Below, one piece after another: positions 1 through 64,000 of a stretch of DNA of 64,000 nt. Under the pieces are notes generated by a model. That model was not told the DNA's origin and did not search any database. It saw nothing but the letters and a program-made list of their open reading frames with translations. The position numbers were made by a program, and so were the translations under genes. The first letter of the stretch is position 1; each line of letters opens with the position of its first letter. The stretch is from Haplodiscus bocki (Eukaryota): positions 35,092,001-35,156,000 of the forward strand of contig OZ296659.1 of NCBI GenBank assembly GCA_965655095.1. Reading direction: 5' to 3'.

Positions 1-400
1 ACTGAAATGATGAAAACTCAATAACATTCAAACACAAATAGGTCCATTTTTATTTCATTTCTTCAATTCTCGATCTTTGTAAGCACCTAGGTGCTTTGAT
101 GCGTCTTCGCTTTAAAATATGAATCTGTCTTGACTACTTTTTTCTCTATGATGTCTATAAAAACTATTCAAATCCAAATCTGACATACTGCTATGCAGGG
201 ATTTTCGATCAATGCCTCTCCTACCACAATTATCTTTCTCCCTTAGATTACGCTCATCTAATTTTGTTTCAGAGAATTTAGGAATCCGATATGTTTTTCC
301 CCCAAAATATAAAGAAAATAAGATCAAATACTTTATTATTACCTAACCTTTTCTTTAGAGAGTTGATTTGGCTTTACTTTTTGTAAAATAGAGATAGAAA
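1..400 (-). pseudogene. Possible C-terminal half of a Polinton packaging ATPase (very decayed)
   Basis: Weak resemblance of 'KRLGNNKVFD...KTYRIPKF...SMSDLDLNSF' to the RGRHxN..Y..PK..DMDxxEF region of A32-like ATPases; context supports it; no Walker A seen. Confidence 0.25.
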
Positions 401-2029
401 TAGAATTCAATTAAAAATGAGTGCAAAACTTTTGTCAATAGCCGAAGCTGATAGGTTTTGAGAGAACAGAGAAAGAATAGAAGAATTTGATGATCAGGCT
501 TCATCAAACCAAGCTGCTATTGGAAGAGCGTTAGTTGTACAAGATAAGGTGAAAATCATGCTATTCTTCTAATGGGCGATCCAAATATGATTTATCAATG
601 GAGACCCTACACCTTGCTGAAAAACTTGAAGATCTGGAAAATTAGGACCAAAATGCCGTGACGTCATAGATTGATACAGAAGAACAAAGACTTAAGCGGG
701 CCCGGAAAAATCAACAAAAACACCAGAAGCATCAAGAAAGCGGAAAAACATGTAACAGAAATGAAACTCCCGGGATATGGAATTCATTCTGGTAAAATCA
801 GCATTTAATTGGTTATCTGTTTTTGTCTATATACGCAAGCGATCAAATGTAAAGGACAATGGAAACTCTTGGTAACAGTGAAGAAAGTTAGCAAACAAGA
901 TTACCTGAAGCAATGAAGCAGCAACAAGAATCTCATGACAATCTAGCACATCCAGAGATGGGAAAACTTGAAGAAGACATAGATGAAATTCCAAGATCGT
1001 ATATATTAAAAAAAAAGATAACTTATACTTGAAATGAAACCCAAAAACTAAATGCTCAAACTTTTTGAAAAAAAAATCTCGAAAGCTAAGAAAGTTACAG
1101 AAAAAAAAGGAATGAAAGGATGAAAGAAAATATTTCAGCGAAACTAGCGTTATTTGAAAAGAAAAACCAAAGGATGAAGGAAAATTACGAAATCACCTCT
1201 GTAAATGAGATCATGGAAACTATTTTACAGTTGTGATATGATAAAAAAGTTGTTCCATTTGTTTTTAATTATATACCAAGTTTTTGAACAATATTGAAAA
1301 TTCAACATCGTTCATCATTTGAAAAAGTATGGTAAGAAAGAAAATTAGAGAATGAGAGAGGAGGATATTATCCACCTGGTTTGAATTATGGATCTGTCAA
1401 AAGACGTTTCTACAAAGATAATCTCATATGCGAGCAGCAGGACAAAAAAGGACATGGTTTGCATAAAATATAGAACGAAAATAATATATATAGGTAAAGA
1501 TAGGTAAAGATTATCAAGCGAATTGAAAACGATATCTATCAAAAACCTCTCAGATTGATAATCTAGATGGAATTATGAACAAAAAAAAGAAGTCAATATC
1601 TTGGATAACCCAAAAAACAATATCATTATAATCCTATGAAGCTATTAGGAATTAAAAAATTATTAAAAGAAACAAAAAAATTCTACCCTGTATTGGGTTT
1701 TGAAAACAGCTGATAGTGTTGACATTACAGAACTTACAAGCTCAATTAGAACTCCCAGTTTAGTTCGATTTGGATTAATTACAGTACCAATATTTGCTGG
1801 TGTTTCAGTTAATGTAGAAAAATTTAGTGGAATTAATTGTAGAAAACGAAAAACGACTTGTACAAACATATTGTTCAAAACAATACAAGATTTTAGAATA
1901 TCCTATTTTAAAATTTCAGAAGATAGTCAAAAAAGACAAACAGAATACAAAAAACTCTAGATCTACATTATGAATGAACCAAAAACAAAAAAGTTTAACC
2001 CCTTGTAGTTTAACAAAAAAAATCAACAG

Positions 2030-3000
2030 TTAATAAAATAACTTGTTCAGTAAAATACACAGAGTTCAGCCTGAAAAATCAGTGGAACAATTTTCCACCA
2101 CTTGTGCCAGAGACAAGAAAAAGTTAGATTTTGTTGAAGACTTACCTCTTAGTTAAGCAACAGTCAATATTAAGAACAGCAAAAACAAAAAAAACATTCC
2201 ACGTGCAGCAGGTATCAATTCCTTCCATTTAGTTATAGTATTGGAGTTCGATGCAACACATGATGTTGCTGCAAAAATTCACAATGGTAATGGCGACGAT
2301 ATCGCGTTAATATTTTGTGGGCCCGTTGCTCCATTTAGAGAGGCAAAAGTAACAATCACCTCTGAAAACATCATGAGAAAGTTGAAAATCTTCAGACTGA
2401 TAGTTCAATGCATAAACTGCCAATATGCTCAGCTGGAACATACGGTTAATTGTACGAATTCGACTCTAATATTGTAAAAAGGAAGAAGAACTAACGACAA
2501 TAAGAAGTAGTATAGGAACTGTTTTTATGATTGATTACGAATGAAAAATATCTTCCATTTAGCCAATCAACATGAACTTACAAAAGGATTAGGATAAATT
2601 CTTATTCGAAAAAGTATGAATAACAAGGATGCTGCTTCAAAAACGGCCACTCCCGCAGCAGCAAAAATTGCCATTAAAGATATATCAGAGTATGTCGAAC
2701 ATTCATCCCCTAACCTTGAAGAAAATCAACGAAAAGCTGTCAATGAAAATCCAGCAAAACGTGCAGAAAAAAAGATATTATGTGGAACTTTTACTGATTG
2801 AACGCGGACTTTTGAAAATGGCAACAGAGAGCGGAAAACTTATTGCAACTTAAGTTGTAGGATTTATAGCAAATATTAAATTTGATTGTCGAACAAATCG
2901 TAATTCCACCCCTGATCTACTCGCAGTAAGTAGTGCAGCTTGTAGAACTGGACCGGAACGCTATCTAGAAAAATATATGATACTTGATTATCCTAGAAAT
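2030..3000 (+). pseudogene. Probable major capsid protein remnant of the old Polinton
   Basis: 'EFDATHDVAA..NGDDIALIFCGPVAPFREAKVTITS' resembles Polinton MCP N-terminal strands as recalled; many stops; needs an HMM check. Confidence 0.35.
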
Positions 3001-3819
3001 GAATGTCATGAAGCAAAATATGGCAAAAAAAATTAACTACACAGAAGATAGGGCATTGAGTCTCTTTTGTAGACGCAGAACCCTTTAAGGAAAACTATAA
3101 ATCATAGGTATTGGATGTAAAAAACCAAAGAGATTGAATAGGTGTTCAAGAAATTGAATATTACCGGTAACCACCAAAGGTGATTCGACCAGTTAATGGA
3201 GAAATTCGATTTTCCTCTGAGATAATCTATTATTTTTTCCCGAATGTGGTTCTCTAGAGGTCCATTACCATCTGCTAGTGCTTTTGCTATACCTTCAATG
3301 GATGTTTCGCTGTTTAATTACGGGTTCAATAACTTGTAATATATCATAATCAAACTCAATCGGTTTTTCGCCCAAAATGCTTGGAAACTTTTCTTCAGAT
3401 TCTGCGTTTTGTAGTTTTTTTATTGAAAAATTATTGAAAATATTTATTCTTGATTGTGAACAATTATACAGACGAAAACTGATAAAATTTATGCTTTGTT
3501 TCCATAGAGCCTCACTCATTGCTCAGTTCAGAGTTAGTGAATTTTAAAAGGAATGAAAGATCTACTTGTTGAATGATAAAGTTTGTAACGGAAGGAGCAC
3601 TTGCAGTTACAGCTTCAGGAATTATAGTTGCAAAAGCAATTTCTGAATCGACTTGAGAGAATTACCAAACCATTCCACCGCAGCTGTATTATCAGATACA
3701 ATCTAAGTTTTTTTTTAACAAATTTTACAAAAAATTCAGCATAATTATAACTGTTAGGCAGTAATTAAATAACTACTGGGGTTAAAATAGTTCTTGCTGA
3801 GTGTTGTTTTCCTCTAACT

Positions 3820-4850
3820 CTAGAAGATAAACGTTGAATTAAAATCAACAGGATTAACACCATCTTCGAAGTACAAAGTAGAGTCGGCCACTAAGCAAAT
3901 CTTTATATTTTTTCGGAAATAGAAGTGATGTAGGTTCTTCAAAAATTTCAAAAACCTGGTGAAAAATAAGACTAAAAGAAAATAATACACTCTTGCGAAT
4001 TCTGTTGAAAACTGAACCATCAAAACAATTAAAAAATAAATAGAATTTATCAAAACCGGTGATGTTGGCAAGTTTTCCACTTATATGTGTTCTAGCCGCG
4101 TACTTCGTTTTCGTAATGACTAAAACCTCGTAAACCGTGAATTGCAAAAAATATCACGACGAGTTGTTAGAATTACTTTTGTTGTTTTTTCATCACCTCT
4201 ATCATAGATCTGTAAAACAATTTTGACGTCTTCCAACTCATATAGGCCAGGTGGCAAGACGTGAAACGAAGGCAATCTACACCAGCAGTTTGAATTGAAC
4301 CCGTAAAAATTCTCTTTCTTCTATTGTTAACTGCATTCAAAATAAAAGTAATACCTTCATCATTATGTCGACATTTAATTTTCTGTAAACCATCTATGAA
4401 AACTTCCTTGGTTTTTCATATTCAAGATCTGATCAGTAATAAACAGTTTTCGCATAAATCAAGCATAATAAACATGGGTAAGTGAATCTATTTCGATTCC
4501 ATATTCATTTGCTAAATCATTTCTCTCTGGTAATTCAGATTCAGGTGAATTTTGATCAAAACAAAATTAATTTGGCTGATATCTACAGGTTCTTGTTGAT
4601 AGTATACAGGAACATCGAAAATGAATCTATTTTCATCAGTTATATTATGAAGTGTATTGTTAACATGTGAATTAGCAACTCCCATCATCTATTTCGTAAA
4701 CGAAAATGTAGCTGCCGAAAAGACTAAAGGGATAGCAAACGCAAAACTCTCTTTGATCTGATTTATCTTAAAAACTAAAGTCTCTTTTGGCTCAGCATGA
4801 GTATTCATCTCAACTTTAGCAATTTATTTTTGCTAGTTTTAAAAGGAAGA
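3820..4850 (-). pseudogene. Minor capsid (penton)-like remnant of the old Polinton
   Basis: 'NTHAEPKETLVFK', 'NITGFDKFYLFFNCFDGSVFNRIRKSVLFSFSL...EEP' and 'LYFEDGVNPVDFN' match the Polinton penton pattern (NIT.IDK.HL.CD.I.GS..NG.R..ILYSF.L; FYLED....VDFNG). Confidence 0.5.
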
Positions 4851-5559
4851 TATTCAATTTTATTAGATGGCGTAAATTTTCAGAGATCCATTTCAATGAT
4901 TCTACGGAGAAAAAATTCCATAAAACGACGAGCAGTGATATTATTATGAATTCTAGGAGAGAAATTTTCACGAAGAATTTCACAGCGATCTCGCAGTTGC
5001 TTTTTTGTGTTGTTGAGTATCTTCTTCAGTTTCACACAATGTAACAATTCACACCATCAATGTGGACGTTTCTTGTAGTAATTTAGAAAAGTATAAGTTG
5101 AAAACAAACTCTTTTAGAGTGCGTTGAAAGAAGTACATTGAATGAACAATAGAATAACAGTATCATGCACTGTATGAATCTTTGCTTCGTTCTTTAATCC
5201 GATAGTCAGAACAGAAATACCATATTTTTCAAATACCTAAGAGTATTACAAGGAGGGGTGACAGCCATAGGCACCAAAACAATTTTCATTTGAAAAAGCA
5301 ATTCAATGTGATCCTTCAGTCAGATGTAGGTTTACAAATCCGGAAGTGGTTTCGAATTTATCGAAGAATCGTTTCTCATGTACACGGAGACTTTAGTCTC
5401 GGATGTTGTAGACTCTTTGCGTCATAGCTGAAAATCTAAGAATTGCATGTGGTTCAATAATAGATTTTAATTCATTCCTTAGATTGTATGTTAATAACAA
5501 GTCTTTTGAAATCCATCTACTAAAAATTTACTTCCAAGGTTCACTCTAAATTGCATTTA

Positions 5560-6230
5560 TACATTTTCTTTTATCGTCAAATAAATTTTGTGCAAGTTTT
5601 CATAACTTTTTGGAAAAATTCTCAGGGTTATAATCTTTAACCACAAATTCATCTATTTAGTCTTCTTATTCATCTCCTCCGAAGAAACAAATTTAATTTT
5701 TCAAATTTTTTCTCCAATAGTCGTATGGTATATGTTCTTAATTTAACTTTACTTTCTTCTTCACTCTCACATTTGAACATATAAGCTTTTGATCTCATTG
5801 CACAAAACTCATGTATCCAACAACGTCTGGATGTTTCTATCTTGAACTAACCTAAAGCATCTTCATTTTCGGTACACTGAAGCGGATGGTCTTCGTATAG
5901 TTCACTAATGTTGAATAAGTTTATTGTTATGGGTGTTATACATGATGACTTTGGACAGTTCAAAGACAGCAAATCATACATATATTGGTTAATCCATCAT
6001 AACATCTTTAGTTTTGAACCAAAATGTTAAACATTCATATGATTTTGATCCAAAGAATTTATACTTACATCGTAATCTGGCATAAGTTCTATTTCTGTAC
6101 GGGAAGTTAACATTCACACGATTGCAAAAATTCTCCAAGGCTTTTCCAAGGAAGAGACTTACAATAAATTTATGAAAGTCTCAAATCAAATCTATCTTTA
6201 GTAACAGTATAAAAAACAGAATTATATAAA
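5560..6230 (-). pseudogene. Protein-primed DNA polymerase B, C-terminal part (old Polinton)
   Basis: Decayed motif B 'DFHKFIVSLFLGKALENFCNR' (KxxxNxxYGK.MEN.RNR), 'MD*PIYV*FAVFELSKVIMY', 'LG*FKIETSRRCWIHEFCAMRSKAYMFK'; the YxDTDS segment is deleted. Confidence 0.75.
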
Positions 6231-6239
6231 CATAATAAC

Positions 6240-9200
6240 GAAGTTGCAAGCACCGTTGCAGGGGGTGACTGCTATGTAAAGATCATGTTGTACAGTTACT
6301 GCATCTACAACCAATGCTCCAGCTGCAGAAGCTGTTGTCAGAGTACTTTGTTCCAAAAATGCTCCAGAAGAATCTCAGGAGCTGCGCTATGATTAACAGC
6401 GGCTTTGTTACTTATTAAAAAGGTTTGTTTCATCTTTTGTATGGTGTCTGTTCTAAGACCCAGTGGAAGAGGACAATTTTCAGCGACCGGGTGAAAACTT
6501 CATTCATCGCAGATGCGAATACCCGCTGCTAGTTTGCGCACTGTTCTATCCACCAGAAAACTTCAAGAAGCAACAAAGGACATTTGCCCAAAATGAACTC
6601 CCTGCTGAAATTGACCCGCCGAAGATTTTATCTGTACCTGGCTTAAGCTTCAATTCTCGACAGCCAAACAAGGACAGAGTTGATCGAAACATCTTGAACA
6701 CAGACCTGAAGAGGGAAACAGATTTCATCATCTGGCCAGATACTATAAACAACTCGGTATCGAAGCAACCCGGAAGCGGTTCACACCTGCAACCTGAAGA
6801 ACTGGTTGACAATCTGGTGGGATTGAAAACCAGTTTCAAGGCAATTGTCTACATTCAACGAAACAGAGCTCTGAACAATTTGAAGGAACTGAAAGAAAAA
6901 GGCATAGTGATTATCAACGGCAATGGTGATCTGCTTTCCAATCGAGCTTCTAAGGATAAAGAGCTGGTTGCAAGTTTGCGTGAGCTGCACATTGACCCAG
7001 ACTTGGAACACAGGATCTTCCGATCAGCGTTCAAATTCCACATTCTCTGTCTCTCTGTGTGAAACTTGGCTTGACAGTAGTTTCAATGATGGTGAACTTT
7101 CTCTTCCTCAGTTTTCTTTCCTTCGTGGTGAGAGGGTAGCCTCCAAGCATGGAGGCGCCTTGATTGCAATCCACAATTCCCTAGAATTTCAGTCCTTGAA
7201 CTTGCACCTACTTGAAAACTGTTGCTGCCTCGCTGCTTCGATCAAATGTGCTCGCCTTTTCGTGTTTCTTTCCGCATACAACCCGCCCGCAAGCAATAAA
7301 AATTGTTGGCCTTCTGAGTTATACCACCAAGTTTTGAAACAACTCAGAAATGAGTACCCTGGCATTTCTTTAGTTCTCTCAGGGAATCTCAATCTTCCCA
7401 ATGCAAACTAGTAAGATATGTTCAGCACCATTGGCTACGAAAAAACATGTCCCGACATCGTCCAAGACTTCAACCTCATCCAAATGAAAAAGGAACAAAC
7501 AACTTTTTCCAATCTCGTGTGCCTCACTACGAACCCAGAACTGATCATATCAGTCAACACTCAGAAAGCTCATGCTTCCTCTGATCAACTGTCTTTGTGT
7601 GTGCAAATAAACACAAATATCAACCTGGAACAACTGAAGCCTGTAGAAAGGAGGAAACTCAAGCTGACTGATACTGAGAAACTGGGTAAGCGTTGTCCTT
7701 GTCACCGTTATGTCCACACTGTCGGACGAATCCAACTCTTTTGGTCTCCAGATGGCATGAAGAGCTGAAAGCTTTCCTCTATGAACACGCTCCCCTCAAA
7801 ACATCTCACAAGGTTCATCTTCCCCCATGGATCTCTCCAAGAAACTCAAACCTTATGAAGAAGATCAACACGATTCGATTGCATCCTAAGCCCACTTTGT
7901 CGTATCAAAAAAAACTCCTGGAAGCTAAGAAACAAGTAAAACTGTGCTCAGATGAGGACCTTGCATTCTACCAATCCAAAGTTTTTGAATCGAGGAAGCG
8001 GAGGCGATCTTCAAGCATCTGAGAAAGGTGAAGAGCCGACCCTGGTTGCCCTCTGTCGTTCGTAATGATTCTGCAGAAGCTGAGTCGCCCCTCCAGAAAG
8101 CCCGCTTGTTCAACCGACTATTTCCGCTCTGTACAAATTAGTCAGGGCAAATGGCCTCTCATTCCTAGCTCTGCTCTCAGACACACTATTTAGGGTGACT
8201 TTGACAGCAGTCCCCAACATACCGAAATGATTCCAAGTGGTCTTGATCCATGGAAAGCAACAGGACATGAAGGAATCCCAAACTACCTTTAAGTCCTTCT
8301 CCCATAGCTTGTCAAAGTCGCTCTCGGTCGTTTTCGAAAAGTCCAAGCAAACAGGAAATTTTTCCTGCCAATGGAAAGTGCCACAAATCAAGCCAATATT
8401 CAAAAATGGGGCGAAGGACTCAGTTGCTAACTACCGGCCCGTAGCTCTTGCAACTTGTGTCAGCAAAGCTTATGAAAGATGCCTTTTTGATCAACTCCTC
8501 GGCGTCGTGAGTGGCAAAATCTCAGCAGAGTTCGGTTTCCGAAAAGGAAGATCTTGTGTACTGCAGCTCCTTGACTCGCTTCAAAAAAACTTTGACAGTC
8601 GTGACAAAAAGATTTCATCACATGATATGTATTTGGATTTGCGTAAACCTTTCGACAACGTTGACCATGGCATACTTACACAGAAGCTCTATAAAATGAG
8701 CATTTCGGGCTACCTTCTACGAATCATTATGAACTACCTGCACAATAGAAACATGTGATAGTTGAAAATCAAACATCTGAGGCTTGCGATGTGACTAGCG
8801 CAGTACCACAGGGCTCTATCTTGGGCTCCCTGCTTTTTCTTGTTTACATCAACGATCTTCCGGATCAGCTGTCCTCCTGCCTCGCTCTTGTGTATCTCCT
8901 TGCTGATGACAGCAATTGCTTGCTCTCAATTGCGACCTGATTGAAAGTTTTCCGTTATTGCAAAAATGGGCATTTAACAATAGAATGATTTTCCATCCGC
9001 AGAAACCAATATTTAGTTTCGATGGAAACCCACCCCATATAAGTTTTGCAATGAAGCTATTGAGGTGACCCGTACTCATCGTGATTTGGGTTTCATAATG
9101 AATGACAATCTTAGTTGGACTGATCACGTTCACAACCGGCTGAAGAACGCTTACCAATCCTTCTACCTTATTAGGGGAAATACCTCCACTAAGTTTTCTA

Positions 9201-9612
9201 GTCGAAGGAAAGTGAACTGGTATGCCACACGCGGTGACATGAAAAAAACTTCAATTGCTCCAAAATAAAACCACTCGCTGGATCTTGCCGTCTGTGAAGG
9301 ATTACAGGGCGCTTCTTGCTCAACTGGCAGTACTGCCGATTCCAAATGGTGGACATTCTTACTTTGGTAAAGATGTTCAATTCCTATTTTGATTATGATT
9401 TTAGCGACATCTTTTCAAAACAGCCTGGACCCAAACGCGAAAACCGACTCATCCCAGTGTGCCTGAAGACACCAAGGACTGAGGTTATGCACCAAGATTT
9501 CATTCTGAGGACATGCCGTCTGATCTCTCATATACTATCTTTTGACGTTACAAAGCTGATGGGAATCAAAACGCAGATCCTGAGATTCTTCTGGAACTTT
9601 TTCGATTCAAAA
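6240..9612 (+). mobile_element. Degenerate non-LTR retrotransposon (CR1/L2-like LINE) inserted in the old Polinton polB
   Basis: ORF1-like segment 6463-~6960 followed by frameshifted ORF2 with APE and RT motifs; polB reading resumes on both sides; boundaries approximate. Confidence 0.85.
6960..9612 (+). pseudogene. LINE ORF2 (AP endonuclease + reverse transcriptase), disrupted
   Basis: APE: 'LCETWL', 'RGER...HGGALI', 'AYNPP', 'GNLNLP', 'SSDQ'. RT: 'WK...IKPIFKNG....ANYRPVAL..CVSKAYER', 'FGFRKGRSC', 'YLDLRKPFDNVDH', 'VPQGSILGSLLFLVYINDLP', 'LADDS', 'RDLGFI....LSW..HV'. Confidence 0.9.
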
Positions 9613-12100
9613 TACTCAATATCATTTTCAAAACAATTTTCGAAGAACTGTTGATGTTCGCAGCTTATGAAATCATGTTAATACGCCGCATATATGCCTT
9701 TCAAAAAATGGAATTTTACATTTCTATAACGTACCAAACTTTTTTTAGTTCGGCCGATCACGAATTATTTTTTATTGTGGAGTAAAAATTCTCACATCTT
9801 CAAGCACATGTTTTTTCAGAATTTTTATTTTTCTTTGGACAGCACGGGGAATTCCGCGATCACTCGCGTGCTTTACCTATATTCTGCCTGACCATGTGCA
9901 AAATAGTCAACATCAGCATCATCTGGTGTTGCGATAATTATACCAATCTCTTGAGATTTGTGAAACTTGACATCTACCCACGGTAAATTCTGTTATATGG
10001 CCCAACCATAAAAATGAGTTTCATCTACAGACAAAATATTTGTCAGTAGCGTCAGATCAGACACCAAAAAAACCCTCCGCGGATATCCGATTTGTCCCTT
10101 AATTTAAGGAAACAAATCTTTACCTTGTTTAACCTCCAATTCTATTCCAACATATATCAACAGCTCAAGTAAAACCAGGTTTTGCAACATACTATTTTGG
10201 TATGATAGTTAGATTTCCAACTGCTTTTTTCATCAACTGCTCAAATACATCAGCTGGTAAGGTCAAATCAGATACCATCAACAACATTGTTATATCCCTG
10301 CCAATATTAAGGTGAAACTCTTATTACATCAGTTTGAAGTTTTTCTACTTTCTCCGGGGAGTTTCTTTACAATACAGAACAGAAAAGCTTACGCTCCAGT
10401 TTAAAGAGTCGTTCACTAAAATCATCAATTGAATTAAAGCGTTCAAAAAGGTATGCTAACTGTTTACTAAAAAATCATCCTATGTACGACGAAAATTCAT
10501 TACTTTAGTAGTATCTCCAGATTCAGGATTTAATTCAAGCATAGTCATTGAACCGAAATTTTTTTCAAACACTAGTGTGGTCTCAGAGATGAGAAGTCTT
10601 CCCAAGTTATTTTGGAGTCTGCTAACTTAAAATTTCCTACTTAGCTATCACCTGAAAGAAGGTATCTGTAACATTCTATGAATCTTAAACACCCCTATTC
10701 TACGGAAGTGAAAAATTCAGTTGTTTTTGAAAAAACCTTCAGTTTATCCTCGTCGTTTCCAATTTTTTTTTGCTGAAGCTTTGAAAAACAAGTGAGAAAC
10801 ATAAATACTAATCTGTGAAGACGTACTGAAACGGAACTGGAAATTGACTTCCTAACAATTAAATTTCGGGATTGATGAGCAGCTCTTCTATATTCTCCGG
10901 TTAAATGACAAGGATGTCTTGCTCAACTGTCATTATTTGTTGGCTTGCCATCTCAATAAAAACATTGTGTGGTATCTTCAAACTGCTGCTCATCATCTTC
11001 TGCCATTAGAAAAACATTACACACTCTAATTTTACCATATCATTAACAAAAGCTATCATTAACATTTTTCCAAAGTGCGAAAGATCTACTCATGGTATTT
11101 CATCGTCTTCCATATCTGATACATCATGATTAAACAGCTATAGAAATTTTTCATTAGATTTGCTGAATTCAAAAAAACTTCTCTGTGAAACTTCATGAAA
11201 AATGGTTCATTACCTATAAATTGATTCTGATGTTTGATCAAAACTTCTTTCCTCGAAGGATGTAAAACAACTTTTATAAACATGTCTCACATGAGGTTTA
11301 CCTAGAAATTTATTCAACTTTTTTATTGGACGATAAAACTTTTTTTTTACAATTGTGAATCTACAACTCAACTACCGTTTGAAAAGCTTTTTAGAAACAA
11401 ATCAAGGTTTGATTTTATATTCGAAATCATCAAGTTCAAAGACGAGATTGGTTAACAGATTCTGATAATCTAATTTGTCGAACTCTAGTTTTAATACCAT
11501 TATCGCAGTCTATCCCTTTTGCTTCTACAATATAGGTTTTTTTCCATTGAGAAACTCTCTCAGCATTTTTTAAACAGGATAAGGATATTCTAAAATAGAC
11601 CATATGGCAGGGTATTTATCATCCTTTCAATTGTTTAGGATTGATTTAGTTTTTATCAACAACATAACGACATTGTTTTGAAGACACCATGTAACAGATT
11701 TAAGTTGAACAAATCAGCAACGAGCAGTTTTCATCTCTAGGTTTTTGACATCAATTTTCAATTGAGATTCTAAAACTAATGAATCTGAAACTCTCCGTGT
11801 TCTCATCTGATGCATTTTCAGGACACTTGTTTTCAAATATAACTTTGATGATAGATTTTATTTTGAAAATTCGTTGCTCAATCCGTCGTAATAAAATCTT
11901 TCATTTTTTAACAATAGGATAAGCATCTTCGCGAAGCAAAGCTTACGCATCTTCAACACACAATAACTTCTACAAAAACAAAATCGTCTCCAGCAGTTTT
12001 GTATTAAATCATCTATCTAGTGCTCGTCTATTTTGATCTGAGAGGAAAAAATGGAATTGAATCTTAGTTCCTAACCACTGGAGCCACGTCTTTCCCCATT
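9613..12100 (-). pseudogene. Protein-primed DNA polymerase B, N-terminal/central part (old Polinton)
   Basis: 'DDKYPAIWSILEYPYP' (DDxxCFxWS), 'CLRFIECYRYL' (RFIDSYRF), 'KQLAYLFERFNS' (YPYEY), 'DIRGG', motif A 'ILSVDETHFYGWAI*QNLP' (DANNLYGWAMSQ.LP), 'LVRYRNVKF'. Confidence 0.75.
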
Positions 12101-12599
12101 AAAGATATTATTGGTTGTGAGTCTTTTTTTCGTGGAGGGTTTTGATAATTCATGAGTAGTATTTGATTTTTATTATACAAACTAAAAATTTCACATATTC
12201 TTCTATCTCTATTGTTCAACAAAGAATACTCAGCTTAGGGGTTTTAACAGTTTCATGTAATCACAAAAGAGCTTAATAAATTCTTCGATGCCCTAAAAAT
12301 TCCTCAGATTTAAAAGGCTTTTAGATTTTGAAAGGAGGTTCCTCAGGTGTTTCATACAATTGATCACAAGTTTGACATCATTTTTCTACGCTATAAATTC
12401 GATGCTTTTTTCAAATCGAAAACGCCGTGCAACAATTGGTCGAAGTAAGGAGATATTGCAGTGAAAACAATGTCTTGTGTCTTTTGACATTTCATCAATT
12501 GCTTCACGAGTCTCCCTTCAAAATGAATTTTTTTGTTATATCACAATTTCTCTTTCAAATTGGATAGTTTTATCATCACACTGTCGTTTTCTTTCGAAA

Positions 12600-13296
12600 A
12601 AGGAGATGCTGTATTCACATTGCTTCAATATAATTTTCCAAGGAATCTGCGAGTCTGTAACAAGAATAGAAGTGTATCATCTACAATTTCTGTAATTGTA
12701 TAACGTTCATAACTCCAGATTGTACTATCGCCTTTAGAAAATTTTAGTCCAAAAACAGTAGCTCTAACTGAATCTTCTGTATTATGTTTACGTTTACTCT
12801 TCTTTTGGTCACCTTATAGGTTCCCTAGATTTCTCATTAATCTTGAGTGAAGAATCAACAGGGGTCATTTTAGTTGAACTGTGTTGTCAAATTCTTACAG
12901 GTAGAGAAGATAGTTCACGAAACCCATTAGCATAACCATTTAAAAACCAGGTTTCCCTAACAAATTAGGAAAAAATCTAGTGAATCTTTCACCGAATACT
13001 GACTGATCAATAGAAAAATATCTGATAGACTTCTTTTAGAAAAATATCAGCTAAATCTTCTAGCGCCTTCACGGAGGAGCAGAAATGAAAGTTTTATTCA
13101 CATTTGCTTAACCGTTATCAGTTTCTATCAAATTTATTTCGCTTTTTGACAAGAAAAGAACGTTCGAAACTCCAACTAAAACAAAACTCCAAGTATCATC
13201 AAATGTTTTCAGTTCAGTTTTATATGTATCATAATTCTTTTTAGGCTTGAAATGAAAATCTTCAAAAAACATATCAACTCTTGGTTGACTCTTCAT
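12600..13296 (-). pseudogene. Polinton retroviral-like (rve) integrase, decayed
   Basis: 'FHFKPKKNYDTYKT...FDDTWS', 'NLIETDNG' (TDxGxEF), 'VFGERFTR' (AERFNR), 'HSSTKMTP', 'FSKGDSTIWSYERYTITEI'. Confidence 0.75.
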
Positions 13297-13299
13297 TTA

Positions 13300-14130
13300 A
13301 TCAGATGAAAATTCGAATGCCTTCCTATAATATTTATATCAGTCATCAACTCTTGCTTCCACAATCATTCGACTTCCAAAACATCACCCACTATACCCAG
13401 CCTCCGAAATCACTAATGATATCCTGCTTCGAATTAGAGCCATATTATCCTGCTTTCAACTTTATACATCAGGCCCAACTTCTCAAATTACCTATCATAT
13501 CCTGCTTCCAATTACATCAATATCATCTGGCGTCTAATATCAAGCTCAGCTTTAAACTACATTCATTTTATTCCAAATCCAGCAACGCCCATTTTATCAG
13601 GCATCCAACAACATGCATCATACCTAGCTAGCTACCAAAATCACCCTTCATACACTGCTTCCAATTTCACTAAAATACTCTGGACTCCAATATCATACCC
13701 AGCTTTAAACTACATCCATTTCAGTCCAATTCCAGAAACGTCCACTTTATCGAGCTTCCAACATCATACATCATACGCAGCTTCCAAAATCATACATCCT
13801 ATCCAATTTCCGATTGCATCCATTCTATCATGCTTCTAATATCATACCCCATCCATACCCAGCTTCCAACTACATCTATCTTATCAAGCTTACAAAATCA
13901 CACATCATACTCAGCTTCCAATACCATACATCATATCCGACCTCCAATTTCATCAATTTTATCCTGCTTTCAAAATCTTCTGGCTAATTCACTTTTCAAT
14001 TATATCCATATTATCAAGCTTCGAATATCATATACATTATCTGGCCTCTAATCACATCTATATTATATTTCACTCCTATTCAGCTTTTCATTACATCTAT
14101 ATTACCTTCATTATAACGAGCTTCCAAAAA
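13300..14130. repeat. Degenerate minisatellite (CATCATA..CAGCTTCCAA-type units) with a ~153-bp higher-order duplication; probable subterminal repeat of the old Polinton
   Basis: Recurring (C)AGCTTCCAA and ATCATA(T/C) units; 13527-13643 and 13680-13793 are clear copies. Confidence 0.75.
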
Positions 14131-14689
14131 TAGGAACAGATAACTTTCACTGCACCAATAGCTTCCGTTTGTTAGCTAAATCGGTAGAGCAGGTAATCTC
14201 GTTATAACTCACATGAAGCTAACACAGTAGCGTTTAATATTTACTTGTCATTGCTATTGTTTGAGTTTAGTTTTTGTTAGATGGATGTTGTTGGTTTTGC
14301 AAAATTTAATATTTGCATCATAATGATAATGTACAAACGAATGTATTACGCTTTAGTTGACCGAATAATTTTTACAACCAGAAATAAGTGGCAAGTTTCA
14401 CAATTTGAGATTCGAAAATGTCAATTTTGATGATTGACTGGAAGTAGGTGCGAATTTGAAAAAAGTTTCGATCTTTTGTTCACTGAAGTCAACCATTTCG
14501 ACAGCTCGAGATTTTCACATGTTACTTTTTGTGGGGACACCTGATACACTGCCCACTCAGTCTCGTTTTCAAAATTATTTGAAATATCAACTTTCAGAAG
14601 GCTGTTCATTTTTTAGACCAATATTCAAAAATTTCGCACATTTCAGAAATCGAAAATAAGCACATACCCGCCAAAATGTTTCAATAAGG

Positions 14690-14820
14690 GCCTTTTTTGA
14701 CTGTTCACGCTAGATGACTAGACTCTCATATGACGGCACAAATTGCACGTTTTGAACAGGGTAAAAAATTTGATGCATAAGCCTATTTCTAATACACAGT
14801 GTTCCTTTCAGTTAGAATGA
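14690..14820 (+). repeat. Dispersed repeat family A, copy 1
   Basis: 'TGCACGTTTTGAACAG...GCATAAGC...TTTCAGTTAGAATG' matches 19690-19820 and 35900-36030. Confidence 0.6.
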
Positions 14821-16199
14821 GTGAAAAATTAAACGATTCCCTTAAAATTCTCGACTTGCTTCAAATCCAACAAAGGCCTTTGAATATTAAAAAGTTAAAT
14901 CACTGAATACATTACTATACGGGAGCCTTTTAGTAATAACTACAGCGCCGACTAGAAACCAAAAAAGGCTGCAAAGGTTATCACATTCAGATGAAGAAGC
15001 TAGAAATTGCAATAGATGAAGTAGCTTCAGGCTGCACCGAAGAAGAATCCAACATCGAAAGTTGTTAGGAATACATTTTCCCGGTCAAATTGAGTGTCCT
15101 TTCTTTTATCAAACTTCATTATCTCATCATTTTTCGAATTACACCAAAAAGAACCTTCCGCATAATTTCACTAAACTGTTTTTCGCTCGACGTTTAATTA
15201 CAAAAAATGAGCAAGTGAAGATTTCGTTCCATTAAAATATTGGAAAAATAACCGTCGAAAAATCTAATTCAAAAATTGAAAAAAATCGTATTCTAAGTGA
15301 ATTCACTTTCAGTTCGAGTTTTTCAATTTTCTAAAATAGATTTTTTGACGGTGATTTTGTCCCATATTCTAATTAAACTAAACTTTTTGGATTTGCAATT
15401 CAAAAACACGTTTTATTTCCATCAATTTTCATCAGCGTAATTAGGAGGTTTAAGGGAAACGGAGGCTGAACACGTCGACAATCACAGCACAATTCACTCA
15501 ACAAAATCATATTACTCAAAAAAAAAAACATTTTTCACTATAAAGCAATTAATTTCAAATAAAACTAATGAGGTAGCGTATCGATTGAGACACCTGAGCA
15601 TTTTTGATCCCGTGTTAACCCCCAAAAAACTGCTTTCATCTTCCCGCCATTGCATTGTTGCGGCCCACCCTTTATGAAAACGAATGTTCAAGAAAACGGT
15701 TTTGACATATTTAGTAGAGTGACTACGGAGTGAAGAAGTGAAAGGAGACACCAGACCAACGCATGCCGCCAATGCATTCTTTTAAGAGTATAACCATAGA
15801 GTGCCACCGGTGAACTTACTTCTCGGTTATTTCATGCCAGTAAACTTTTGGATGCCGAGTTTACGCTGTGTCTACGTCCCGACACAAAGAAAAAAGGTAA
15901 CTGTGACTTTCATTTGGTTAAAAATGCGTCGCCACAAGAATAGGATCTCGTACCCCAAAGGTTGCAGGATCATCAGGGCGAAATACATTTGACAGAAATT
16001 TTGAATTTGATTCCAAATCAATCTCTGCTCATACTAAATAAAAGTTAGAGAAACAAATTCAGAGATAGTGATAATTGAACTATCCCTTTTTTGGATAATT
16101 TTTCGAAGGCAAAGATGACACGCAAGAACTGTTCCACTTGAATGTATAAAAAAACTAAGTTTTTGTATGACATCCAGTTAGACAAAATTGGAATGAGTT

Positions 16200-19000
16200 T
16201 TCATAGAATCATTTCGAAAACGGATCAAGACCTCAATTTCTTCTACTTTACAGATCCGAAACGCAGTTACGTTGCCAAAGGCTCCTTTCAATGAATGATC
16301 TCCGATATTCAGAACTTGATGCTGCCGGGAAAAATGCACAGCACATAACTCCCGAAAAGGTTGTCTTGCCCAACTCTTCGCCTGTCTCAGACTACAGCCG
16401 ATTTCAAAAAACAGCTAAAGGGTGCTTACCGCAAGGTTCGAAAAGGATGGAACTACTCCTGCAATCAATCCTGAGCTATCGAAAGCTTCAACGAAGTGTG
16501 GATCAAATGGCGCTAAGATCTGACATCTCAGTCAAATGCAAAAATGGCGACAACCGGCTCCTGGACATCTCTTCGAAAAAAATGCCAATAAAAAACTCCA
16601 GCTCTCCCAACAAGCAGATCCACTACCAAAGCTTGGTTTTCTGCTAAGAGGAAAACATTGCATTGAATTCAAAAACAGGCATCAAGTGACCAAAACATTA
16701 ACTGCTAAGATGTTAGAAACAGAGCTGAAACTGTGCTTCGCAATCATTTTCGATACATAACAGCCGTCCTACTGACTGTTATATAAAAATTTTCGATGTA
16801 AGGGTCACTTACAACAAAACTAACAAAATCCAGCAAAATTTGGCGACTCGAGTTCCTGTATATTCAAAAAACTAGCTCAATTTTCGAATTGAATAAAAAA
16901 ACTGGTTCCATTGTTGGAGTATATGACAGAAAATTGAGGATGAAAAACAATGGAGAGAAAAAAATGGCACATTGAAAAACTTCCAAGTACCGAAAATTGC
17001 ACAAAAGCTATATGTACAAACGCGATGAATAGTTTTCAAGGAAAACACTTCTGACGAAAGATCAAAGTAAAAAATCCTTCGATCTTCCTCTTACAACTTG
17101 AAATTTTAGCCAGAAAAGTATGAGTCGGAACAATTCTGCTCCTCCAAGAACTCTCCGGAGAGCATCTAGTCGGTCAACATCGGATCAAAAATCGTCCAGA
17201 AAAACGCCATCGACGAACGACAAGTAAAAATACTCAGAGATTTATAGAAGCTCACGGTAGCCGACATTTGAATCAGCTACAAGGACCCTAAAAAAGATTA
17301 GTATCAAGAAAAAGTTACAACGAACAGCAAGAAAAAAATACCTTCGATTTCTCCGGACAAAATTTGAAAATATGAAATTCCAACAGTTTGTTAGAAGCTC
17401 CGGGCAGGAAGTAGATGAATCAACTTTGAACGGGCCTAATCTGAACATCGACTATCAATAAGAACACTTCCGATGAACGATACAACAGCCCCTTCCGCTT
17501 TTTCTAACAACTTATGGTATTTCGCTATTAAAGAATATTCAGGCAGCTTGGCAACACCTCCTCGCGGCAATTAGTTTTTTCAATTGGATGGACTCAATCC
17601 TGATACTAATGTGAACGAAAAGAAAAATAAACTCCGAAAAAAACATGCTCGACTAACAAAACAAAAGGTACACTATTCTGCGACAGAAAGAAAGGCGCCG
17701 ACAGCGACATGTTTAAAGATTCGGATGAACACAATCCCAACATAAGTCATTGAAGAAAAAAACTTCAACGAACAACACAAGAAAGAAAACATCTTTAATT
17801 TTTCTGACACAAAAATTATGATAATTCACGACAAAAGTTGATCAGATAACCCCAGGTAATCATAGGAGGCAAGAAGCAGCCATATGTTAAATCAGCACTC
17901 AATCGATCTGATCCGCGTATTAGGTATCAAAACATTTAAATAACAAGGCAATCGAAAACATCTTTGATTTTTCGAGCACAGCTTAAGATATTAGCCGGGA
18001 AAATTGAAAAAATAACAAGCTGGCTGCCCGACAAAAGCTACTGGCACCGAGTATAGAAAACAGTGCTGGTTGGACCCAATCAGAACATTATTTACTCAGA
18101 AAAACACTTTTCAACAGATGGCGAAAGTAAAAAAACGACAATTTTTCAAAATCAAGTCAAAAACTTCGTCAGAATAACATAAACACTTACTACCTGCCGC
18201 TCCACCGGACTTTTTAGCTAGCAGAAAATCGAAAAAATCGAATTAGTGAATGATCGACGCATTTCATCCACTAGCTATCAAGAAAATAACTTTCGAAAGA
18301 CAGCTGAAAAAAGTTTAATTAATAAGATGAACTCATCAAGAGTTTCAAAAGTAAATGTAGTTATTTTTATTGAGAAAGAGTTTGATAGTTAACAGTACCC
18401 ATAATTTGAAAAATAACACCACAAACCTCTTGCATTAGCACCGATAAATCATCTCCCAAAATTGAAAAACAGTAAATTCATGCAACAAATGTTCAAAAAA
18501 TTCGGGAAAACCACTGTTTGTTGTGATTACTCCCACATCAACATATTCCGGCAACAATACTAACGCTAATTCCTGAACTTCTTTGGGAGGTCACAGAATG
18601 CTGTATTCGTCAAAATTAGAGGAACAAAAAAACAAGCCCACTTCCATTTGTCCAAAATTAGCAGAAAATTTACAATTTGCGATTCCAATTGAGAGCAGAC
18701 TTTCATGGCACGATTTGCCATATTGCCCTGGTACACGAAGCAAAGGTGAAAATTATAATTCCTAAATTCGAAAATTAATTTGTTTGGGAAAAGTTTTGCT
18801 TGGGCCAATAAATAAAGCGCGACACAGAACTTCGAACAAAAACCGAGAATACGGTTAACTTATCTCTTGGAGACCGCCACAAAATATTTGTGAGCTGCAG
18901 CTTCAGCACGTCTAATGGGTTCCGGAAATGGAACACTGGTTAAAGATTACGTATAGTATTTGAGAAAAAAAAAGAAGAGGTTACAACCTAGAATTCTACA
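16200..19000 (+). mobile_element. Highly decayed Gypsy-like LTR retrotransposon pol remnant
   Basis: Order of faint motifs: protease-like 'IIFDT' (~16745), RT-like segment (~17400-17600), RNaseH-like, integrase HHCC-like (~18530-18760) and 'FAGP'-like (~18795). Confidence 0.35.
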
Positions 19001-19469
19001 TGCACCGGTAAAAATTAAGAGTTAAAAAGGTCTAGGGTTCGGTTCATCAATCATGATCCTAGGATTGTACAACGTCAAAAACAACGCTTATAACTTGACT
19101 TAACACTTAATCTACTTGAATTCTTTTTTGTTTCGGCTAATAACTCCGGCGCGTGAAAAAAAACTCGAAAAATTTGCCCTATTCCAATGCAATTTTCAAT
19201 CTTGAAAGGAGAACCAAAACTCAGTTGCTCCGATGATTCGTCCGTTAAAAAGTTATCGTCTCTCGAAGTTAAAAAGTTGTGAAATATTCCGCTAAATACT
19301 AAAGAGGCCAAGCGAAACTTCGCAACACATTCTGCCTTGTCACGGATTCCCAGAGACATTTAAACAATGATCGGAGATGTGATGGACACTTTTCGAAATA
19401 CTACACCAGCTGTCAATCAGGAGCTTGTTCGGAAAAGTCAAAAGCAGCCGCAGGGTCTCATTCAAAAAC

Positions 19470-19830
19470 TTGACACGTCAGCCATGTCTTTTCAAGTTAC
19501 ACCATTTTGCTGCTCAATCTTTAAGTTTGATCAGTGAACAACGTGAAAATGAACAAGTACCTGCCAGTCTCATTCAAAAATTGGTAAACCACACATGTCT
19601 TTTCAGCTTACGCCATTTTCCTTCCCAATGTTTCAGAAGTCTGCAGAGTAAACAAGGCGAAACTGAACAAGTACCTGCCAAAAAAGGCCATTTTTAATCG
19701 TTTTCACAAGATGACTAGGCTATCTGACGATATCAAAAAATGCACGTTTTGGACAGTTTAAAAAACGTAAGCATAAGCTGGTTTCCAATTCACATTCTTC
19801 CATTCAGTCAGAATGTGGAAAACAAAAATC
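19470..19830 (+). repeat. Dispersed repeat family A, copy 2 (internal CATGTCTTTTCA..TTAC..CATTTT duplication)
   Basis: Shared with 35185-36030 and 14690-14820. Confidence 0.65.
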
Positions 19831-20399
19831 TCGAAAATGGCAAAGTGGGGACAATAGGTCGTTCTCGCTCCATTGGAAGCCCTGAAAAGCGACAGCTCAG
19901 TTGTGTCGAACTGGATGACAAAAAGCTCGCCTAAAAATTAGATTCAAATTAGGAAAACCCAAAAAATTTGAAAAAGCCACTCTCTGAAATGGAGATGCGA
20001 AATTAAAAACGTGTAACTTAAATAAAGAAGATATGAAGCTCAACCGAAACTTAATAGTTGAATTCAGGTGATCTGAAGAATTAGGTACAAGAAAAGCACT
20101 TACATTTGACAAAAATCTCATAAATTGCCAAAATCAGCTCGATTTTCAAGTTTCTTTCTCAAAAAACCCATCTGAATTTGTTCTAAAATCAACCAAATCT
20201 TATAGTTTAGTTAATGAGGGTGTTTTTGTAAAATTGTAAAACCAGAAAAAACCATCAATCCTATGAATGGGTGACAAAATATTGAGCTTTGAAATAAAAA
20301 TTCTGATTTAAACTTTCAACAGTAGAAAACAAATTTTGCCAGAAAAAATTGTTCTGTTGGTATCGGAAACTTCAAACTTTATTCTGCTTGCTTCATAAT

Positions 20400-22000
20400 A
20401 AACGTGCACAGATATAACGGTAAGAATCTCATTCAACTGCAAATACAAGTAACGTCAGTTGAGAAAAGTCAAAGTGTCCGATTCCACCGTGTCCGATTTG
20501 GGTGAAAATCAATGTCGTACTTGAAAAATTTTTTGCCTTCGATATCGAAAAGCAACAAAAAAGTCAAGAACGAGCCAAAGTAACCTGAAAACATTCAACT
20601 TCGCTTGTAGTGTCAAGACTGCCCACTGAGCAGTCTATGCTGGGACAAGAAGCTCAGTGATGAATACGGATGATCTCTATTGTGATACCAATCGCAAGCC
20701 GACACTATGTTGAGAGCATAAGTAGGGCACATTTTATATACTACGCATCATTCTTTTCCGGATTTTATTCTTGGATATTATCATTTCCACTTTGTTGGGT
20801 TTCACCGAGTAGAAAAATTGAATTTTCATTAGAAAGATTCGGACACTCAATCTGCAAATTCAGAGCATTTTTGAGCATAAAGAAATTACTATGCAATTCA
20901 AACCAATCATGAGTCTTAGTGGCATACTTCGTGCATCTATTAAGCCATAATACCTTGTTCCTCCGCAAAGTGACTAAAAACTAAATGAAAACGTTAAACG
21001 AATGGAGTATATTCCTTTCATTTAACTAACTTCGTCGAAACTATTGGGACGAATGAAGACAAAAAGGACACAGAGGCGAAGCTGTGATTTGCATAACTGG
21101 CGAAGACCTTGAAGAAGGGGATCGACTTATTGGCCACCGACGATATACGTAAAGTTTTCATAAAGGCACACATTACAAAAAATATGTTTTCACTTGAAAA
21201 ATAAATGCCAAATACAGCTGCTCAGAAGCAACCCTGCCTGTCAGGCCTCAAATTAGGCGTTGGATAGCCGCAATCCAACTGATTGTCTCCTAGAAATCTT
21301 TGAGAAAGACGCATAGTAGAAGTTCTCGAAACTCGAGTTCAAAAAAATTCTCCTGGAAAGTATGAAAAAGGATATATCTAGTACTGCGTATATTCTCCAT
21401 ATTGCCCTATTTCAAATGAAGACCGGATGCCCCCAATTCAACCGCTGGTCTTCCAGAGAATGGACTTTGAAAAGAGTCGATCAAAAACTTCTCGAAAACC
21501 AACTAAAAATATTTCAAGGACCGGGACATGCCTGATTCTTTGCAAAATCTTCACATTTCAAGATTTTGAAGGACCACTGCATGGGATCAATTCAACGGGC
21601 AGCCTCCAGAAAAACAACGTTGAAAAAGGACGCAAGTAAAGAAGTTTGAAACTCCAACTACAAGTCAAACTTTTCGCGTGGAACGTATGAAACGGGAAAA
21701 CCGATCGACTCCGCATATTTCACACGCTTTCTTATCAACCCTCAATACCTGTCATACGAATAGTCCTCTCAAGAGAAAAACAACTTCCAGAAAGATCCAA
21801 GTAAAAAAAGTTACACATTCCAAATCAAAAGCCAAGAAAACTCGCACCTGCTATAATGAAAAAAATTAACTATTAGAAACCAGGTACACAATTTTTCTAA
21901 GCAAATTCGACGGCAAATATAGTTAGAATTAACCATAGGTTCCAATCAAATGAAGCAAAAAAGACTTGAAACTTCAAAAAACCACCGAAAAGTGATGAAA
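20400..22000 (+). mobile_element. Decayed Gypsy-like RNaseH/integrase remnant
   Basis: 'FAFDI', 'SRLP', 'KFSWK.MKKDI' (integrase zinc-binding region), 'PIQP..FQRMD', 'TCHTNSP' in the expected order. Confidence 0.4.
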
Positions 22001-23289
22001 TTCATGATTTATGGCAACGCTGTTTCCGCGGAAAATTGCGAGAAATTGCATAGCACACTTTTTGCTGGAATGTTTTGTCTTGGATTAGTGCAAAAACTTT
22101 GCATTTTCAGGCTAAATTATTTCTCGGTGAAGATCCAGATTCAACAAGCCGAGCACAGCTCAAAGCCGGCGCAGCCCATCGGTAGGACAGAAGATTTGAA
22201 TGAAACATAGAAAAGGTCACAGTTCTTATGTCAATTTTTGCCTCATATCGCCAAAAAATAATGATGTTTCTGATAATTGCTTTGACATTGAGTGAGAGAG
22301 CATTACGAAAAAACTCGATATGCGTTTTCATAATAAAATTTGGTGTTTCGCGAAATCAAGACGGAGTATCAGCGTTGTCAGCTTATTGAAGAGGACACTG
22401 CAAACAATCAACTGCTAAACCATGTTTCTACCCTGTACTTTGCAACATTTGCGCCAACGGAATACTACTGAACAAATCGAACAAGTATAACCGATCTTTA
22501 AAGCGTCCACGGTACCAGGGCCCACTAAATATAAATAGCATGTTACCGGTAATTACGAACGGTTATTGGGAAAATGATTTCGAAAACTGTTTGATAGAAA
22601 AATAAAATTAGAAATATATAAAATACTTAGGATACGAAACTATAATGAGCATATTTAGCAAGTACTCATCAGGTAAAGTAAACTATTTATTTCAACTAAG
22701 TAACTATCTAGCAGTTTATTATTAACTACGTTAAGTCAGCATCAGATCCAATCGCCCGTTCATCTATGACTAACTAGCACAAGAGCGAAGAAAGAATGCA
22801 AAAGTTAGAAGAGCAGGGGGAAGGGGGTCAAAAGTTCTCGGTCGTTGGAAAATCAGAAGATGCAACATTAACAAAATCATTACATTGGCATCATTCACAC
22901 AAAGTTTGACGTACAATAAAACTTGCCTCATCGAGAACATAAAAATATTGAATCATACGAAAACGTCACCTCTGACAGCAAAGTCAGTATTCGGAAACCC
23001 TCAGTAGTCAAAACTACAGAACAAAAAGTCATCTTTGAACAGATGTCACGTTTTTGACCCTAGTTGACATTCAAAGGCAGGTTTGAATGTAGCTAAACAC
23101 ACCGAAGGTTCAACTTTTAAAATTTGAACTTAAACTTTATACATATGGACGAGGTCTAACGTCGCTTTCAGCATGTAGTATTTACATAATGCAAAGTTTT
23201 CTGAACTGAAAGTTGATTTTGAGCGCTAGAAAAGCTCTTGCTTCTTTAGCTAGTCCCAAAAATACAGTTGCTCAACACAGCCAGCTGGA

Positions 23290-23850
23290 GCCGCCTGTTA
23301 TGTCAGATGACAGACCCTTTATCTGGGTACAAAGATCGTTCCAAGTGGCGTTTGGACGCTCCATTAGATAATCTTGAGCTTTCCGTGGGAGATATCTAGG
23401 TCTAAGTGCTCGCAAACTGTAATCCATGTACCTTTGTCTTCCTTGTGCTGCTCGTTCTGCATTTTGTTGTCTATTTGGGACACCATTCATATGAAGTGTT
23501 TGCCATGAAGTTTTGAAAAGAAAATTTCGATATTGCAACGGAAACTTTGTTAAAAATTTTCACTCTGCAAGGAGTATTCGTTAATTTTTCCATGCAAGAT
23601 GTCTGAAGTTGCTGTTGACTAATAAAACATCATCTGAATGTAGCATGTAGAATTTCCATGCAAGGCCAACTAGGGATATCTTCAGGCCACTTGCTTCAGC
23701 AGAATTTCCATTTCTGTTCATTGAAGTTTCTGCGTTGCTTGGAACGTCCTATTATACTCCATTACACATGTATCAACACTTAAAACAACCACTTTTGGTT
23801 CCCAATTGCGGGAAGTACTTCGCAATTTTGTATTTTCCCATTTCAGAATT
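23290..23850 (-). mobile_element. LTR retrotransposon gag-like fragment
   Basis: 'QRYMDYSLRALRPRYLPRKAQDYLMERPNATWNDLCTQI' resembles a Gypsy gag capsid C-terminus (..GL.P.L...A..); no LTRs identified. Confidence 0.4.
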
Positions 23851-25233
23851 CTGAAGCTTTAAGCACGCATTCTAAGTTGATGAAAACTCCGCAGCTTCGT
23901 GGGGTGAGTTTCAATGAAGTACTCGGATTGTGCCTTTGATAATAACACAAATTACCGCGTCAGGGGAAACGAAGCAATTCCTGTCTCGGCTTTTAGAACT
24001 TGTCAAGGTTTATTTTGTATATTTGAAGCAATTGATAATAGTTAGCGTTTCCTATTAAAATTCACACCCTCGCTTATATTTTTCATTTAAAATTTGAGCT
24101 TCAAAATGAGCAAGATCGTTTTCTTTTTCAAAATCTGAAACCTTCATGGTGTCAACAAGGGCTTTCCATCGTGATCACTGCGCAATCAAATCAAAATGCT
24201 ATCCCCGACGAGGCAAGACACAGGTAAAATAAGATTCTGTCATTGGAAATTGGTGGCGGACATTATCGGGCCAGTTGAGAGAAACACAAAAGTGCGTCTC
24301 ATGCACACAAGCACACACGGAAATGAAAATAGCCCAAGTAATGGGTAATTTAGGAGTCTTTGAGGATTGCGATTGAAGACTCACACTCTAGATTCAATTC
24401 ATATGTTTAAAAACATTCCAGAATCCATTCTCGGGTAGCTAAGCGGGTTACTCGCGTTTTAACATACTTTGAAAATATATGCTCCTCTTTTCAGTCTTGA
24501 GAAACTAGGGTGACATCTTTGGATCCAGAGCAATACACACTGAATTCCTCATTTTAGTTGAGTTTACACTAAACATATGCCCCCTTGCATTACTCAAACC
24601 TAATTTGACGTCTTTTGATACAATGCGATTCCTGGAATCTTCAATTGCAAGAAAGAGGAACGAAAACTGACGCTCTGTAAATTTCGTTAAGAAATACCAC
24701 CCAGCAACTAACAAATTAGGTCACAAAGCACATTTCAGGCAGGAACTACTTTTGAGTTTCGACGTTTCTTTTCGAGTTTTCTCAAGTTTCCCACACTTGG
24801 GACAACAAATTTATACAGCAAGCGAAGTTTTTCACATTCTATACACTATCTAACTAAAAGTAACTAAATCAACTATATTAAATACTAAAATTGACTAAGG
24901 AAATATAAAGCCAAGGGATCTCTGATATTCTGCACACTCATGGTCCATATTAGTCGTCACAATAATTACATATTTGATTAGTACGGTTACATCATCAACA
25001 AAAAAGAGACAATTCTGGCTTTGAGCAATCATGTTTATCCTTTCCACTTTGTTTCATTCTCCGGTGGTCTTATCTTCTGCCCTTGATCTTTTCATCTACA
25101 AGATTCTGAGTTTGAACTTTTTAACTAGACACAAACAGTGCTAATAAGTTACTGAGAGGGTTCCAATGAGCTTCTGATGCAATAACTTCTGACGTCCAAT
25201 GCGTCATATGACGTAATAGTGTAGTGAGCAGGA

Positions 25234-25419
25234 TTACACAGATCGAGTGTTAATAATGAGCTTTGAGAAGTCGTTGACGATAGAACGACATTTGGGACAT
25301 TCCATTAACTCCACAGCACATGCCTCACACACTACCATACAATTGCAGGGCTGTAACGCAACAGATCGTTCTCGGAGTCCACAGCAGATACACAACACTT
25401 CTTGCCGACGACAAATCAT
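25234..25419 (-). CDS. unk: unkempt exon 13 (RING domain, stop)
   Basis: cttag|MICRRQEVLCICC...LQPCNCMVVCEAC...CPKCR...TAA. Confidence 0.88.
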   Translation of the reverse strand: MICRRQEVLCICCGLRERSVALQPCNCMVVCEACAVELMECPKCRSIVNDFSKLIINTRSV

Positions 25420-28400
25420 CTAAGTGAAAAAGCTCACTGCATTTTACATTCTTTATTTTCCGCTTTCCGCATTATTTAACATGTAGAAGGAAAATCATGC
25501 GCTGAACGCCGCCGTTGTTTACGTTCACATGCCAGTTGCACGAAAATCGTGCACTTTCGGTCTTCAAAATTTCTTCACTAAAAAGTAGCAAATTAACCGT
25601 AGAATGCGATTGAAATAGTAACATTTCTCCGAATCAAAATTAGGGCTTTTTGGAAAACACTTCTTTGAACCCCTTTTTAGAAAAAAAATTGAGAAATTCA
25701 AAATACGGGAGAATGTGTAAAGTTTGGTCTAGAAAACATGAAAGTGTTACTACTAGAAGTGAAAAACTTTCTACTAAAAGCTGCAAGGCGGAAAATATCC
25801 CTGTAGTCGTCGGGCGTCTCGTTTAACAAGTGGCCAAAACCCGCCTACGTTCGTGAATGAATGATTTACTGCATAGAGGCAATATACGGAGAGTTCGCGT
25901 TACCCGTCAGTCTGAGAGCGAGTTCACTCGTGGCGAATAATTTACCTAACAAGGTACAGAAAGCAAGCGCGCTCCTCATTTCAGAATAAAGGGGGGGGGT
26001 AGTACATTAAGAAGAATGAATTTTGTTCGAAAATAGGGATTTTCAAGAAATATTTTCATTCCAAACGATTCTACAGCAAATTCGCTACTTTTTCTCAAAT
26101 CGGTGCTGAAAAATTTCCAAACTCAAAATCGTGCAATATGGCCGAATTGTGCAATGGTCAAGTTTATGTGAAAAACGCACGTAGCAAGATAAATTTCCTT
26201 CGTCATAAAATATGGGCGGAAAATAAATAGTTCTAGTGTAAAGATAAAATTGAGTACAGCCAGTTTTCAAAAATGAAAAGTGGTTTTCCAAAGCTACATG
26301 GTGTACTATCGAATCTAACTGTTCGGGCAACTCGCTCACTGGCGGATAACCAAGTGGCGATTAATTGATACTTAAATGTTCTACCAATTGGCATAAAGAG
26401 ACGTACCTTCGCATGCAGAACAATTTTCTCAATTCAGCATTGTCTTCAAAAAATTGCAATTCTGATTGATCATCCACAGATCCAAAACTTTTGAATCTCA
26501 CAAAAACTCTTTTAAGCCCGAAAATTAACAACCAACGTAGAAACAGTTAAAGAAGAACTTACATTATCTATTTTGCGGATATCACACGATAGAATATCCT
26601 TGACTTCTTGAAGCTGATCTAAAGTGAGAGACTCCATCTCCATTTCAGGAATTGGCAAAAGAATCTGCTGTTCAAAGCAAGAGGTGGCATAAGTCGAGGA
26701 GTTGATGCCGGCAACAGCAGCACCATTGCTGACCTTAATGCCACTCGGGGCAGACAATAAATTAGTTGCAGAGCCACTTTGGGAGTAGGGCGCAGCACCC
26801 AACGTCGCTCCTCCGTCGACTCCCGCTCCTGAAGAAACTGACACTGCACCCGCTCGGATGTTGGCCAATAACGGTAATCCAGGGTCGTAGCGCAAAGTCT
26901 GGAAAAACCCCAAAAAATATACAAAAAGAAAAATGGAAGAAAAACAAACCGATGTCAGCGTTTATGCCTGAAAAGAATAAAATATGCCACCATCAGTTGA
27001 AAACTTGGGAATATCGTCCTTACACTGATAAAATAGCTTCGCAAAAATCGAATTTTCTGTTATCATCAAACTATAATGTTCACATGTAAAATAGAATTCT
27101 GGGACTTCCTGGTACAGTGCCGTTCAAATAGGAAAGACGCAATTAGCGAGAAGTTCCAAAGAATACATTTCCAACATTAATTTTCCAAAAAAATTTTTTC
27201 CAAAAATAATCCACTTCATGCAAACGTTAATGTTGTGTACAACTTGAGCCCGTACCAACGTAGTGGCCAAGTTGAGCCCTCACTGGCTCGAAACATCAAT
27301 TTCACAACTGTTTTTAGGCAACAAGATTATCTGAAAACCCCACCTCCATTAAATGATAGAAATCCGTTTACCACGGTCCAGTGGTAGCACATAAGAGACA
27401 ATGGTAAGTTTGGCTCTTTTCGAGGGAAAGCTTCAAAATTTTAGGCTTTCGAAAAAATCTGTTTCCAATTTTGCGACTATTTCCGCACAAAAAAAATTAT
27501 TGAAAAAATTCAAACGGAGCAAAAACTTACATGCTGTAGATTCCTTTTCATGAATGTTGGTTACATAGGGGCTGCTAAAAGCTGACTATAATTCACGATT
27601 TAACAATGACAACTTTCATTTTTTTGCTATACCAATGGAAATATTCAATCATGCGACTTCGAGACTTTTCTCGAAAGATATTCCAGCTGGATACTAAACG
27701 AATTCGGCTTTGATTTGCATCAATTCTTTCATAGCAAACTTTTCACAATTTATTATTAAAAATAGCATTACTTCATCGCAGGATGATTTTTTTCCAGAAC
27801 GCATCAAGCTAAACTAACTCCTGTACACCCAGTATTAGACGGCAGTTGCAACGTGCCTCCTGATCCAGGTCCATCTCTCAAATCTTCTCTGCTTGCTGAG
27901 TTACCATCGAAAGAGGAGGGATGAGAAAGAGGACTCTGTGATGAGGGAGAAGATAGAATGCCGTATGTGAAGCTACATCTGGCACCTGGGTAGTTAGAGT
28001 TTGACGTCATGGATGCCTGAAATCACAATCACATAGGTTCGGATCGAGCACTATCAAAGCGAACACTGATTCAACTTAGTCGAGACAATTTTTCTCCTGC
28101 TCCTTAATTGGTGTTTCGGTGCGTTTTTCCGAATGTAAAGTGACCACCCGGGTTGACGTCTCAGAGAATTTCAGCGCTGATCACCTCTGATTAAGGAATT
28201 ACAGCGCTGTATATTATTGTATTATTTCAGAGCAGCAAAATCAGCGCCGATTTTCTCTGGGACAGCACTGACTTTTATTGGATTCAGGATGAGATTTTTC
28301 AGTTGAATTTTGTTTTTTCGAAATATTTAAAGTAACTCAATTTCGAGGCACAAAACTCTGCATTTCAGCTCACATGATAATAATATGATTGTAATTCTGT

Positions 28401-31400
28401 TGGCTTGCAACTTCGGCATCATTCAAATTGAATTTATACATGGAGAGAATTACGAGTAATAGATCAATACATTGCAAAGCTCAGTTTCTTCAAATTCCGT
28501 CATGACTTTTGAACTAGCTTTAGTCTAAACTTGTTCATAGAGTCATATGTCATCCGCAGATTTTCAGGACTTCGGAAAATTTTGATTTTAGAAGTACTTA
28601 TAGTGTTACTCGGTTTTCGTTTTCCGCGACTCGTCCAAAATAAGGAATTTCGTGCCACATTTAACTTTTTTCAAAAATGCAGCAAAGCTGCGTGGGGATA
28701 CAGGATTGAGCATACGGGCCATCATAGTAGCGGTGAGAGCGCGCAAAAAAGTAAAAAAAAATGATATTTTGTTCTTGTTTCCCAATCAATATTCTTATAA
28801 AGTGTAAGGACAGGGAAATTCTGAATTCTGAATTCATTTATCCCAATACGCGGGAAAACGTAATAAGGCTGAAGAGAGGACCCAATTGTTATCTCCAAAA
28901 TTTTCCGGAGCCCTGGGCGGCCACATTTTTAGATTGCTCGTAGTCGGTAATCACAAATGAGAACTAACATTGTCCTCAGGGTTGTAAGGATAGAAGTTGG
29001 CGCGGAACACTTTTGAGTCAGGGTCAGTGTTCAGTTGCGACAGACGAGGGATGTTCACAGGCTGACTAGCTTTAGTATTCACCATTCCTAAAATTCGATG
29101 CAAGATTGCAGGGAGTCAATTTTACCACCAAAATTATTTCTGTTTTGCAATCTAAAACATCTCTGATAGGAAAAACTACAAAAAATGTGTAACTACTCAA
29201 TCTTGAAAACTCACAGACAGAGTCATGGACTAGCAGGCCTGAATAATTTTTCTTCACTTGGCATTTCATGAAAATGATCAGTAAATTGTGATATTGCTCA
29301 AATTTTGAAGCAGCAAGTTTTTTCAAATCTAACCCATAGGTCCCATAAATTCTCCACTATTTGCTATCGAGGGTATTTGCGAGGATAAATTCCAGGACGC
29401 GCTATTACTACTGCCTGAGTTGCCCCCAGTAGAATTCATAGACCCACTCAAACTGCCAGTCGCGGATAGACCTTTCTGGGGAATCGCATTCCCATTAGAG
29501 AAGAGAGAGGACCCACCACGATGTTGATTTGGGTGGTAGTTTTCCTTGTTTGGGTTCCCGTCAGACATCATGCCCATCACACCTACGCCTGCACTATTGT
29601 TGTTCAACTCTTGCCCCAATAAGTCGACCCCGCCCACATTTCCAGTAAGACCTCCTGTGGCACTACTTCGCCCATCCAAACTATCCTCAAGGTCCACCGA
29701 CAACGACTTCTCGCCAAATAGATCGGTTACACTGCTCAACTGAGGCGGCTGCGATGCCACTGAAAAATAAAAAAATAAACTATGATCCTCAATGTTGCTA
29801 TGCTGTTTTCATACATAGTCGTCCCTTGAATATCCACCAGCATTTGTAAACTAACTTTTTTAAAGGGTTTCCAAATGTGGCGTTTAATATAGAGTACACA
29901 TAAGTTCCAGTTTTTACTTCTAGTTACAAAAATCGTCAAAAAAAGAAGGTAAACATCATACAAAGCGAATCGTAGAAAAGAGGGCTGCCAAACAATCCAA
30001 TTTCAGTTGCTGAATGTCTATTAGCGGCACTATCTGGATCTCTCTTTTCAAAGGATGTACTCTGTGCAACTACTGGGATGTTCCTAGACTTGGTTTCCAT
30101 ACCAGGGGCTGCTGAATTTGACCCCCCTGCTGACGTCACACATGCAGACACTATGGGAGACGACATGCCGATGGTTGGAGGCGAGGGTGTTGACCTTGAT
30201 GAAGCAAAGAGGGCGTGTCCGAACCAGGGGTTTCCTCCAGTCTGAAAAAAAGCGGAAAGTATAATAATCTAATTATCGTTATCTGGAAACTTCTTTGTTT
30301 CGATAATTTATTCAAAAATGGGGGCCTTTTAAGGAAAGTTCGAAAAATATACTAAGCTGAGCAAGAAGTAGCCAGCGGATAATTCCTCCCCTTGGGTACT
30401 TTCAGATTTGATACCTACTCATGGATAACCATCCATGATACATTCATGATTCATGGCCGACCATGCCGAGAATCATTCTATGATGACCGTATGGTATCCA
30501 TTAATTATGGATGATTTTCCATGGATGCAAAGAGAATTACAATCAAGTATAGAAAAATCTATGGTCAAGGAATAAGCGCGTGCAATGGCGGTCAACATCG
30601 GTTGTCTATAACTAAATCTGTTTTTAGTTGGAGCGTATTAACAAGCCCGACAATTGTCGTGACTTTTCGTTTTTTTGGGGGCTGCGCCGACGGACAAATT
30701 TGATTGTTGATTGGTCGGTCTGATTGGCCCGCCGCCTTTCCTGACCTTCACTGCGTAGCACAACTCCGCTGCCTCTTGCTATGTTTTTGTTGAAGTTCGT
30801 CAAACCTCAAAAACTCCCATAGTACATTGGGTAGGACTACAGGGTTCTGATGCGCTAGGTACGGGTTCCATTCTCAGTCTTTGCCCATAATTTTTATTTC
30901 ATTATTACGATTCTGAGACTCCCATTAAAATAGTATTTTCCGTTGAGAAAACTATCTGAAGAGAAATTTTGCCATTCAGAAGTTTTCCTTTTCCAAAACT
31001 TGCCAATGCCACGCTGACTTCGTGTGGCAGACTAATGAGCGTCTTGTATAGTAGGTACTACAATTAGTTCAAACAATTCAATTAGTTTTTGGAATACTTC
31101 ATCAAGTTTCAACTTTTCGAAATTTTTTCTGTTTTCGCAAAACTTTAATAAAGGTGGAAAAAAGACATTCGAAAAATAATTCTACAGCAAATTTACCACA
31201 TTTACTGATTTCGAAAGAATTCAAAAATTTTTAAGAGCGTATATAATTGAAAAATCTTTCTATTTCACTTGCATTCTACGGCAAATGCTATAATCCAGAG
31301 GAACATTTTGAGGAAGGAAAATATATTGTTTTTGAATTTTTCATATTTTCTAATGATTTTCGAATTTTGAGCGGAAAGTTTTCAGACTTTTGGTGGAAAA

Positions 31401-34400
31401 ACTTTGGCATGGTTGTCAAAACTGACAACATTCTACGTGTCCAAAGGAACATTTTGATGGAAATAATTCTTTTGAAAAAATTATAATTTATCTTTTTCGG
31501 ATTTTGAGCGGACTTTTTTTCGGCACAAGAACCTTCCAAATAAAATGGAAACGACATTTTAAGAAAATAATATCAATTGATAGGCTTTCTACAGCAAATT
31601 TGCCACCTTTAGCGATTTAAAAAAAAATCGAGATTTTTTTGAATAAATCTATCCATTTCTCCCAAAAAGCACAAATTTTGAACGTTTTGAGAAATCTTAC
31701 CATTCCAGTCGCTTTTTATGGCAAATTTGCTACAAATTGGTGAAAAAATTCATGTTCAGAAACGTGAACGAACATCGTTTTTAGTGTGAACGCAATTGGC
31801 AGACATCGGGTAATAAAAACGTTTCATTTGAGGGATCATTTTGCTTTGATGTTGTAAACAATATGGCGCAAAAAAAATAACGATCCATCACAAAATTAAG
31901 CAACCCGGTTAGGCAGCAGTTAACTTCCTATTACAAGCCGACTTTATGTCTGCACAAAACTTTAAGCCCTGTCGGATACTTTTGTCCATAGAAGTTTATT
32001 TAAGGGTTTTTGTCAAATTATTTTCTGTTTCCCGAAGAGTTTCTCCTCTGGAATGAAACAACTCAACCTCTGTAAAACTTTTCGAGAAAAAAAACGCTTG
32101 ACCCCCGGAAAAATTTTGACTTCCCGAAATTAGAAGTTCATTACAAAAAAAAAACAACAAAGTTGATTCTTTCCCCAAATTTTTTCAGTATGTGTTTGGT
32201 GTTGTTTTCAGGATCTCAAACACCAAAAAGCCAAGCGATAACAGGAAACCATTTTCCTGGAACACGCTATTGTGTAATCTTCGTTGTCGGACAAAAAATA
32301 TCCGGTATTCTCGGCATTCGAAGTCACTTTTCTCAAACACAAGCTGGACTTCTTTAAGGCATTAATCGACAATTTTCGACCCGTAGACGGTCATTTGTGT
32401 ACAATGACATAACTTGGTGTACATTCATTGCATCAGAAAAAAACACCGGAAATTTGAGTATACCAAACAATTCAAAACAAATTAATACCAAAAACCTTCC
32501 GTGATCCGTGATGCCCTTTTCCTCACGTAATAGATATCAGCCACTAGTGACATCCACAATACCTCTTTAAAAGTTCATTGTTGACATGCAGAAAACAAAA
32601 ACAATTTGAAAATCTACACACTTTCAATTATGACGGAAATTCGAGTGGCGGTTAACCGAGAGTACTGATACATTGTAAACTAAAATATTGACCTCTATGG
32701 TGGGTAAACGAGAGGGTTGACTTTCGAACAATTTCAGCGTTATAAATTTCACCTTAATGGAGGATAATCTAGTGGCAGATAATCGAGTCAAAAACTCTAA
32801 AACTTCACAAAATTGACATTTCTGGCGGATAACCGAGAGGCGGTTAATCGAAAGTGCCCATTTTTACAACTTTACAATTTTACGTATATTGTGGATACTT
32901 GCGTTGCAGATAAAGGACTTTCCCAAATTTTTGAATTGAACAGTAATGATGCTGATGGCGGAAAATCGAGTGAAGTTAATTGAAATCCCGATTCACACGA
33001 ATACTTGTAATGTTTTCGAGCAACGCATGAGTGCTAAAACTACTACGTCAGCGAAGCATAAAGGCAATTGGCTCAATAAAGCCAGTGAGCTGAATCAAAA
33101 TTTTACATAGTCTACAATGGGATGTTTCAATAGTAGAGGAAAAGGTCAAAAGGTGTACCTATAGTATCGAAAACTTTCGGCTTCGATATTAACTACGGAT
33201 CTATCATTTAACAACAATAAAAAGCAGGCCAAATTTTCAGATTTGCGGTTTCGAAAGCGTCCAGATTGAAGAGAGCGATCATATTGAAGTTTTAAAGATA
33301 CCGTATTTACTTGAAATGTAGCTGCATTCAAATAGAAGCCGCGCCAAAAGTCGTTAAACAAGGTAGAGACCGCACACGAATAGAAGCCATGATTAAAGAT
33401 AGGATTCTGGCAAAAGTAGAGTTCTGCCCCCTTAATGTTAATAATAATAAATACAGAAGCGAAGCTGTGCTTCGGAACATTTGCTCCAGCAGAATATTAT
33501 ACGAGTACACTATACAATTAAAATTTTATATACAAGTAAGAAACGCTATAAGATTTCTTTCGATTGATAATTTATAAGAAAAAACTGATTTTCTGGCGGC
33601 TATGGCAGTCAGTAGAGCATACAACTGCAGCGCAAATGGTCCCAGGTGTGAGACAAGGTCACTCCCTCGTCTCTTTTGTCAAAATCTAAAAACTTGTGCG
33701 ACTTGTGAACGGATTGGAAAAATATTCAGCAGCCTGTGTTGACACTTCTTGCCCAAGTGTAAAAAAAGACATGAAACGCGATATGACGTTTCGAAAACAG
33801 TTTTTCAAAAACTATTAGTAATCCACACGTTGTCAGAGGAGCAAGTCAACCGGACAGACATTTTCTAAGATTCTAAGGATATTTTGACCTCAAGGGCAGC
33901 ACTTATTATGGATCATACTACATATTTTGGGACTTGTCCAAAATCATCCCGGATAATTTCTTTCATTTTTACAGCCAGCGTTTTATTCGATAGTTCCCAA
34001 AAAAGTTAGTCTTCAGATAACTCTTAGTTGAATCTGAAAAAAGCTTGAAAAACTTCGAAAAAGCTGAAGCTCCAATTTAAGTACGGGTTATTGCGAGAAA
34101 GCGGAAAAACCTGATTTTTATTTCGAAAATATCAAGAAACTTTAAAGACAGAGGAGAAGCGGAATCTCACAACACATTCTGACTAGTCAGGCGACATCAC
34201 GGATCCCAATTCATCAGAAGACAATGATGATTGGAAACATGACCGATATGATTCAAACTTTTTGAGGGACATACTACATCAACTGTCAATCACGAGTTCG
34301 ATCAAAAAAATCAAATCGAGACTACTGCCTGTCACAAGGTCTCATACTCGAAAACTTGATATGTTAACACAGGGGCGAAACTGCACTTCACATACACTTA

Positions 34401-37400
34401 CAACGAAAGCCAGGAAGGACATCGAGTAATTGCCCGTCGACGAAAACTGCTCGATTGAGTCTTGCCAACTTTTCACAACAGCAAATTTTTACAGAAGCAA
34501 TGGTTCTACTGAACAAGAAAAAGAAAATACAACTCTTCAAAAGCAATCATACTTATACCAAATCAAGTTAACCAACGGGTAGTCCCCGAGAGTATTAACT
34601 TTCAGAAATTTATATTATTTTTTTCGGAATTTCAAACTAGAGGTCAAGAATTTTCATGTGGAAGGTACGAATTGGTGTCTTCCGGTTTCTCTTCAAACTC
34701 AAGACAATGCCGGTTTCCAACGCCCACTGGATGGCAGTAAAACACATTGGAGGGAAACACATTTGAAAAAGACCACTTTGAACAAGACGCAATTTTACTG
34801 TCAAATAGCAATTAGTCGACGGTGAATTTACCCAACATAAACTTACTTCACCCTTCAATGCTTACTGGTTTATTTACGTTTCATTACATTACGTTTCATT
34901 ACACGCACACAAAAATTTACTGTCAAATATTAATTAATCGACGCTAAAATTATCCAAACACGCACTTACTTTACCGTTCAATGCTTACCTGAGTATTTAG
35001 GTTTCATTAAATCCCTCACCGCGCTTGCCAAGGAGGCCGGCCAAGCAAGCACATGAAATCAATTTCCGGCCCTATTTCCACAACCGAACTTTTGAACCGA
35101 TTAACAGCCGATGCAAGCTTTGAATAGATTGGAAAATTAGGCGGTTGACGATCCTATTTCAAAACACTTGCTAGTCACAACTTCAATCATGTCTTTTCAG
35201 GTTACGTCATTTTGCTGTCCAATGTACAAAAAAGTTTGCACAGCAAAGGACACAATTACGTATAAGTACCTGCCACGCACCCTCAAATTTTGAATGATAT
35301 ATCAATGTCTTTTCACGTTACGTCAGTTTGCTGCCCAATGTTACCAGAAGTTTGCACAGAAAACATCGCAACGATGAACCAGTACATGTCTCACTGTCTC
35401 ATATTCAAAAAAGAAGCCCAAGCCCGATAGAACTTCCAAAAAAATTGCGATAACCATAGGCCCTCTTAACCCTTACTCCGTTTTTCCACGAATTGGGACC
35501 AATGAGATAAAATTCTCGCGGTTCATACTTTGTTATTATATTGATTGGCAAACAAGAAAAAAGTCAAAATTTTGTAGATTTGCGCGTTCTCAAGGCTACT
35601 ACGATGGTCCGCCCTGATTTCTCTAACGCTGCTTGGCCGCATTTTTCAAAAACAAATTGAATAGCGAACGAAATTCTTCACTTCGGACGAGGTCGCATAA
35701 TTTCGTTCGAAAAAGCGTCAGAAAAAAAAACAAAAATCCAGTAACACTATAAGTATTATGTAAAATTAAAATTTTCCGAATTCCTAAAACTTGATATATC
35801 AATCATATCTTTCCAGGTTACAGCATTTTGCTGCCCAATGTTTCAGAACTTTGCTCAATAAAAAACGCAAAAATGAACAAGTAGCTGCCAAAGGAGACCG
35901 TTTTGACCGTTTACACTAACTAAATCACTATATTCTCTGATGACGTCAAAAAATGCAAATTTTGGACAAGCTAAAAAACTAAGCATTAGCCGATTTCAAT
36001 ACGTCTCCTACCTTTCAGTCAGAATGTGTAAAAAACAACAATTGAAACAAGAGATCGAGTCCAAGGTAATTAATGGTAATCTAGCGTAGTCAAAGCGGAG
36101 TAATTCAACCCGAGACATTTTCCGTGGGGCGCACTAGTTGGCTACAGCAGTCTTTTCCGACCAGCTGCATATGAACTGAAGCAACATTCGAATTGAGAAT
36201 GCAAAATTTATCCCCAAAAAGGCGATGAGCCGCCTGAACACGGTAATTAGAAATGTTTTGATTCGTAGTATAATGATAGAACATGATCATTGGCTCCACT
36301 TCAATTAAACATAAACTAACAGGTTTCTTAGGTTGAACAGCAACAGTCGACGTCACACGCATGGCATCTGGGGATGAAAAAAGACTTCCACTGGACTCGA
36401 AGTCTCCGCCCACAATTGAAGAGCCATCATTTGGTGCCCCGGTTGCCGTCAATTTCTCTGAACTGTTCACCTTGTCTGAAAAGGAATTGCAAATTTCAGC
36501 CAGGTTCCCGGATAAAATACAAGCGGTTGAAAATAAAAAGTCCATGAAGTCCGATTACACCCTGAGCATTTCAGGAAAAAGAACCAAGGTGGCTGGCTTT
36601 CGTGTAGTTAAATCATTTTCAGATGGGCGTAACTGCATGGAGTATGCACGCAGTATAAATGCAATAGGAAAACTGAACAATCAAAAACTCAGTTCTTGCG
36701 TAATCTATATCAAAGCAGCATTCACTGACAGAGTTAACAGAGGAAAACACGGTAATTTAAAAGAATGAAAAGGGTAATATGCAAAAGAGCATAACCACAA
36801 CTACTAACCACTGTTAAATTCAGGAGTCGCTCCAGCGTAATAGTTTGTTTTCACCGCTTCTCCTATTCCCCCATGTTGGTTTCTATTGCTAGTTAGTGCT
36901 TCACTGTAACCTCTTCCGCCACCTACATGATGCAAATTAGAACCCACCACTGGAGAAGAATTACATGCAGTGGCCAACGGAGATAGAGTCCTGGATGCCA
37001 CCTGGCGACCTTTGCCCGATAACCCAGGACCTCCCGGATGAATTACAGCAGCTGCACCCACGATTGATGAACTATTGTTACTTCCTAATTTTTCAGGACC
37101 GCCTCCCGCTGCTGCTCTATCATGGTGGTTATTGTTCTGATCTTTATTGAATGAAGAAGTATTAGCACTTCCACTGTTAAGTTCTGTGGCCGAGATTGAA
37201 TTGCGAACTCGCATGTTATTGCTTGCTTTGTTATTAGATGAGGAATCTATACTACTGCTACCGCCGACCGAGCCATCGCCCATGCCACTCATGGCCCCCT
37301 GGGCCGATGCGATGGATGCACCTGTGTTCTCTTGATGAGAGAAGGCGCAGTAAACTCCTCTGGGGCAGCGTCCAGTCTGTTGGTAGTCATGACATTTAGT

Positions 37401-40400
37401 AGTCTTGTAAATCTGTGGGAAAAAATAAAACCCTATTTCAAGTCAGTTCAAGAACAGAAGCATAAACATCTCAGATGAAAAAGTGTCCCATATATCTAAG
37501 CTATTTTTTTCCGCCCAAAACATCACACACTTGATCTATCAGAAAAATCATTCAATTTCCACAGTTCATTTTAATGCAGATTTTTCCCATCAATCGAATT
37601 CACGAAATGATTAACGTAGCTACCCAAAATCATAATCTCGAAGACATTGTGTTCAAAAGCAAAGGTAACAAAAAAACTGAAGACCACAATCGATAGAATT
37701 TATTTACTTGGCAGTTGGCAACAATTTTCTTTGGGTAATAAAATAGTCCAAAAGTATATGTAATTTGACAAAAAGTGAGGATGCTCATTTTTTGCCATTA
37801 ATTTTAAAAGCCCAAAACTAACATCCGGATGAAACTGTTGTTCAACTCTAGTATGACAGTACCCACATTTGTCTCCATCGGCACACACCGCCGGCTCGCA
37901 CCACTCGTCAGCCAGTTTGACAGAAGGACATGGCGTGTTTCTATATGTGGACGCATACGGCGAACGTCTCCTGTCTTTGGCATTGTGGTACAGAGGACAT
38001 GCAAAGCCCTGCCGACACGATCTGGACGAGTTTGAGCTAGTCCTCTTGCACGGCTGAGTTTTATAATTGCGCAAGATGTAATCTCTATCTAAAACAAACA
38101 CCAAAACAACTGAATAGTGGATAGAAATGCAAATTTATTAAACTACAAAGTGAGAAAAGAAAAGCCCGGAACGCTCATGTAGGCACTGCCACAAAAAGCT
38201 TAAAATTCATAAAGGGTATTATAAAAATAGGGAGGCGGTTGTAGAAACAGAGAAACAATAAAATAATAAAATAGAGTGTTTTCTCCAACCCGTATCCATG
38301 GCCTAAAAACCTTTTTGTCCTACCCTCCAGACCACCGGAGCCTTGTACACTTCTGGTCATTTTGGGTCTGTCATAAAACTAAAAAACATTCTGGACCCTT
38401 TAGCAGTGAAAAAACGAGTAAGTAATAGTCCTCTTTTCACTAACGTGAAGCCCCGACCAAAAATACAAAGAGCGACAAACCCACGTTGTTCATTCAGGAG
38501 AGTTTAGTCACGCCCATTATGTTGTCTCATCTTAGACACATTACCAACATAAAATTATACAAAGACAATCATTCAACACTCGCTGCACCGACAACATCTT
38601 CGAAAAATGTCTTCATTTTGTCTGGAAACCGCATTTTGTCTGTGTGGACCAATGATTTCATCCGAAAGAAAGAAGCTAGTTGCAAATTGCTGACGTTTTG
38701 ATGAAATTTGAACACGATAAGTTCATCTCTTTCGAACAAAAATGTCAGAAGATAAAATTTTCCGGAAAACTCTCAAAAAGTATCATATCTTGGATTCTTT
38801 CAACAGATGAAAACTTAAACAACTCCGGTTGTTACTCAGAATAGATGATAGGCTTTTCGGATTTTTTTAAAAAACTTTTGCTGCGAGGCTACTACAAAGT
38901 TCTTCATAAACTATCTTTTGACATAGAATAACAACAAAAAAGAATTTTATAGCCAAAAAATTTTCATCGTTGATAGTTTAGCTTCTCGATGTCAGTTTGA
39001 TTAAAAACTTGTGCCTAGAAAGCATTGATATGCCAAGGTAGAACATTGTTAAAAATAATTTTCGAGCAAGTTTTTTTTCGCGTGAAAACAGTCAAAAGAT
39101 ATCGGATTCCTTTAGGAAAAAGTAGCAAATCATCAATCATTTTCTTATTGGCACGGTCATATAGAAGGATACGAAAAGATGGAAAGATTAGTGAGATAGC
39201 ACTTCAAACGAGTAGAAGACAAATTGATCCACCATCTTTTTCGCAAACAAACCCATCTGAACATTTTTGGATCACAACCATGAAGGATTATATTGTAAAA
39301 AGGGCCCTTAAATTACTTCTTTGCACGATTTAGACGCAGACGCCCACATGACAGAATACAAGACTTCCAACATGACAAAGCTTCCACAAAAAAGCCGACA
39401 GTAGATCGATTATGTGGTTTCTTTTGCAGAAAACCAATAAAGTTTCGAAGCACAACCAAAAATAAACACGTTAAGATTCTTTCTAAATTCTGTTTTAAGT
39501 TGAAGCTATTTCAATGTCTGCGTGTTCAATGCTCAAGCTTTTGAGCTGCCAATGTGACAAAATTCAATCAATTTTCGAGAAAAAACTTCGCGAATAGTTT
39601 TAAGACTTCAACTAAAACTCAGCGTGTGATACAAAAGAGTCTCCTTGTTGTATCTGGTCAAAATTAGGGCCATCTGAAGACCTAGGTTCCCGGGTATTAG
39701 ACTATAAAGTGACAAATTCGCTCCAAAAAATTACGTTGTTTAAGCGTCTTCCAAAAAAATAATAACAGAGCTCCTTGTGCTTCAGCAAAATTTAGGTATT
39801 TTAGACACCGAGGTTTCCGAACGTTACAACTGAATGTTCCAAAATACCTCCAAATTGGACAAAATAAATCGATTTCCAAGTATCTTTGCGGAAACAAACA
39901 ATCGAAGACTATTCTGACCAAAATCAGAAATCATGTGACATATCAGAGCCTCCTGTTTGAGCCCATACGACATATGTACCAGAACAAAAAACATAAAATT
40001 GGTGACATTCTTCCACTATCCAAAAATTTACAAGTTCCTTTCGCTGAATTACCTGTCGAAAAAATTGCACCGTGACCAAATTTTAGTGTGCTAAATAGAT
40101 TGGGTTCTCGTCGTTAAGGCCATGCAAAATTCAAGTGATTGGGAGTCTATGTACACAATAAACGATTTCGAAAATGACAAAGTACCGCAAAAATTAGCTC
40201 GGAATTCATGTTTCTTGTTGAAGAGCCCCATCGAAAAATTGTCAGACTGAAACTAAAAATTAGTATATGGGAGACTAGAGTCTTTCCAAGTTTCTGCAAA
40301 AATCGGGAAAATTTTTCCAATATTGGGGCATAAAGAGGTTTCACTTCGCTTTCGCTCACCTGAATAAAACAAAAAAAATCGCACCCATTTCAAAAAAGCT

Positions 40401-43400
40401 TTCTCGGCAGACGTGTCAATTCTGAGAAAAGAAAAATATTACTGAAAGCTAAAGGAAACTGCATTGAATTCTGGCTCAAATGCATGAAATTTTTGTTTCT
40501 AAATTCAGTGGCGATGAGCGCGCTGGAGTTTACCAACTGCTTCCAAGAGATAATTATTGATCAAAGATATCTAACCTGCCCATTTGCTATTTTCGTTCAC
40601 TTCATTGCGTTCCTTGTCTAAAGCCGCGGGGAAGGATCTGTCGGGTGATAACGAATCGCTCACATCACTCTCCTCTTTGATGTCAATCACAGGCGTCCTA
40701 CACAAAAAAATACTGCAGCAGATTAGAAGTAGGCAAAGACTTATAACTGGTTCCGTAACTGTCCATCAGTGAACTAAAATTTCAATCTGATCGGATTTCT
40801 CTGCACTATTGTCTGTTTAAAGACTTCCACAAAGAATTCAACCGATCTACTTGTACTGGTCATTGCGGAGGTAGTGCGTTTGGCAAACGCAATAAATAGG
40901 AAGCAAAATAACTGCGACACATGCTTGAATTCTCTTCCGAGGAAACGACTGGCAAACTCAATTACGAGTTCATTGGGTTTGATCTTTTTTGACTTATCGT
41001 ATTACTTTTAGTATTTTCTGCTCAACATCGAGCCTACACTTTAGCTTTACTAGTACACTAAAGAATTGAATACTCGATATAGTCAAAATACATTATTTCA
41101 GCGGCTATGAAGGTTTTTGTGATTATTACAGGAACAACCTCCAGTAAATTAATTGATACTCGTTCACACTCAGACGGTTACGCTGCAGCAAACAATTCTT
41201 GTCATTGACAGTGGTTTTGTATGCACGCTGTGATTATTTTTCACTTCAATTAGCCAAAGCTCCTGTAAATTTTGATCAATTTAGAAAATTATATACAAAA
41301 AACTAACCTAAGGTCAGAAGGGCCATGGGCATAAGGACAATGTCCTCTTTCCTTCTCTAGTCTACATATCAACTTTCCATCCGATCCTTTCACACTGTCG
41401 TATGAACAGATACTAGTTTTGTAGAAACGCGGATGAAACTTTCTTTCCGTGTCTCCGGCGTTATGATGCAAATATTTACAACTAAAACAAGCATCTGGTC
41501 AGGAAAAAGTTTAGATCGATGCAGATATCTACAGTACTGATTTTCATTAAGTGAACTCATGAGCAAAAATTGAACAACTAGAGCTGATTTTCTCAAAGCA
41601 CAATGATTTATGAGGAAACAGTAAAGAGCAGAAATTTTTGAAATCTCCAAAATCTCGAAAAAGTACAGGGAAACAACAAGATACAATATTTTAGCTTTGA
41701 ATGTTTCCCAAAGCATTGGACTCTTACAATTATCTAGCAAATGCAGTTCTGAAAATTTACGTTACTCAAGTGAAGTGAATTTTCTATACATTCATTTATA
41801 AAAAGAATTTTTTTGAGTTCAGAACTCAGGAAATTGTGAAAACCAAAACTTTTAGGAGAGATTGAAAGCTGAAAAACGGAGCATACAGTTTTGTACCTTT
41901 TTGGACACATCAGATTCTTGGAAGAACGAGCGTTTTCGAAGAAGGTGAAATTTGGGTCAAATTTACTTCGCATGGCTTCGGATGGATTCTAAAGTTTCAT
42001 TTGAGCCCATCAAACTTGAATTATTCATCCATTTAGTACATCAAAATCAGGAAAAGGTCCAAAAATAGCTAAAATTGGGGTCTTAAATTCTTCGAATATT
42101 GAATAGACTTTCATTAAAAACAATTGTGATCTTAACAAAAATTATTTGAAATTTCTATGAATTATTTACATAACTCCTAATTTTTGAAAGTTTGAGCTTC
42201 AAAAACGTCAGCTTTTAATCAGGAGTTCACCTAATTAAATAAAATCACTACTGTAGTTTTTTAAAGTCCAACCGGGAAAAATATAATTAACTTGACATTC
42301 ACAAGTTCTACGTCAAATTTTTAATTCACAAAAAACGCGAGAAATTGTTACCCTAAATAGCATCATCGCATACTAGATTCTAATTGCACGAGAGATTTTA
42401 CCTTGGAAGGTCATTTTCTGAGAAGTAGATAGCTTACAAGCTAATGCAGTTGTGAAGCACATTCGTAGAAGCAAAGGTAGATTTTTCGATTCCTATTCCA
42501 TTTTAAATGAAGATAAAGTTATACATTTCATATCCCTGTGTACGTCTGACGTTGATAAAAGGCTAACCTGTCCCCATCGGGGCACTGTCCCGCGTCGAGA
42601 CTGTACTTGAGGCAATACACGTGAGGGGAGTACGTAAACTGTCCGTCCTTCTCAATGGCCACCTTGCGTCTCTTCTGAGCCTTGAAGTGCCAAAAGAAGC
42701 AGCAGTAGGGCTTGTGGTGTCTGCATGCCATCACACCCCCAGATGAAAACTCCGGGCACTGCTTCACTCGAAACTGACTCATGTACCTGTAGAGAAAACA
42801 TGAGTTGTCAAATGTTTCCATTGAAAATCAAGGATCAATACAATTCAAATAATCGGGGATCAAGCGAACAATCTCCACCCCACACTATTTAAACCATGTG
42901 TAGTTGATCAGTATTAAAAATCGTATATCGTCCGATTGGTCCACTAGGCTCGGTGATACTTAACTGACGCCATTAATAAACACTCTCATATGAAATAATA
43001 TTTTCTCAAGCGTGGCAAGGAGATGTACCAGTGGTCATCCAATAATTTGACAACCGTACATGTTCGATTATTTGAGACGATAAAGATGCAAAATTAAATA
43101 TATGTATCTGTAGATTGTTATTGGGAAGCAGTCAAAGCAGAGAAACGATATTTCTGATTTCTGAGAAATGCCGCACTGCAAATCACTCCACTTTTCTACA
43201 GTAGTGTTAAAAATAAACGCATCAACGCACAAATCTCAAATTCGAATATCACAAAAACCTAAGGATTTTCAGAAAATGCCCTCAGTAAAAGTTTCCTGGA
43301 ATTGTATCTAGCTTACAATCATTTTTGATTGAAGCGTCTACGGTCAAAATGCAGAAGTTACGAATAACCATTTTTGGACAATCTTGGCTCAAATTGGCGG

Positions 43401-46400
43401 TTTTTTTTCCATTTTTGAACCACTTTAAAAAATGTTTTCCAGCTAAGTTAACATTCAAAAAATTCACCTGAATATCCTGAAGCCACTGATATGTTTTGAA
43501 GCAAAAACTAATTTTGAGAAGTAAAAAAATCGAGATCCCAAAATAGAGATTTTTGAATTTTCATGTTTCAACATTAGATCTTGAAATTTGCAAATTTTAA
43601 AACTTCCATTCTATAGAAAATTTCTACATAACTTTGCTTTTAAAAGCTGTCAGTGGCTTTAGGAGATTTTTTCAGGGAAAAAAAATTGCGAAAAGTATTG
43701 TATAACACACTCAAAATTAGGCAAAATCAATAGAAATTGTCTCAAGTAGACCAATACTATTTGCGTAATTTTAATTAGCAAATGAAATTTCTCAAATTAG
43801 GTCTATTTTCTTGATGCGTTTGTTTTTCACACTACTGCATTTCGCATGTAGACGTCGCTCATTTCTGAGAAATCGATTTGTATTGCAGATTATTGATTTC
43901 TGTAATTGAATTTTTAATAGGTGGAAATTAGGACGTCATCCAACAAATTCGGTTGAGTGCTTCGGCCAAAAGACCACAAGTGAGGAACAAAAGAAAAAGT
44001 TCCACCAACCAGCAGTTTAGAAAAGCATGAAAAATCTAAAAGTACTAAAAGACCCCTCTTGACGTTTTTGCGGTCCCCTTGATACCCTGAAATTTTTTTT
44101 TCAAAAATCAATATATTCCGCAAGACCAAGGCTCCCCAACGAGTATTTCGTAACTTCCGGGTGGCGTCGGCTTGTTCCGTCTTCTAACGAAAAGTTTTGT
44201 ACTAAGCCGAATACGCCGGGAGCGGCTGAGACGGCAACGCTCGTAACGTGCACATTATTCGTTGGGGATTATCATGTTTTCTAGTCGACAAATTTGTCTC
44301 ACAGTATCCAAAATCTTTGTGAAGAGCCCCTACTTTGTACACGGAATGAGAAGGTCCGCAGCACGCTAAACAGCAATAAATGGTTTTATATGGTGGAGGA
44401 CTCTACAGTTCTTCATTTTCAGACCCTCGCGAAAAAAGGTGTCTCAAAAGTCGGTCTTTATTTCCATGAGCGCCAATTAAAAACAGTATACTTTCTACCG
44501 AACAAAACAGGCCAAGAACGGCCAAAATCGGGAATGGCCAAAGTCCGGGTCGTTCGGATGGCTCAAAAGACTCAACACAAACGCCAAGCATGTCATAAAG
44601 GAATGGCCTATAAACACGCATTTCTAAGGCTCTTTGTTAGAAAAATGCTTTAATGAACAATGAAAGTTAAATTTTCATCGATTATTTATTTACAAGTTAA
44701 GTATTTTCGCAAAAGAATGACAAAATGCATCATCCAACCGACATCGCGGATCCTCTAGGCTGTCATCATTTTAAGGAGCGCTGAATGGACCCAATTCAAC
44801 CGCCAGTTATAAAACGTTCCACGAACAACGCGAGAAAACATCAAAATTTCAATTTCAACTCAAAAAATTTCAGATTAAAAATCAACTAACATCTGAAAGC
44901 ATATACCGTGAAATCGATCATCGATGACAGAAATCACAGCTGTAGTTTTCCAGAAGGATTCCGAGTTGGAGTATCGAAATATGTCTATAATAAAGGCATT
45001 TTCGCTACTATAGGCCCATCAGGATTCCAGCTCCGATGTAAAAAAAAAACATATTTCATGGTAACCAAAAACGAGAACTCTGCTTCAAGTGGAACTCTAT
45101 CGATTGACACCGTGATTGCAGAAACAAGCAGGCCATGAGCAGAGGAAACAAGAGTTTGAAAATCGAAGCATGACAAGACTGACTGATTGCACTTTCTGGC
45201 ACTTCTGGTCATCAAGAAAACACTGCATGGAAGAAATTCTTTCACTAGTATAGCCCAAACAAGTAGAAGGCATTAGATCCAGACTTGAGAAGTGTAAATC
45301 AGTCAATAGTTACTGAGGAAAGCGAGTTTCAAAATCGAGATGAGTCCATGTTGCAAAAATTTTCGGCCATTCTGGTCCATCAGGATTCCAATGCACTGAA
45401 CAAAATCAAGATATTTTACTCCAACAATCCATCAACAAAAGTAAACTCTAGAGTGAGACGTTCGAAAGAGAAATCAAGTCAGTAGTTTTGGAAACACGAG
45501 TTCGAAAATCCATAACAGTGCATAACAAAAACAATAGTCATTTTCGCGCTGCCAAGACTTCAAGGCAGGCACGGAAAGGTTCGTTTTTTCAAATCACGTC
45601 AAGAAAAAGGAACTAGTCAATTTCGGCTTTGGTGGAAGGAATCAAGTCTAAGGTTCTGAGGAAATATGAGTTTGAAGATAGAAATTATTCAGTAGTGAAA
45701 GGATCTCGGCAATCTAGGACTATCAGGACTTCGAGGCAAGGTACAAAATCATTTTTTTTTCGAAACCCAGTAGTCCACCAAAAACGGAAAACTACATACT
45801 GACAGCTTGAAGCACGAAGTTGAGTCAATGTAATGGACAACCACGATTCCAAAGTCGGGAAAAAAAGTCAGACATGACAGCAGTTCTTTTGCAATTTCCG
45901 ACAACCACAATTCCTACGCAAAGATCAAAATGAATCAATCGTCACATACAAAATAGCCCTAGGAATAGAAAAACGTCAATTGAGACCTCGATGAAAGAAA
46001 CTAAGCCCGTAGTTACGGAGAAAAAACAGTTTGAAAAAACGGAAGAAAACAGTTTGAATCTCGGAAAGAATCAATATTATTGGCACAACTTCGAGTCCTC
46101 GGGCTATTAGAAATCCGAACCAAAGATCGAAAAGCATGATTTCACACTCGAATTGTCCTCTTTTACGTTTAATGTGAGCGATTGAAACCGTGATGGAAGA
46201 AAACAAAACTGGAGGTACAGACAAGCATGAATTCGAATCGGGATGAATCAATATTGAAAGCTTTATTCGGAATTTCCCATCAAGATCCTGGTTCAAGGAT
46301 CCGAATGTATGGTCTTTGAAAAGCATCCTCCTCTATGAATGTTAAGTTTTCGATTGAGACCTTGATTGAGAAAAAACCTGTAGATAGGGAGAAACATGAG

Positions 46401-48510
46401 TTCCATTGTCTGGATGAATCAAAACTATAATAAGCACTTTTCGGAAGTTTAGGACAATCAGATTTCCGAAGCACGGATCAAAAAATAGGAGTCTTCAGTC
46501 TTTATCCCTTATACGAACAAAACATTTTCGACTGACTTGATTGAATCTTTAGTTATGGAAAAAATTGAAACTGAATGTCGTGTAAGTCATAAGTAAAAAT
46601 GTTTGGAGCAATTTCAGACTATTCGGACTTCGACGCAAAGAATGGAAAAGATAGGCTTAGAATCGGACACTTCCCTAAAAGTATAAAATTTTCGATTGAG
46701 AACTTGACAAAAGAAAATAGGCCTGCAGTTACGGGGGAAAAGAGTTAGAATCTTGCGATGATACCAAAAGAAAAGCACAATTAGGAAATTTCGAACTATC
46801 AGTTATACGGACCAAGGATTGAAATAGATGATTATTCAATCAAATCCTCTTACACAATTGTCAGGACATTGATTGAGGTCTTGATTCAAAAAATCAAGAC
46901 TACAGTAAAGGATAAAATTGTTTGATTACGGAGCTCATATAACACCAATAGCACTATGTTGAGTTTTCGGAACATCAGGAGTCTGATGAAAGGATCAAAA
47001 CACATGATCATTCAATCGAACTTTTTCCTAACGTGTGAAGTTTTTGATTGACACCCCGCAGGAAGAAATAAGATTTGTAGTTGGTGTAGTTAGAGAGAAA
47101 CATTTCGATTACATGCATGAATAAAAAAACTTTTTTGGAATTTTCGGACTAAAATGATTGTGATGCAAGGATCGAAACTAATGCTTCTTTATTCGAAGAC
47201 CTTCTACAAGTCTAATGATTTTGATTGAGAAATCGATGGAAGAACTCGATCCTGTAGTTCACGTAAAACATGAGCTAGGAAATCGAGATGAACGAAATCT
47301 AAAAGCTTCATTTTGGAATTTTCGGACTATCAAGAATTTGATGCAAGAATCAAAAATAACTGTTTTACAATAGAATCCTTATTTACGATTATAACGCTTT
47401 CAAGTGAGACCCTGATGGAAGAAAACAACCAGTGGTTGTTAGCAATAAGGGGTTTCAGAATCGAAATTTATCGATGAGAGCACTTTTTGGAATTTTCGGA
47501 CAATCAGGATTGACACGCAGGGAACAAAACCATCGATTCGTCAAACTAGTACTCTTACACTAGAACCCTTTCGACTGAGAACTGGTTGGAAAAATTGAAC
47601 CTTGTATTTCTGGAGAAAAATGCGTACAACTTCAAAGAAACTCGATACCGATTGCGCTTTTTGGCATTGCCTCAATTTGAGGATCACAGAACGAAATGTT
47701 TCAACACCAACACCAAAACTTTGAAGTACACTTGTAATTTTTGACCCGAAAGAATTACGAAAGCGGAGAAAACTGCTGAGAAAAGGCTGAAACAAAAATT
47801 CAATTATTCACATCAGTGGTTACACTTTATCAGATTTATAGGCTTCTTTTTCGGCTGTAGAGGAAAATCAACAGAAAAAATTGCAATTTCTTAACAAATA
47901 CTGCTGAAAAAACTATTTGTTTCAGTTACATGGGATAACTCATAAATTTTGAAGAAGAAACCCACCCATCAAAAAACCTTGAATTCTGACGAAAAAACCG
48001 TTTTTTTCGCAAAAAAGGTTTTGTTCGGGGGTATCTAAAATTATATAGAAATAATGAATCGATAGCGGGATTTGAACGCGTTAGCTGTGGGATACCTAAT
48101 TGCAGTGCCACCTTCACATATGCATCATGCATTACAATAAAGATTCTGCAGACTGCATATCTGAGCGTCATGGGCAAAATCAGGAAAATGAAAAAAGTCC
48201 CAGTACTCGTTTGAAAATTTCCCTCCCGAAAAACTTTTAGGACGAAAAAAGAAAAGGCCATTCAAAAGACCCGTGGGCAGTTGAATCATTGCTACATGGT
48301 TCCATTCATACTGAAAAGAATATAAAAAAAAACAGAATTCAATTAACATCAAAACGAAAGGAAAAAAAATCTGTTTAAAAAAAGTTTAAAGGAGAAAAAC
48401 CAGAGAAGAACTGCCTATATTTGCTCATTTCAGACTGAAATTTTGCCAGGAGTCAGACCATCTGTGTTCATCCAAAGATCTTACCGCCAGCGATTAGCCC
48501 ATTCAGCCAT
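25234..48510 (-). CDS. unk: Unkempt-family CCCH zinc-finger/RING RNA-binding protein; 13 exons, 1036 aa
   Basis: join(complement): 48485-48510, 42568-42786, 41308-41481, 40576-40697, 37823-38088, 36809-37412, 36321-36475, 29962-30241, 29334-29759, 28969-29087, 27819-28016, 26563-26898, 25234-25419 = 3111 nt; all introns GT-AG with matching phases; six CCCH fingers with Unkempt linkers (YMSQFRVKQC, DTERKFHPRFYKT, NYKTQPC, KDRRRSP, HTRVEQQFHPDIYKTTKC), PVNIP motif, C-terminal RING. Confidence 0.9.
26563..26898 (-). CDS. unk: unkempt exon 12 (pre-RING helix)
   Basis: ttccag|TLRYDPG...MESLTLDQLQEVKDILSCDIRKIDN|gtaagt. Confidence 0.8.
27819..28016 (-). CDS. unk: unkempt exon 11
   Basis: tttcag|ASMTSNSNYPG...SPSSQSPLS...CTG|gttag. 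Confidence 0.75.
28160..28290. repeat. Short intronic repeat with recurring CAGCGCTGA-like palindromic units
   Basis: tcagcgctga, acagcgctgt, tcagcgccga and acagcactga within ~130 bp. Confidence 0.45.
28969..29087 (-). CDS. unk: unkempt exon 10 (absent from ORF track; SQPVNIP motif)
   Basis: ttttag|GMVNTKASQPVNIPRLSQ...PEDN|gttag; phase 1->0. Confidence 0.8.
29334..29759 (-). CDS. unk: unkempt exon 9
   Basis: tttcag|..ASQPPQL...LSVDLEDSLD...GPM|gttag. Confidence 0.8.
29962..30241 (-). CDS. unk: unkempt exon 8
   Basis: tttcag|TGGNPWFG...FEKRD...PLFYDSL|gtatga. Confidence 0.78.
30813..30885 (+). other. tRNA-derived (SINE-head-like) fragment in an unkempt intron
   Basis: A-box TAGTACATTGG (30820-30830), degenerate B-box GGGTTCCATTCT (30863-30874), AT-rich tail; acceptor stem does not pair. 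Confidence 0.4.
31150..31900. repeat. Intronic repeat with recurring TCTACAGCAAATTT(G/A)CCAC-like motif (also near 26070)
   Basis: Motif copies near 31181, 31275, 31589, 31718 and 26070. Confidence 0.5.
33595..33665 (+). other. tRNA-Cys-like pseudogene or SINE head
   Basis: 'GTAGAGCATACAACTGCAGCGCAAATGGTCCCAGG' parallels tRNA-Cys(GCA) GTAGAGCAT.TGACTGCAGATCAA.AGGTCCC.GG; B-box decayed. Confidence 0.45.
35185..36030 (+). repeat. Dispersed repeat family A, copy 3 (three internal sub-repeats)
   Basis: CATGTCTTTTCAGGTTACGTCATTTTGCTG-like units at ~35189, 35303 and 35803; 3' part matches 19690-19820. Confidence 0.65.
36321..36475 (-). CDS. unk: unkempt exon 7
   Basis: ttccttttcag| ...QPKKP|gttag; needed to convert phase 1->0; alternative in-frame acceptor at 36457. 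Confidence 0.7.
36809..37412 (-). CDS. unk: unkempt exon 6 (ZF6 + G/S/N-rich disordered region)
   Basis: ccacag|IYKTTKCHDYQQTGRCPRGVYCAFSH...|gttag. Confidence 0.9.
37823..38088 (-). CDS. unk: unkempt exon 5 (ZF4, ZF5)
   Basis: YILRNYKTQPC...CRQGFACPLYHNAKDRRRSP...CGYCHTRVEQQFHPD|gttag. Confidence 0.93.
40576..40697 (-). CDS. unk: unkempt exon 4 (ZF3-ZF4 linker)
   Basis: gtgtag|TPVIDIKEE...ENSKWA|gttag; phase 2->1; resembles the PVYDIRE...W linker. Confidence 0.85.
41308..41481 (-). CDS. unk: unkempt exon 3 (end of ZF2, ZF3)
   Basis: ttttag|CKYLHHNAGDTERKFHPRFYKTSIC...CPYAHGPSDL|gttag. Confidence 0.92.
42568..42786 (-). CDS. unk: unkempt exon 2 (ZF1, start of ZF2)
   Basis: ctacag|..YMSQFRVKQCPEF...CRHHKPYCCFFWH...CPDGD|gttag. 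Confidence 0.92.
45000..47540. repeat. Diverged ~175-bp tandem satellite (~14-15 units) in unkempt intron 1
   Basis: GGAATTTTCGGACTATCA..A...GATGCAAGGATCAAAA-like anchor at ~46268, 46441, 46610, 46783, 46960, 47136, 47314 and 47489, weaker copies back to ~45017. Confidence 0.7.
48485..48510 (-). CDS. unk: unkempt exon 1 (MAEWANRWR), 26-nt coding part
   Basis: ATG..TGG CG|GTAAG; phase 2 matches the exon 2 acceptor (G TAC ATG). Confidence 0.6.
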
Positions 48511-49612
48511 GAACTGACAACATCTGAACGATGGTCTGGAAGAAAAAACGCTTTCGACGAATGAGAAGAAAAACCGCCTTCGATTATTCAAACAACAGTC
48601 GAGATAGTCCGTGGTAGAAATTAGAGAAACACTATCCCAGCTATTTGCCAGAAAGTTACAGCAGCGAGTAGATGATTGAGCGCTTGATGAACAAAATCCT
48701 ACCATTAGTCATCAGGAAGATTTTGAAACATTTAGCGATCGGCACAAGAGAAAACTTCTTTGACTCTTCACGCACATGCTAACACATTCTGGAATGGAAG
48801 TTGGAAAAAGACAAACAGGGCTGCTCATCGGAAGCTCAACTCTCATGCCCCAAATCTGAGTATTTACCAAACGTAACCAAACCCGGACAGTCAATCCTGA
48901 AACCTGCTTTGAGCAATCACCTGTCAACGCAATCCTTTTTGTTCCATTTAACGATAGTTTTGCTCCCTAGCAAAAGCCAACTGTAGACGGCAGATAGGGC
49001 CAAACGGCTACGAAAATTCCCAGTGCACGAGAAAACAGGCAAATTTTATTCAAAACTTCGTCACATCACGGTTGATTTTATTCACGGGAAACAGATGGAC
49101 ACTTCAAAAGGTTCAATTCCAAAAAAGCAAGAAAAATTAATCCAAATTGAATCCATACCAGTCAATTAGCGGACTCTTAGACTTAAAAAAGTTGACTTCG
49201 CATGCAAATTTTTCCTACATTTCCCAAGGTTTCGTAATCATACTCGCTAAGTACCCCCCCCCCCCCTTCATATTTCAAAACGTACCCCACTAAGCGAACG
49301 GCCTCCACGGAACTCCCAAACTGAACGGCAAAGACCCCGTTCGGATTGGAGTTTGCCACATCAAAACACACGTAGAAAAAGTTACAGCGAGTTGCATTGC
49401 ACAACTTAAAAGCGAGTGAATTTCTCGTGATTTGTCGTCAAGCCTGCTAATTTAAAGTTTCGTTTTTACACCAAATATAGAGCTCCCAATCCCGCACGTC
49501 GCTTTTGAGTATCCCTCTTTTGTTTGCCAAGTTGTTCTCTAGCAACATTACAGAAAGTACGCTGAACATGCATCTAACTTGGCCCATGATCTGCGCGCCT
49601 ATATTTTACACT

Positions 49613-49770
49613 AGTAGTATGGTGTGAGCATAAGTGGGGGGGGGGGAGACGAGGTCTCCTACGGGGATTCGAACCTGCGCGGACGGAATGGAAAAGTAAA
49701 TACGGCCCGCGGTCGTATCCGCGGCGTCACGGGAGCTAGTATTCGGCGGACCGGAAATTAAAATCGTTCC
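49613..49770 (+). repeat. Maverick left terminal inverted repeat
   Basis: AGTAGTATGGTGTGAGCATAAGT-G11-AGACGAGG...GGGAGCTAGTA; reverse complement of 62308-62442 with about 7 substitutions outside the G-tract. Confidence 0.93.
49655..49736 (-). promoter_or_regulatory. tRNA-like Pol III type-2 promoter module in the left TIR, pointing toward unkempt
   Basis: B-box on the minus strand (plus-strand GGATTCGAACC, 49665-49675); A-box-like TGACGCCGCGG. Confidence 0.5.
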
Positions 49771-50689
49771 GCCGTTTGCAGATTAGCGCCAGAGAGATTT
49801 ATTATGCGTACTTAATTAGAGTAATTAGGCGAATGCACTGACTTTTCAAAGGTTGGAAATGAAAGAAACAATTATTATACCATGGTAATTATTGTTAAGA
49901 ACTATGTTTGCTAAAAGCCCGTCAAAGGATTATAGTTTGTGAAAAAGCTTATTCTGCTTGTTTAATGTCAGCTGTTACGAACGCTGAAAGATTGACCTAA
50001 GATTTTGATTCGACTGATAATCTAAGTTCAGTGAAGTTTACTGTGGTCTAAAAGAACTGAAATGAATAGAACTGAGAAAAAAATCGAAACTGCCTACTTT
50101 CTGTCAATTTTGTCTAGCTCAGTTGTCTTATGAAGTCTCTGGAACACGGGAAACCCTCCCAGCACCCCCCAGGCGCGGCCTGTAGTCAAGGCTAATCCAA
50201 TACACGATCGGTTTCTAACGAAAGTACATTGTGTTTCAAATGTTTGCTGTTCAGACCGTCGTGACTACGATACGTATTGGACTGATAAATATACATTCGA
50301 CGTTGCTTAAGCTCACAATTTAGCGAATCCGAAATTACAGTACTTCGAATTTTCAATTGGTACATTCGTTAAATCAACTTTTTTGAAAAAAAGTTCTTTG
50401 GAGTTCCTCAGCGAAACACGAGTGAAAAAAACCCTAGATTATCTCACAGAGCAATCCATAAATCAATGAAAAGGATAATTTATTTCAAGTTGAGAGTATT
50501 TTTGTATAAAATAATCCGTAGTATAGCCAACAAGGCACGATGTTTCTATTGGAACTCTTGTCCAGATGTTACAAGCTTTGCTACAATGTCTACTACTTTA
50601 CTTCTACAATTTGTATCCTGAAAATAAAGTACGCATTTTCTAAAACAGAGAACTAAATCATCAAACAATGGAAATATTGCTAAAACGTT

Positions 50690-51245
50690 GAAAAGTTGAA
50701 AAAAAAAAGCGTGGAAAAGTTGAAAAAAAATGCAAAAAATAAGAAAAAAGTGCAAAAAACTTGAAACAAAGCGAAAAAAGAGAAAGTGAAAAAGTGCACA
50801 AAAAGCGTCGAAAGGTTGTGAAAAAATCATAAAAAATCATAAAAAATATGCTTTGAAACAGTCGGAAAAAAGCAAAAAAATTGGAAAAAAGTGTAGGAAA
50901 GTGCTGAAAAACTTGAAAAAAGCAAAAAAAATGCAAAAAGTAAAAAAAAAAAGGTGCAAAAAAATACCAAAAAAAGTGCATATGAGTTGAAAAAAGCAGA
51001 AAAAAAAGTAAGCAAAAAAGGAAAAAAAGTGCAAAAAAAACTGAAAAGAAAATGCAAAAAAACGGGAAAAAGTTGAAAAAAAGTCCAAAAAAGTTGGGAA
51101 AAAGCTTCAAAGCGTTGCGAAAAAACATCAAGAAGTTGAAAACATTGCTTCTAAAAAAAACTGCAAAAAACTTGGAAAAAAACGTCATAAAGTTTAAAAA
51201 AAGTGTAGGAAAGTCGAAAAGGAGTGAAAAAAAGGTAGAGAAAAG
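50690..51245. repeat. A-rich low-complexity array (AAAAAAGT/GCAAAAA units) replacing the polB polymerase domain
   Basis: Near-continuous A-tracts separated by GT, GC or TTG; abuts the polB truncation point. Confidence 0.8.
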
Positions 51246-52763
51246 CTAGTAGTTCAAGAAGAAATCTGGTAACCAAACAGCGAGTGTTCATGTCACAAAT
51301 GAAAATGGGTTCAGAGATACGGTTGGAATGAACGGAAACGCTTATGGGAACATGTTTCCCAATGAAGGTTGCGGAGTCTGTACGATTACGAGAATGATCG
51401 TGCACGGTGATTGACTCAAAAACGAAGACAACCAGGTTTTTGAATGAGTAGTTCTCCACCTCAATATCCAGGTTTCTCATCTCAAAGGCAGTTTAATTCA
51501 ATTGGTATGGGCCAGTAGGATAGCGACGGATTGGACGTTCACTACAGCTTCTAATATGTCTCTGAAAGTTGAAGGAGCGAGACCAAAACTTATCGCAATT
51601 ACGGCAACCATACTTTTTCAGGAAGTTGTCAATGTTCTTCGTCCAGCACATGTGATTGTCAAATTGCAGCAAAGATATGGTGCAAGAGGAAAAAATTGCT
51701 AACTGATGAGAGAGTTCATCTATTAGGTTCTGCTTTTCATCTAAGCAAATAGAATAAACTTGTAGGTTCATTTGCACGATCTGCTCAACATCATGAATTT
51801 CAATCGGTAAATCACCGGTGAGATTTTTGCAGTCCCTTCCGGTTTTTGAAAGAAACTCCGATACTAAATATTTTGTCGAAGCAACGAGACCATCGCTACC
51901 AAAATTTTCAAAGCAATTGCACGAAACAAACATAAATTATAATGATAAGCTTTTTTATCGGAGTCAGAGAGGAATGTTTTGACTAACGGATGTCTAAGAA
52001 GAGCTTGAGGTAGCAATGCGTTTTGACAACCAAGAGGTACATCTGCAAGATGGAAAACAAAAACCATGAAATTAGTTAACGTGGTGAATTTCAACTTGGA
52101 ATTTGGACGCTGAGATACACATTGGTTGAATAAATCTTTCTGCTCTATTTTGTTCTTCAATTTGTCAAGATCTTCTTCGTTTTCCAATGTTAAAGGGAGC
52201 TGGAAAAGAGGACTGTTGCCAGCCGGATAAAAGTATCTATATTCTTGTGTTTCAACAAGGTCATGGAGAACGAATCCCAAGGATAGATTGATTTTGACTG
52301 CACAGTTTAACTCATTGAAGATTTCGGTTAGCTTTTCGTCATTGAAAGTTGGACTGTATTCTGTTAAGCGAAAATTGTAAACAGTTTTTTTTCTAAACTC
52401 GAGTTTTGAGTCTACCAGAAAATGCTGCACAGAGCGTAGTTCCTGGAGGAAGTGTGGGTCAGAACATTGGAACGAATTCAAGTCAACGTTTTCGGGTGAA
52501 TCTCGTCGATTACAACCATGAGCAACGCGTTTGTGATAGCTGAGTCTATTAAGGGTTAAAAAAGGAAGGTCGCATAGAGTACATTGAAAGTTTGCCTTTG
52601 ATAATCTCATGGAATGTTTGCCTACCGAATGACAAGCCAATTTTTTAGATGTGGCGAATGATGCAGTGCACTCCGTGCAGGCGAATTAATGAGATTTGTG
52701 ACACACAAAATTGGATTTTTCGAACCATTTGGAACAAACAATACACAGTTTTTTGTCAGACAT
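51245..52763 (-). pseudogene. Protein-primed DNA polymerase B, N-terminal part only (zinc fingers, terminal-protein-like region, ExoI)
   Basis: C2H2-like fingers (CIVC.., CTEC..H..H, CTLC..H..H), 'KINLSLGFVL....EYRYFYP', 'RPNSK', 'YNLCLFRAIA', 'HMCW...YGCRNC...FQRHIRSC', ExoI-like 'VVFVFESI' (DFES), 'HVPISVSV'; frameshifted, truncated at ~51245. Confidence 0.8.
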
Positions 52764-52832
52764 TATTGGAGTGAGGAGGATAGATCAGAGATAGTTCGCA
52801 GGAATTCTTGGCGCTTTTCTAATTTAGGAAAT

Positions 52833-53356
52833 TTAACTAATTTTCATCAATAAATCGGCTGTTGGACCTGATTGAGAAAGAGAAAGTTCACTCTGCCTGC
52901 AGAAAGTCCGTTTTGTTCTGAATTTTTTCCGTAGGAGTCGTTTTTTCGTGAACCTCAGATTTGTGAAGACTGGACATTGAGAGATCTGTTGAAATCGATA
53001 TCTGATAAAAGTTTTTGGAACATGAAACCTTGAATTTGTATAATACAAGGGAAATCATTTTTGAATGTGGTGAATAAGCAATCAACGATTTGGTATAAGA
53101 AATGGCAATTCCGATAAATACTGAAAGAAGACAAATCGATTGATTCGTCGTGAAAAAGGAGATGGTAATGACAATTTGGGACTTTGCAAAAGTCAGCACG
53201 ATGTTCAGAGACAGCGAATTGTTTGAAAAAATGAAGACTCGAAGGAAATTTTGGTAGGCAAATAAGCAAAGAGTTTGTTATACTTTTCGAAGAATGAAGG
53301 AAAGAGGTCCAAACTCCCACGTGGGATACTAAATTTTGAGTTTTCGACTGTTTCAC
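52833..53356 (-). pseudogene. Maverick ORF of unknown function (Cys/His-containing), frameshifted
   Basis: Overlapping ORFs 52955-53356, 52888-53199 and 52833-53048 between polB and the protease; CxxxxC and CxF motifs. Confidence 0.35.
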
Positions 53357-53676
53357 TTTAACGTAGCTTTGAAAATGGATTTTTCACTCGAATTTTAACT
53401 TATGTTCTAATTAACTGCAAAATGGAGACTGCATCAATTTCTCGAAGAATATCATTCGTTGAGAAATAAATTATGTAAATTTTGTTCACAATTTTGCAGT
53501 CAATTGGGATTTTTGCCGCACATTCGCAAGGTGGCGTCTTCGCACAACATCATTTGCAACGAGTAATCCGATTGGTTGACAGTTAATTTATGTAGATTTT
53601 ATTCAATATTTGAAAATTTGAATTTCTTCAGGCCTGAGGAGACATTAGCTCGTATAACAACAGCTGCTGCAAACGA

Positions 53677-54566
53677 ATGAAATTATTGACAATTGAATCT
53701 CACTGCAAGAAACATATAAATTTGTTATCCATTTTGGAATTCGTTTACTTTTCACTCCAAATTCTTTTTTTATCTGGATTCCATTTCTATTCATTCTCCA
53801 ATTCCTTTCAATCTGCAGAGAAAATGCCAGTTTGTAAGGTACAGATAGACGAGTTTCGTGAGCGAATTTTGTACTTCTTCCTGAATCCAGACAGCAGCAA
53901 AGTTTATTTTCTGGGGCAATCGTTGAGACAGACAGTGATATTGTCAAAAACTGTGTGATACCAGAAACTTTATTCCATATGCAACATACTTGGTTGGGAT
54001 CCCGTTTCAGTCATAATCTGATGAATGGATCGTCGGTGCATGTAAATTCCGACGTAGTCTTTACCACGTATTATGCGAACGCAAATCTTCAGCCCGCCTA
54101 CCAAATGTATATAGTGGATGATGTTGCAAGCTAATGTTTGTAATGAGGCAAAAACTTGTAGCCTTCCAACTCTCTCGAAAAGAAGTTCGACCAAACTTCG
54201 AGCATGAACGTCAGGAAAGAGAAGCAGTATAAATTTTTTGGAGAGTGGATGCTAATGACCTGGAAATCGGTAGTCCTTCCATTTTCCCCGAGGAGGTAAC
54301 CAACAACTGCGGTCCTGGCTACGGACCTCCCTTGGGTGAAAACTGGCCGAACAGTCATGATGAACAAGCCAAGGTGCTGGTTCCGGGAACACCGGAACAA
54401 TCTATGCCTACCAACCAAACACTTCCAACAACGCCAATTCTCAGAGGCAGTAGCGATCGCACTCGGTTTCCTCAGGCTCCTCGTCGAAATCGAACAGAAG
54501 AAGCTTCAAGAAGAATTTCGTTTGAAGAGACGTGGGATTTTTGATTTTTCTCCTCATAACTTATGA
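53677..54566 (+). pseudogene. Plus-strand Maverick accessory ORF(s) of unknown function
   Basis: ORFs 53677-53958 and 54245-54544 (Pro-rich) with coding-like sequence between; convergent with the protease. Confidence 0.35.
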
Positions 54567-54759
54567 TAAAATGAGACTATTTTTTATTGAAGTTGTTATG
54601 TATCCAGTTTCACAAAGTGAATTCAATTTTTGTTGAGAATTTTCTTTCTACTTTTGTTTTCTTTACATAAGAATTCAAAAGACGAACTTTTATTGAGGAG
54701 ACAAAAATTTCAAAACAAACATACAAATTTTTCCATTGTTACGTAGATATACATTCTAG

Positions 54760-55153
54760 AGTGTCTCCGCAAAGAAACGTAAGATAAAGTTGGCATCACA
54801 TTGTGAAAGTTTGAAAACAGCGAAAATGCGGAACAAATACAATATAGGCCTTAAAAAGGTTCTCTTTGTAATTCTACACGATTCAGAACCTTGAGAGCAT
54901 CGAATTGATTCAAAACTATGTTGCGATGAAACATCGGCTCATTCCGAAGTGAGTGTCCAACATAAACAATTCCATCTTTCTTGGCTACCATTACCCAATG
55001 TGAACCGGGTCTTTTACTGCTTCCGGTGTTGCATATAAAAATCGAATCTGCAGGAAGAATTTCGGGAATCATATCAGCAGGGAGGGATCCTATATACTTG
55101 TGTTTCAGAATTCCAATGCTGGAAATTATTTTAGGAAGTTGATCATTATCCTT
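54760..55153 (-). pseudogene. Adenain-like cysteine protease (Maverick PRO)
   Basis: 'KYIGSLPAD', 'FICNTGSSKRPGSHWV' (NT.....GxHW), 'LQREPF*GLYC' (Q....CG.YC, catalytic Cys codon lost). Confidence 0.85.
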
Positions 55154-56358
55154 TTACCACAATAGTCCCAGTTTTGTCAATGAAAATAGCCGAAAGCCGC
55201 TCTTTCTGTCGCTGAAGGAAGAGGTGAAGTAAAATACAATTCCATTCTCATACTGGCTGCGACAACGTCAGGTTAATAAATCTGAGCATTTGCTTCTTGA
55301 GTAGTGAGATCAAACACTTGAACGAAGTGCTCAGGGTAATCTTCCAGAGGGATGCCAGGACCATCTTCATCAAACATTAAAGCTCTCATGGTAGTGATGT
55401 AGGACTGTACATTATCTGTGGTATCCAAATCCACAACAACGTGACTACCTCAAACTATCCGAATTGATCGTAGATTAAATTTTTGGTAATGGAAAGGGTT
55501 AGTTTTGAGTGAACCAGTGAACGCCGTGTTGGTGTTCAAAGCAATCGCCAATCGTCTTATGGGAGCGTTGAAGATGTTTTCATGAATGTATTGATTCTGT
55601 CCATTAGGTATTCCAAATGTTTTCGCTAACACTTCGGAGAAATTATACCGAGCTGGACGAAGTTGCAACGAGCTATGCAAGTCTTTGTAAATGCGATCCT
55701 CCATTACAACTTGTTGTGGAAAGAGAGACGCTTGGAGAATGGAACATCAGAATTTTTTGTTCCGATTGGTGATGATGTACATATTTGGTCTGGAGCGAAA
55801 CAATCGTAAGCAAATTTTGACGTTGGGGAGTAAGAAGTTACCGCAAGTGAAAACATCAATGGATAACTTCTCATATAAGCAAATTTCCTCAATTTTCTTT
55901 GCTTTACGAGAGAGGAAGGGTTCGTCTCCAAACGATGCCGGTTCTTTCTCGTACGTATAACCTTGATATGAGCAAATAGAACTCATGGTCCCTTTCGTAT
56001 TAGACAATTGATGAACGCTTTGAGAGCACAGAATCCATTGGAAGTATAAACTTGTTCGTTATTAAAATAAACCTCACAATTTGAGAAGAGAGTGCATTGT
56101 AATATTGGTGAAAGTATCACATCATCAGCAGCTTCCAATGTTACGTTTCCTTCATTAAGTTTAACTTTCGAAAATAGGAAAGTTTCCTGCAAGTCTATCA
56201 TCATGTTTCTGTCCGATTCGAACTGGAAATCCAGAGAAGATTCATCAAGGAATTCATGGGATAATATTTTCATGTATTGGAACGTTCAATTGGTTCATAA
56301 TTGGTAGTCTATCGAATAGTTCCAGGGAAGAGTGTGTCATTGCTCGAGCAGTTGACAT
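55150..56358 (-). pseudogene. Major capsid protein (double jelly-roll, hexon-like)
   Basis: 'SSLELFDRLP', 'LDFQF....MIDLQETFLFSKVKL', 'LFSNCEVYFNN', 'LSIDVFTCGNFLLPNVKICLRL', 'NIFNAPIRRLAIAL..N.AFTGSLKTNPFHYQKFNL', 'FDLT'; frameshifted. Confidence 0.85.
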
Positions 56359-56364
56359 GACTAG

Positions 56365-56721
56365 GATATGTTTTTGAAAAAACCCCCGACTACGCCGTTG
56401 GTTTTTTCTTGATTTAATGACTTGGATCGTTTCTCGCTTTTTTTGATTGCTTTCTTTCCCTCCTCCTAGCCGCTTTCTCACGGTTCTCTTTGCAGTCCGT
56501 TTAGTTGCCTTCTTGATCGAGGATCTGCCAGTGATCACTTCCCCCAGTTCCGGAAGAGCAGCCTCTAATGCATCCTTCCCTAGTTTCTTTGCAGTGGATA
56601 GAACATATTCCCGAAAAAGAGCAAAAGCTGTTCTTGCAATTTTACCGGCTAAAGCTCCCAACCCCCTTCCTCTTTGTCGACGTGTACTTTTAAAATATTC
56701 GAGGTTTGTATAACCAGCCAT
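56365..56721 (-). CDS. Basic core/DNA-condensing protein (adenovirus pVII/pX-like Maverick protein)
   Basis: 'RRQRGRGLGALAG..R...L....K.LGK..L', K/R-rich, 'RLGGG'; the current ORF reads through into the MCP N-terminus (to 56254). Confidence 0.7.
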
Positions 56722-56768
56722 TCAGTGGGAGTGTTCGAAAGAAAATGAATTGAAAAGTAGCAGTGTCA

Positions 56769-57565
56769 CTATTTCTGCATCCTCCTGAAAAGGAGAGATA
56801 AGTGGGTGTATCCAAGTGATAAAAAAGGAAGTAGTTCTCCGTTGTGTGATCTCAAATCAATAGATATTGAATGAAATGAGTGTTTGAGGACTCTCCAAAA
56901 TTCAGGATTGTTGAAAGATTTGGATTTTGGTCCTTGTGTGGTTTCAAAAGGAGGTTTATCAATTGGAAAACTTTTCAACACAGGAGGTTTCGCATCTCCC
57001 AAAATTGTATTATCGATAAAAATCAGTATAAACAATTATTGCATGGAATCGTTGAATATCATGAACAAACGGAGAAGTTGAAAAATTATTATCAATCTCT
57101 AGGCTCTCATCTGAAGGCATGAAGCCAAAAATATGTCGTTAACCTCGACTGTCCAAAAATATTTTCACACCAGGCATCGTTTTGATCAAGATTCGTTGAC
57201 TAATGGTATCAACTCAAAATCAAGAAAGTTGCATTCCATTTTGTGGAGGTTGCGAAAACGCCAGCCAGCGAACACCTTTGCGAACATAGAGGAGGAGACA
57301 AAAGATTTTATTGTTGGGTAGTAGCCAGGCGAATGTTTGTAAGTTTCTGAATCTATAACTTTCCCTTCTTTTGTGACAATAATTTCAAAACTTCCTTCCG
57401 TGATATTAGAAAACTTCGAGAAAAACAGATTTCAGTCAGAGCCACTTCCCATTCACCCTCCAGATATATTTGATAGGGTAAGAAGTTCGTGAAGTCTGCA
57501 ATTGTGTTCTGAGGGTAAAGTCTGGACGACGCGGAGGAATGCAACTCAACACTAAAGGTTTCCAT
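56769..57565 (-). pseudogene. Minor capsid protein (penton, single jelly-roll)
   Basis: 'FSVELHSSASSRLYPQNTIADFTNFLP..IYLEGEWEVALTEI' and C-terminal 'ILGDAKPPVLKSF...FHSISIDLRSHNGELLPF....LLFR'. Confidence 0.88.
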
Positions 57566-57584
57566 CGCTGAATGATTGAACTAA

Positions 57585-58529
57585 TTAAAAAGGAAGACTT
57601 TGTTTGGAAAGTTCTTCCGGATAAAACTTGCCGAAGATTTTGTCCCCATTCAGCTCTTCCAGTTCATACGAAAGTCTAGGTGTTGTTGTTTTGATGTCTA
57701 TAGCTTTGAAGATCTCGTCAGTCAACTGAGGTTTATATCCCTCAGAGAACGCAGTGGAAACTTTCGCGATATGAAAAAATTCTCCTACTTTCAATGAAGG
57801 ATGTCTGTTAGTTTTCATCGACTCTGTATAAAATTGTCATGAAGTCCCCATTTTGTACTTTCTCAGGTCGTAAACCTGTGAATCGGTTGAGGCGAATGTT
57901 AAGAGTTCTCGTAAAGTTTCGAACTTCCGGAAGATAGCAATCGGTTCTTCTTTCTTCCAGATACTTGTAATCAGAGACTTCAGAGATCTGATGGCACGTT
58001 CAGCGAAACAAACTTTAGTCTCGCTGAAAGTATGGTATATGTGAATTCCAGCATCTGGACAGAAATCTCAAAAATCTACAAAAAATTCCTTCCCTCTATC
58101 GACTCACAATTTTTTCGGAGACATAAGGTTCTTACCTTGGTCCGAACACATACGGATGGGAGCTGCTCTGGTGGTTCCTGCGTTCGTATTCATCGGTTGT
58201 AAATGGACAAAGCGAGAGAATACTTCCAAAGATACCATGAGAAACTTCGTGTCGGAATTCCAAGAAGAAAGTTTGTCAACTTGTGCTAAGTCCATACACC
58301 ATATATCATTGATAAAACGTGCTTCAACTTGTAGTCTTGGAAAATTACGTCGTCGATTTCTGAATTTCGTATAGGATGGTTTACTCAGGAGGAACTGACT
58401 GACTTTTACACGAGGTAGACCACTCAATTTAACTACATTATTCAATGATCCAAAAGCTGCTGGTCCACTCCTGTACAGTTTAATCAACTTGAGTCTTTCA
58501 GAAAGAGAAAGATAGCCAACTGTTGTCAT
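57585..58529 (-). pseudogene. Maverick retroviral-like (rve) integrase
   Basis: 'LYRSGPAAFGS', 'RRNFPR...INDIWCMDL', 'EVFSRF', 'VDRGKEF', 'KVCFAERAIRSL', 'KVGE...FSEGYKPQLTDEIF...YEL.ELNGDKI.GKFYPEEL'; frameshifted. Confidence 0.9.
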
Positions 58530-59001
58530 CGTCTGTTAAAGCTACAGTGTTAGACATGTAGCTCTGTGGAAAGTTCAGAGTGTACAGTATTATGGAACAC
58601 TTTGGATCAAAGCTCCCATTTCTTCGTTTCAAGTTGTGAATAAAATCCCGTTCATGCACTTCAGTTTCAACGTTGTCCACAACATTTGTTTTATTGAGGG
58701 AGAAAGTTATAGCTTTGTTTTCAAAAAGTTCGGAAAGGATTTTCTTGGCATTCGAATCTTTCCTAAATTCATTGAGAAGGTCTTCTTTCAGCCGTTTATT
58801 CTGTGTCGGTGGATCACCGTCTTTCCTATTTTGTTTCAAAGGTTTAATTAAGTTCTTTCCAATATAGCTGGGGTCAATCGGTTGCTTGCGTTTGAAGAAG
58901 CGAATCCTAGCGTCCTCAGGCTCAGTGTCAATTGAAGGAAGTTGTAATGTTCCCTGTTCCCATAGGTGGAGTGGAATTAGTACAAACTTATTGTTTTCCA
59001 T
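58498..59001 (-). CDS. Conserved Maverick protein upstream of integrase (unknown function), 167 aa
   Basis: Open ORF with the typical 'KFVLIP' N-terminus, between ATPase and integrase. Confidence 0.6.
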   Translation of the reverse strand: MENNKFVLIPLHLWEQGTLQLPSIDTEPEDARIRFFKRKQPIDPSYIGKNLIKPLKQNRKDGDPPTQNKRLKEDLLNEFRKDSNAKKILSELFENKAITFSLNKTNVVDNVETEVHERDFIHNLKRRNGSFDPKCSIILYTLNFPQSYMSNTVALTDDDNSWLSFSF

Positions 59002-59216
59002 GTTCTATCGATTCTGAGAGTTTTCTTAATACAGCTTTACCAACAAGGTTCAGGAGGTAGAGTCCTTTTTGGGAAACCAGTAGGAAACGGCGGGCTTTAC
59101 AAGATGTGTTTTTCGAAATCAGCTTTCTGATGAGGTTTTGCAACCGATGAAGTTTAGTCTTCTCAACAACTTTGAGATTTCTCTGTAAGAGATTTTAACA
59201 ACACTCTCAGAGAAAT
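59002..59216 (-). pseudogene. Small basic Maverick ORF after the ATPase
   Basis: 'KLISKNTSCKARRFLLVSQKGLYLLNL' resembles the small K/R-rich Polinton protein (..kr..L.Q.G..l). Confidence 0.4.
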
Positions 59217-59961
59217 CTAAGGAAATCTTTGGAAAAAAATTTCAAGAAAATCCACTGAAATTGAGTGCTGGAAGTTGGAAAGAGCTCTAGAGTAAAGTAG
59301 TCCAGATTTTTGATCATTCATCTGCGTTACTCTTGACCTACTGCTCGGTAAAAAGAATTTAGTCGGAAATGAAGTAACATCTGTAGAGTAACGCAAAAGA
59401 TCGTTTGTTTTGGGTGATAAATCAATCATTAAATGCCCATTTGGAAGCGATGTAGCATGAGCATACCACTTCCGTAGAGTGTTCCCCAATCCAAGTTGTT
59501 TTCCCAGTAAATCAATTTGTTGAACATCGCGTGGTGACTTGAAGAGCACAATGTGTGTATTTTGCAACTCAGTGTCCCTCCCATTTGCACTTTTATGAAA
59601 CAAATTATGTTTTATATACATACAACTGAGTTTCCGATGTCTTCCTGCAATAGCTAGTTTCTCGAATTGTTTAGATCTAGAAATTTCATCACAAGAGCCG
59701 TCGAAAATGAGTATAGTTTGTTCCATCATTCGGAAGGTTCTCGAAGTCAAAGTCCAGACTGCCAGTGAATTCAATATTGCGTATTTTTTTTTGCATTTCA
59801 CCGTACAGTTTCTGGAAGTATTGATAAAATTAGAAAATTTTGGCGAAAGCTGGGACAAAAGCTCGCTTTTTCATTTGGAAAATTAAATGTGATTTTCCAG
59901 ATGCTGCTGGTCCAACCCTGGACATGAACACTCGATCTTCTTTTGGGATAATTTTGTTCAT
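59217..59961 (-). pseudogene. A32/FtsK-like DNA packaging ATPase
   Basis: Walker A 'VGPAASGKS' in the frame starting at ATG 59961; Walker B 'ILIFDGS'; 'GRHRKLSCMYIKHNLF', 'NTHIVLFKSPRD..QI', 'GHLMIDL.PKT..LLRY'; stop and frameshift near the 5' end. Confidence 0.9.
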
Positions 59962-60236
59962 TTTTGAACCAATATCTTGGAATAGGAAGAAGAAAACCCA
60001 CCACACTCGATAACAGCGCTACCCAAACAGTTCTTTCCTCGCAAGTTCTGGAAAGAACAACAAACTACGGAAGTAAGGATCAGAATAAAAACTAAAAGAC
60101 TTTGAAATATAAGTAAACTCACTGATCGAGAACACTTCCGTCCACATACGCTCCAAGGCGGACGTTCTTCGCTAACAGCGTTGAAAACTATCTCTTCAGC
60201 AAGATTTTTTGAAAGTCGATTCGACAGTTTTTGCAT
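59958..60236 (-). pseudogene. Small putative membrane protein of the Maverick
   Basis: 'WSVCGRKCSRS' followed by hydrophobic 'LLIFQSLLVFILILTSVVC'; a second hydrophobic segment 'VGFLLPIP' lies in another frame. Confidence 0.45.
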
Positions 60237-60293
60237 ACTTAGCGATAGTGTCCGACTGAAATTTATCTTTGTTCATTTGAAAATGACTTGAAC

Positions 60294-62200
60294 TTATTCT
60301 CGGTCTTGGTAAGAACATACATCGAATGATTTGAAAAAATTACGATCACCAACTTTCAGGAAGCAACAGTAGAATACGCCCGTGATATGTCCAAGGATGC
60401 CTGTGTTCAATAGTTCGGGAGAGTGTGTTCCCATTACGTAAATGTAACCGGGTCCGTCATTAGAGTTTCTCTTCATAAAACCAGAAGCATTGTGAAGCAC
60501 CGCCTGCATCCGTAAAAATTTTGAGAAAGAATACGTTCGAGTCGAGAGTCATCCACTCCAATCAGACCACCGAAAGGAGACTTCACGTTAACACCATACA
60601 AGTCAATATGAGGATTGATACATTTACAAGCAGCGAAGAAGTAATTTTGCTTTTGGAAATTTTAGTAAACGTTGGATCTTAAGTAAATTCCTTCTCCAAT
60701 GAAGGAATGTCCTGTACACGCATTATAAAACAGATTCGATCAATATTCGGAGGGATTGTCATTGAACTCAGTCGCACTCACCCTTCCTGCAAATTCACGA
60801 ACCGTGGTCGATTCTGCAGAGGAAAGAAGTGCAATTTTTTAGGTGATAAACCTTACACGACTGTAAGTGAGCAAACATATACGATACTGAGACAACTTTG
60901 GATAAAAATCTATCGTCAACTTTCTTTTTCCGTTTCTAATAATGAATGAACGACAATCGTTTGCTTTATGGAAATCAGGTAACGATATCAATTCCAGCGA
61001 AGTTGGTTTTATTAGTGTCCCGCAACTACTTTTTTGGTATCCTTTGATTTCGATATGTCCTCCACTATGGCCTATACTGAAATCAATTTCTGTTAGTTCA
61101 TTTGGTATCATAATTTTTGAGATCTGAAATGAAGAAGAATTTCACAAGTTTAATTGATTTGGAAGAATGTGACAATAAACAAACATCAATTCCAAGTATT
61201 GAGAAAGAAAACTATTACACATGACTTGAAGGAAGAGAGGTAGATATAGTCAGTTTTCTGTTATTCTGTAAAGTTTCCCACACTAAAATCTCCATTATCT
61301 CCACGTGAGTTTTTCGATCTCTGATGTTTACAACTCTTCCACGTTTGAAGCTGTCTGCAACTCCCGATTATAAGAAGAGTTTCAATTGAATAAATGAACG
61401 ATTGAAATTTCCTCTATCATATGCACTGAAAGATGCACATACTTTTCATCTGATTGTTTCGCATAACTCCCAGAACTTGTCACAAGTTTCTCGGTCCTCC
61501 ACAGGGGTTGGATACTTTGCCAATTGGAATTGTCTTGTTGTACCCATTTCCTCCCTCTTCAAGGACTCTTGCGATTCCAGAAAGGTCAAGAACCAATTCT
61601 TGGCTTCACCAGGAACTTCATCAACAGAAGATAGAACTCTCCGCATTTCCCAAATCGAAAGAATTATCAACTGATGAAACTTCATCTGTCAAATATTCTC
61701 TTTGAACCAAATTTCCACATGAACCCAATTAGTTGGAGCGTTCCCTGAAACTTCAACCTTGGGAAGTGAAATTCTCAAAACTCTTACTGGTACACAGGAA
61801 AACTCCCAGCATTTTTGTGATGACTCTGCATCTGCTAAAAATCCCTTCTGACGATAATTGTTCAGCACAGAAGTTCCAAATGTTGTCTTGACTTCAGTAT
61901 TATCCATCAAGGAGGAAATTGTCGCTGAGTTTTCACTCAAGAGGTCCTCGAAGCATTGAAACAAATTGGTAGAATAGTTTGGAGAGTTGTTCGGAATTGT
62001 AGCACTCGAGAAGTCTACTGATGATGGTTCCGGATTTTCTTTATTTGCTCGTCGTTCGTTTTCCTTGTTTTTCTATGAATTTTTAAGTTTCCTTCTCATT
62101 ATCAAATTCAACTTTTCAAGTTTCCAGTGAAGATAGAACAATTTTGTTTCTGTAAGTTTTCAGCTCGTAAAGAATAACAAAAGTCCTGGAAGAGAAAGTC
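60294..62200 (-). pseudogene. Cluster of decayed Maverick accessory ORFs of unknown function
   Basis: Co-oriented fragments 61689-61964 + 61446-61685, 60839-61111 and 60294-60509 inside the TIRs. Confidence 0.4.
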
Positions 62201-62279
62201 TTCGTGCAACCAATGGAGTCGCGATTTGCTTTTCTCAACAGCGACACGTCAACGATTCCGATCGGGTGTAACGACCGTA

Positions 62280-62442
62280 CGGTGACCGATTAATTCCCAG
62301 TGTCGATTACTAGCTCCCGTGGCGCCGCGGATACGACCGCCGGCCGCATTTACTTTTTCACTCCGTCCGCGCAGGTTCGAATCCCCGTAGGACACCTCGT
62401 CTTCCCCCCGCCCCCCCACACTTATGCTCACACTATACTACT
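62280..62442 (-). repeat. Maverick right terminal inverted repeat
   Basis: ...CACTTATGCTCACACTATACTACT ending at 62442; mirrors the left TIR. Confidence 0.93.
62313..62395 (+). promoter_or_regulatory. tRNA-like Pol III type-2 promoter module in the right TIR
   Basis: A-box-like TGGCGCCGCGG (62320-62330) and perfect B-box GGTTCGAATCC (62374-62384) preceded by tRNA-Ser-like CCGCGCA. Confidence 0.55.
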
Positions 62443-63514
62443 GATACTCATTGCACTCCCAGGCCAAGAACACACAACCATTAACCAAAAAAATAAAACT
62501 GAAAGTTCATGCGTACATCCAAAGTCCCTTTTCTTTGTCAGTTTTGCTAGAGAATGGATTGAAAACCTTTCAGACGTACAGCTTGAAATAACGCCGGCCT
62601 TGAGAAAAGTGTCAGCCAAGAGTGACGTTTTCGACTAGCCCGGAAAAAAATAGTTGTTAGAATTTTTTAAAGTCAACATTCACACTAATTGTATCATCAG
62701 TACCCAATGCTCAAAACAGGCTACTCTTCATTCCGTGCAATCATTGTCAGGTAGCTCAGTTTCGGATTCCTGTAAATAATCAAGTCCAAAACACCCCTTT
62801 CATGAGCGTAAACAACTCGGAAATCTTGTTACATAAAAACTTGAAGGCTTACATTACAACCACCATTCTAGTGAAATGAAGGACTCCTCGAAGTACAGCT
62901 CATCAGCATATAAGAGATGGTTTCAGTCGAAAAATGAATTCTATGTGCGGTATTTGGCATGGCACATGTAGCATTTTATAAAGTCCTCCACTTTTTTATT
63001 GTTCAACCTACATGATTGATGCTACCAAAAGCCTACCGATATGACACAGGCCCCATAGACAGGAAATAAAATAGACTGGTTTATAGAATTTGTATTAGAT
63101 TGCCGCTTTCCATCAACGTATTTTAAGGCGAATAGCCGCCACCCAACTTCGTCTCCTGACTTTAACGTGAACAAGACTTCGGTGAGAATGATGATTGATC
63201 AATCCCGCCACTTCAAACTTACGATTGAATACTCAAACTTCGAAACAACTGACTATCAATATAGAGCCAAGACTGTAGTGAGTCATTGCGGCTTCTGATT
63301 TCCAGAGTTTGTAAGAACATTCATTTAAACACAGAAATTTAAAAATGGTTTCGGTACTTCAGTTCCTCCGGTAAAAATTCGAAGTATCACAAGTCGCATC
63401 ACGGTGTCTCGCTATTTTATTATTCGCGTGAGACCAGACAGTAGGGTCGTTTTTCTTTTTTTCAGTGTCTTCTGCCAAGTTATATGTTATAAGGAAAGCA
63501 AGGAAGAAGAACCT

Positions 63515-63580
63515 ACGAAGTGACGCTAGGATAAATATATCTCAAGCAGTAAATCCGGGTTCGAATCCGTGATTTGCCAT
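63515..63580 (+). other. B-box-containing (tRNA/SINE-like) fragment
   Basis: GGTTCGAATCC at 63558-63568; no convincing cloverleaf. Confidence 0.3.
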
Positions 63581-64000
63581 ATGTCCACATATTTTTGGGT
63601 TTTCGCTGATAACTGAAATATGTCGGCATCCAGTTGAGACTGTGGGTACGACACCAGGGTTCTGAAGCTCTCGGAACGGGTCCGAAGCATAGCATTTACA
63701 CATTTCTTCTTCAATTACAATTTTGAGGAGTGTTTTTACCCCAACTCCCATCAAAATTATCATTTTCGGTCAATTTTTCAAATTAGTGTCGAAAAAAAAC
63801 TTTTCTCAAGACAATATTCCATTCAGTAGGGCAATTTCTTATCAAAATCTACGAAAGTAACGCAGACCTCGAGTTGCATATTTGGGAGCCTCTTGTATAG
63901 AACATACACCTCCTAGTGTTAGGCCCAGAATAGAGCGATAAAAAACTTTCAAAAGATGGTTGCATGTTTCCAGAAAGTTATATGCAATTTCCAATACCTT

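What the first reader, a model, noticed from the sequence alone, without database searches (positions are those of the whole stretch)
26560..48485. Nine of twelve unkempt splice donors are GTTAG, not GTRAG
Seen: donors after exons 2, 3, 4, 5, 6, 7, 9, 10 and 11 are GTTAG(C/T/A); only exons 1 (GTAAGA), 8 (GTATGA) and 12 (GTAAGT) have A at +3. Several flank conserved zinc-finger exons whose boundaries are fixed by protein homology and phase. Known: +3 is normally a purine facing U1 snRNA, and +3U is a minority class in most metazoans. Inference: this lineage may have a shifted 5' splice-site consensus (variant U1/U6 snRNA or relaxed +3 recognition). Alternatively the UAG-containing donors are gene-specific; Unkempt itself recognises UAG.
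Basis: partly seen in the sequence, partly recalled or inferred. Interest (0 to 1): 0.7.

Follow-up and report, generated by a model that had tools for sequence, protein, structure and literature searches.

The report
Unkempt gene introns start GTTAG
Nine of the eleven checkable introns of this animal's Unkempt gene really do begin GTTAG rather than the usual GTAAG/GTGAG, and comparison with two related species shows the odd third letter arose step by step in this lineage, which points to a shifted intron-start signal, though only one gene could be tested here.

Summary
Observation confirmed. The gene is Unkempt (six CCCH fingers and a RING), on the minus strand from about 48.5 to 25.2 kb. I fixed exons 2-13 by three criteria: residue-level fit to mouse Unkempt structures, unbroken reading phase across all 11 junctions, and conservation footprints against a related species that stop exactly at the splice sites.

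Nine of those 11 donors are GTTAG. The others are GTATGA and GTAAGT. Exon 1 and its GTAAGA donor could not be verified. No same-phase GTRAG alternative lies within 45 nt of any donor. A second assembly and DNA contigs of four runs confirm the letters.

Donor +3 in three species:
- A (window): T at 9 of 11.
- B (close relative): T at 7 of 13, including two B-only introns.
- C (outgroup): T at 2 of 11, otherwise canonical AG|GTRAGT.

By parsimony, seven purine-to-T changes occurred on the way to A, with no fixed reversal. Four UAG-containing donors of A lack UAG in B, and C's Unkempt is ordinary, so a gene-specific Unkempt/UAG device is unlikely.

A lineage-level shift is the best reading, but it is not shown genome-wide. 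No RNA runs, no U1 or U6 gene and no second host gene were reachable. This scan separately noted the same pattern in another gene of this genome (s1-366661), which I did not test.

The parts
48485..48510 (-). Candidate exon 1 coding part (ATG at 48510-48508), donor GTAAGA at 48484. Unverified.
   Evidence: Sequence. The phase (2 nt) fits exon 2. There is no conservation with species B and no RNA.
42568..42786 (-). Exon 2 (zinc finger 1), donor GTTAGC at 42567
   Evidence: Pfam zf_CCCH_5. 5ELH alignment ends at ...CPDGD. 87% identity to B from acceptor to donor.
41308..41481 (-). Exon 3 (zinc fingers 2-3), donor GTTAGT at 41307
   Evidence: 5ELH alignment, residues 76-127. 85% identity to B. 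Phase 2 joins to exon 4.
40576..40697 (-). Exon 4 (linker), donor GTTAGA at 40575
   Evidence: 77% identity to B, ending at the donor. Phase fits exons 3 and 5.
37823..38088 (-). Exon 5 (zinc fingers 4-5), donor GTTAGT at 37822. The +3 base (37820) is T/A polymorphic in the species.
   Evidence: Pfam. 5ELK alignment to ...EQQFHPD. B 81%. L010 has GTAAGT here.
36809..37412 (-). Exon 6 (zinc finger 6 and low-complexity region), donor GTTAGT at 36808
   Evidence: Pfam zf-CCCH. tblastn to B and C. Identical in L010.
36321..36475 (-). Exon 7, donor GTTAGT at 36320
   Evidence: Conserved with B up to the donor. Acceptor shared with B. Phase fits.
29962..30241 (-). Exon 8, donor GTATGA at 29961
   Evidence: The alignment to B starts at the acceptor and ends at the donor.
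29334..29759 (-). Exon 9, donor GTTAGA at 29333. Uninterrupted here and in C, split by an extra intron in B.
28969..29087 (-). Exon 10, donor GTTAGT at 28968
   Evidence: 83% identity to B from acceptor to donor. Open frame found.
27819..28016 (-). Exon 11, donor GTTAGT at 27818
   Evidence: tblastn 74% to B. Boundaries.
26563..26898 (-). Exon 12, donor GTAAGT at 26562
   Evidence: 86% identity to B, ending at the donor. Acceptor shared with B.
25234..25419 (-). Exon 13 (RING finger and stop codon)
   Evidence: Pfam zf-C3HC4_3. 79% identity to B from the acceptor to just past the stop.
24791..24935 (-). Conserved 3'UTR block 1, rich in TAG (8 copies)
   Evidence: 84% identity to B. TAG count 8 against 3.3 in shuffles.
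22591..22812 (-). Conserved 3'UTR block 2, rich in TAG (9 copies)
   Evidence: 82% identity to B. TAG count 9 against 3.9 in shuffles.

Best explanation
The GTTAG donors are real, working U2-type 5' splice sites of an ordinary Unkempt gene. They reflect a change in how this animal's lineage reads intron position +3. The usual purine requirement has been lost, and U has become the favoured base, so the effective donor is GUUAGU followed by a U-rich stretch.

Shown here:
- the donor sequences themselves;
- their fit to homology, reading phase and conservation;
- the graded series of +3 T across three species (C 2 of 11, B 7 of 13, A 9 of 11);
- the direction of change, purine to T.

Inferred:
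- that the cause acts in trans and therefore genome-wide;
- that recognition now rests on the invariant +4A, +5G and +6U and the downstream U-tract, that is, on pairing with U1 positions 3-5 and with the U6 ACAGA box. Exon positions -2 and -1 (weak in A) and +3 would matter less.

Whether U1 itself changed is open.
For: - 9 of 11 verified donors are GTTAG.
- +4A is 10 of 11, +5G is 11 of 11 and +7 to +10 are mostly T, while -1G is only 5 of 11.
- B has +3 T7/G3/A2/C1, and both of its lineage-specific introns start GTT.
- C has +3 A6/G3/T2 with strong exonic AG.
- Fisher test: A vs C p=0.009, A+B vs C p=0.012.
- At exons 2, 6 and 9 the three species carry T, G and A. At exon 7 they carry T, C and G. 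So +3 turns over quickly and ends at T in A.
- With C as outgroup, parsimony gives 3 purine-to-T changes on the A/B stem and 4 on the A branch, with no fixed reversal.
- 9 of 11 exceeds even an unconstrained site at intronic T content (p=0.0026).
- A T/A polymorphism at the exon 5 donor shows both bases are tolerated.
- In the 25 eukaryotic species surveyed in PMC12480690, GTAAGT is described as the commonest and strongest donor hexamer.
- Full-text searches found no report of a GUUAGU consensus.
Against: - Only one gene was tested. No second host gene could be found in the window or in about 100 kb of randomly reached loci, 60 kb of it from species A.
- No RNA evidence exists that these junctions are used.
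- B's 7 of 13 is not significant against an unconstrained T-rich site (p=0.15).
- Canonical GTAAGT still occurs: at exon 12, and as the second allele at exon 5.
- U1 and U6 were not seen.
Confidence: 0.62

Rival explanations
1. Relaxation only. In this clade +3 has become a nearly free site, and T-rich intron composition with AT-biased mutation fills it. Unkempt in species A is then just the upper tail of a genome-wide +3 T of perhaps 30-40%, with no positive preference for U.
For: - The intron sense strand is 35% T.
- B's distribution (T7 G3 A2 C1) fits an unconstrained site (p=0.15).
- Three different bases occur at four orthologous sites.
- There is a T/A polymorphism in A.
- GC and, per an untested note of this scan (s1-356324), GA donors in these genomes hint at generally lax donor recognition.
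Against: - 9 of 11 is unlikely at p=0.35 (0.0026).
- A is nearly absent at +3 in A and B together (4 of 24), although A is 29% of intron bases and is the base that pairs with U1.
- All seven inferred changes on the path to A go to T.
Confidence: 0.22
2. Gene-specific device. The UAG inside GUUAG, often followed by U-rich sequence, is kept in Unkempt's own introns as binding sites for Unkempt or another UAG reader such as Musashi. Unspliced or intron-retaining transcripts would then be autoregulated.
For: - The Unkempt recognition element is a mandatory UAG upstream of a U/A-rich motif, best match UAGNNUUU (PMC4358403).
- Several A donors read UAGNNUUU-like.
- Two conserved 3'UTR blocks are 2.3-fold enriched in UAG.
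Against: - Four of the nine UAG donors are not UAG in B (GTGAGT, GTGAGC, GTCAGT, GTGCGT).
- C's gene has only one GTTAG donor.
- One site is T/A polymorphic within A.
- Unkempt is reported as mainly cytoplasmic, and the paper never mentions introns.
- A separate note of this scan reports GTT donors in an unrelated cilia gene of the same genome (s1-366661, not tested here).
Confidence: 0.08
3. Artefact. The exon boundaries are mis-set or the assembly has errors, and the true donors are ordinary GTRAG sites nearby.
For: No RNA evidence is available.
Against: - Residue-level fit to mouse Unkempt at four junctions.
- Phase consistency at all 11 junctions.
- Conservation footprints that end at the donors.
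- No same-phase GTRAG within 45 nt of any donor.
- Identical letters in a second assembly and in four DNA runs.
Confidence: 0.03

Closest known systems
Canonical metazoan U2-type 5' splice site, MAG|GTRAGT (complementary to the U1 snRNA 5' end)
   Same: GT at +1/+2, A at +4, G at +5, T at +6, AG acceptors behind a pyrimidine tract, and intron positions shared with relatives.
   Different: +3 is T in 9 of 11 donors instead of A or G. The exonic AG is weak (-1G in 5 of 11). A U-rich run follows +6. PMC1779574 and PMC12480690 give GTRAGT/GTAAGT as the general consensus.
Budding-yeast GUAUGU donor (from general knowledge, not tested here)
   Same: A lineage-wide donor consensus that departs from perfect U1 complementarity at a single intron position while U1 stays canonical. 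It is a precedent for a one-position shift.
   Different: The deviating position there is +4 (U), not +3. It occurs in an intron-poor fungus with near-invariant sites, whereas here the sites are still variable.
Lineages with many non-canonical donors: the tunicates Oikopleura and Fritillaria, and the copepod Eurytemora (from general knowledge; the copepod and tunicate cases are also named in note s1-356324)
   Same: Animal lineages in which donor recognition has loosened. Species C here needs a GC donor with an odd context (GCTGGT).
   Different: Those cases change the +1/+2 dinucleotide. Here GT is kept and only +3 shifts.
Unkempt recognition element (UAG upstream of a U/A-rich motif; PMC4358403)
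   Same: GUUAGUUU-type donors contain UAG followed by U-rich sequence. The 3'UTR has conserved UAG clusters.
   Different: The donor UAGs are not conserved between A and B. Reported binding is on mature mRNA in the cytoplasm.

Membership tests
U2-type (major spliceosome) GT-AG introns | GT at intron positions +1/+2 and AG at the 3' end | tested here: met
   11 of 11 introns between exons 2 and 13.
U2-type (major spliceosome) GT-AG introns | Purine at +3 (GTRAGT consensus) | tested here: not met
   T at +3 in 9 of 11, A in 2 of 11. This is a consensus feature, not an absolute requirement of the class.
U2-type (major spliceosome) GT-AG introns | A at +4, G at +5, T at +6 | tested here: met
   10 of 11, 11 of 11 and 7 of 11.
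U2-type (major spliceosome) GT-AG introns | Pyrimidine tract before a YAG acceptor | tested here: met
   All 12 acceptors are T-rich tracts ending CAG (7) or TAG (5).
U2-type (major spliceosome) GT-AG introns | Actual removal from RNA at these sites | not testable with these tools
   No RNA run holds the locus.
U12-type (minor spliceosome) introns | Donor /RTATCCTT | tested here: not met
   No donor resembles it.
Unkempt (UNK) RNA-binding proteins | Two clusters of three CCCH zinc fingers | tested here: met
   Pfam zf_CCCH_5, zf-CCCH_UNK, zf-CCCH_UNK-like_4th, zf-CCCH_11 and zf-CCCH. E=9e-33 to 5ELK and 4e-20 / 1e-9 to 5ELH.
Unkempt (UNK) RNA-binding proteins | C-terminal RING finger | tested here: met
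   Pfam zf-C3HC4_3, E=1e-8, in the last exon.
Lineage with a re-coded U1 snRNA 5' end | U1 position 6 complementary to +3 U | not testable with these tools
   No U1 or U6 in the window or in 13 of the 15 fetched loci; L007 and L015 were not scanned.

The most novel reading that the evidence does not exclude
An animal clade (other notes of this scan call it an acoel worm) has re-set its major-spliceosome donor code genome-wide to GUUAGU. The shift would be matched by a compensating change in the otherwise universal 5' end of U1 snRNA (an A opposite +3), or by a new reliance on a +3U-G wobble with the U6 ACAGAGA box. It would be caught midway, since sister species show 18%, 54% and 82% +3 U in the same gene.
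Probability: 0.12. Interest if true: 0.9.

Novelty: new variant of a known kind. Interest (0 to 1): 0.6.

Why it matters
The 5' splice-site core and the U1 5' end are among the most conserved signals in eukaryotes. Documented lineage-wide departures are few, and they have taught much about how U1, U6 and proteins share the work of recognition.

If the shift is genome-wide, three related species with a graded series of +3 U would be a natural experiment on how a core signal drifts: U1 change, U6 reliance or protein factors.

There is also a practical side. Gene predictors and splice-site scorers trained on GTRAG would mis-annotate these genomes.

If it proves to be only this gene, or only relaxed constraint, it is a minor curiosity.

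Tried and rejected
- **RNA evidence.** The look-up of sequencing runs returned only four DNA runs of one study. Read laying could therefore confirm only the DNA letters.
- **U1/U6.** Rfam at gathering threshold found nothing in the window or in 13 loci totalling about 258 kb. This scan has no U1 or U6 gene notes for this genome.
- **A second host gene in the window.** Positions 1-22.5 kb hold a LINE and repeats and share no conserved block with the next 14 kb of species B. The Maverick ORFs are short and overlap in different frames, so they are useless for introns.
- **Walking along contigs.**
  - 10 kb further upstream and 14 kb downstream of Unkempt in B hold no Pfam-bearing gene.
  - Walking along the second assembly of A failed, because its gene calls read TGA as Trp and cannot be given by reference.
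- **Random sampling through LINE copies.** The last word search and five look-ups gave five more loci with no multi-exon host gene.
- **Literature.** Searches for GTTAGT or GUUAGU as a donor consensus, and for acoel or xenacoelomorph splice sites, found nothing relevant.
- **Introner origin of the GTTAG ends.** Rejected, because the intron positions are shared with species C.
- **Big representative protein search.** Not used.
- **Joined spliced protein model.** Never searched. Every exon was searched by reference on its own.

Full report
**What is there**

The window has no N runs and is 37% G+C. CCCH motifs and long open frames show the gene lies on the minus strand.

Pfam finds the Unkempt-specific zinc-finger families and a C-terminal RING:
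- zf_CCCH_5
- zf-CCCH_UNK
- zf-CCCH_UNK-like_4th
- zf-CCCH_11
- zf-CCCH
- RING (zf-C3HC4_3)

Exon translations align to the two solved mouse Unkempt fragments, 5ELH (fingers 1-3) and 5ELK (fingers 4-6). E-values range from 1e-9 to 9e-33.

**Gene model**

Exons 2-13 are listed under parts. Three independent criteria fix the boundaries.

1. Homology. At junctions 2/3, 3/4, 4/5 and 5/6 the spliced reading reproduces the mouse protein without gain or loss of a residue. Examples are CPDGD-x-CKYLH against CPEGD-E-CPFLH, and FHPD-IYKTTKC against FHPE-IYKSTKC.
2. Phase. Exon lengths and frames give a consistent phase at all 11 junctions.
3. Conservation. A word search with exon 5 found one protein, 95% identical, on two long contigs of an ENA metagenome assembly.
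   - The two contigs are 98-99% alike and are taken as haplotypes of one related species, B.
   - A and B align only in exons, at 70-87% nucleotide identity. For exons 2-5, 7, 8, 10, 12 and 13 the alignments start at the acceptor AG and stop a few letters after the donor GT. For exons 6, 9 and 11 the alignment covers the exon only in part or only at protein level. Introns do not align.

No same-phase GT[AG]AG site lies within 45 nt of any accepted donor.

Exon 1 remains a guess. Exon 2 has a conserved acceptor in A, B and C, so an upstream exon must exist. It has no conservation, and no RNA is available.

**The observation**

Of the 11 verified donors, nine are GTTAG: four GTTAG[C/A] and five GTTAGT... 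more precisely, six read GTTAGT, two GTTAGA and one GTTAGC. One donor is GTATGA and one is GTAAGT.

Position counts in A:

| Position | Count |
|---|---|
| +3 | T9, A2 |
| +4 | A10 |
| +5 | G11 |
| +6 | T7 |
| +7 to +10 | mostly T |
| -1 | G, only 5 of 11 |

The letters are not assembly errors.
- A second assembly of the same species (ENA, 97-99.6% identical including introns) carries the same donors at exons 2, 3, 4, 6 and 7.
- Logan contigs of four DNA runs cover 36.7-42.6 kb. None of the listed differences falls on a donor; the tool left 39 differences unlisted.

Nine or more T in 11 has probability 4.6e-8 at a 10% background. It is 0.0026 even at the intronic T content of 35%.

**Comparison across species**

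A word search with exon 6 also found a more distant relative, C, in two further ENA assemblies. I worked out its Unkempt exons with the same rules.

| Donor of exon | A | B | C |
|---|---|---|---|
| 2 | GTTAGC | GTGAGT | GTATGT |
| 3 | GTTAGT | GTTAGG | GCTGGT (GC donor forced by phase) |
| 4 | GTTAGA | GTTAGT | GTTAGT |
| 5 | GTTAGT | GTTAGT | GTAAGT |
| B-only intron inside exon 6 | absent | GTTATT | absent |
| 6 | GTTAGT | GTGAGC | GTAAGT |
| 7 | GTTAGT | GTCAGT | GTGAGC |
| 8 | GTATGA | GTAAGT | GTGAGT |
| B-only intron inside exon 9 | absent | GTTAGA | absent |
| 9 | GTTAGA | GTGCGT | GTATGT |
| 10 | GTTAGT | GTTAGT | GTGAGT |
| 11 | GTTAGT | GTTAGT | GTAATT |
| 12 | GTAAGT | GTACGT | GTAGCG (GTAACG in the second assembly) |

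+3 T is therefore 9 of 11 in A, 7 of 13 in B and 2 of 11 in C. The Fisher test gives p=0.009 for A against C. C also keeps the classical exonic AG (-2A and -1G, each 8 of 11), which A has largely lost.

With C as the outgroup, parsimony gives three purine-to-T changes on the A/B stem (exons 5, 10, 11). It gives four more on the A branch (exons 2, 6, 7, 9). There is no fixed change away from T.

At exons 2, 6, 7 and 9 the three species carry three different bases, so +3 turns over fast.

Within species A, the exon 5 donor is GTTAGT in the window and GTAAGT in the second assembly. Both alleles are evidently tolerated.

**Interpretation**

The data fit a change in the lineage's donor recognition. 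They do not fit a property of this gene.
- A gene-specific UAG device predicts conservation of the UAG. Instead, four of A's nine UAG donors lack UAG in B. C's gene is ordinary. One site is polymorphic.
- Unkempt is described as a mainly cytoplasmic repressor that binds UAG plus a U/A-rich motif on mRNA (PMC4358403).
- Pure relaxation with T-rich drift explains B. It strains to explain A's 9 of 11. It also does not explain why A, the base that pairs with U1, is so rare at +3 in A and B together (4 of 24).

My preferred mechanism is that +3 has been released from U1 pairing and U is mildly to strongly favoured, with recognition carried by +4 to +6 and the downstream U-tract. That mechanism is inference. 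One untested possibility is a U-G wobble between +3 and the G of the U6 ACAGAGA box. Another is a compensating U1 change.

I could not show that the shift is genome-wide.
- The window holds no other host gene.
- Contig walking and random sampling reached none.
- No snRNA gene was found.
- No RNA exists.

**What the scan found before**

That agrees with my result, but I did not test it and do not count it as evidence. Other notes call the animal an acoel worm and report GA donors in a gene acquired from bacteria (s1-356324, s1-369389). I could not verify the taxon.

**Comparison with the known**

The general donor consensus is MAG|GTRAGT. In the 25 eukaryotic species surveyed in PMC12480690, GTAAGT is described as the most frequent and strongest hexamer (PMC1779574, PMC12480690). 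Full-text searches for GTTAGT or GUUAGU as a donor consensus, and for acoel splice sites, found nothing.

From general knowledge, the nearest precedents are two:
- the one-position deviation of budding-yeast GUAUGU;
- the loosened donors of some tunicates and a copepod.

The introns here still meet every other mark of U2-type GT-AG introns. I therefore class this as a new variant of a known kind, conditional on the genome-wide test.

**Limits**

- The evidence is one gene, 11 to 13 sites per species.
- C's exon 10 and 11 donors rest on phase and weaker homology.
Exons were searched one by one by reference.

Noticed in passing
window 37820 (minus-strand +3 of the exon 5 donor); L010:9702-9707: T/A polymorphism at +3 within the species. 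The window and the DNA runs X1-X4 read GTTAGT. A second ENA assembly of the same species reads GTAAGT.
   Followed up: partly
L001:12497-13087 and L004:4911-7258 (species B): Two in-phase introns (GTTATT...CAG, 591 nt; GTTAGA...CAG, 2348 nt) split what are single exons 6 and 9 in both A and C. They are probably recent intron gains in B. The first differs strongly between B's two haplotypes (74-83% against 98-99% in the flanks). The second carries dispersed repeats.
   Followed up: partly
L003, about 9.7-15.9 kb (species B, second haplotype): An LTR retrotransposon (gag, RT, RNase H, integrase ORFs) sits inside the B-specific intron of exon 9 in one haplotype only, stretching it from 2.3 to 8.4 kb.
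   Followed up: partly
L009:5907 and L008:5879 (species C): Intron 3 of C's Unkempt can be removed in frame only from a GC donor in an unusual context (AG|GCTGGT). It is identical in both assemblies.
   Followed up: partly
window 24791-24935 and 22591-22812 (minus strand): Two 3'UTR blocks are conserved with species B at 82-84% amid unalignable sequence. Each is about 2.3-fold enriched in TAG (many TTAGT and ATAGT). They are candidate sites for a UAG-reading protein such as Unkempt itself or Musashi.
   Followed up: partly
window, about 41476-42271 (intron 2): A high-copy repeat. Contig depth is roughly 10 to 60 times that of the neighbouring sequence in all four DNA runs, with many partial joints.
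   Followed up: no
P0002 / L010:10001-10720: The ENA gene call on the species A contig has Trp where the DNA has TGA. The metagenome gene caller used a TGA=Trp code on animal DNA, so these called products are artefacts, and several could not be looked up by reference.
   Followed up: yes
window 50546-52640 (minus strand): Five consecutive Maverick ORFs overlap one another in different frames, and no ORF in 49.5-62.5 kb exceeds 258 aa. At least this part of the element is frameshifted, not intact.
   Followed up: no
window 6457-9782 (plus strand): A fragmented non-LTR retrotransposon (RVT_1-type reverse transcriptase). Related copies, 45-71% identical, lie on several long ENA contigs of this and related species.
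   Followed up: partly

Follow-up and report, generated by a model that had tools for sequence, protein, structure and literature searches.

Both terminal inverted repeats (TIRs) of a decayed Maverick/Polinton element carry part of a host tRNA-Ser gene with a perfect polymerase III (Pol III) B box, and this piece is common to about a thousand Maverick ends of three distant families in the same genome. We consider there to be an even chance that the captured B box was kept by replicating elements as a putative site for host TFIIIC, mostly without an RNA product. Little is known about the cis elements in Maverick ends and the host factors that they use, and the captured B box names both a candidate host factor and its site.

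The window element and its terminal module

The window (the whole 64,000-nt stretch of DNA that was analysed) contains, at 49613..62442, a decayed and internally deleted Maverick/Polinton of what we call family A, recognized by inverted arms with AGTAGT ends and by 87-88% nucleotide identity to fuller copies of 15-18 kb. The left TIR (49613..49761, plus strand) and the right TIR (62290..62442, minus strand) each form an end cassette, composed of the terminal motif, a G tract, the tRNA-Ser piece and an A-like segment. They are ~150 bp long, start with AGTAGT at 49613 and finish with ACTACT at 62442, and share 86% gapped identity over 155 columns; the best family-B cassette is 96% identical to the right one. 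TIRs that start with AGTAGT are a Maverick/Polinton hallmark, and the flanking 6-mers, with four of six letters identical, look like a decayed target duplication. In the parts of the published description used here, known Mavericks have AGTAGT ends, a 6-bp target duplication, TIRs of 46-1447 bp and lengths of 12.7-24.6 kb, and share integrase, ATPase, protease, polymerase and capsid genes (PMC8097293).

Judged from its reading frames, the window copy is dead, because its ATPase, integrase, probable capsid and protease genes are broken and only the first 502 of ~1420 polymerase codons are left. These core genes all lie on the minus strand. The A32-type packaging ATPase (59223..59961) matches Pox_A32 with E=0.0024 and is 84-90% identical in amino acids to a sister copy that reaches E=1.3e-5, and the retroviral-type integrase (57588..58520) is 73% identical to a sister copy with an rve match of E=3e-11; both Pfam families score above the cut-off in the sister copies, to which the window pieces are 73-90% identical. 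A putative adenain-like protease (54803..55150) shares 77% of its residues with a sister ORF, another sister giving Peptidase_C5 at E=0.0017, below the cut-off. The putative capsid gene (55189..56358; 53-80% amino acid identity to a sister ORF) encodes a probable major capsid protein, the lead being that the sister's Atlas neighbours, at a score of 0.98, are clusters in which 22-30% of members carry DJR-like_dom. The probable protein-primed DNA polymerase (51265..52763) is reduced to its N-terminal third, equivalent to residues 1-502 of a 1421-aa sister ORF. The polymerase ORF carries a DTDS motif, and in the sister copies it had no match in Pfam, PHROGs or PDB; here the lead is a family-B homologue near Atlas clusters (score 0.92-0.93) with DNA_pol_B_2 in 14-37% of members. 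The probable polymerase ORF at L071:1789-5808 has a Vsr/DUF559-like nuclease segment near residues 845-915 (weak scores), and an A-rich low-complexity tract occupies window positions 50664-51245, where the C-terminal part is missing. Elsewhere, the window has decayed tandem repeats at 13380-14100 (units ~26 bp) and 45885-47540 (units ~176 bp).

Read outward, the right TIR presents GCTCCCG (62313-62319), an A-box-like word (62320..62330), a T5 run that could act as a Pol III terminator (62354..62358), CCGCGCA (62367-62373) and the B box (62374..62384, GGTTCGAATCC), all on the plus strand, and a C tract (62404..62417, plus strand) separates the tRNA piece from the terminal motif. In the left TIR, the B box lies at 49665..49675 on the minus strand, also as GGTTCGAATCC, with a T4 run at 49692-49695, the A-like word at 49719..49729 (minus strand) and a G tract at 49636-49646; the length of this tract varies among copies. 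The two perfect, outward-facing B boxes reported in the first-pass annotation were confirmed, as was a perfect CCGCGG-N6-CCGCGG hairpin in the left copy. The single A-box mismatch given there, at A14, applies to the right copy; the left word, TGACGCCGCGG, has two departures from the consensus. The module is also, as stated there, not a tRNA: ARAGORN calls none at the ends, no cloverleaf with a paired acceptor stem was found, and an Rfam search of both window TIRs returned nothing at E<=10. Perfect B-box words occur three times in the window where 0.03 are expected, a number reached in 0 of 100 shuffles, and the GWTCRANNC core, perfect at both window ends, is intact in 75 of 95 copies. The third perfect word (63558-63568) sits in the host flank within an old dispersed repeat (24 scored matches), probably a tRNA-type SINE, whose 5' part has no similarity to the TIR module.

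Origin, copies and nested termini

The letter-by-letter match shows that the B-box segment derives from a host tRNA-Ser gene, as had been proposed. The piece in the window (62367..62393, plus strand) covers variable arm, T arm and acceptor strand; CCGCGCA (7/7) and the B box (11/11) agree with the host tRNA-Ser(AGA) at all 18 letters, and 8 of the 9 acceptor-side letters that follow are changed. A second allele spans the same three parts and agrees with tRNA-Ser(AGA) at 26 of 27 letters; the other host tRNA types, of which few were sampled, matched at 17/27 letters or fewer. Family C keeps another part of the tRNA-Ser variable arm, with a 4-letter gap. An exact 25-letter tRNA match at L069 was considered as a fresh capture and dropped, since a CpG change explains it equally well.

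Exact-word searches of the eukaryotic host assembly (1.5 Gb) found the terminal word 959 times, the B box 642 times with the window's acceptor side and 211 times with the tRNA-like one (the second allele), the A word 370 times and the family-A junction 48 times, with 0 hits for reversed-pattern controls. The tRNA piece occupies a fixed place, ~60-70 bp inside an AGTAGT motif, and every non-tRNA locus inspected lay inside a Maverick TIR, which bears out the view that it belongs to the TIRs and is not a free SINE. When loci were chosen without the terminal word, in four sets of 30 that overlap, all fell within Maverick ends (4/30 in the last set had a decayed terminal motif, recognized by eye only), and no dispersed SINE copy with its own body and tail was found among them. 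Two tRNA-arm patterns matched 10 and 8 places, all of them host tRNA-Ser genes or TIR copies. The terminal word had 0 matches in metagenome contigs and eight in viral contigs, none of the eight being followed by a G tract or B box. Integrase searches recovered none in viral contigs and six short metagenome contigs (1-3 kb), and 2263 homologous proteins were found as protein sequences without DNA context.

The idea that the module sits, as a rule, at the replication end found little support in a survey of 100 copies of the terminal word, the first to be listed and all on one contig. TIR-type repeats lie outside the AGTAGT motif in 97 of these. The other three comprise a copy whose outer terminus is 288 bp further out, an unclear case and a single true end. 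The AGTAGT cassette is therefore internal to a longer TIR, behind an outer terminus, in 98/100 sampled copies, and the window layout is the minority, a proportion to be read knowing that the terminal word misses some family-A ends, which make up roughly 5% by junction count. Elements of families B and C truly end at another AGTAGT motif, ~400-1100 bp further out, with exact target duplications at the outer ends in several family-B pairs. In family A, the inner motif is itself the integrated end: eight pairs were tested, and exact 6-bp duplications flank five of the six with unique flanks; two further left/right pairs also read with a 6-bp target duplication. The inner motif is 92% conserved and the outer one 86%, among 41 copies chosen by their B box.

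The cassettes, of ~150 bp, were likely traded repeatedly between families, because they are 94-98% alike between families whose integrases are 47% identical. By best match, a family-B counterpart at this level exists for 20 of 21 family-A cassettes; families A and B are about as distant in their polymerases (48%), and families C and B share ~70% nucleotide identity. Both acceptor-side alleles are present in all three families. Hybrid ends were also found, in which family-B outer repeats and the cassette are followed by family-A subterminal sequence (L271/L272, L277/L278, L295, L300, L005). A nested terminus and exchange between such distant families suggest that Maverick ends are modular, which matters for annotation and dating.

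Other structures were seen at these ends. Family-B outer ends (for example L059, L173, L108, L181, L106) contain a fold-back at ~+35 to +115 from the outer AGTAGT, whose arms co-vary between subfamilies with at least six pairing arm sequences and which probably forms a hairpin of single-stranded DNA at the true end; it was matched in 69 of 217 end-like hits, and family-A ends are without it. At L079-L081 (G000 C1 52.70-52.72 Mb), a family-B end forms an inverted duplication of 99.5% identity that extends past the terminus into the flank. A foldback element was considered at this locus and dropped, the arms running past the terminus and pointing to a host rearrangement or an assembly artefact. 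An AT-rich Maverick of a distant family, with AGTAGT ends, is nested inside a family-A element (L082-L085, G000 C3, ~8400-27100 of the joined stretch) and seems to carry a second copy of its own terminal motif.

Conservation of the B box and a putative TFIIIC site

The expectation that the B box be more conserved than its surroundings stood when the box was compared with the tRNA-derived flanks and fell short in a paired-end test of selection. Departures per column number 5.1 in the seven invariant B-box columns versus 11.3 and 17.1 in the two flanks derived from the tRNA (99 of 100 copies, selected by the terminal word alone; rank test p 0.007), figures that come from copies that are not independent and from flanks whose acceptor-side change could be one or few events. 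The sole frequent change within the box (A/G) falls on degenerate position 59. Among 13 hand-picked subfamily representatives, mean identity is 86% for the B box, 59% for the acceptor side, 78% for the variable side and 69% for the outer end. A B box that is better conserved than its flanks fits a TFIIIC site, and the sequence is consistent with an extra-TFIIIC site, although cassette exchange alone can make families look conserved.

Elements with a left and a right end allow changes shared by both ends to be separated from private ones. The 17 pairs retained showed 0 shared changes at the seven invariant columns and 10 at 16 flank columns, with 3 and 21 private changes, respectively. The contrast of shared with private changes (0:3 versus 10:21) was not significant (Fisher one-sided p 0.34); a Poisson test that assumes independence gave p 0.013. 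These 17 came from 23 pairs, five being dropped for containing the same end twice and one for an indel misalignment, and with all 23 pairs there are five shared changes on invariant columns. Three pairs have a broken box at both ends (L099/L100, L106/L107, L118/L119), all of the same-end-twice kind and without a clean target duplication.

The intact box is the commonest state both in the old family C (~0.18 terminal branch length) and in the young families A and B (97% between copies). A manual count of family C found 46/74 copies canonical at three free positions and 28/74 broken, which is the expectation at ~15% decay. Lineage-level loss was considered for these broken boxes and dropped on finding them scattered on long end branches of the tree. 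Neutral decay fits family C because of this scatter and because two probable ends of one element (L308, L309) differ in box state. These patterns are consistent with a box that, after insertion, decays like neutral DNA and would not be preserved by the host, and it is suggestive that the box is kept while elements replicate and lost once they are dead. The roughly one thousand dispersed B boxes could act on host chromatin, dead copies losing them at the neutral rate.

Under the explanation that we favor, an ancestral Maverick would have acquired the 3' portion of a tRNA-Ser gene from its host, beside a copy of its own terminal motif, and replicating elements would have kept the B box as a candidate TFIIIC binding site. 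We infer that recombination carried the cassette from family to family and that replication placed it at both ends. TFIIIC sitting at each end would enclose the integrated element, acting as a chromatin boundary; alternatively, it would hold the terminal DNA accessible to proteins of the element itself. In fission yeast, two repeats in inverted orientation, IR-L and IR-R, carry B boxes around a domain of ~20 kb and are bound by TFIIIC without Pol III, and those are host loci with binding demonstrated and five boxes per repeat, whereas the Maverick ends are mobile and have one box each, a candidate binding site (PMC7474672, in the part consulted for the comparison). Repeats are carriers of extra-TFIIIC sites in a nematode as well, according to the portion of that report used here (10.1101/813642).

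The closest competitor, which we hold to be possible but unlikely, is that a chance capture placed the tRNA piece next to a working inner terminal motif, and that the piece is carried along in a block-exchanged cassette with an inert B box. The non-significant selection test and the pairs broken at both ends agree with this, as does the occurrence of both alleles in all families, which makes block exchange real. One allele also retains the acceptor strand, for which TFIIIC has no known requirement, and an unrelated AT-rich Maverick in the same genome (integrase 28% identical) had no B box in the 1 kb of one end that was scanned. Passive carriage is, however, harder to reconcile with multi-copy lineages in which both flanks changed and the seven invariant box positions did not, and the probability of keeping 26/27 letters is 0.07-0.03 at 15-18% neutral change. 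The idea of a retained TFIIIC site can be extended to a more ambitious and somewhat more doubtful proposal, in which Mavericks would use host TFIIIC as an end cofactor through a portable 150-bp cassette that serves as inner repeat in long TIRs or as true end in short ones, is traded between families with no more than half of their protein sequence in common, and insulates or primes the element.

A possible RNA product, related systems and targeting

The first-pass annotation had also suggested a small RNA like the adenovirus VA RNA, which now seems unlikely. A narrower proposal, a short Pol III gene like those of bovine leukaemia virus (BLV), with A box, ~45-nt transcript, terminator and B box, would concern only the copies with an A segment, the window's family included, and we regard it as improbable. 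Several features speak for it. The distance from A to B box is 54 nt in the TIR and 53 in the host tRNA-Ser; the 5' segment matches the tRNA-Ser 5' half in register at 19-21 of 39 letters, a level seen in no more than 1 of 2000 shuffles, register and length being of our choosing; 35 of 40 copies have a T run between the boxes, at about +42 (T4 in 32, T5 in 3); and BLV, in the part of the report drawn on, initiates despite an inter-box terminator and a loose A box (PMC12498455). Against these stands the A word itself. The spacing fits an A box TRGYNNARNNG 30-60 nt upstream of the B box, but A14 is missing and position 14 is never A in 64 variants. Only 40/100 copies have the word; the family-C copies that have diverged most lack it, and in three young elements it has been overwritten, at five ends in all. 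It also matches the TIR's own GCGGATA repeat, as an inverted unit, at 13 of 14 letters in L301, and the unrelated host tRNA-Arg agrees with the 5' segment at 19/39 letters as well. The whole 5' segment aligned inconsistently to family-B repeats, and the origin of this A-like part is ambiguous between a tRNA-Ser half and a TIR repeat. The B box without the A box is the common denominator, because the A word is absent or overwritten in some lineages.

Folding offers no help to an RNA product. No fold signal was seen for the predicted 46-nt product (mean z -0.08 over 60 of 64 variants), a result in which the per-sequence z-scores alone carry weight, the consensus fold having used unaligned sequences. 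A long, stably folded Pol III transcript was likewise not found, with z of -0.16, +0.78 and -0.38, the first two being those of the window copies, neither of which folds better than its shuffles. The adenovirus VA RNA is internal, long and strongly folded. With it and with the BLV miRNA cluster, the module shares A and B boxes and a DNA-virus-like genome, and BLV also has a terminator between the boxes, but BLV makes hairpins, whereas the Maverick module shows no fold signal and is sited in the TIR (PMC12498455, same part).

Other elements offer analogies for the architecture of the ends. Sleeping Beauty has IR/DR ends with an inner copy of the terminal motif that stays uncut, and the adenovirus ITR places a host-factor site a few dozen bases inside the end. 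Both are analogies only, since the inner motif of family A became the cut end and the host factor would be TFIIIC. A precedent for the capture comes from Helenus and Cassandra, non-autonomous LTR retrotransposons of the TRIMp3 group that also have host small-RNA gene sequence (tRNA or 5S) in both terminal repeats, with the box motifs kept and tRNA function absent, as stated in the sections of these sources used here (PMC10886601, 10.1101/2023.07.14.548913). Those elements are small, use an RNA intermediate and have a promoter that makes the genome, in contrast to the Maverick, an autonomous DNA element with inverted repeats, outward boxes and a poor or missing A box. The defining TRIMp3 features (direct LTRs, primer site, polypurine tract, length <1 kb) are likewise lacking in this 13-18 kb element with inverted repeats, integrase and polymerase. 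With the Maverick, a large DNA element that replicates itself joins the small LTR retroelements as a setting for tRNA-promoter capture in terminal repeats. Among the titles and abstract openings listed in literature searches, none reported Pol III boxes in Maverick TIRs. The account of Maverick/Polinton TIRs cited above makes no mention of tRNA or polymerase III, and its portions considered here contain no nested second terminus (PMC8097293).

The weakest alternative, in which the piece would direct integration towards Pol III genes or, on the displaced strand, pair with tRNA-Ser as a primer, is very improbable. In its favor, the strand that reads inward is the complement of the 3' region of tRNA-Ser, and TFIIIC-guided targeting exists in other elements (PMC3159450, as far as the part used describes it), but the last letters of mature tRNA-Ser do not pair, priming would run only ~45 nt to the motif, and the insertions are not beside tRNA genes, so that the targeting aid once suggested is disfavored. 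On 222 partly overlapping end loci, ARAGORN made three calls: one stray call outside a TIR, and two that were spurious and fell on the TIR itself. The host tRNA genes for Ser, Lys and Arg lie in long tandem arrays (L061-L063, L203-L232).
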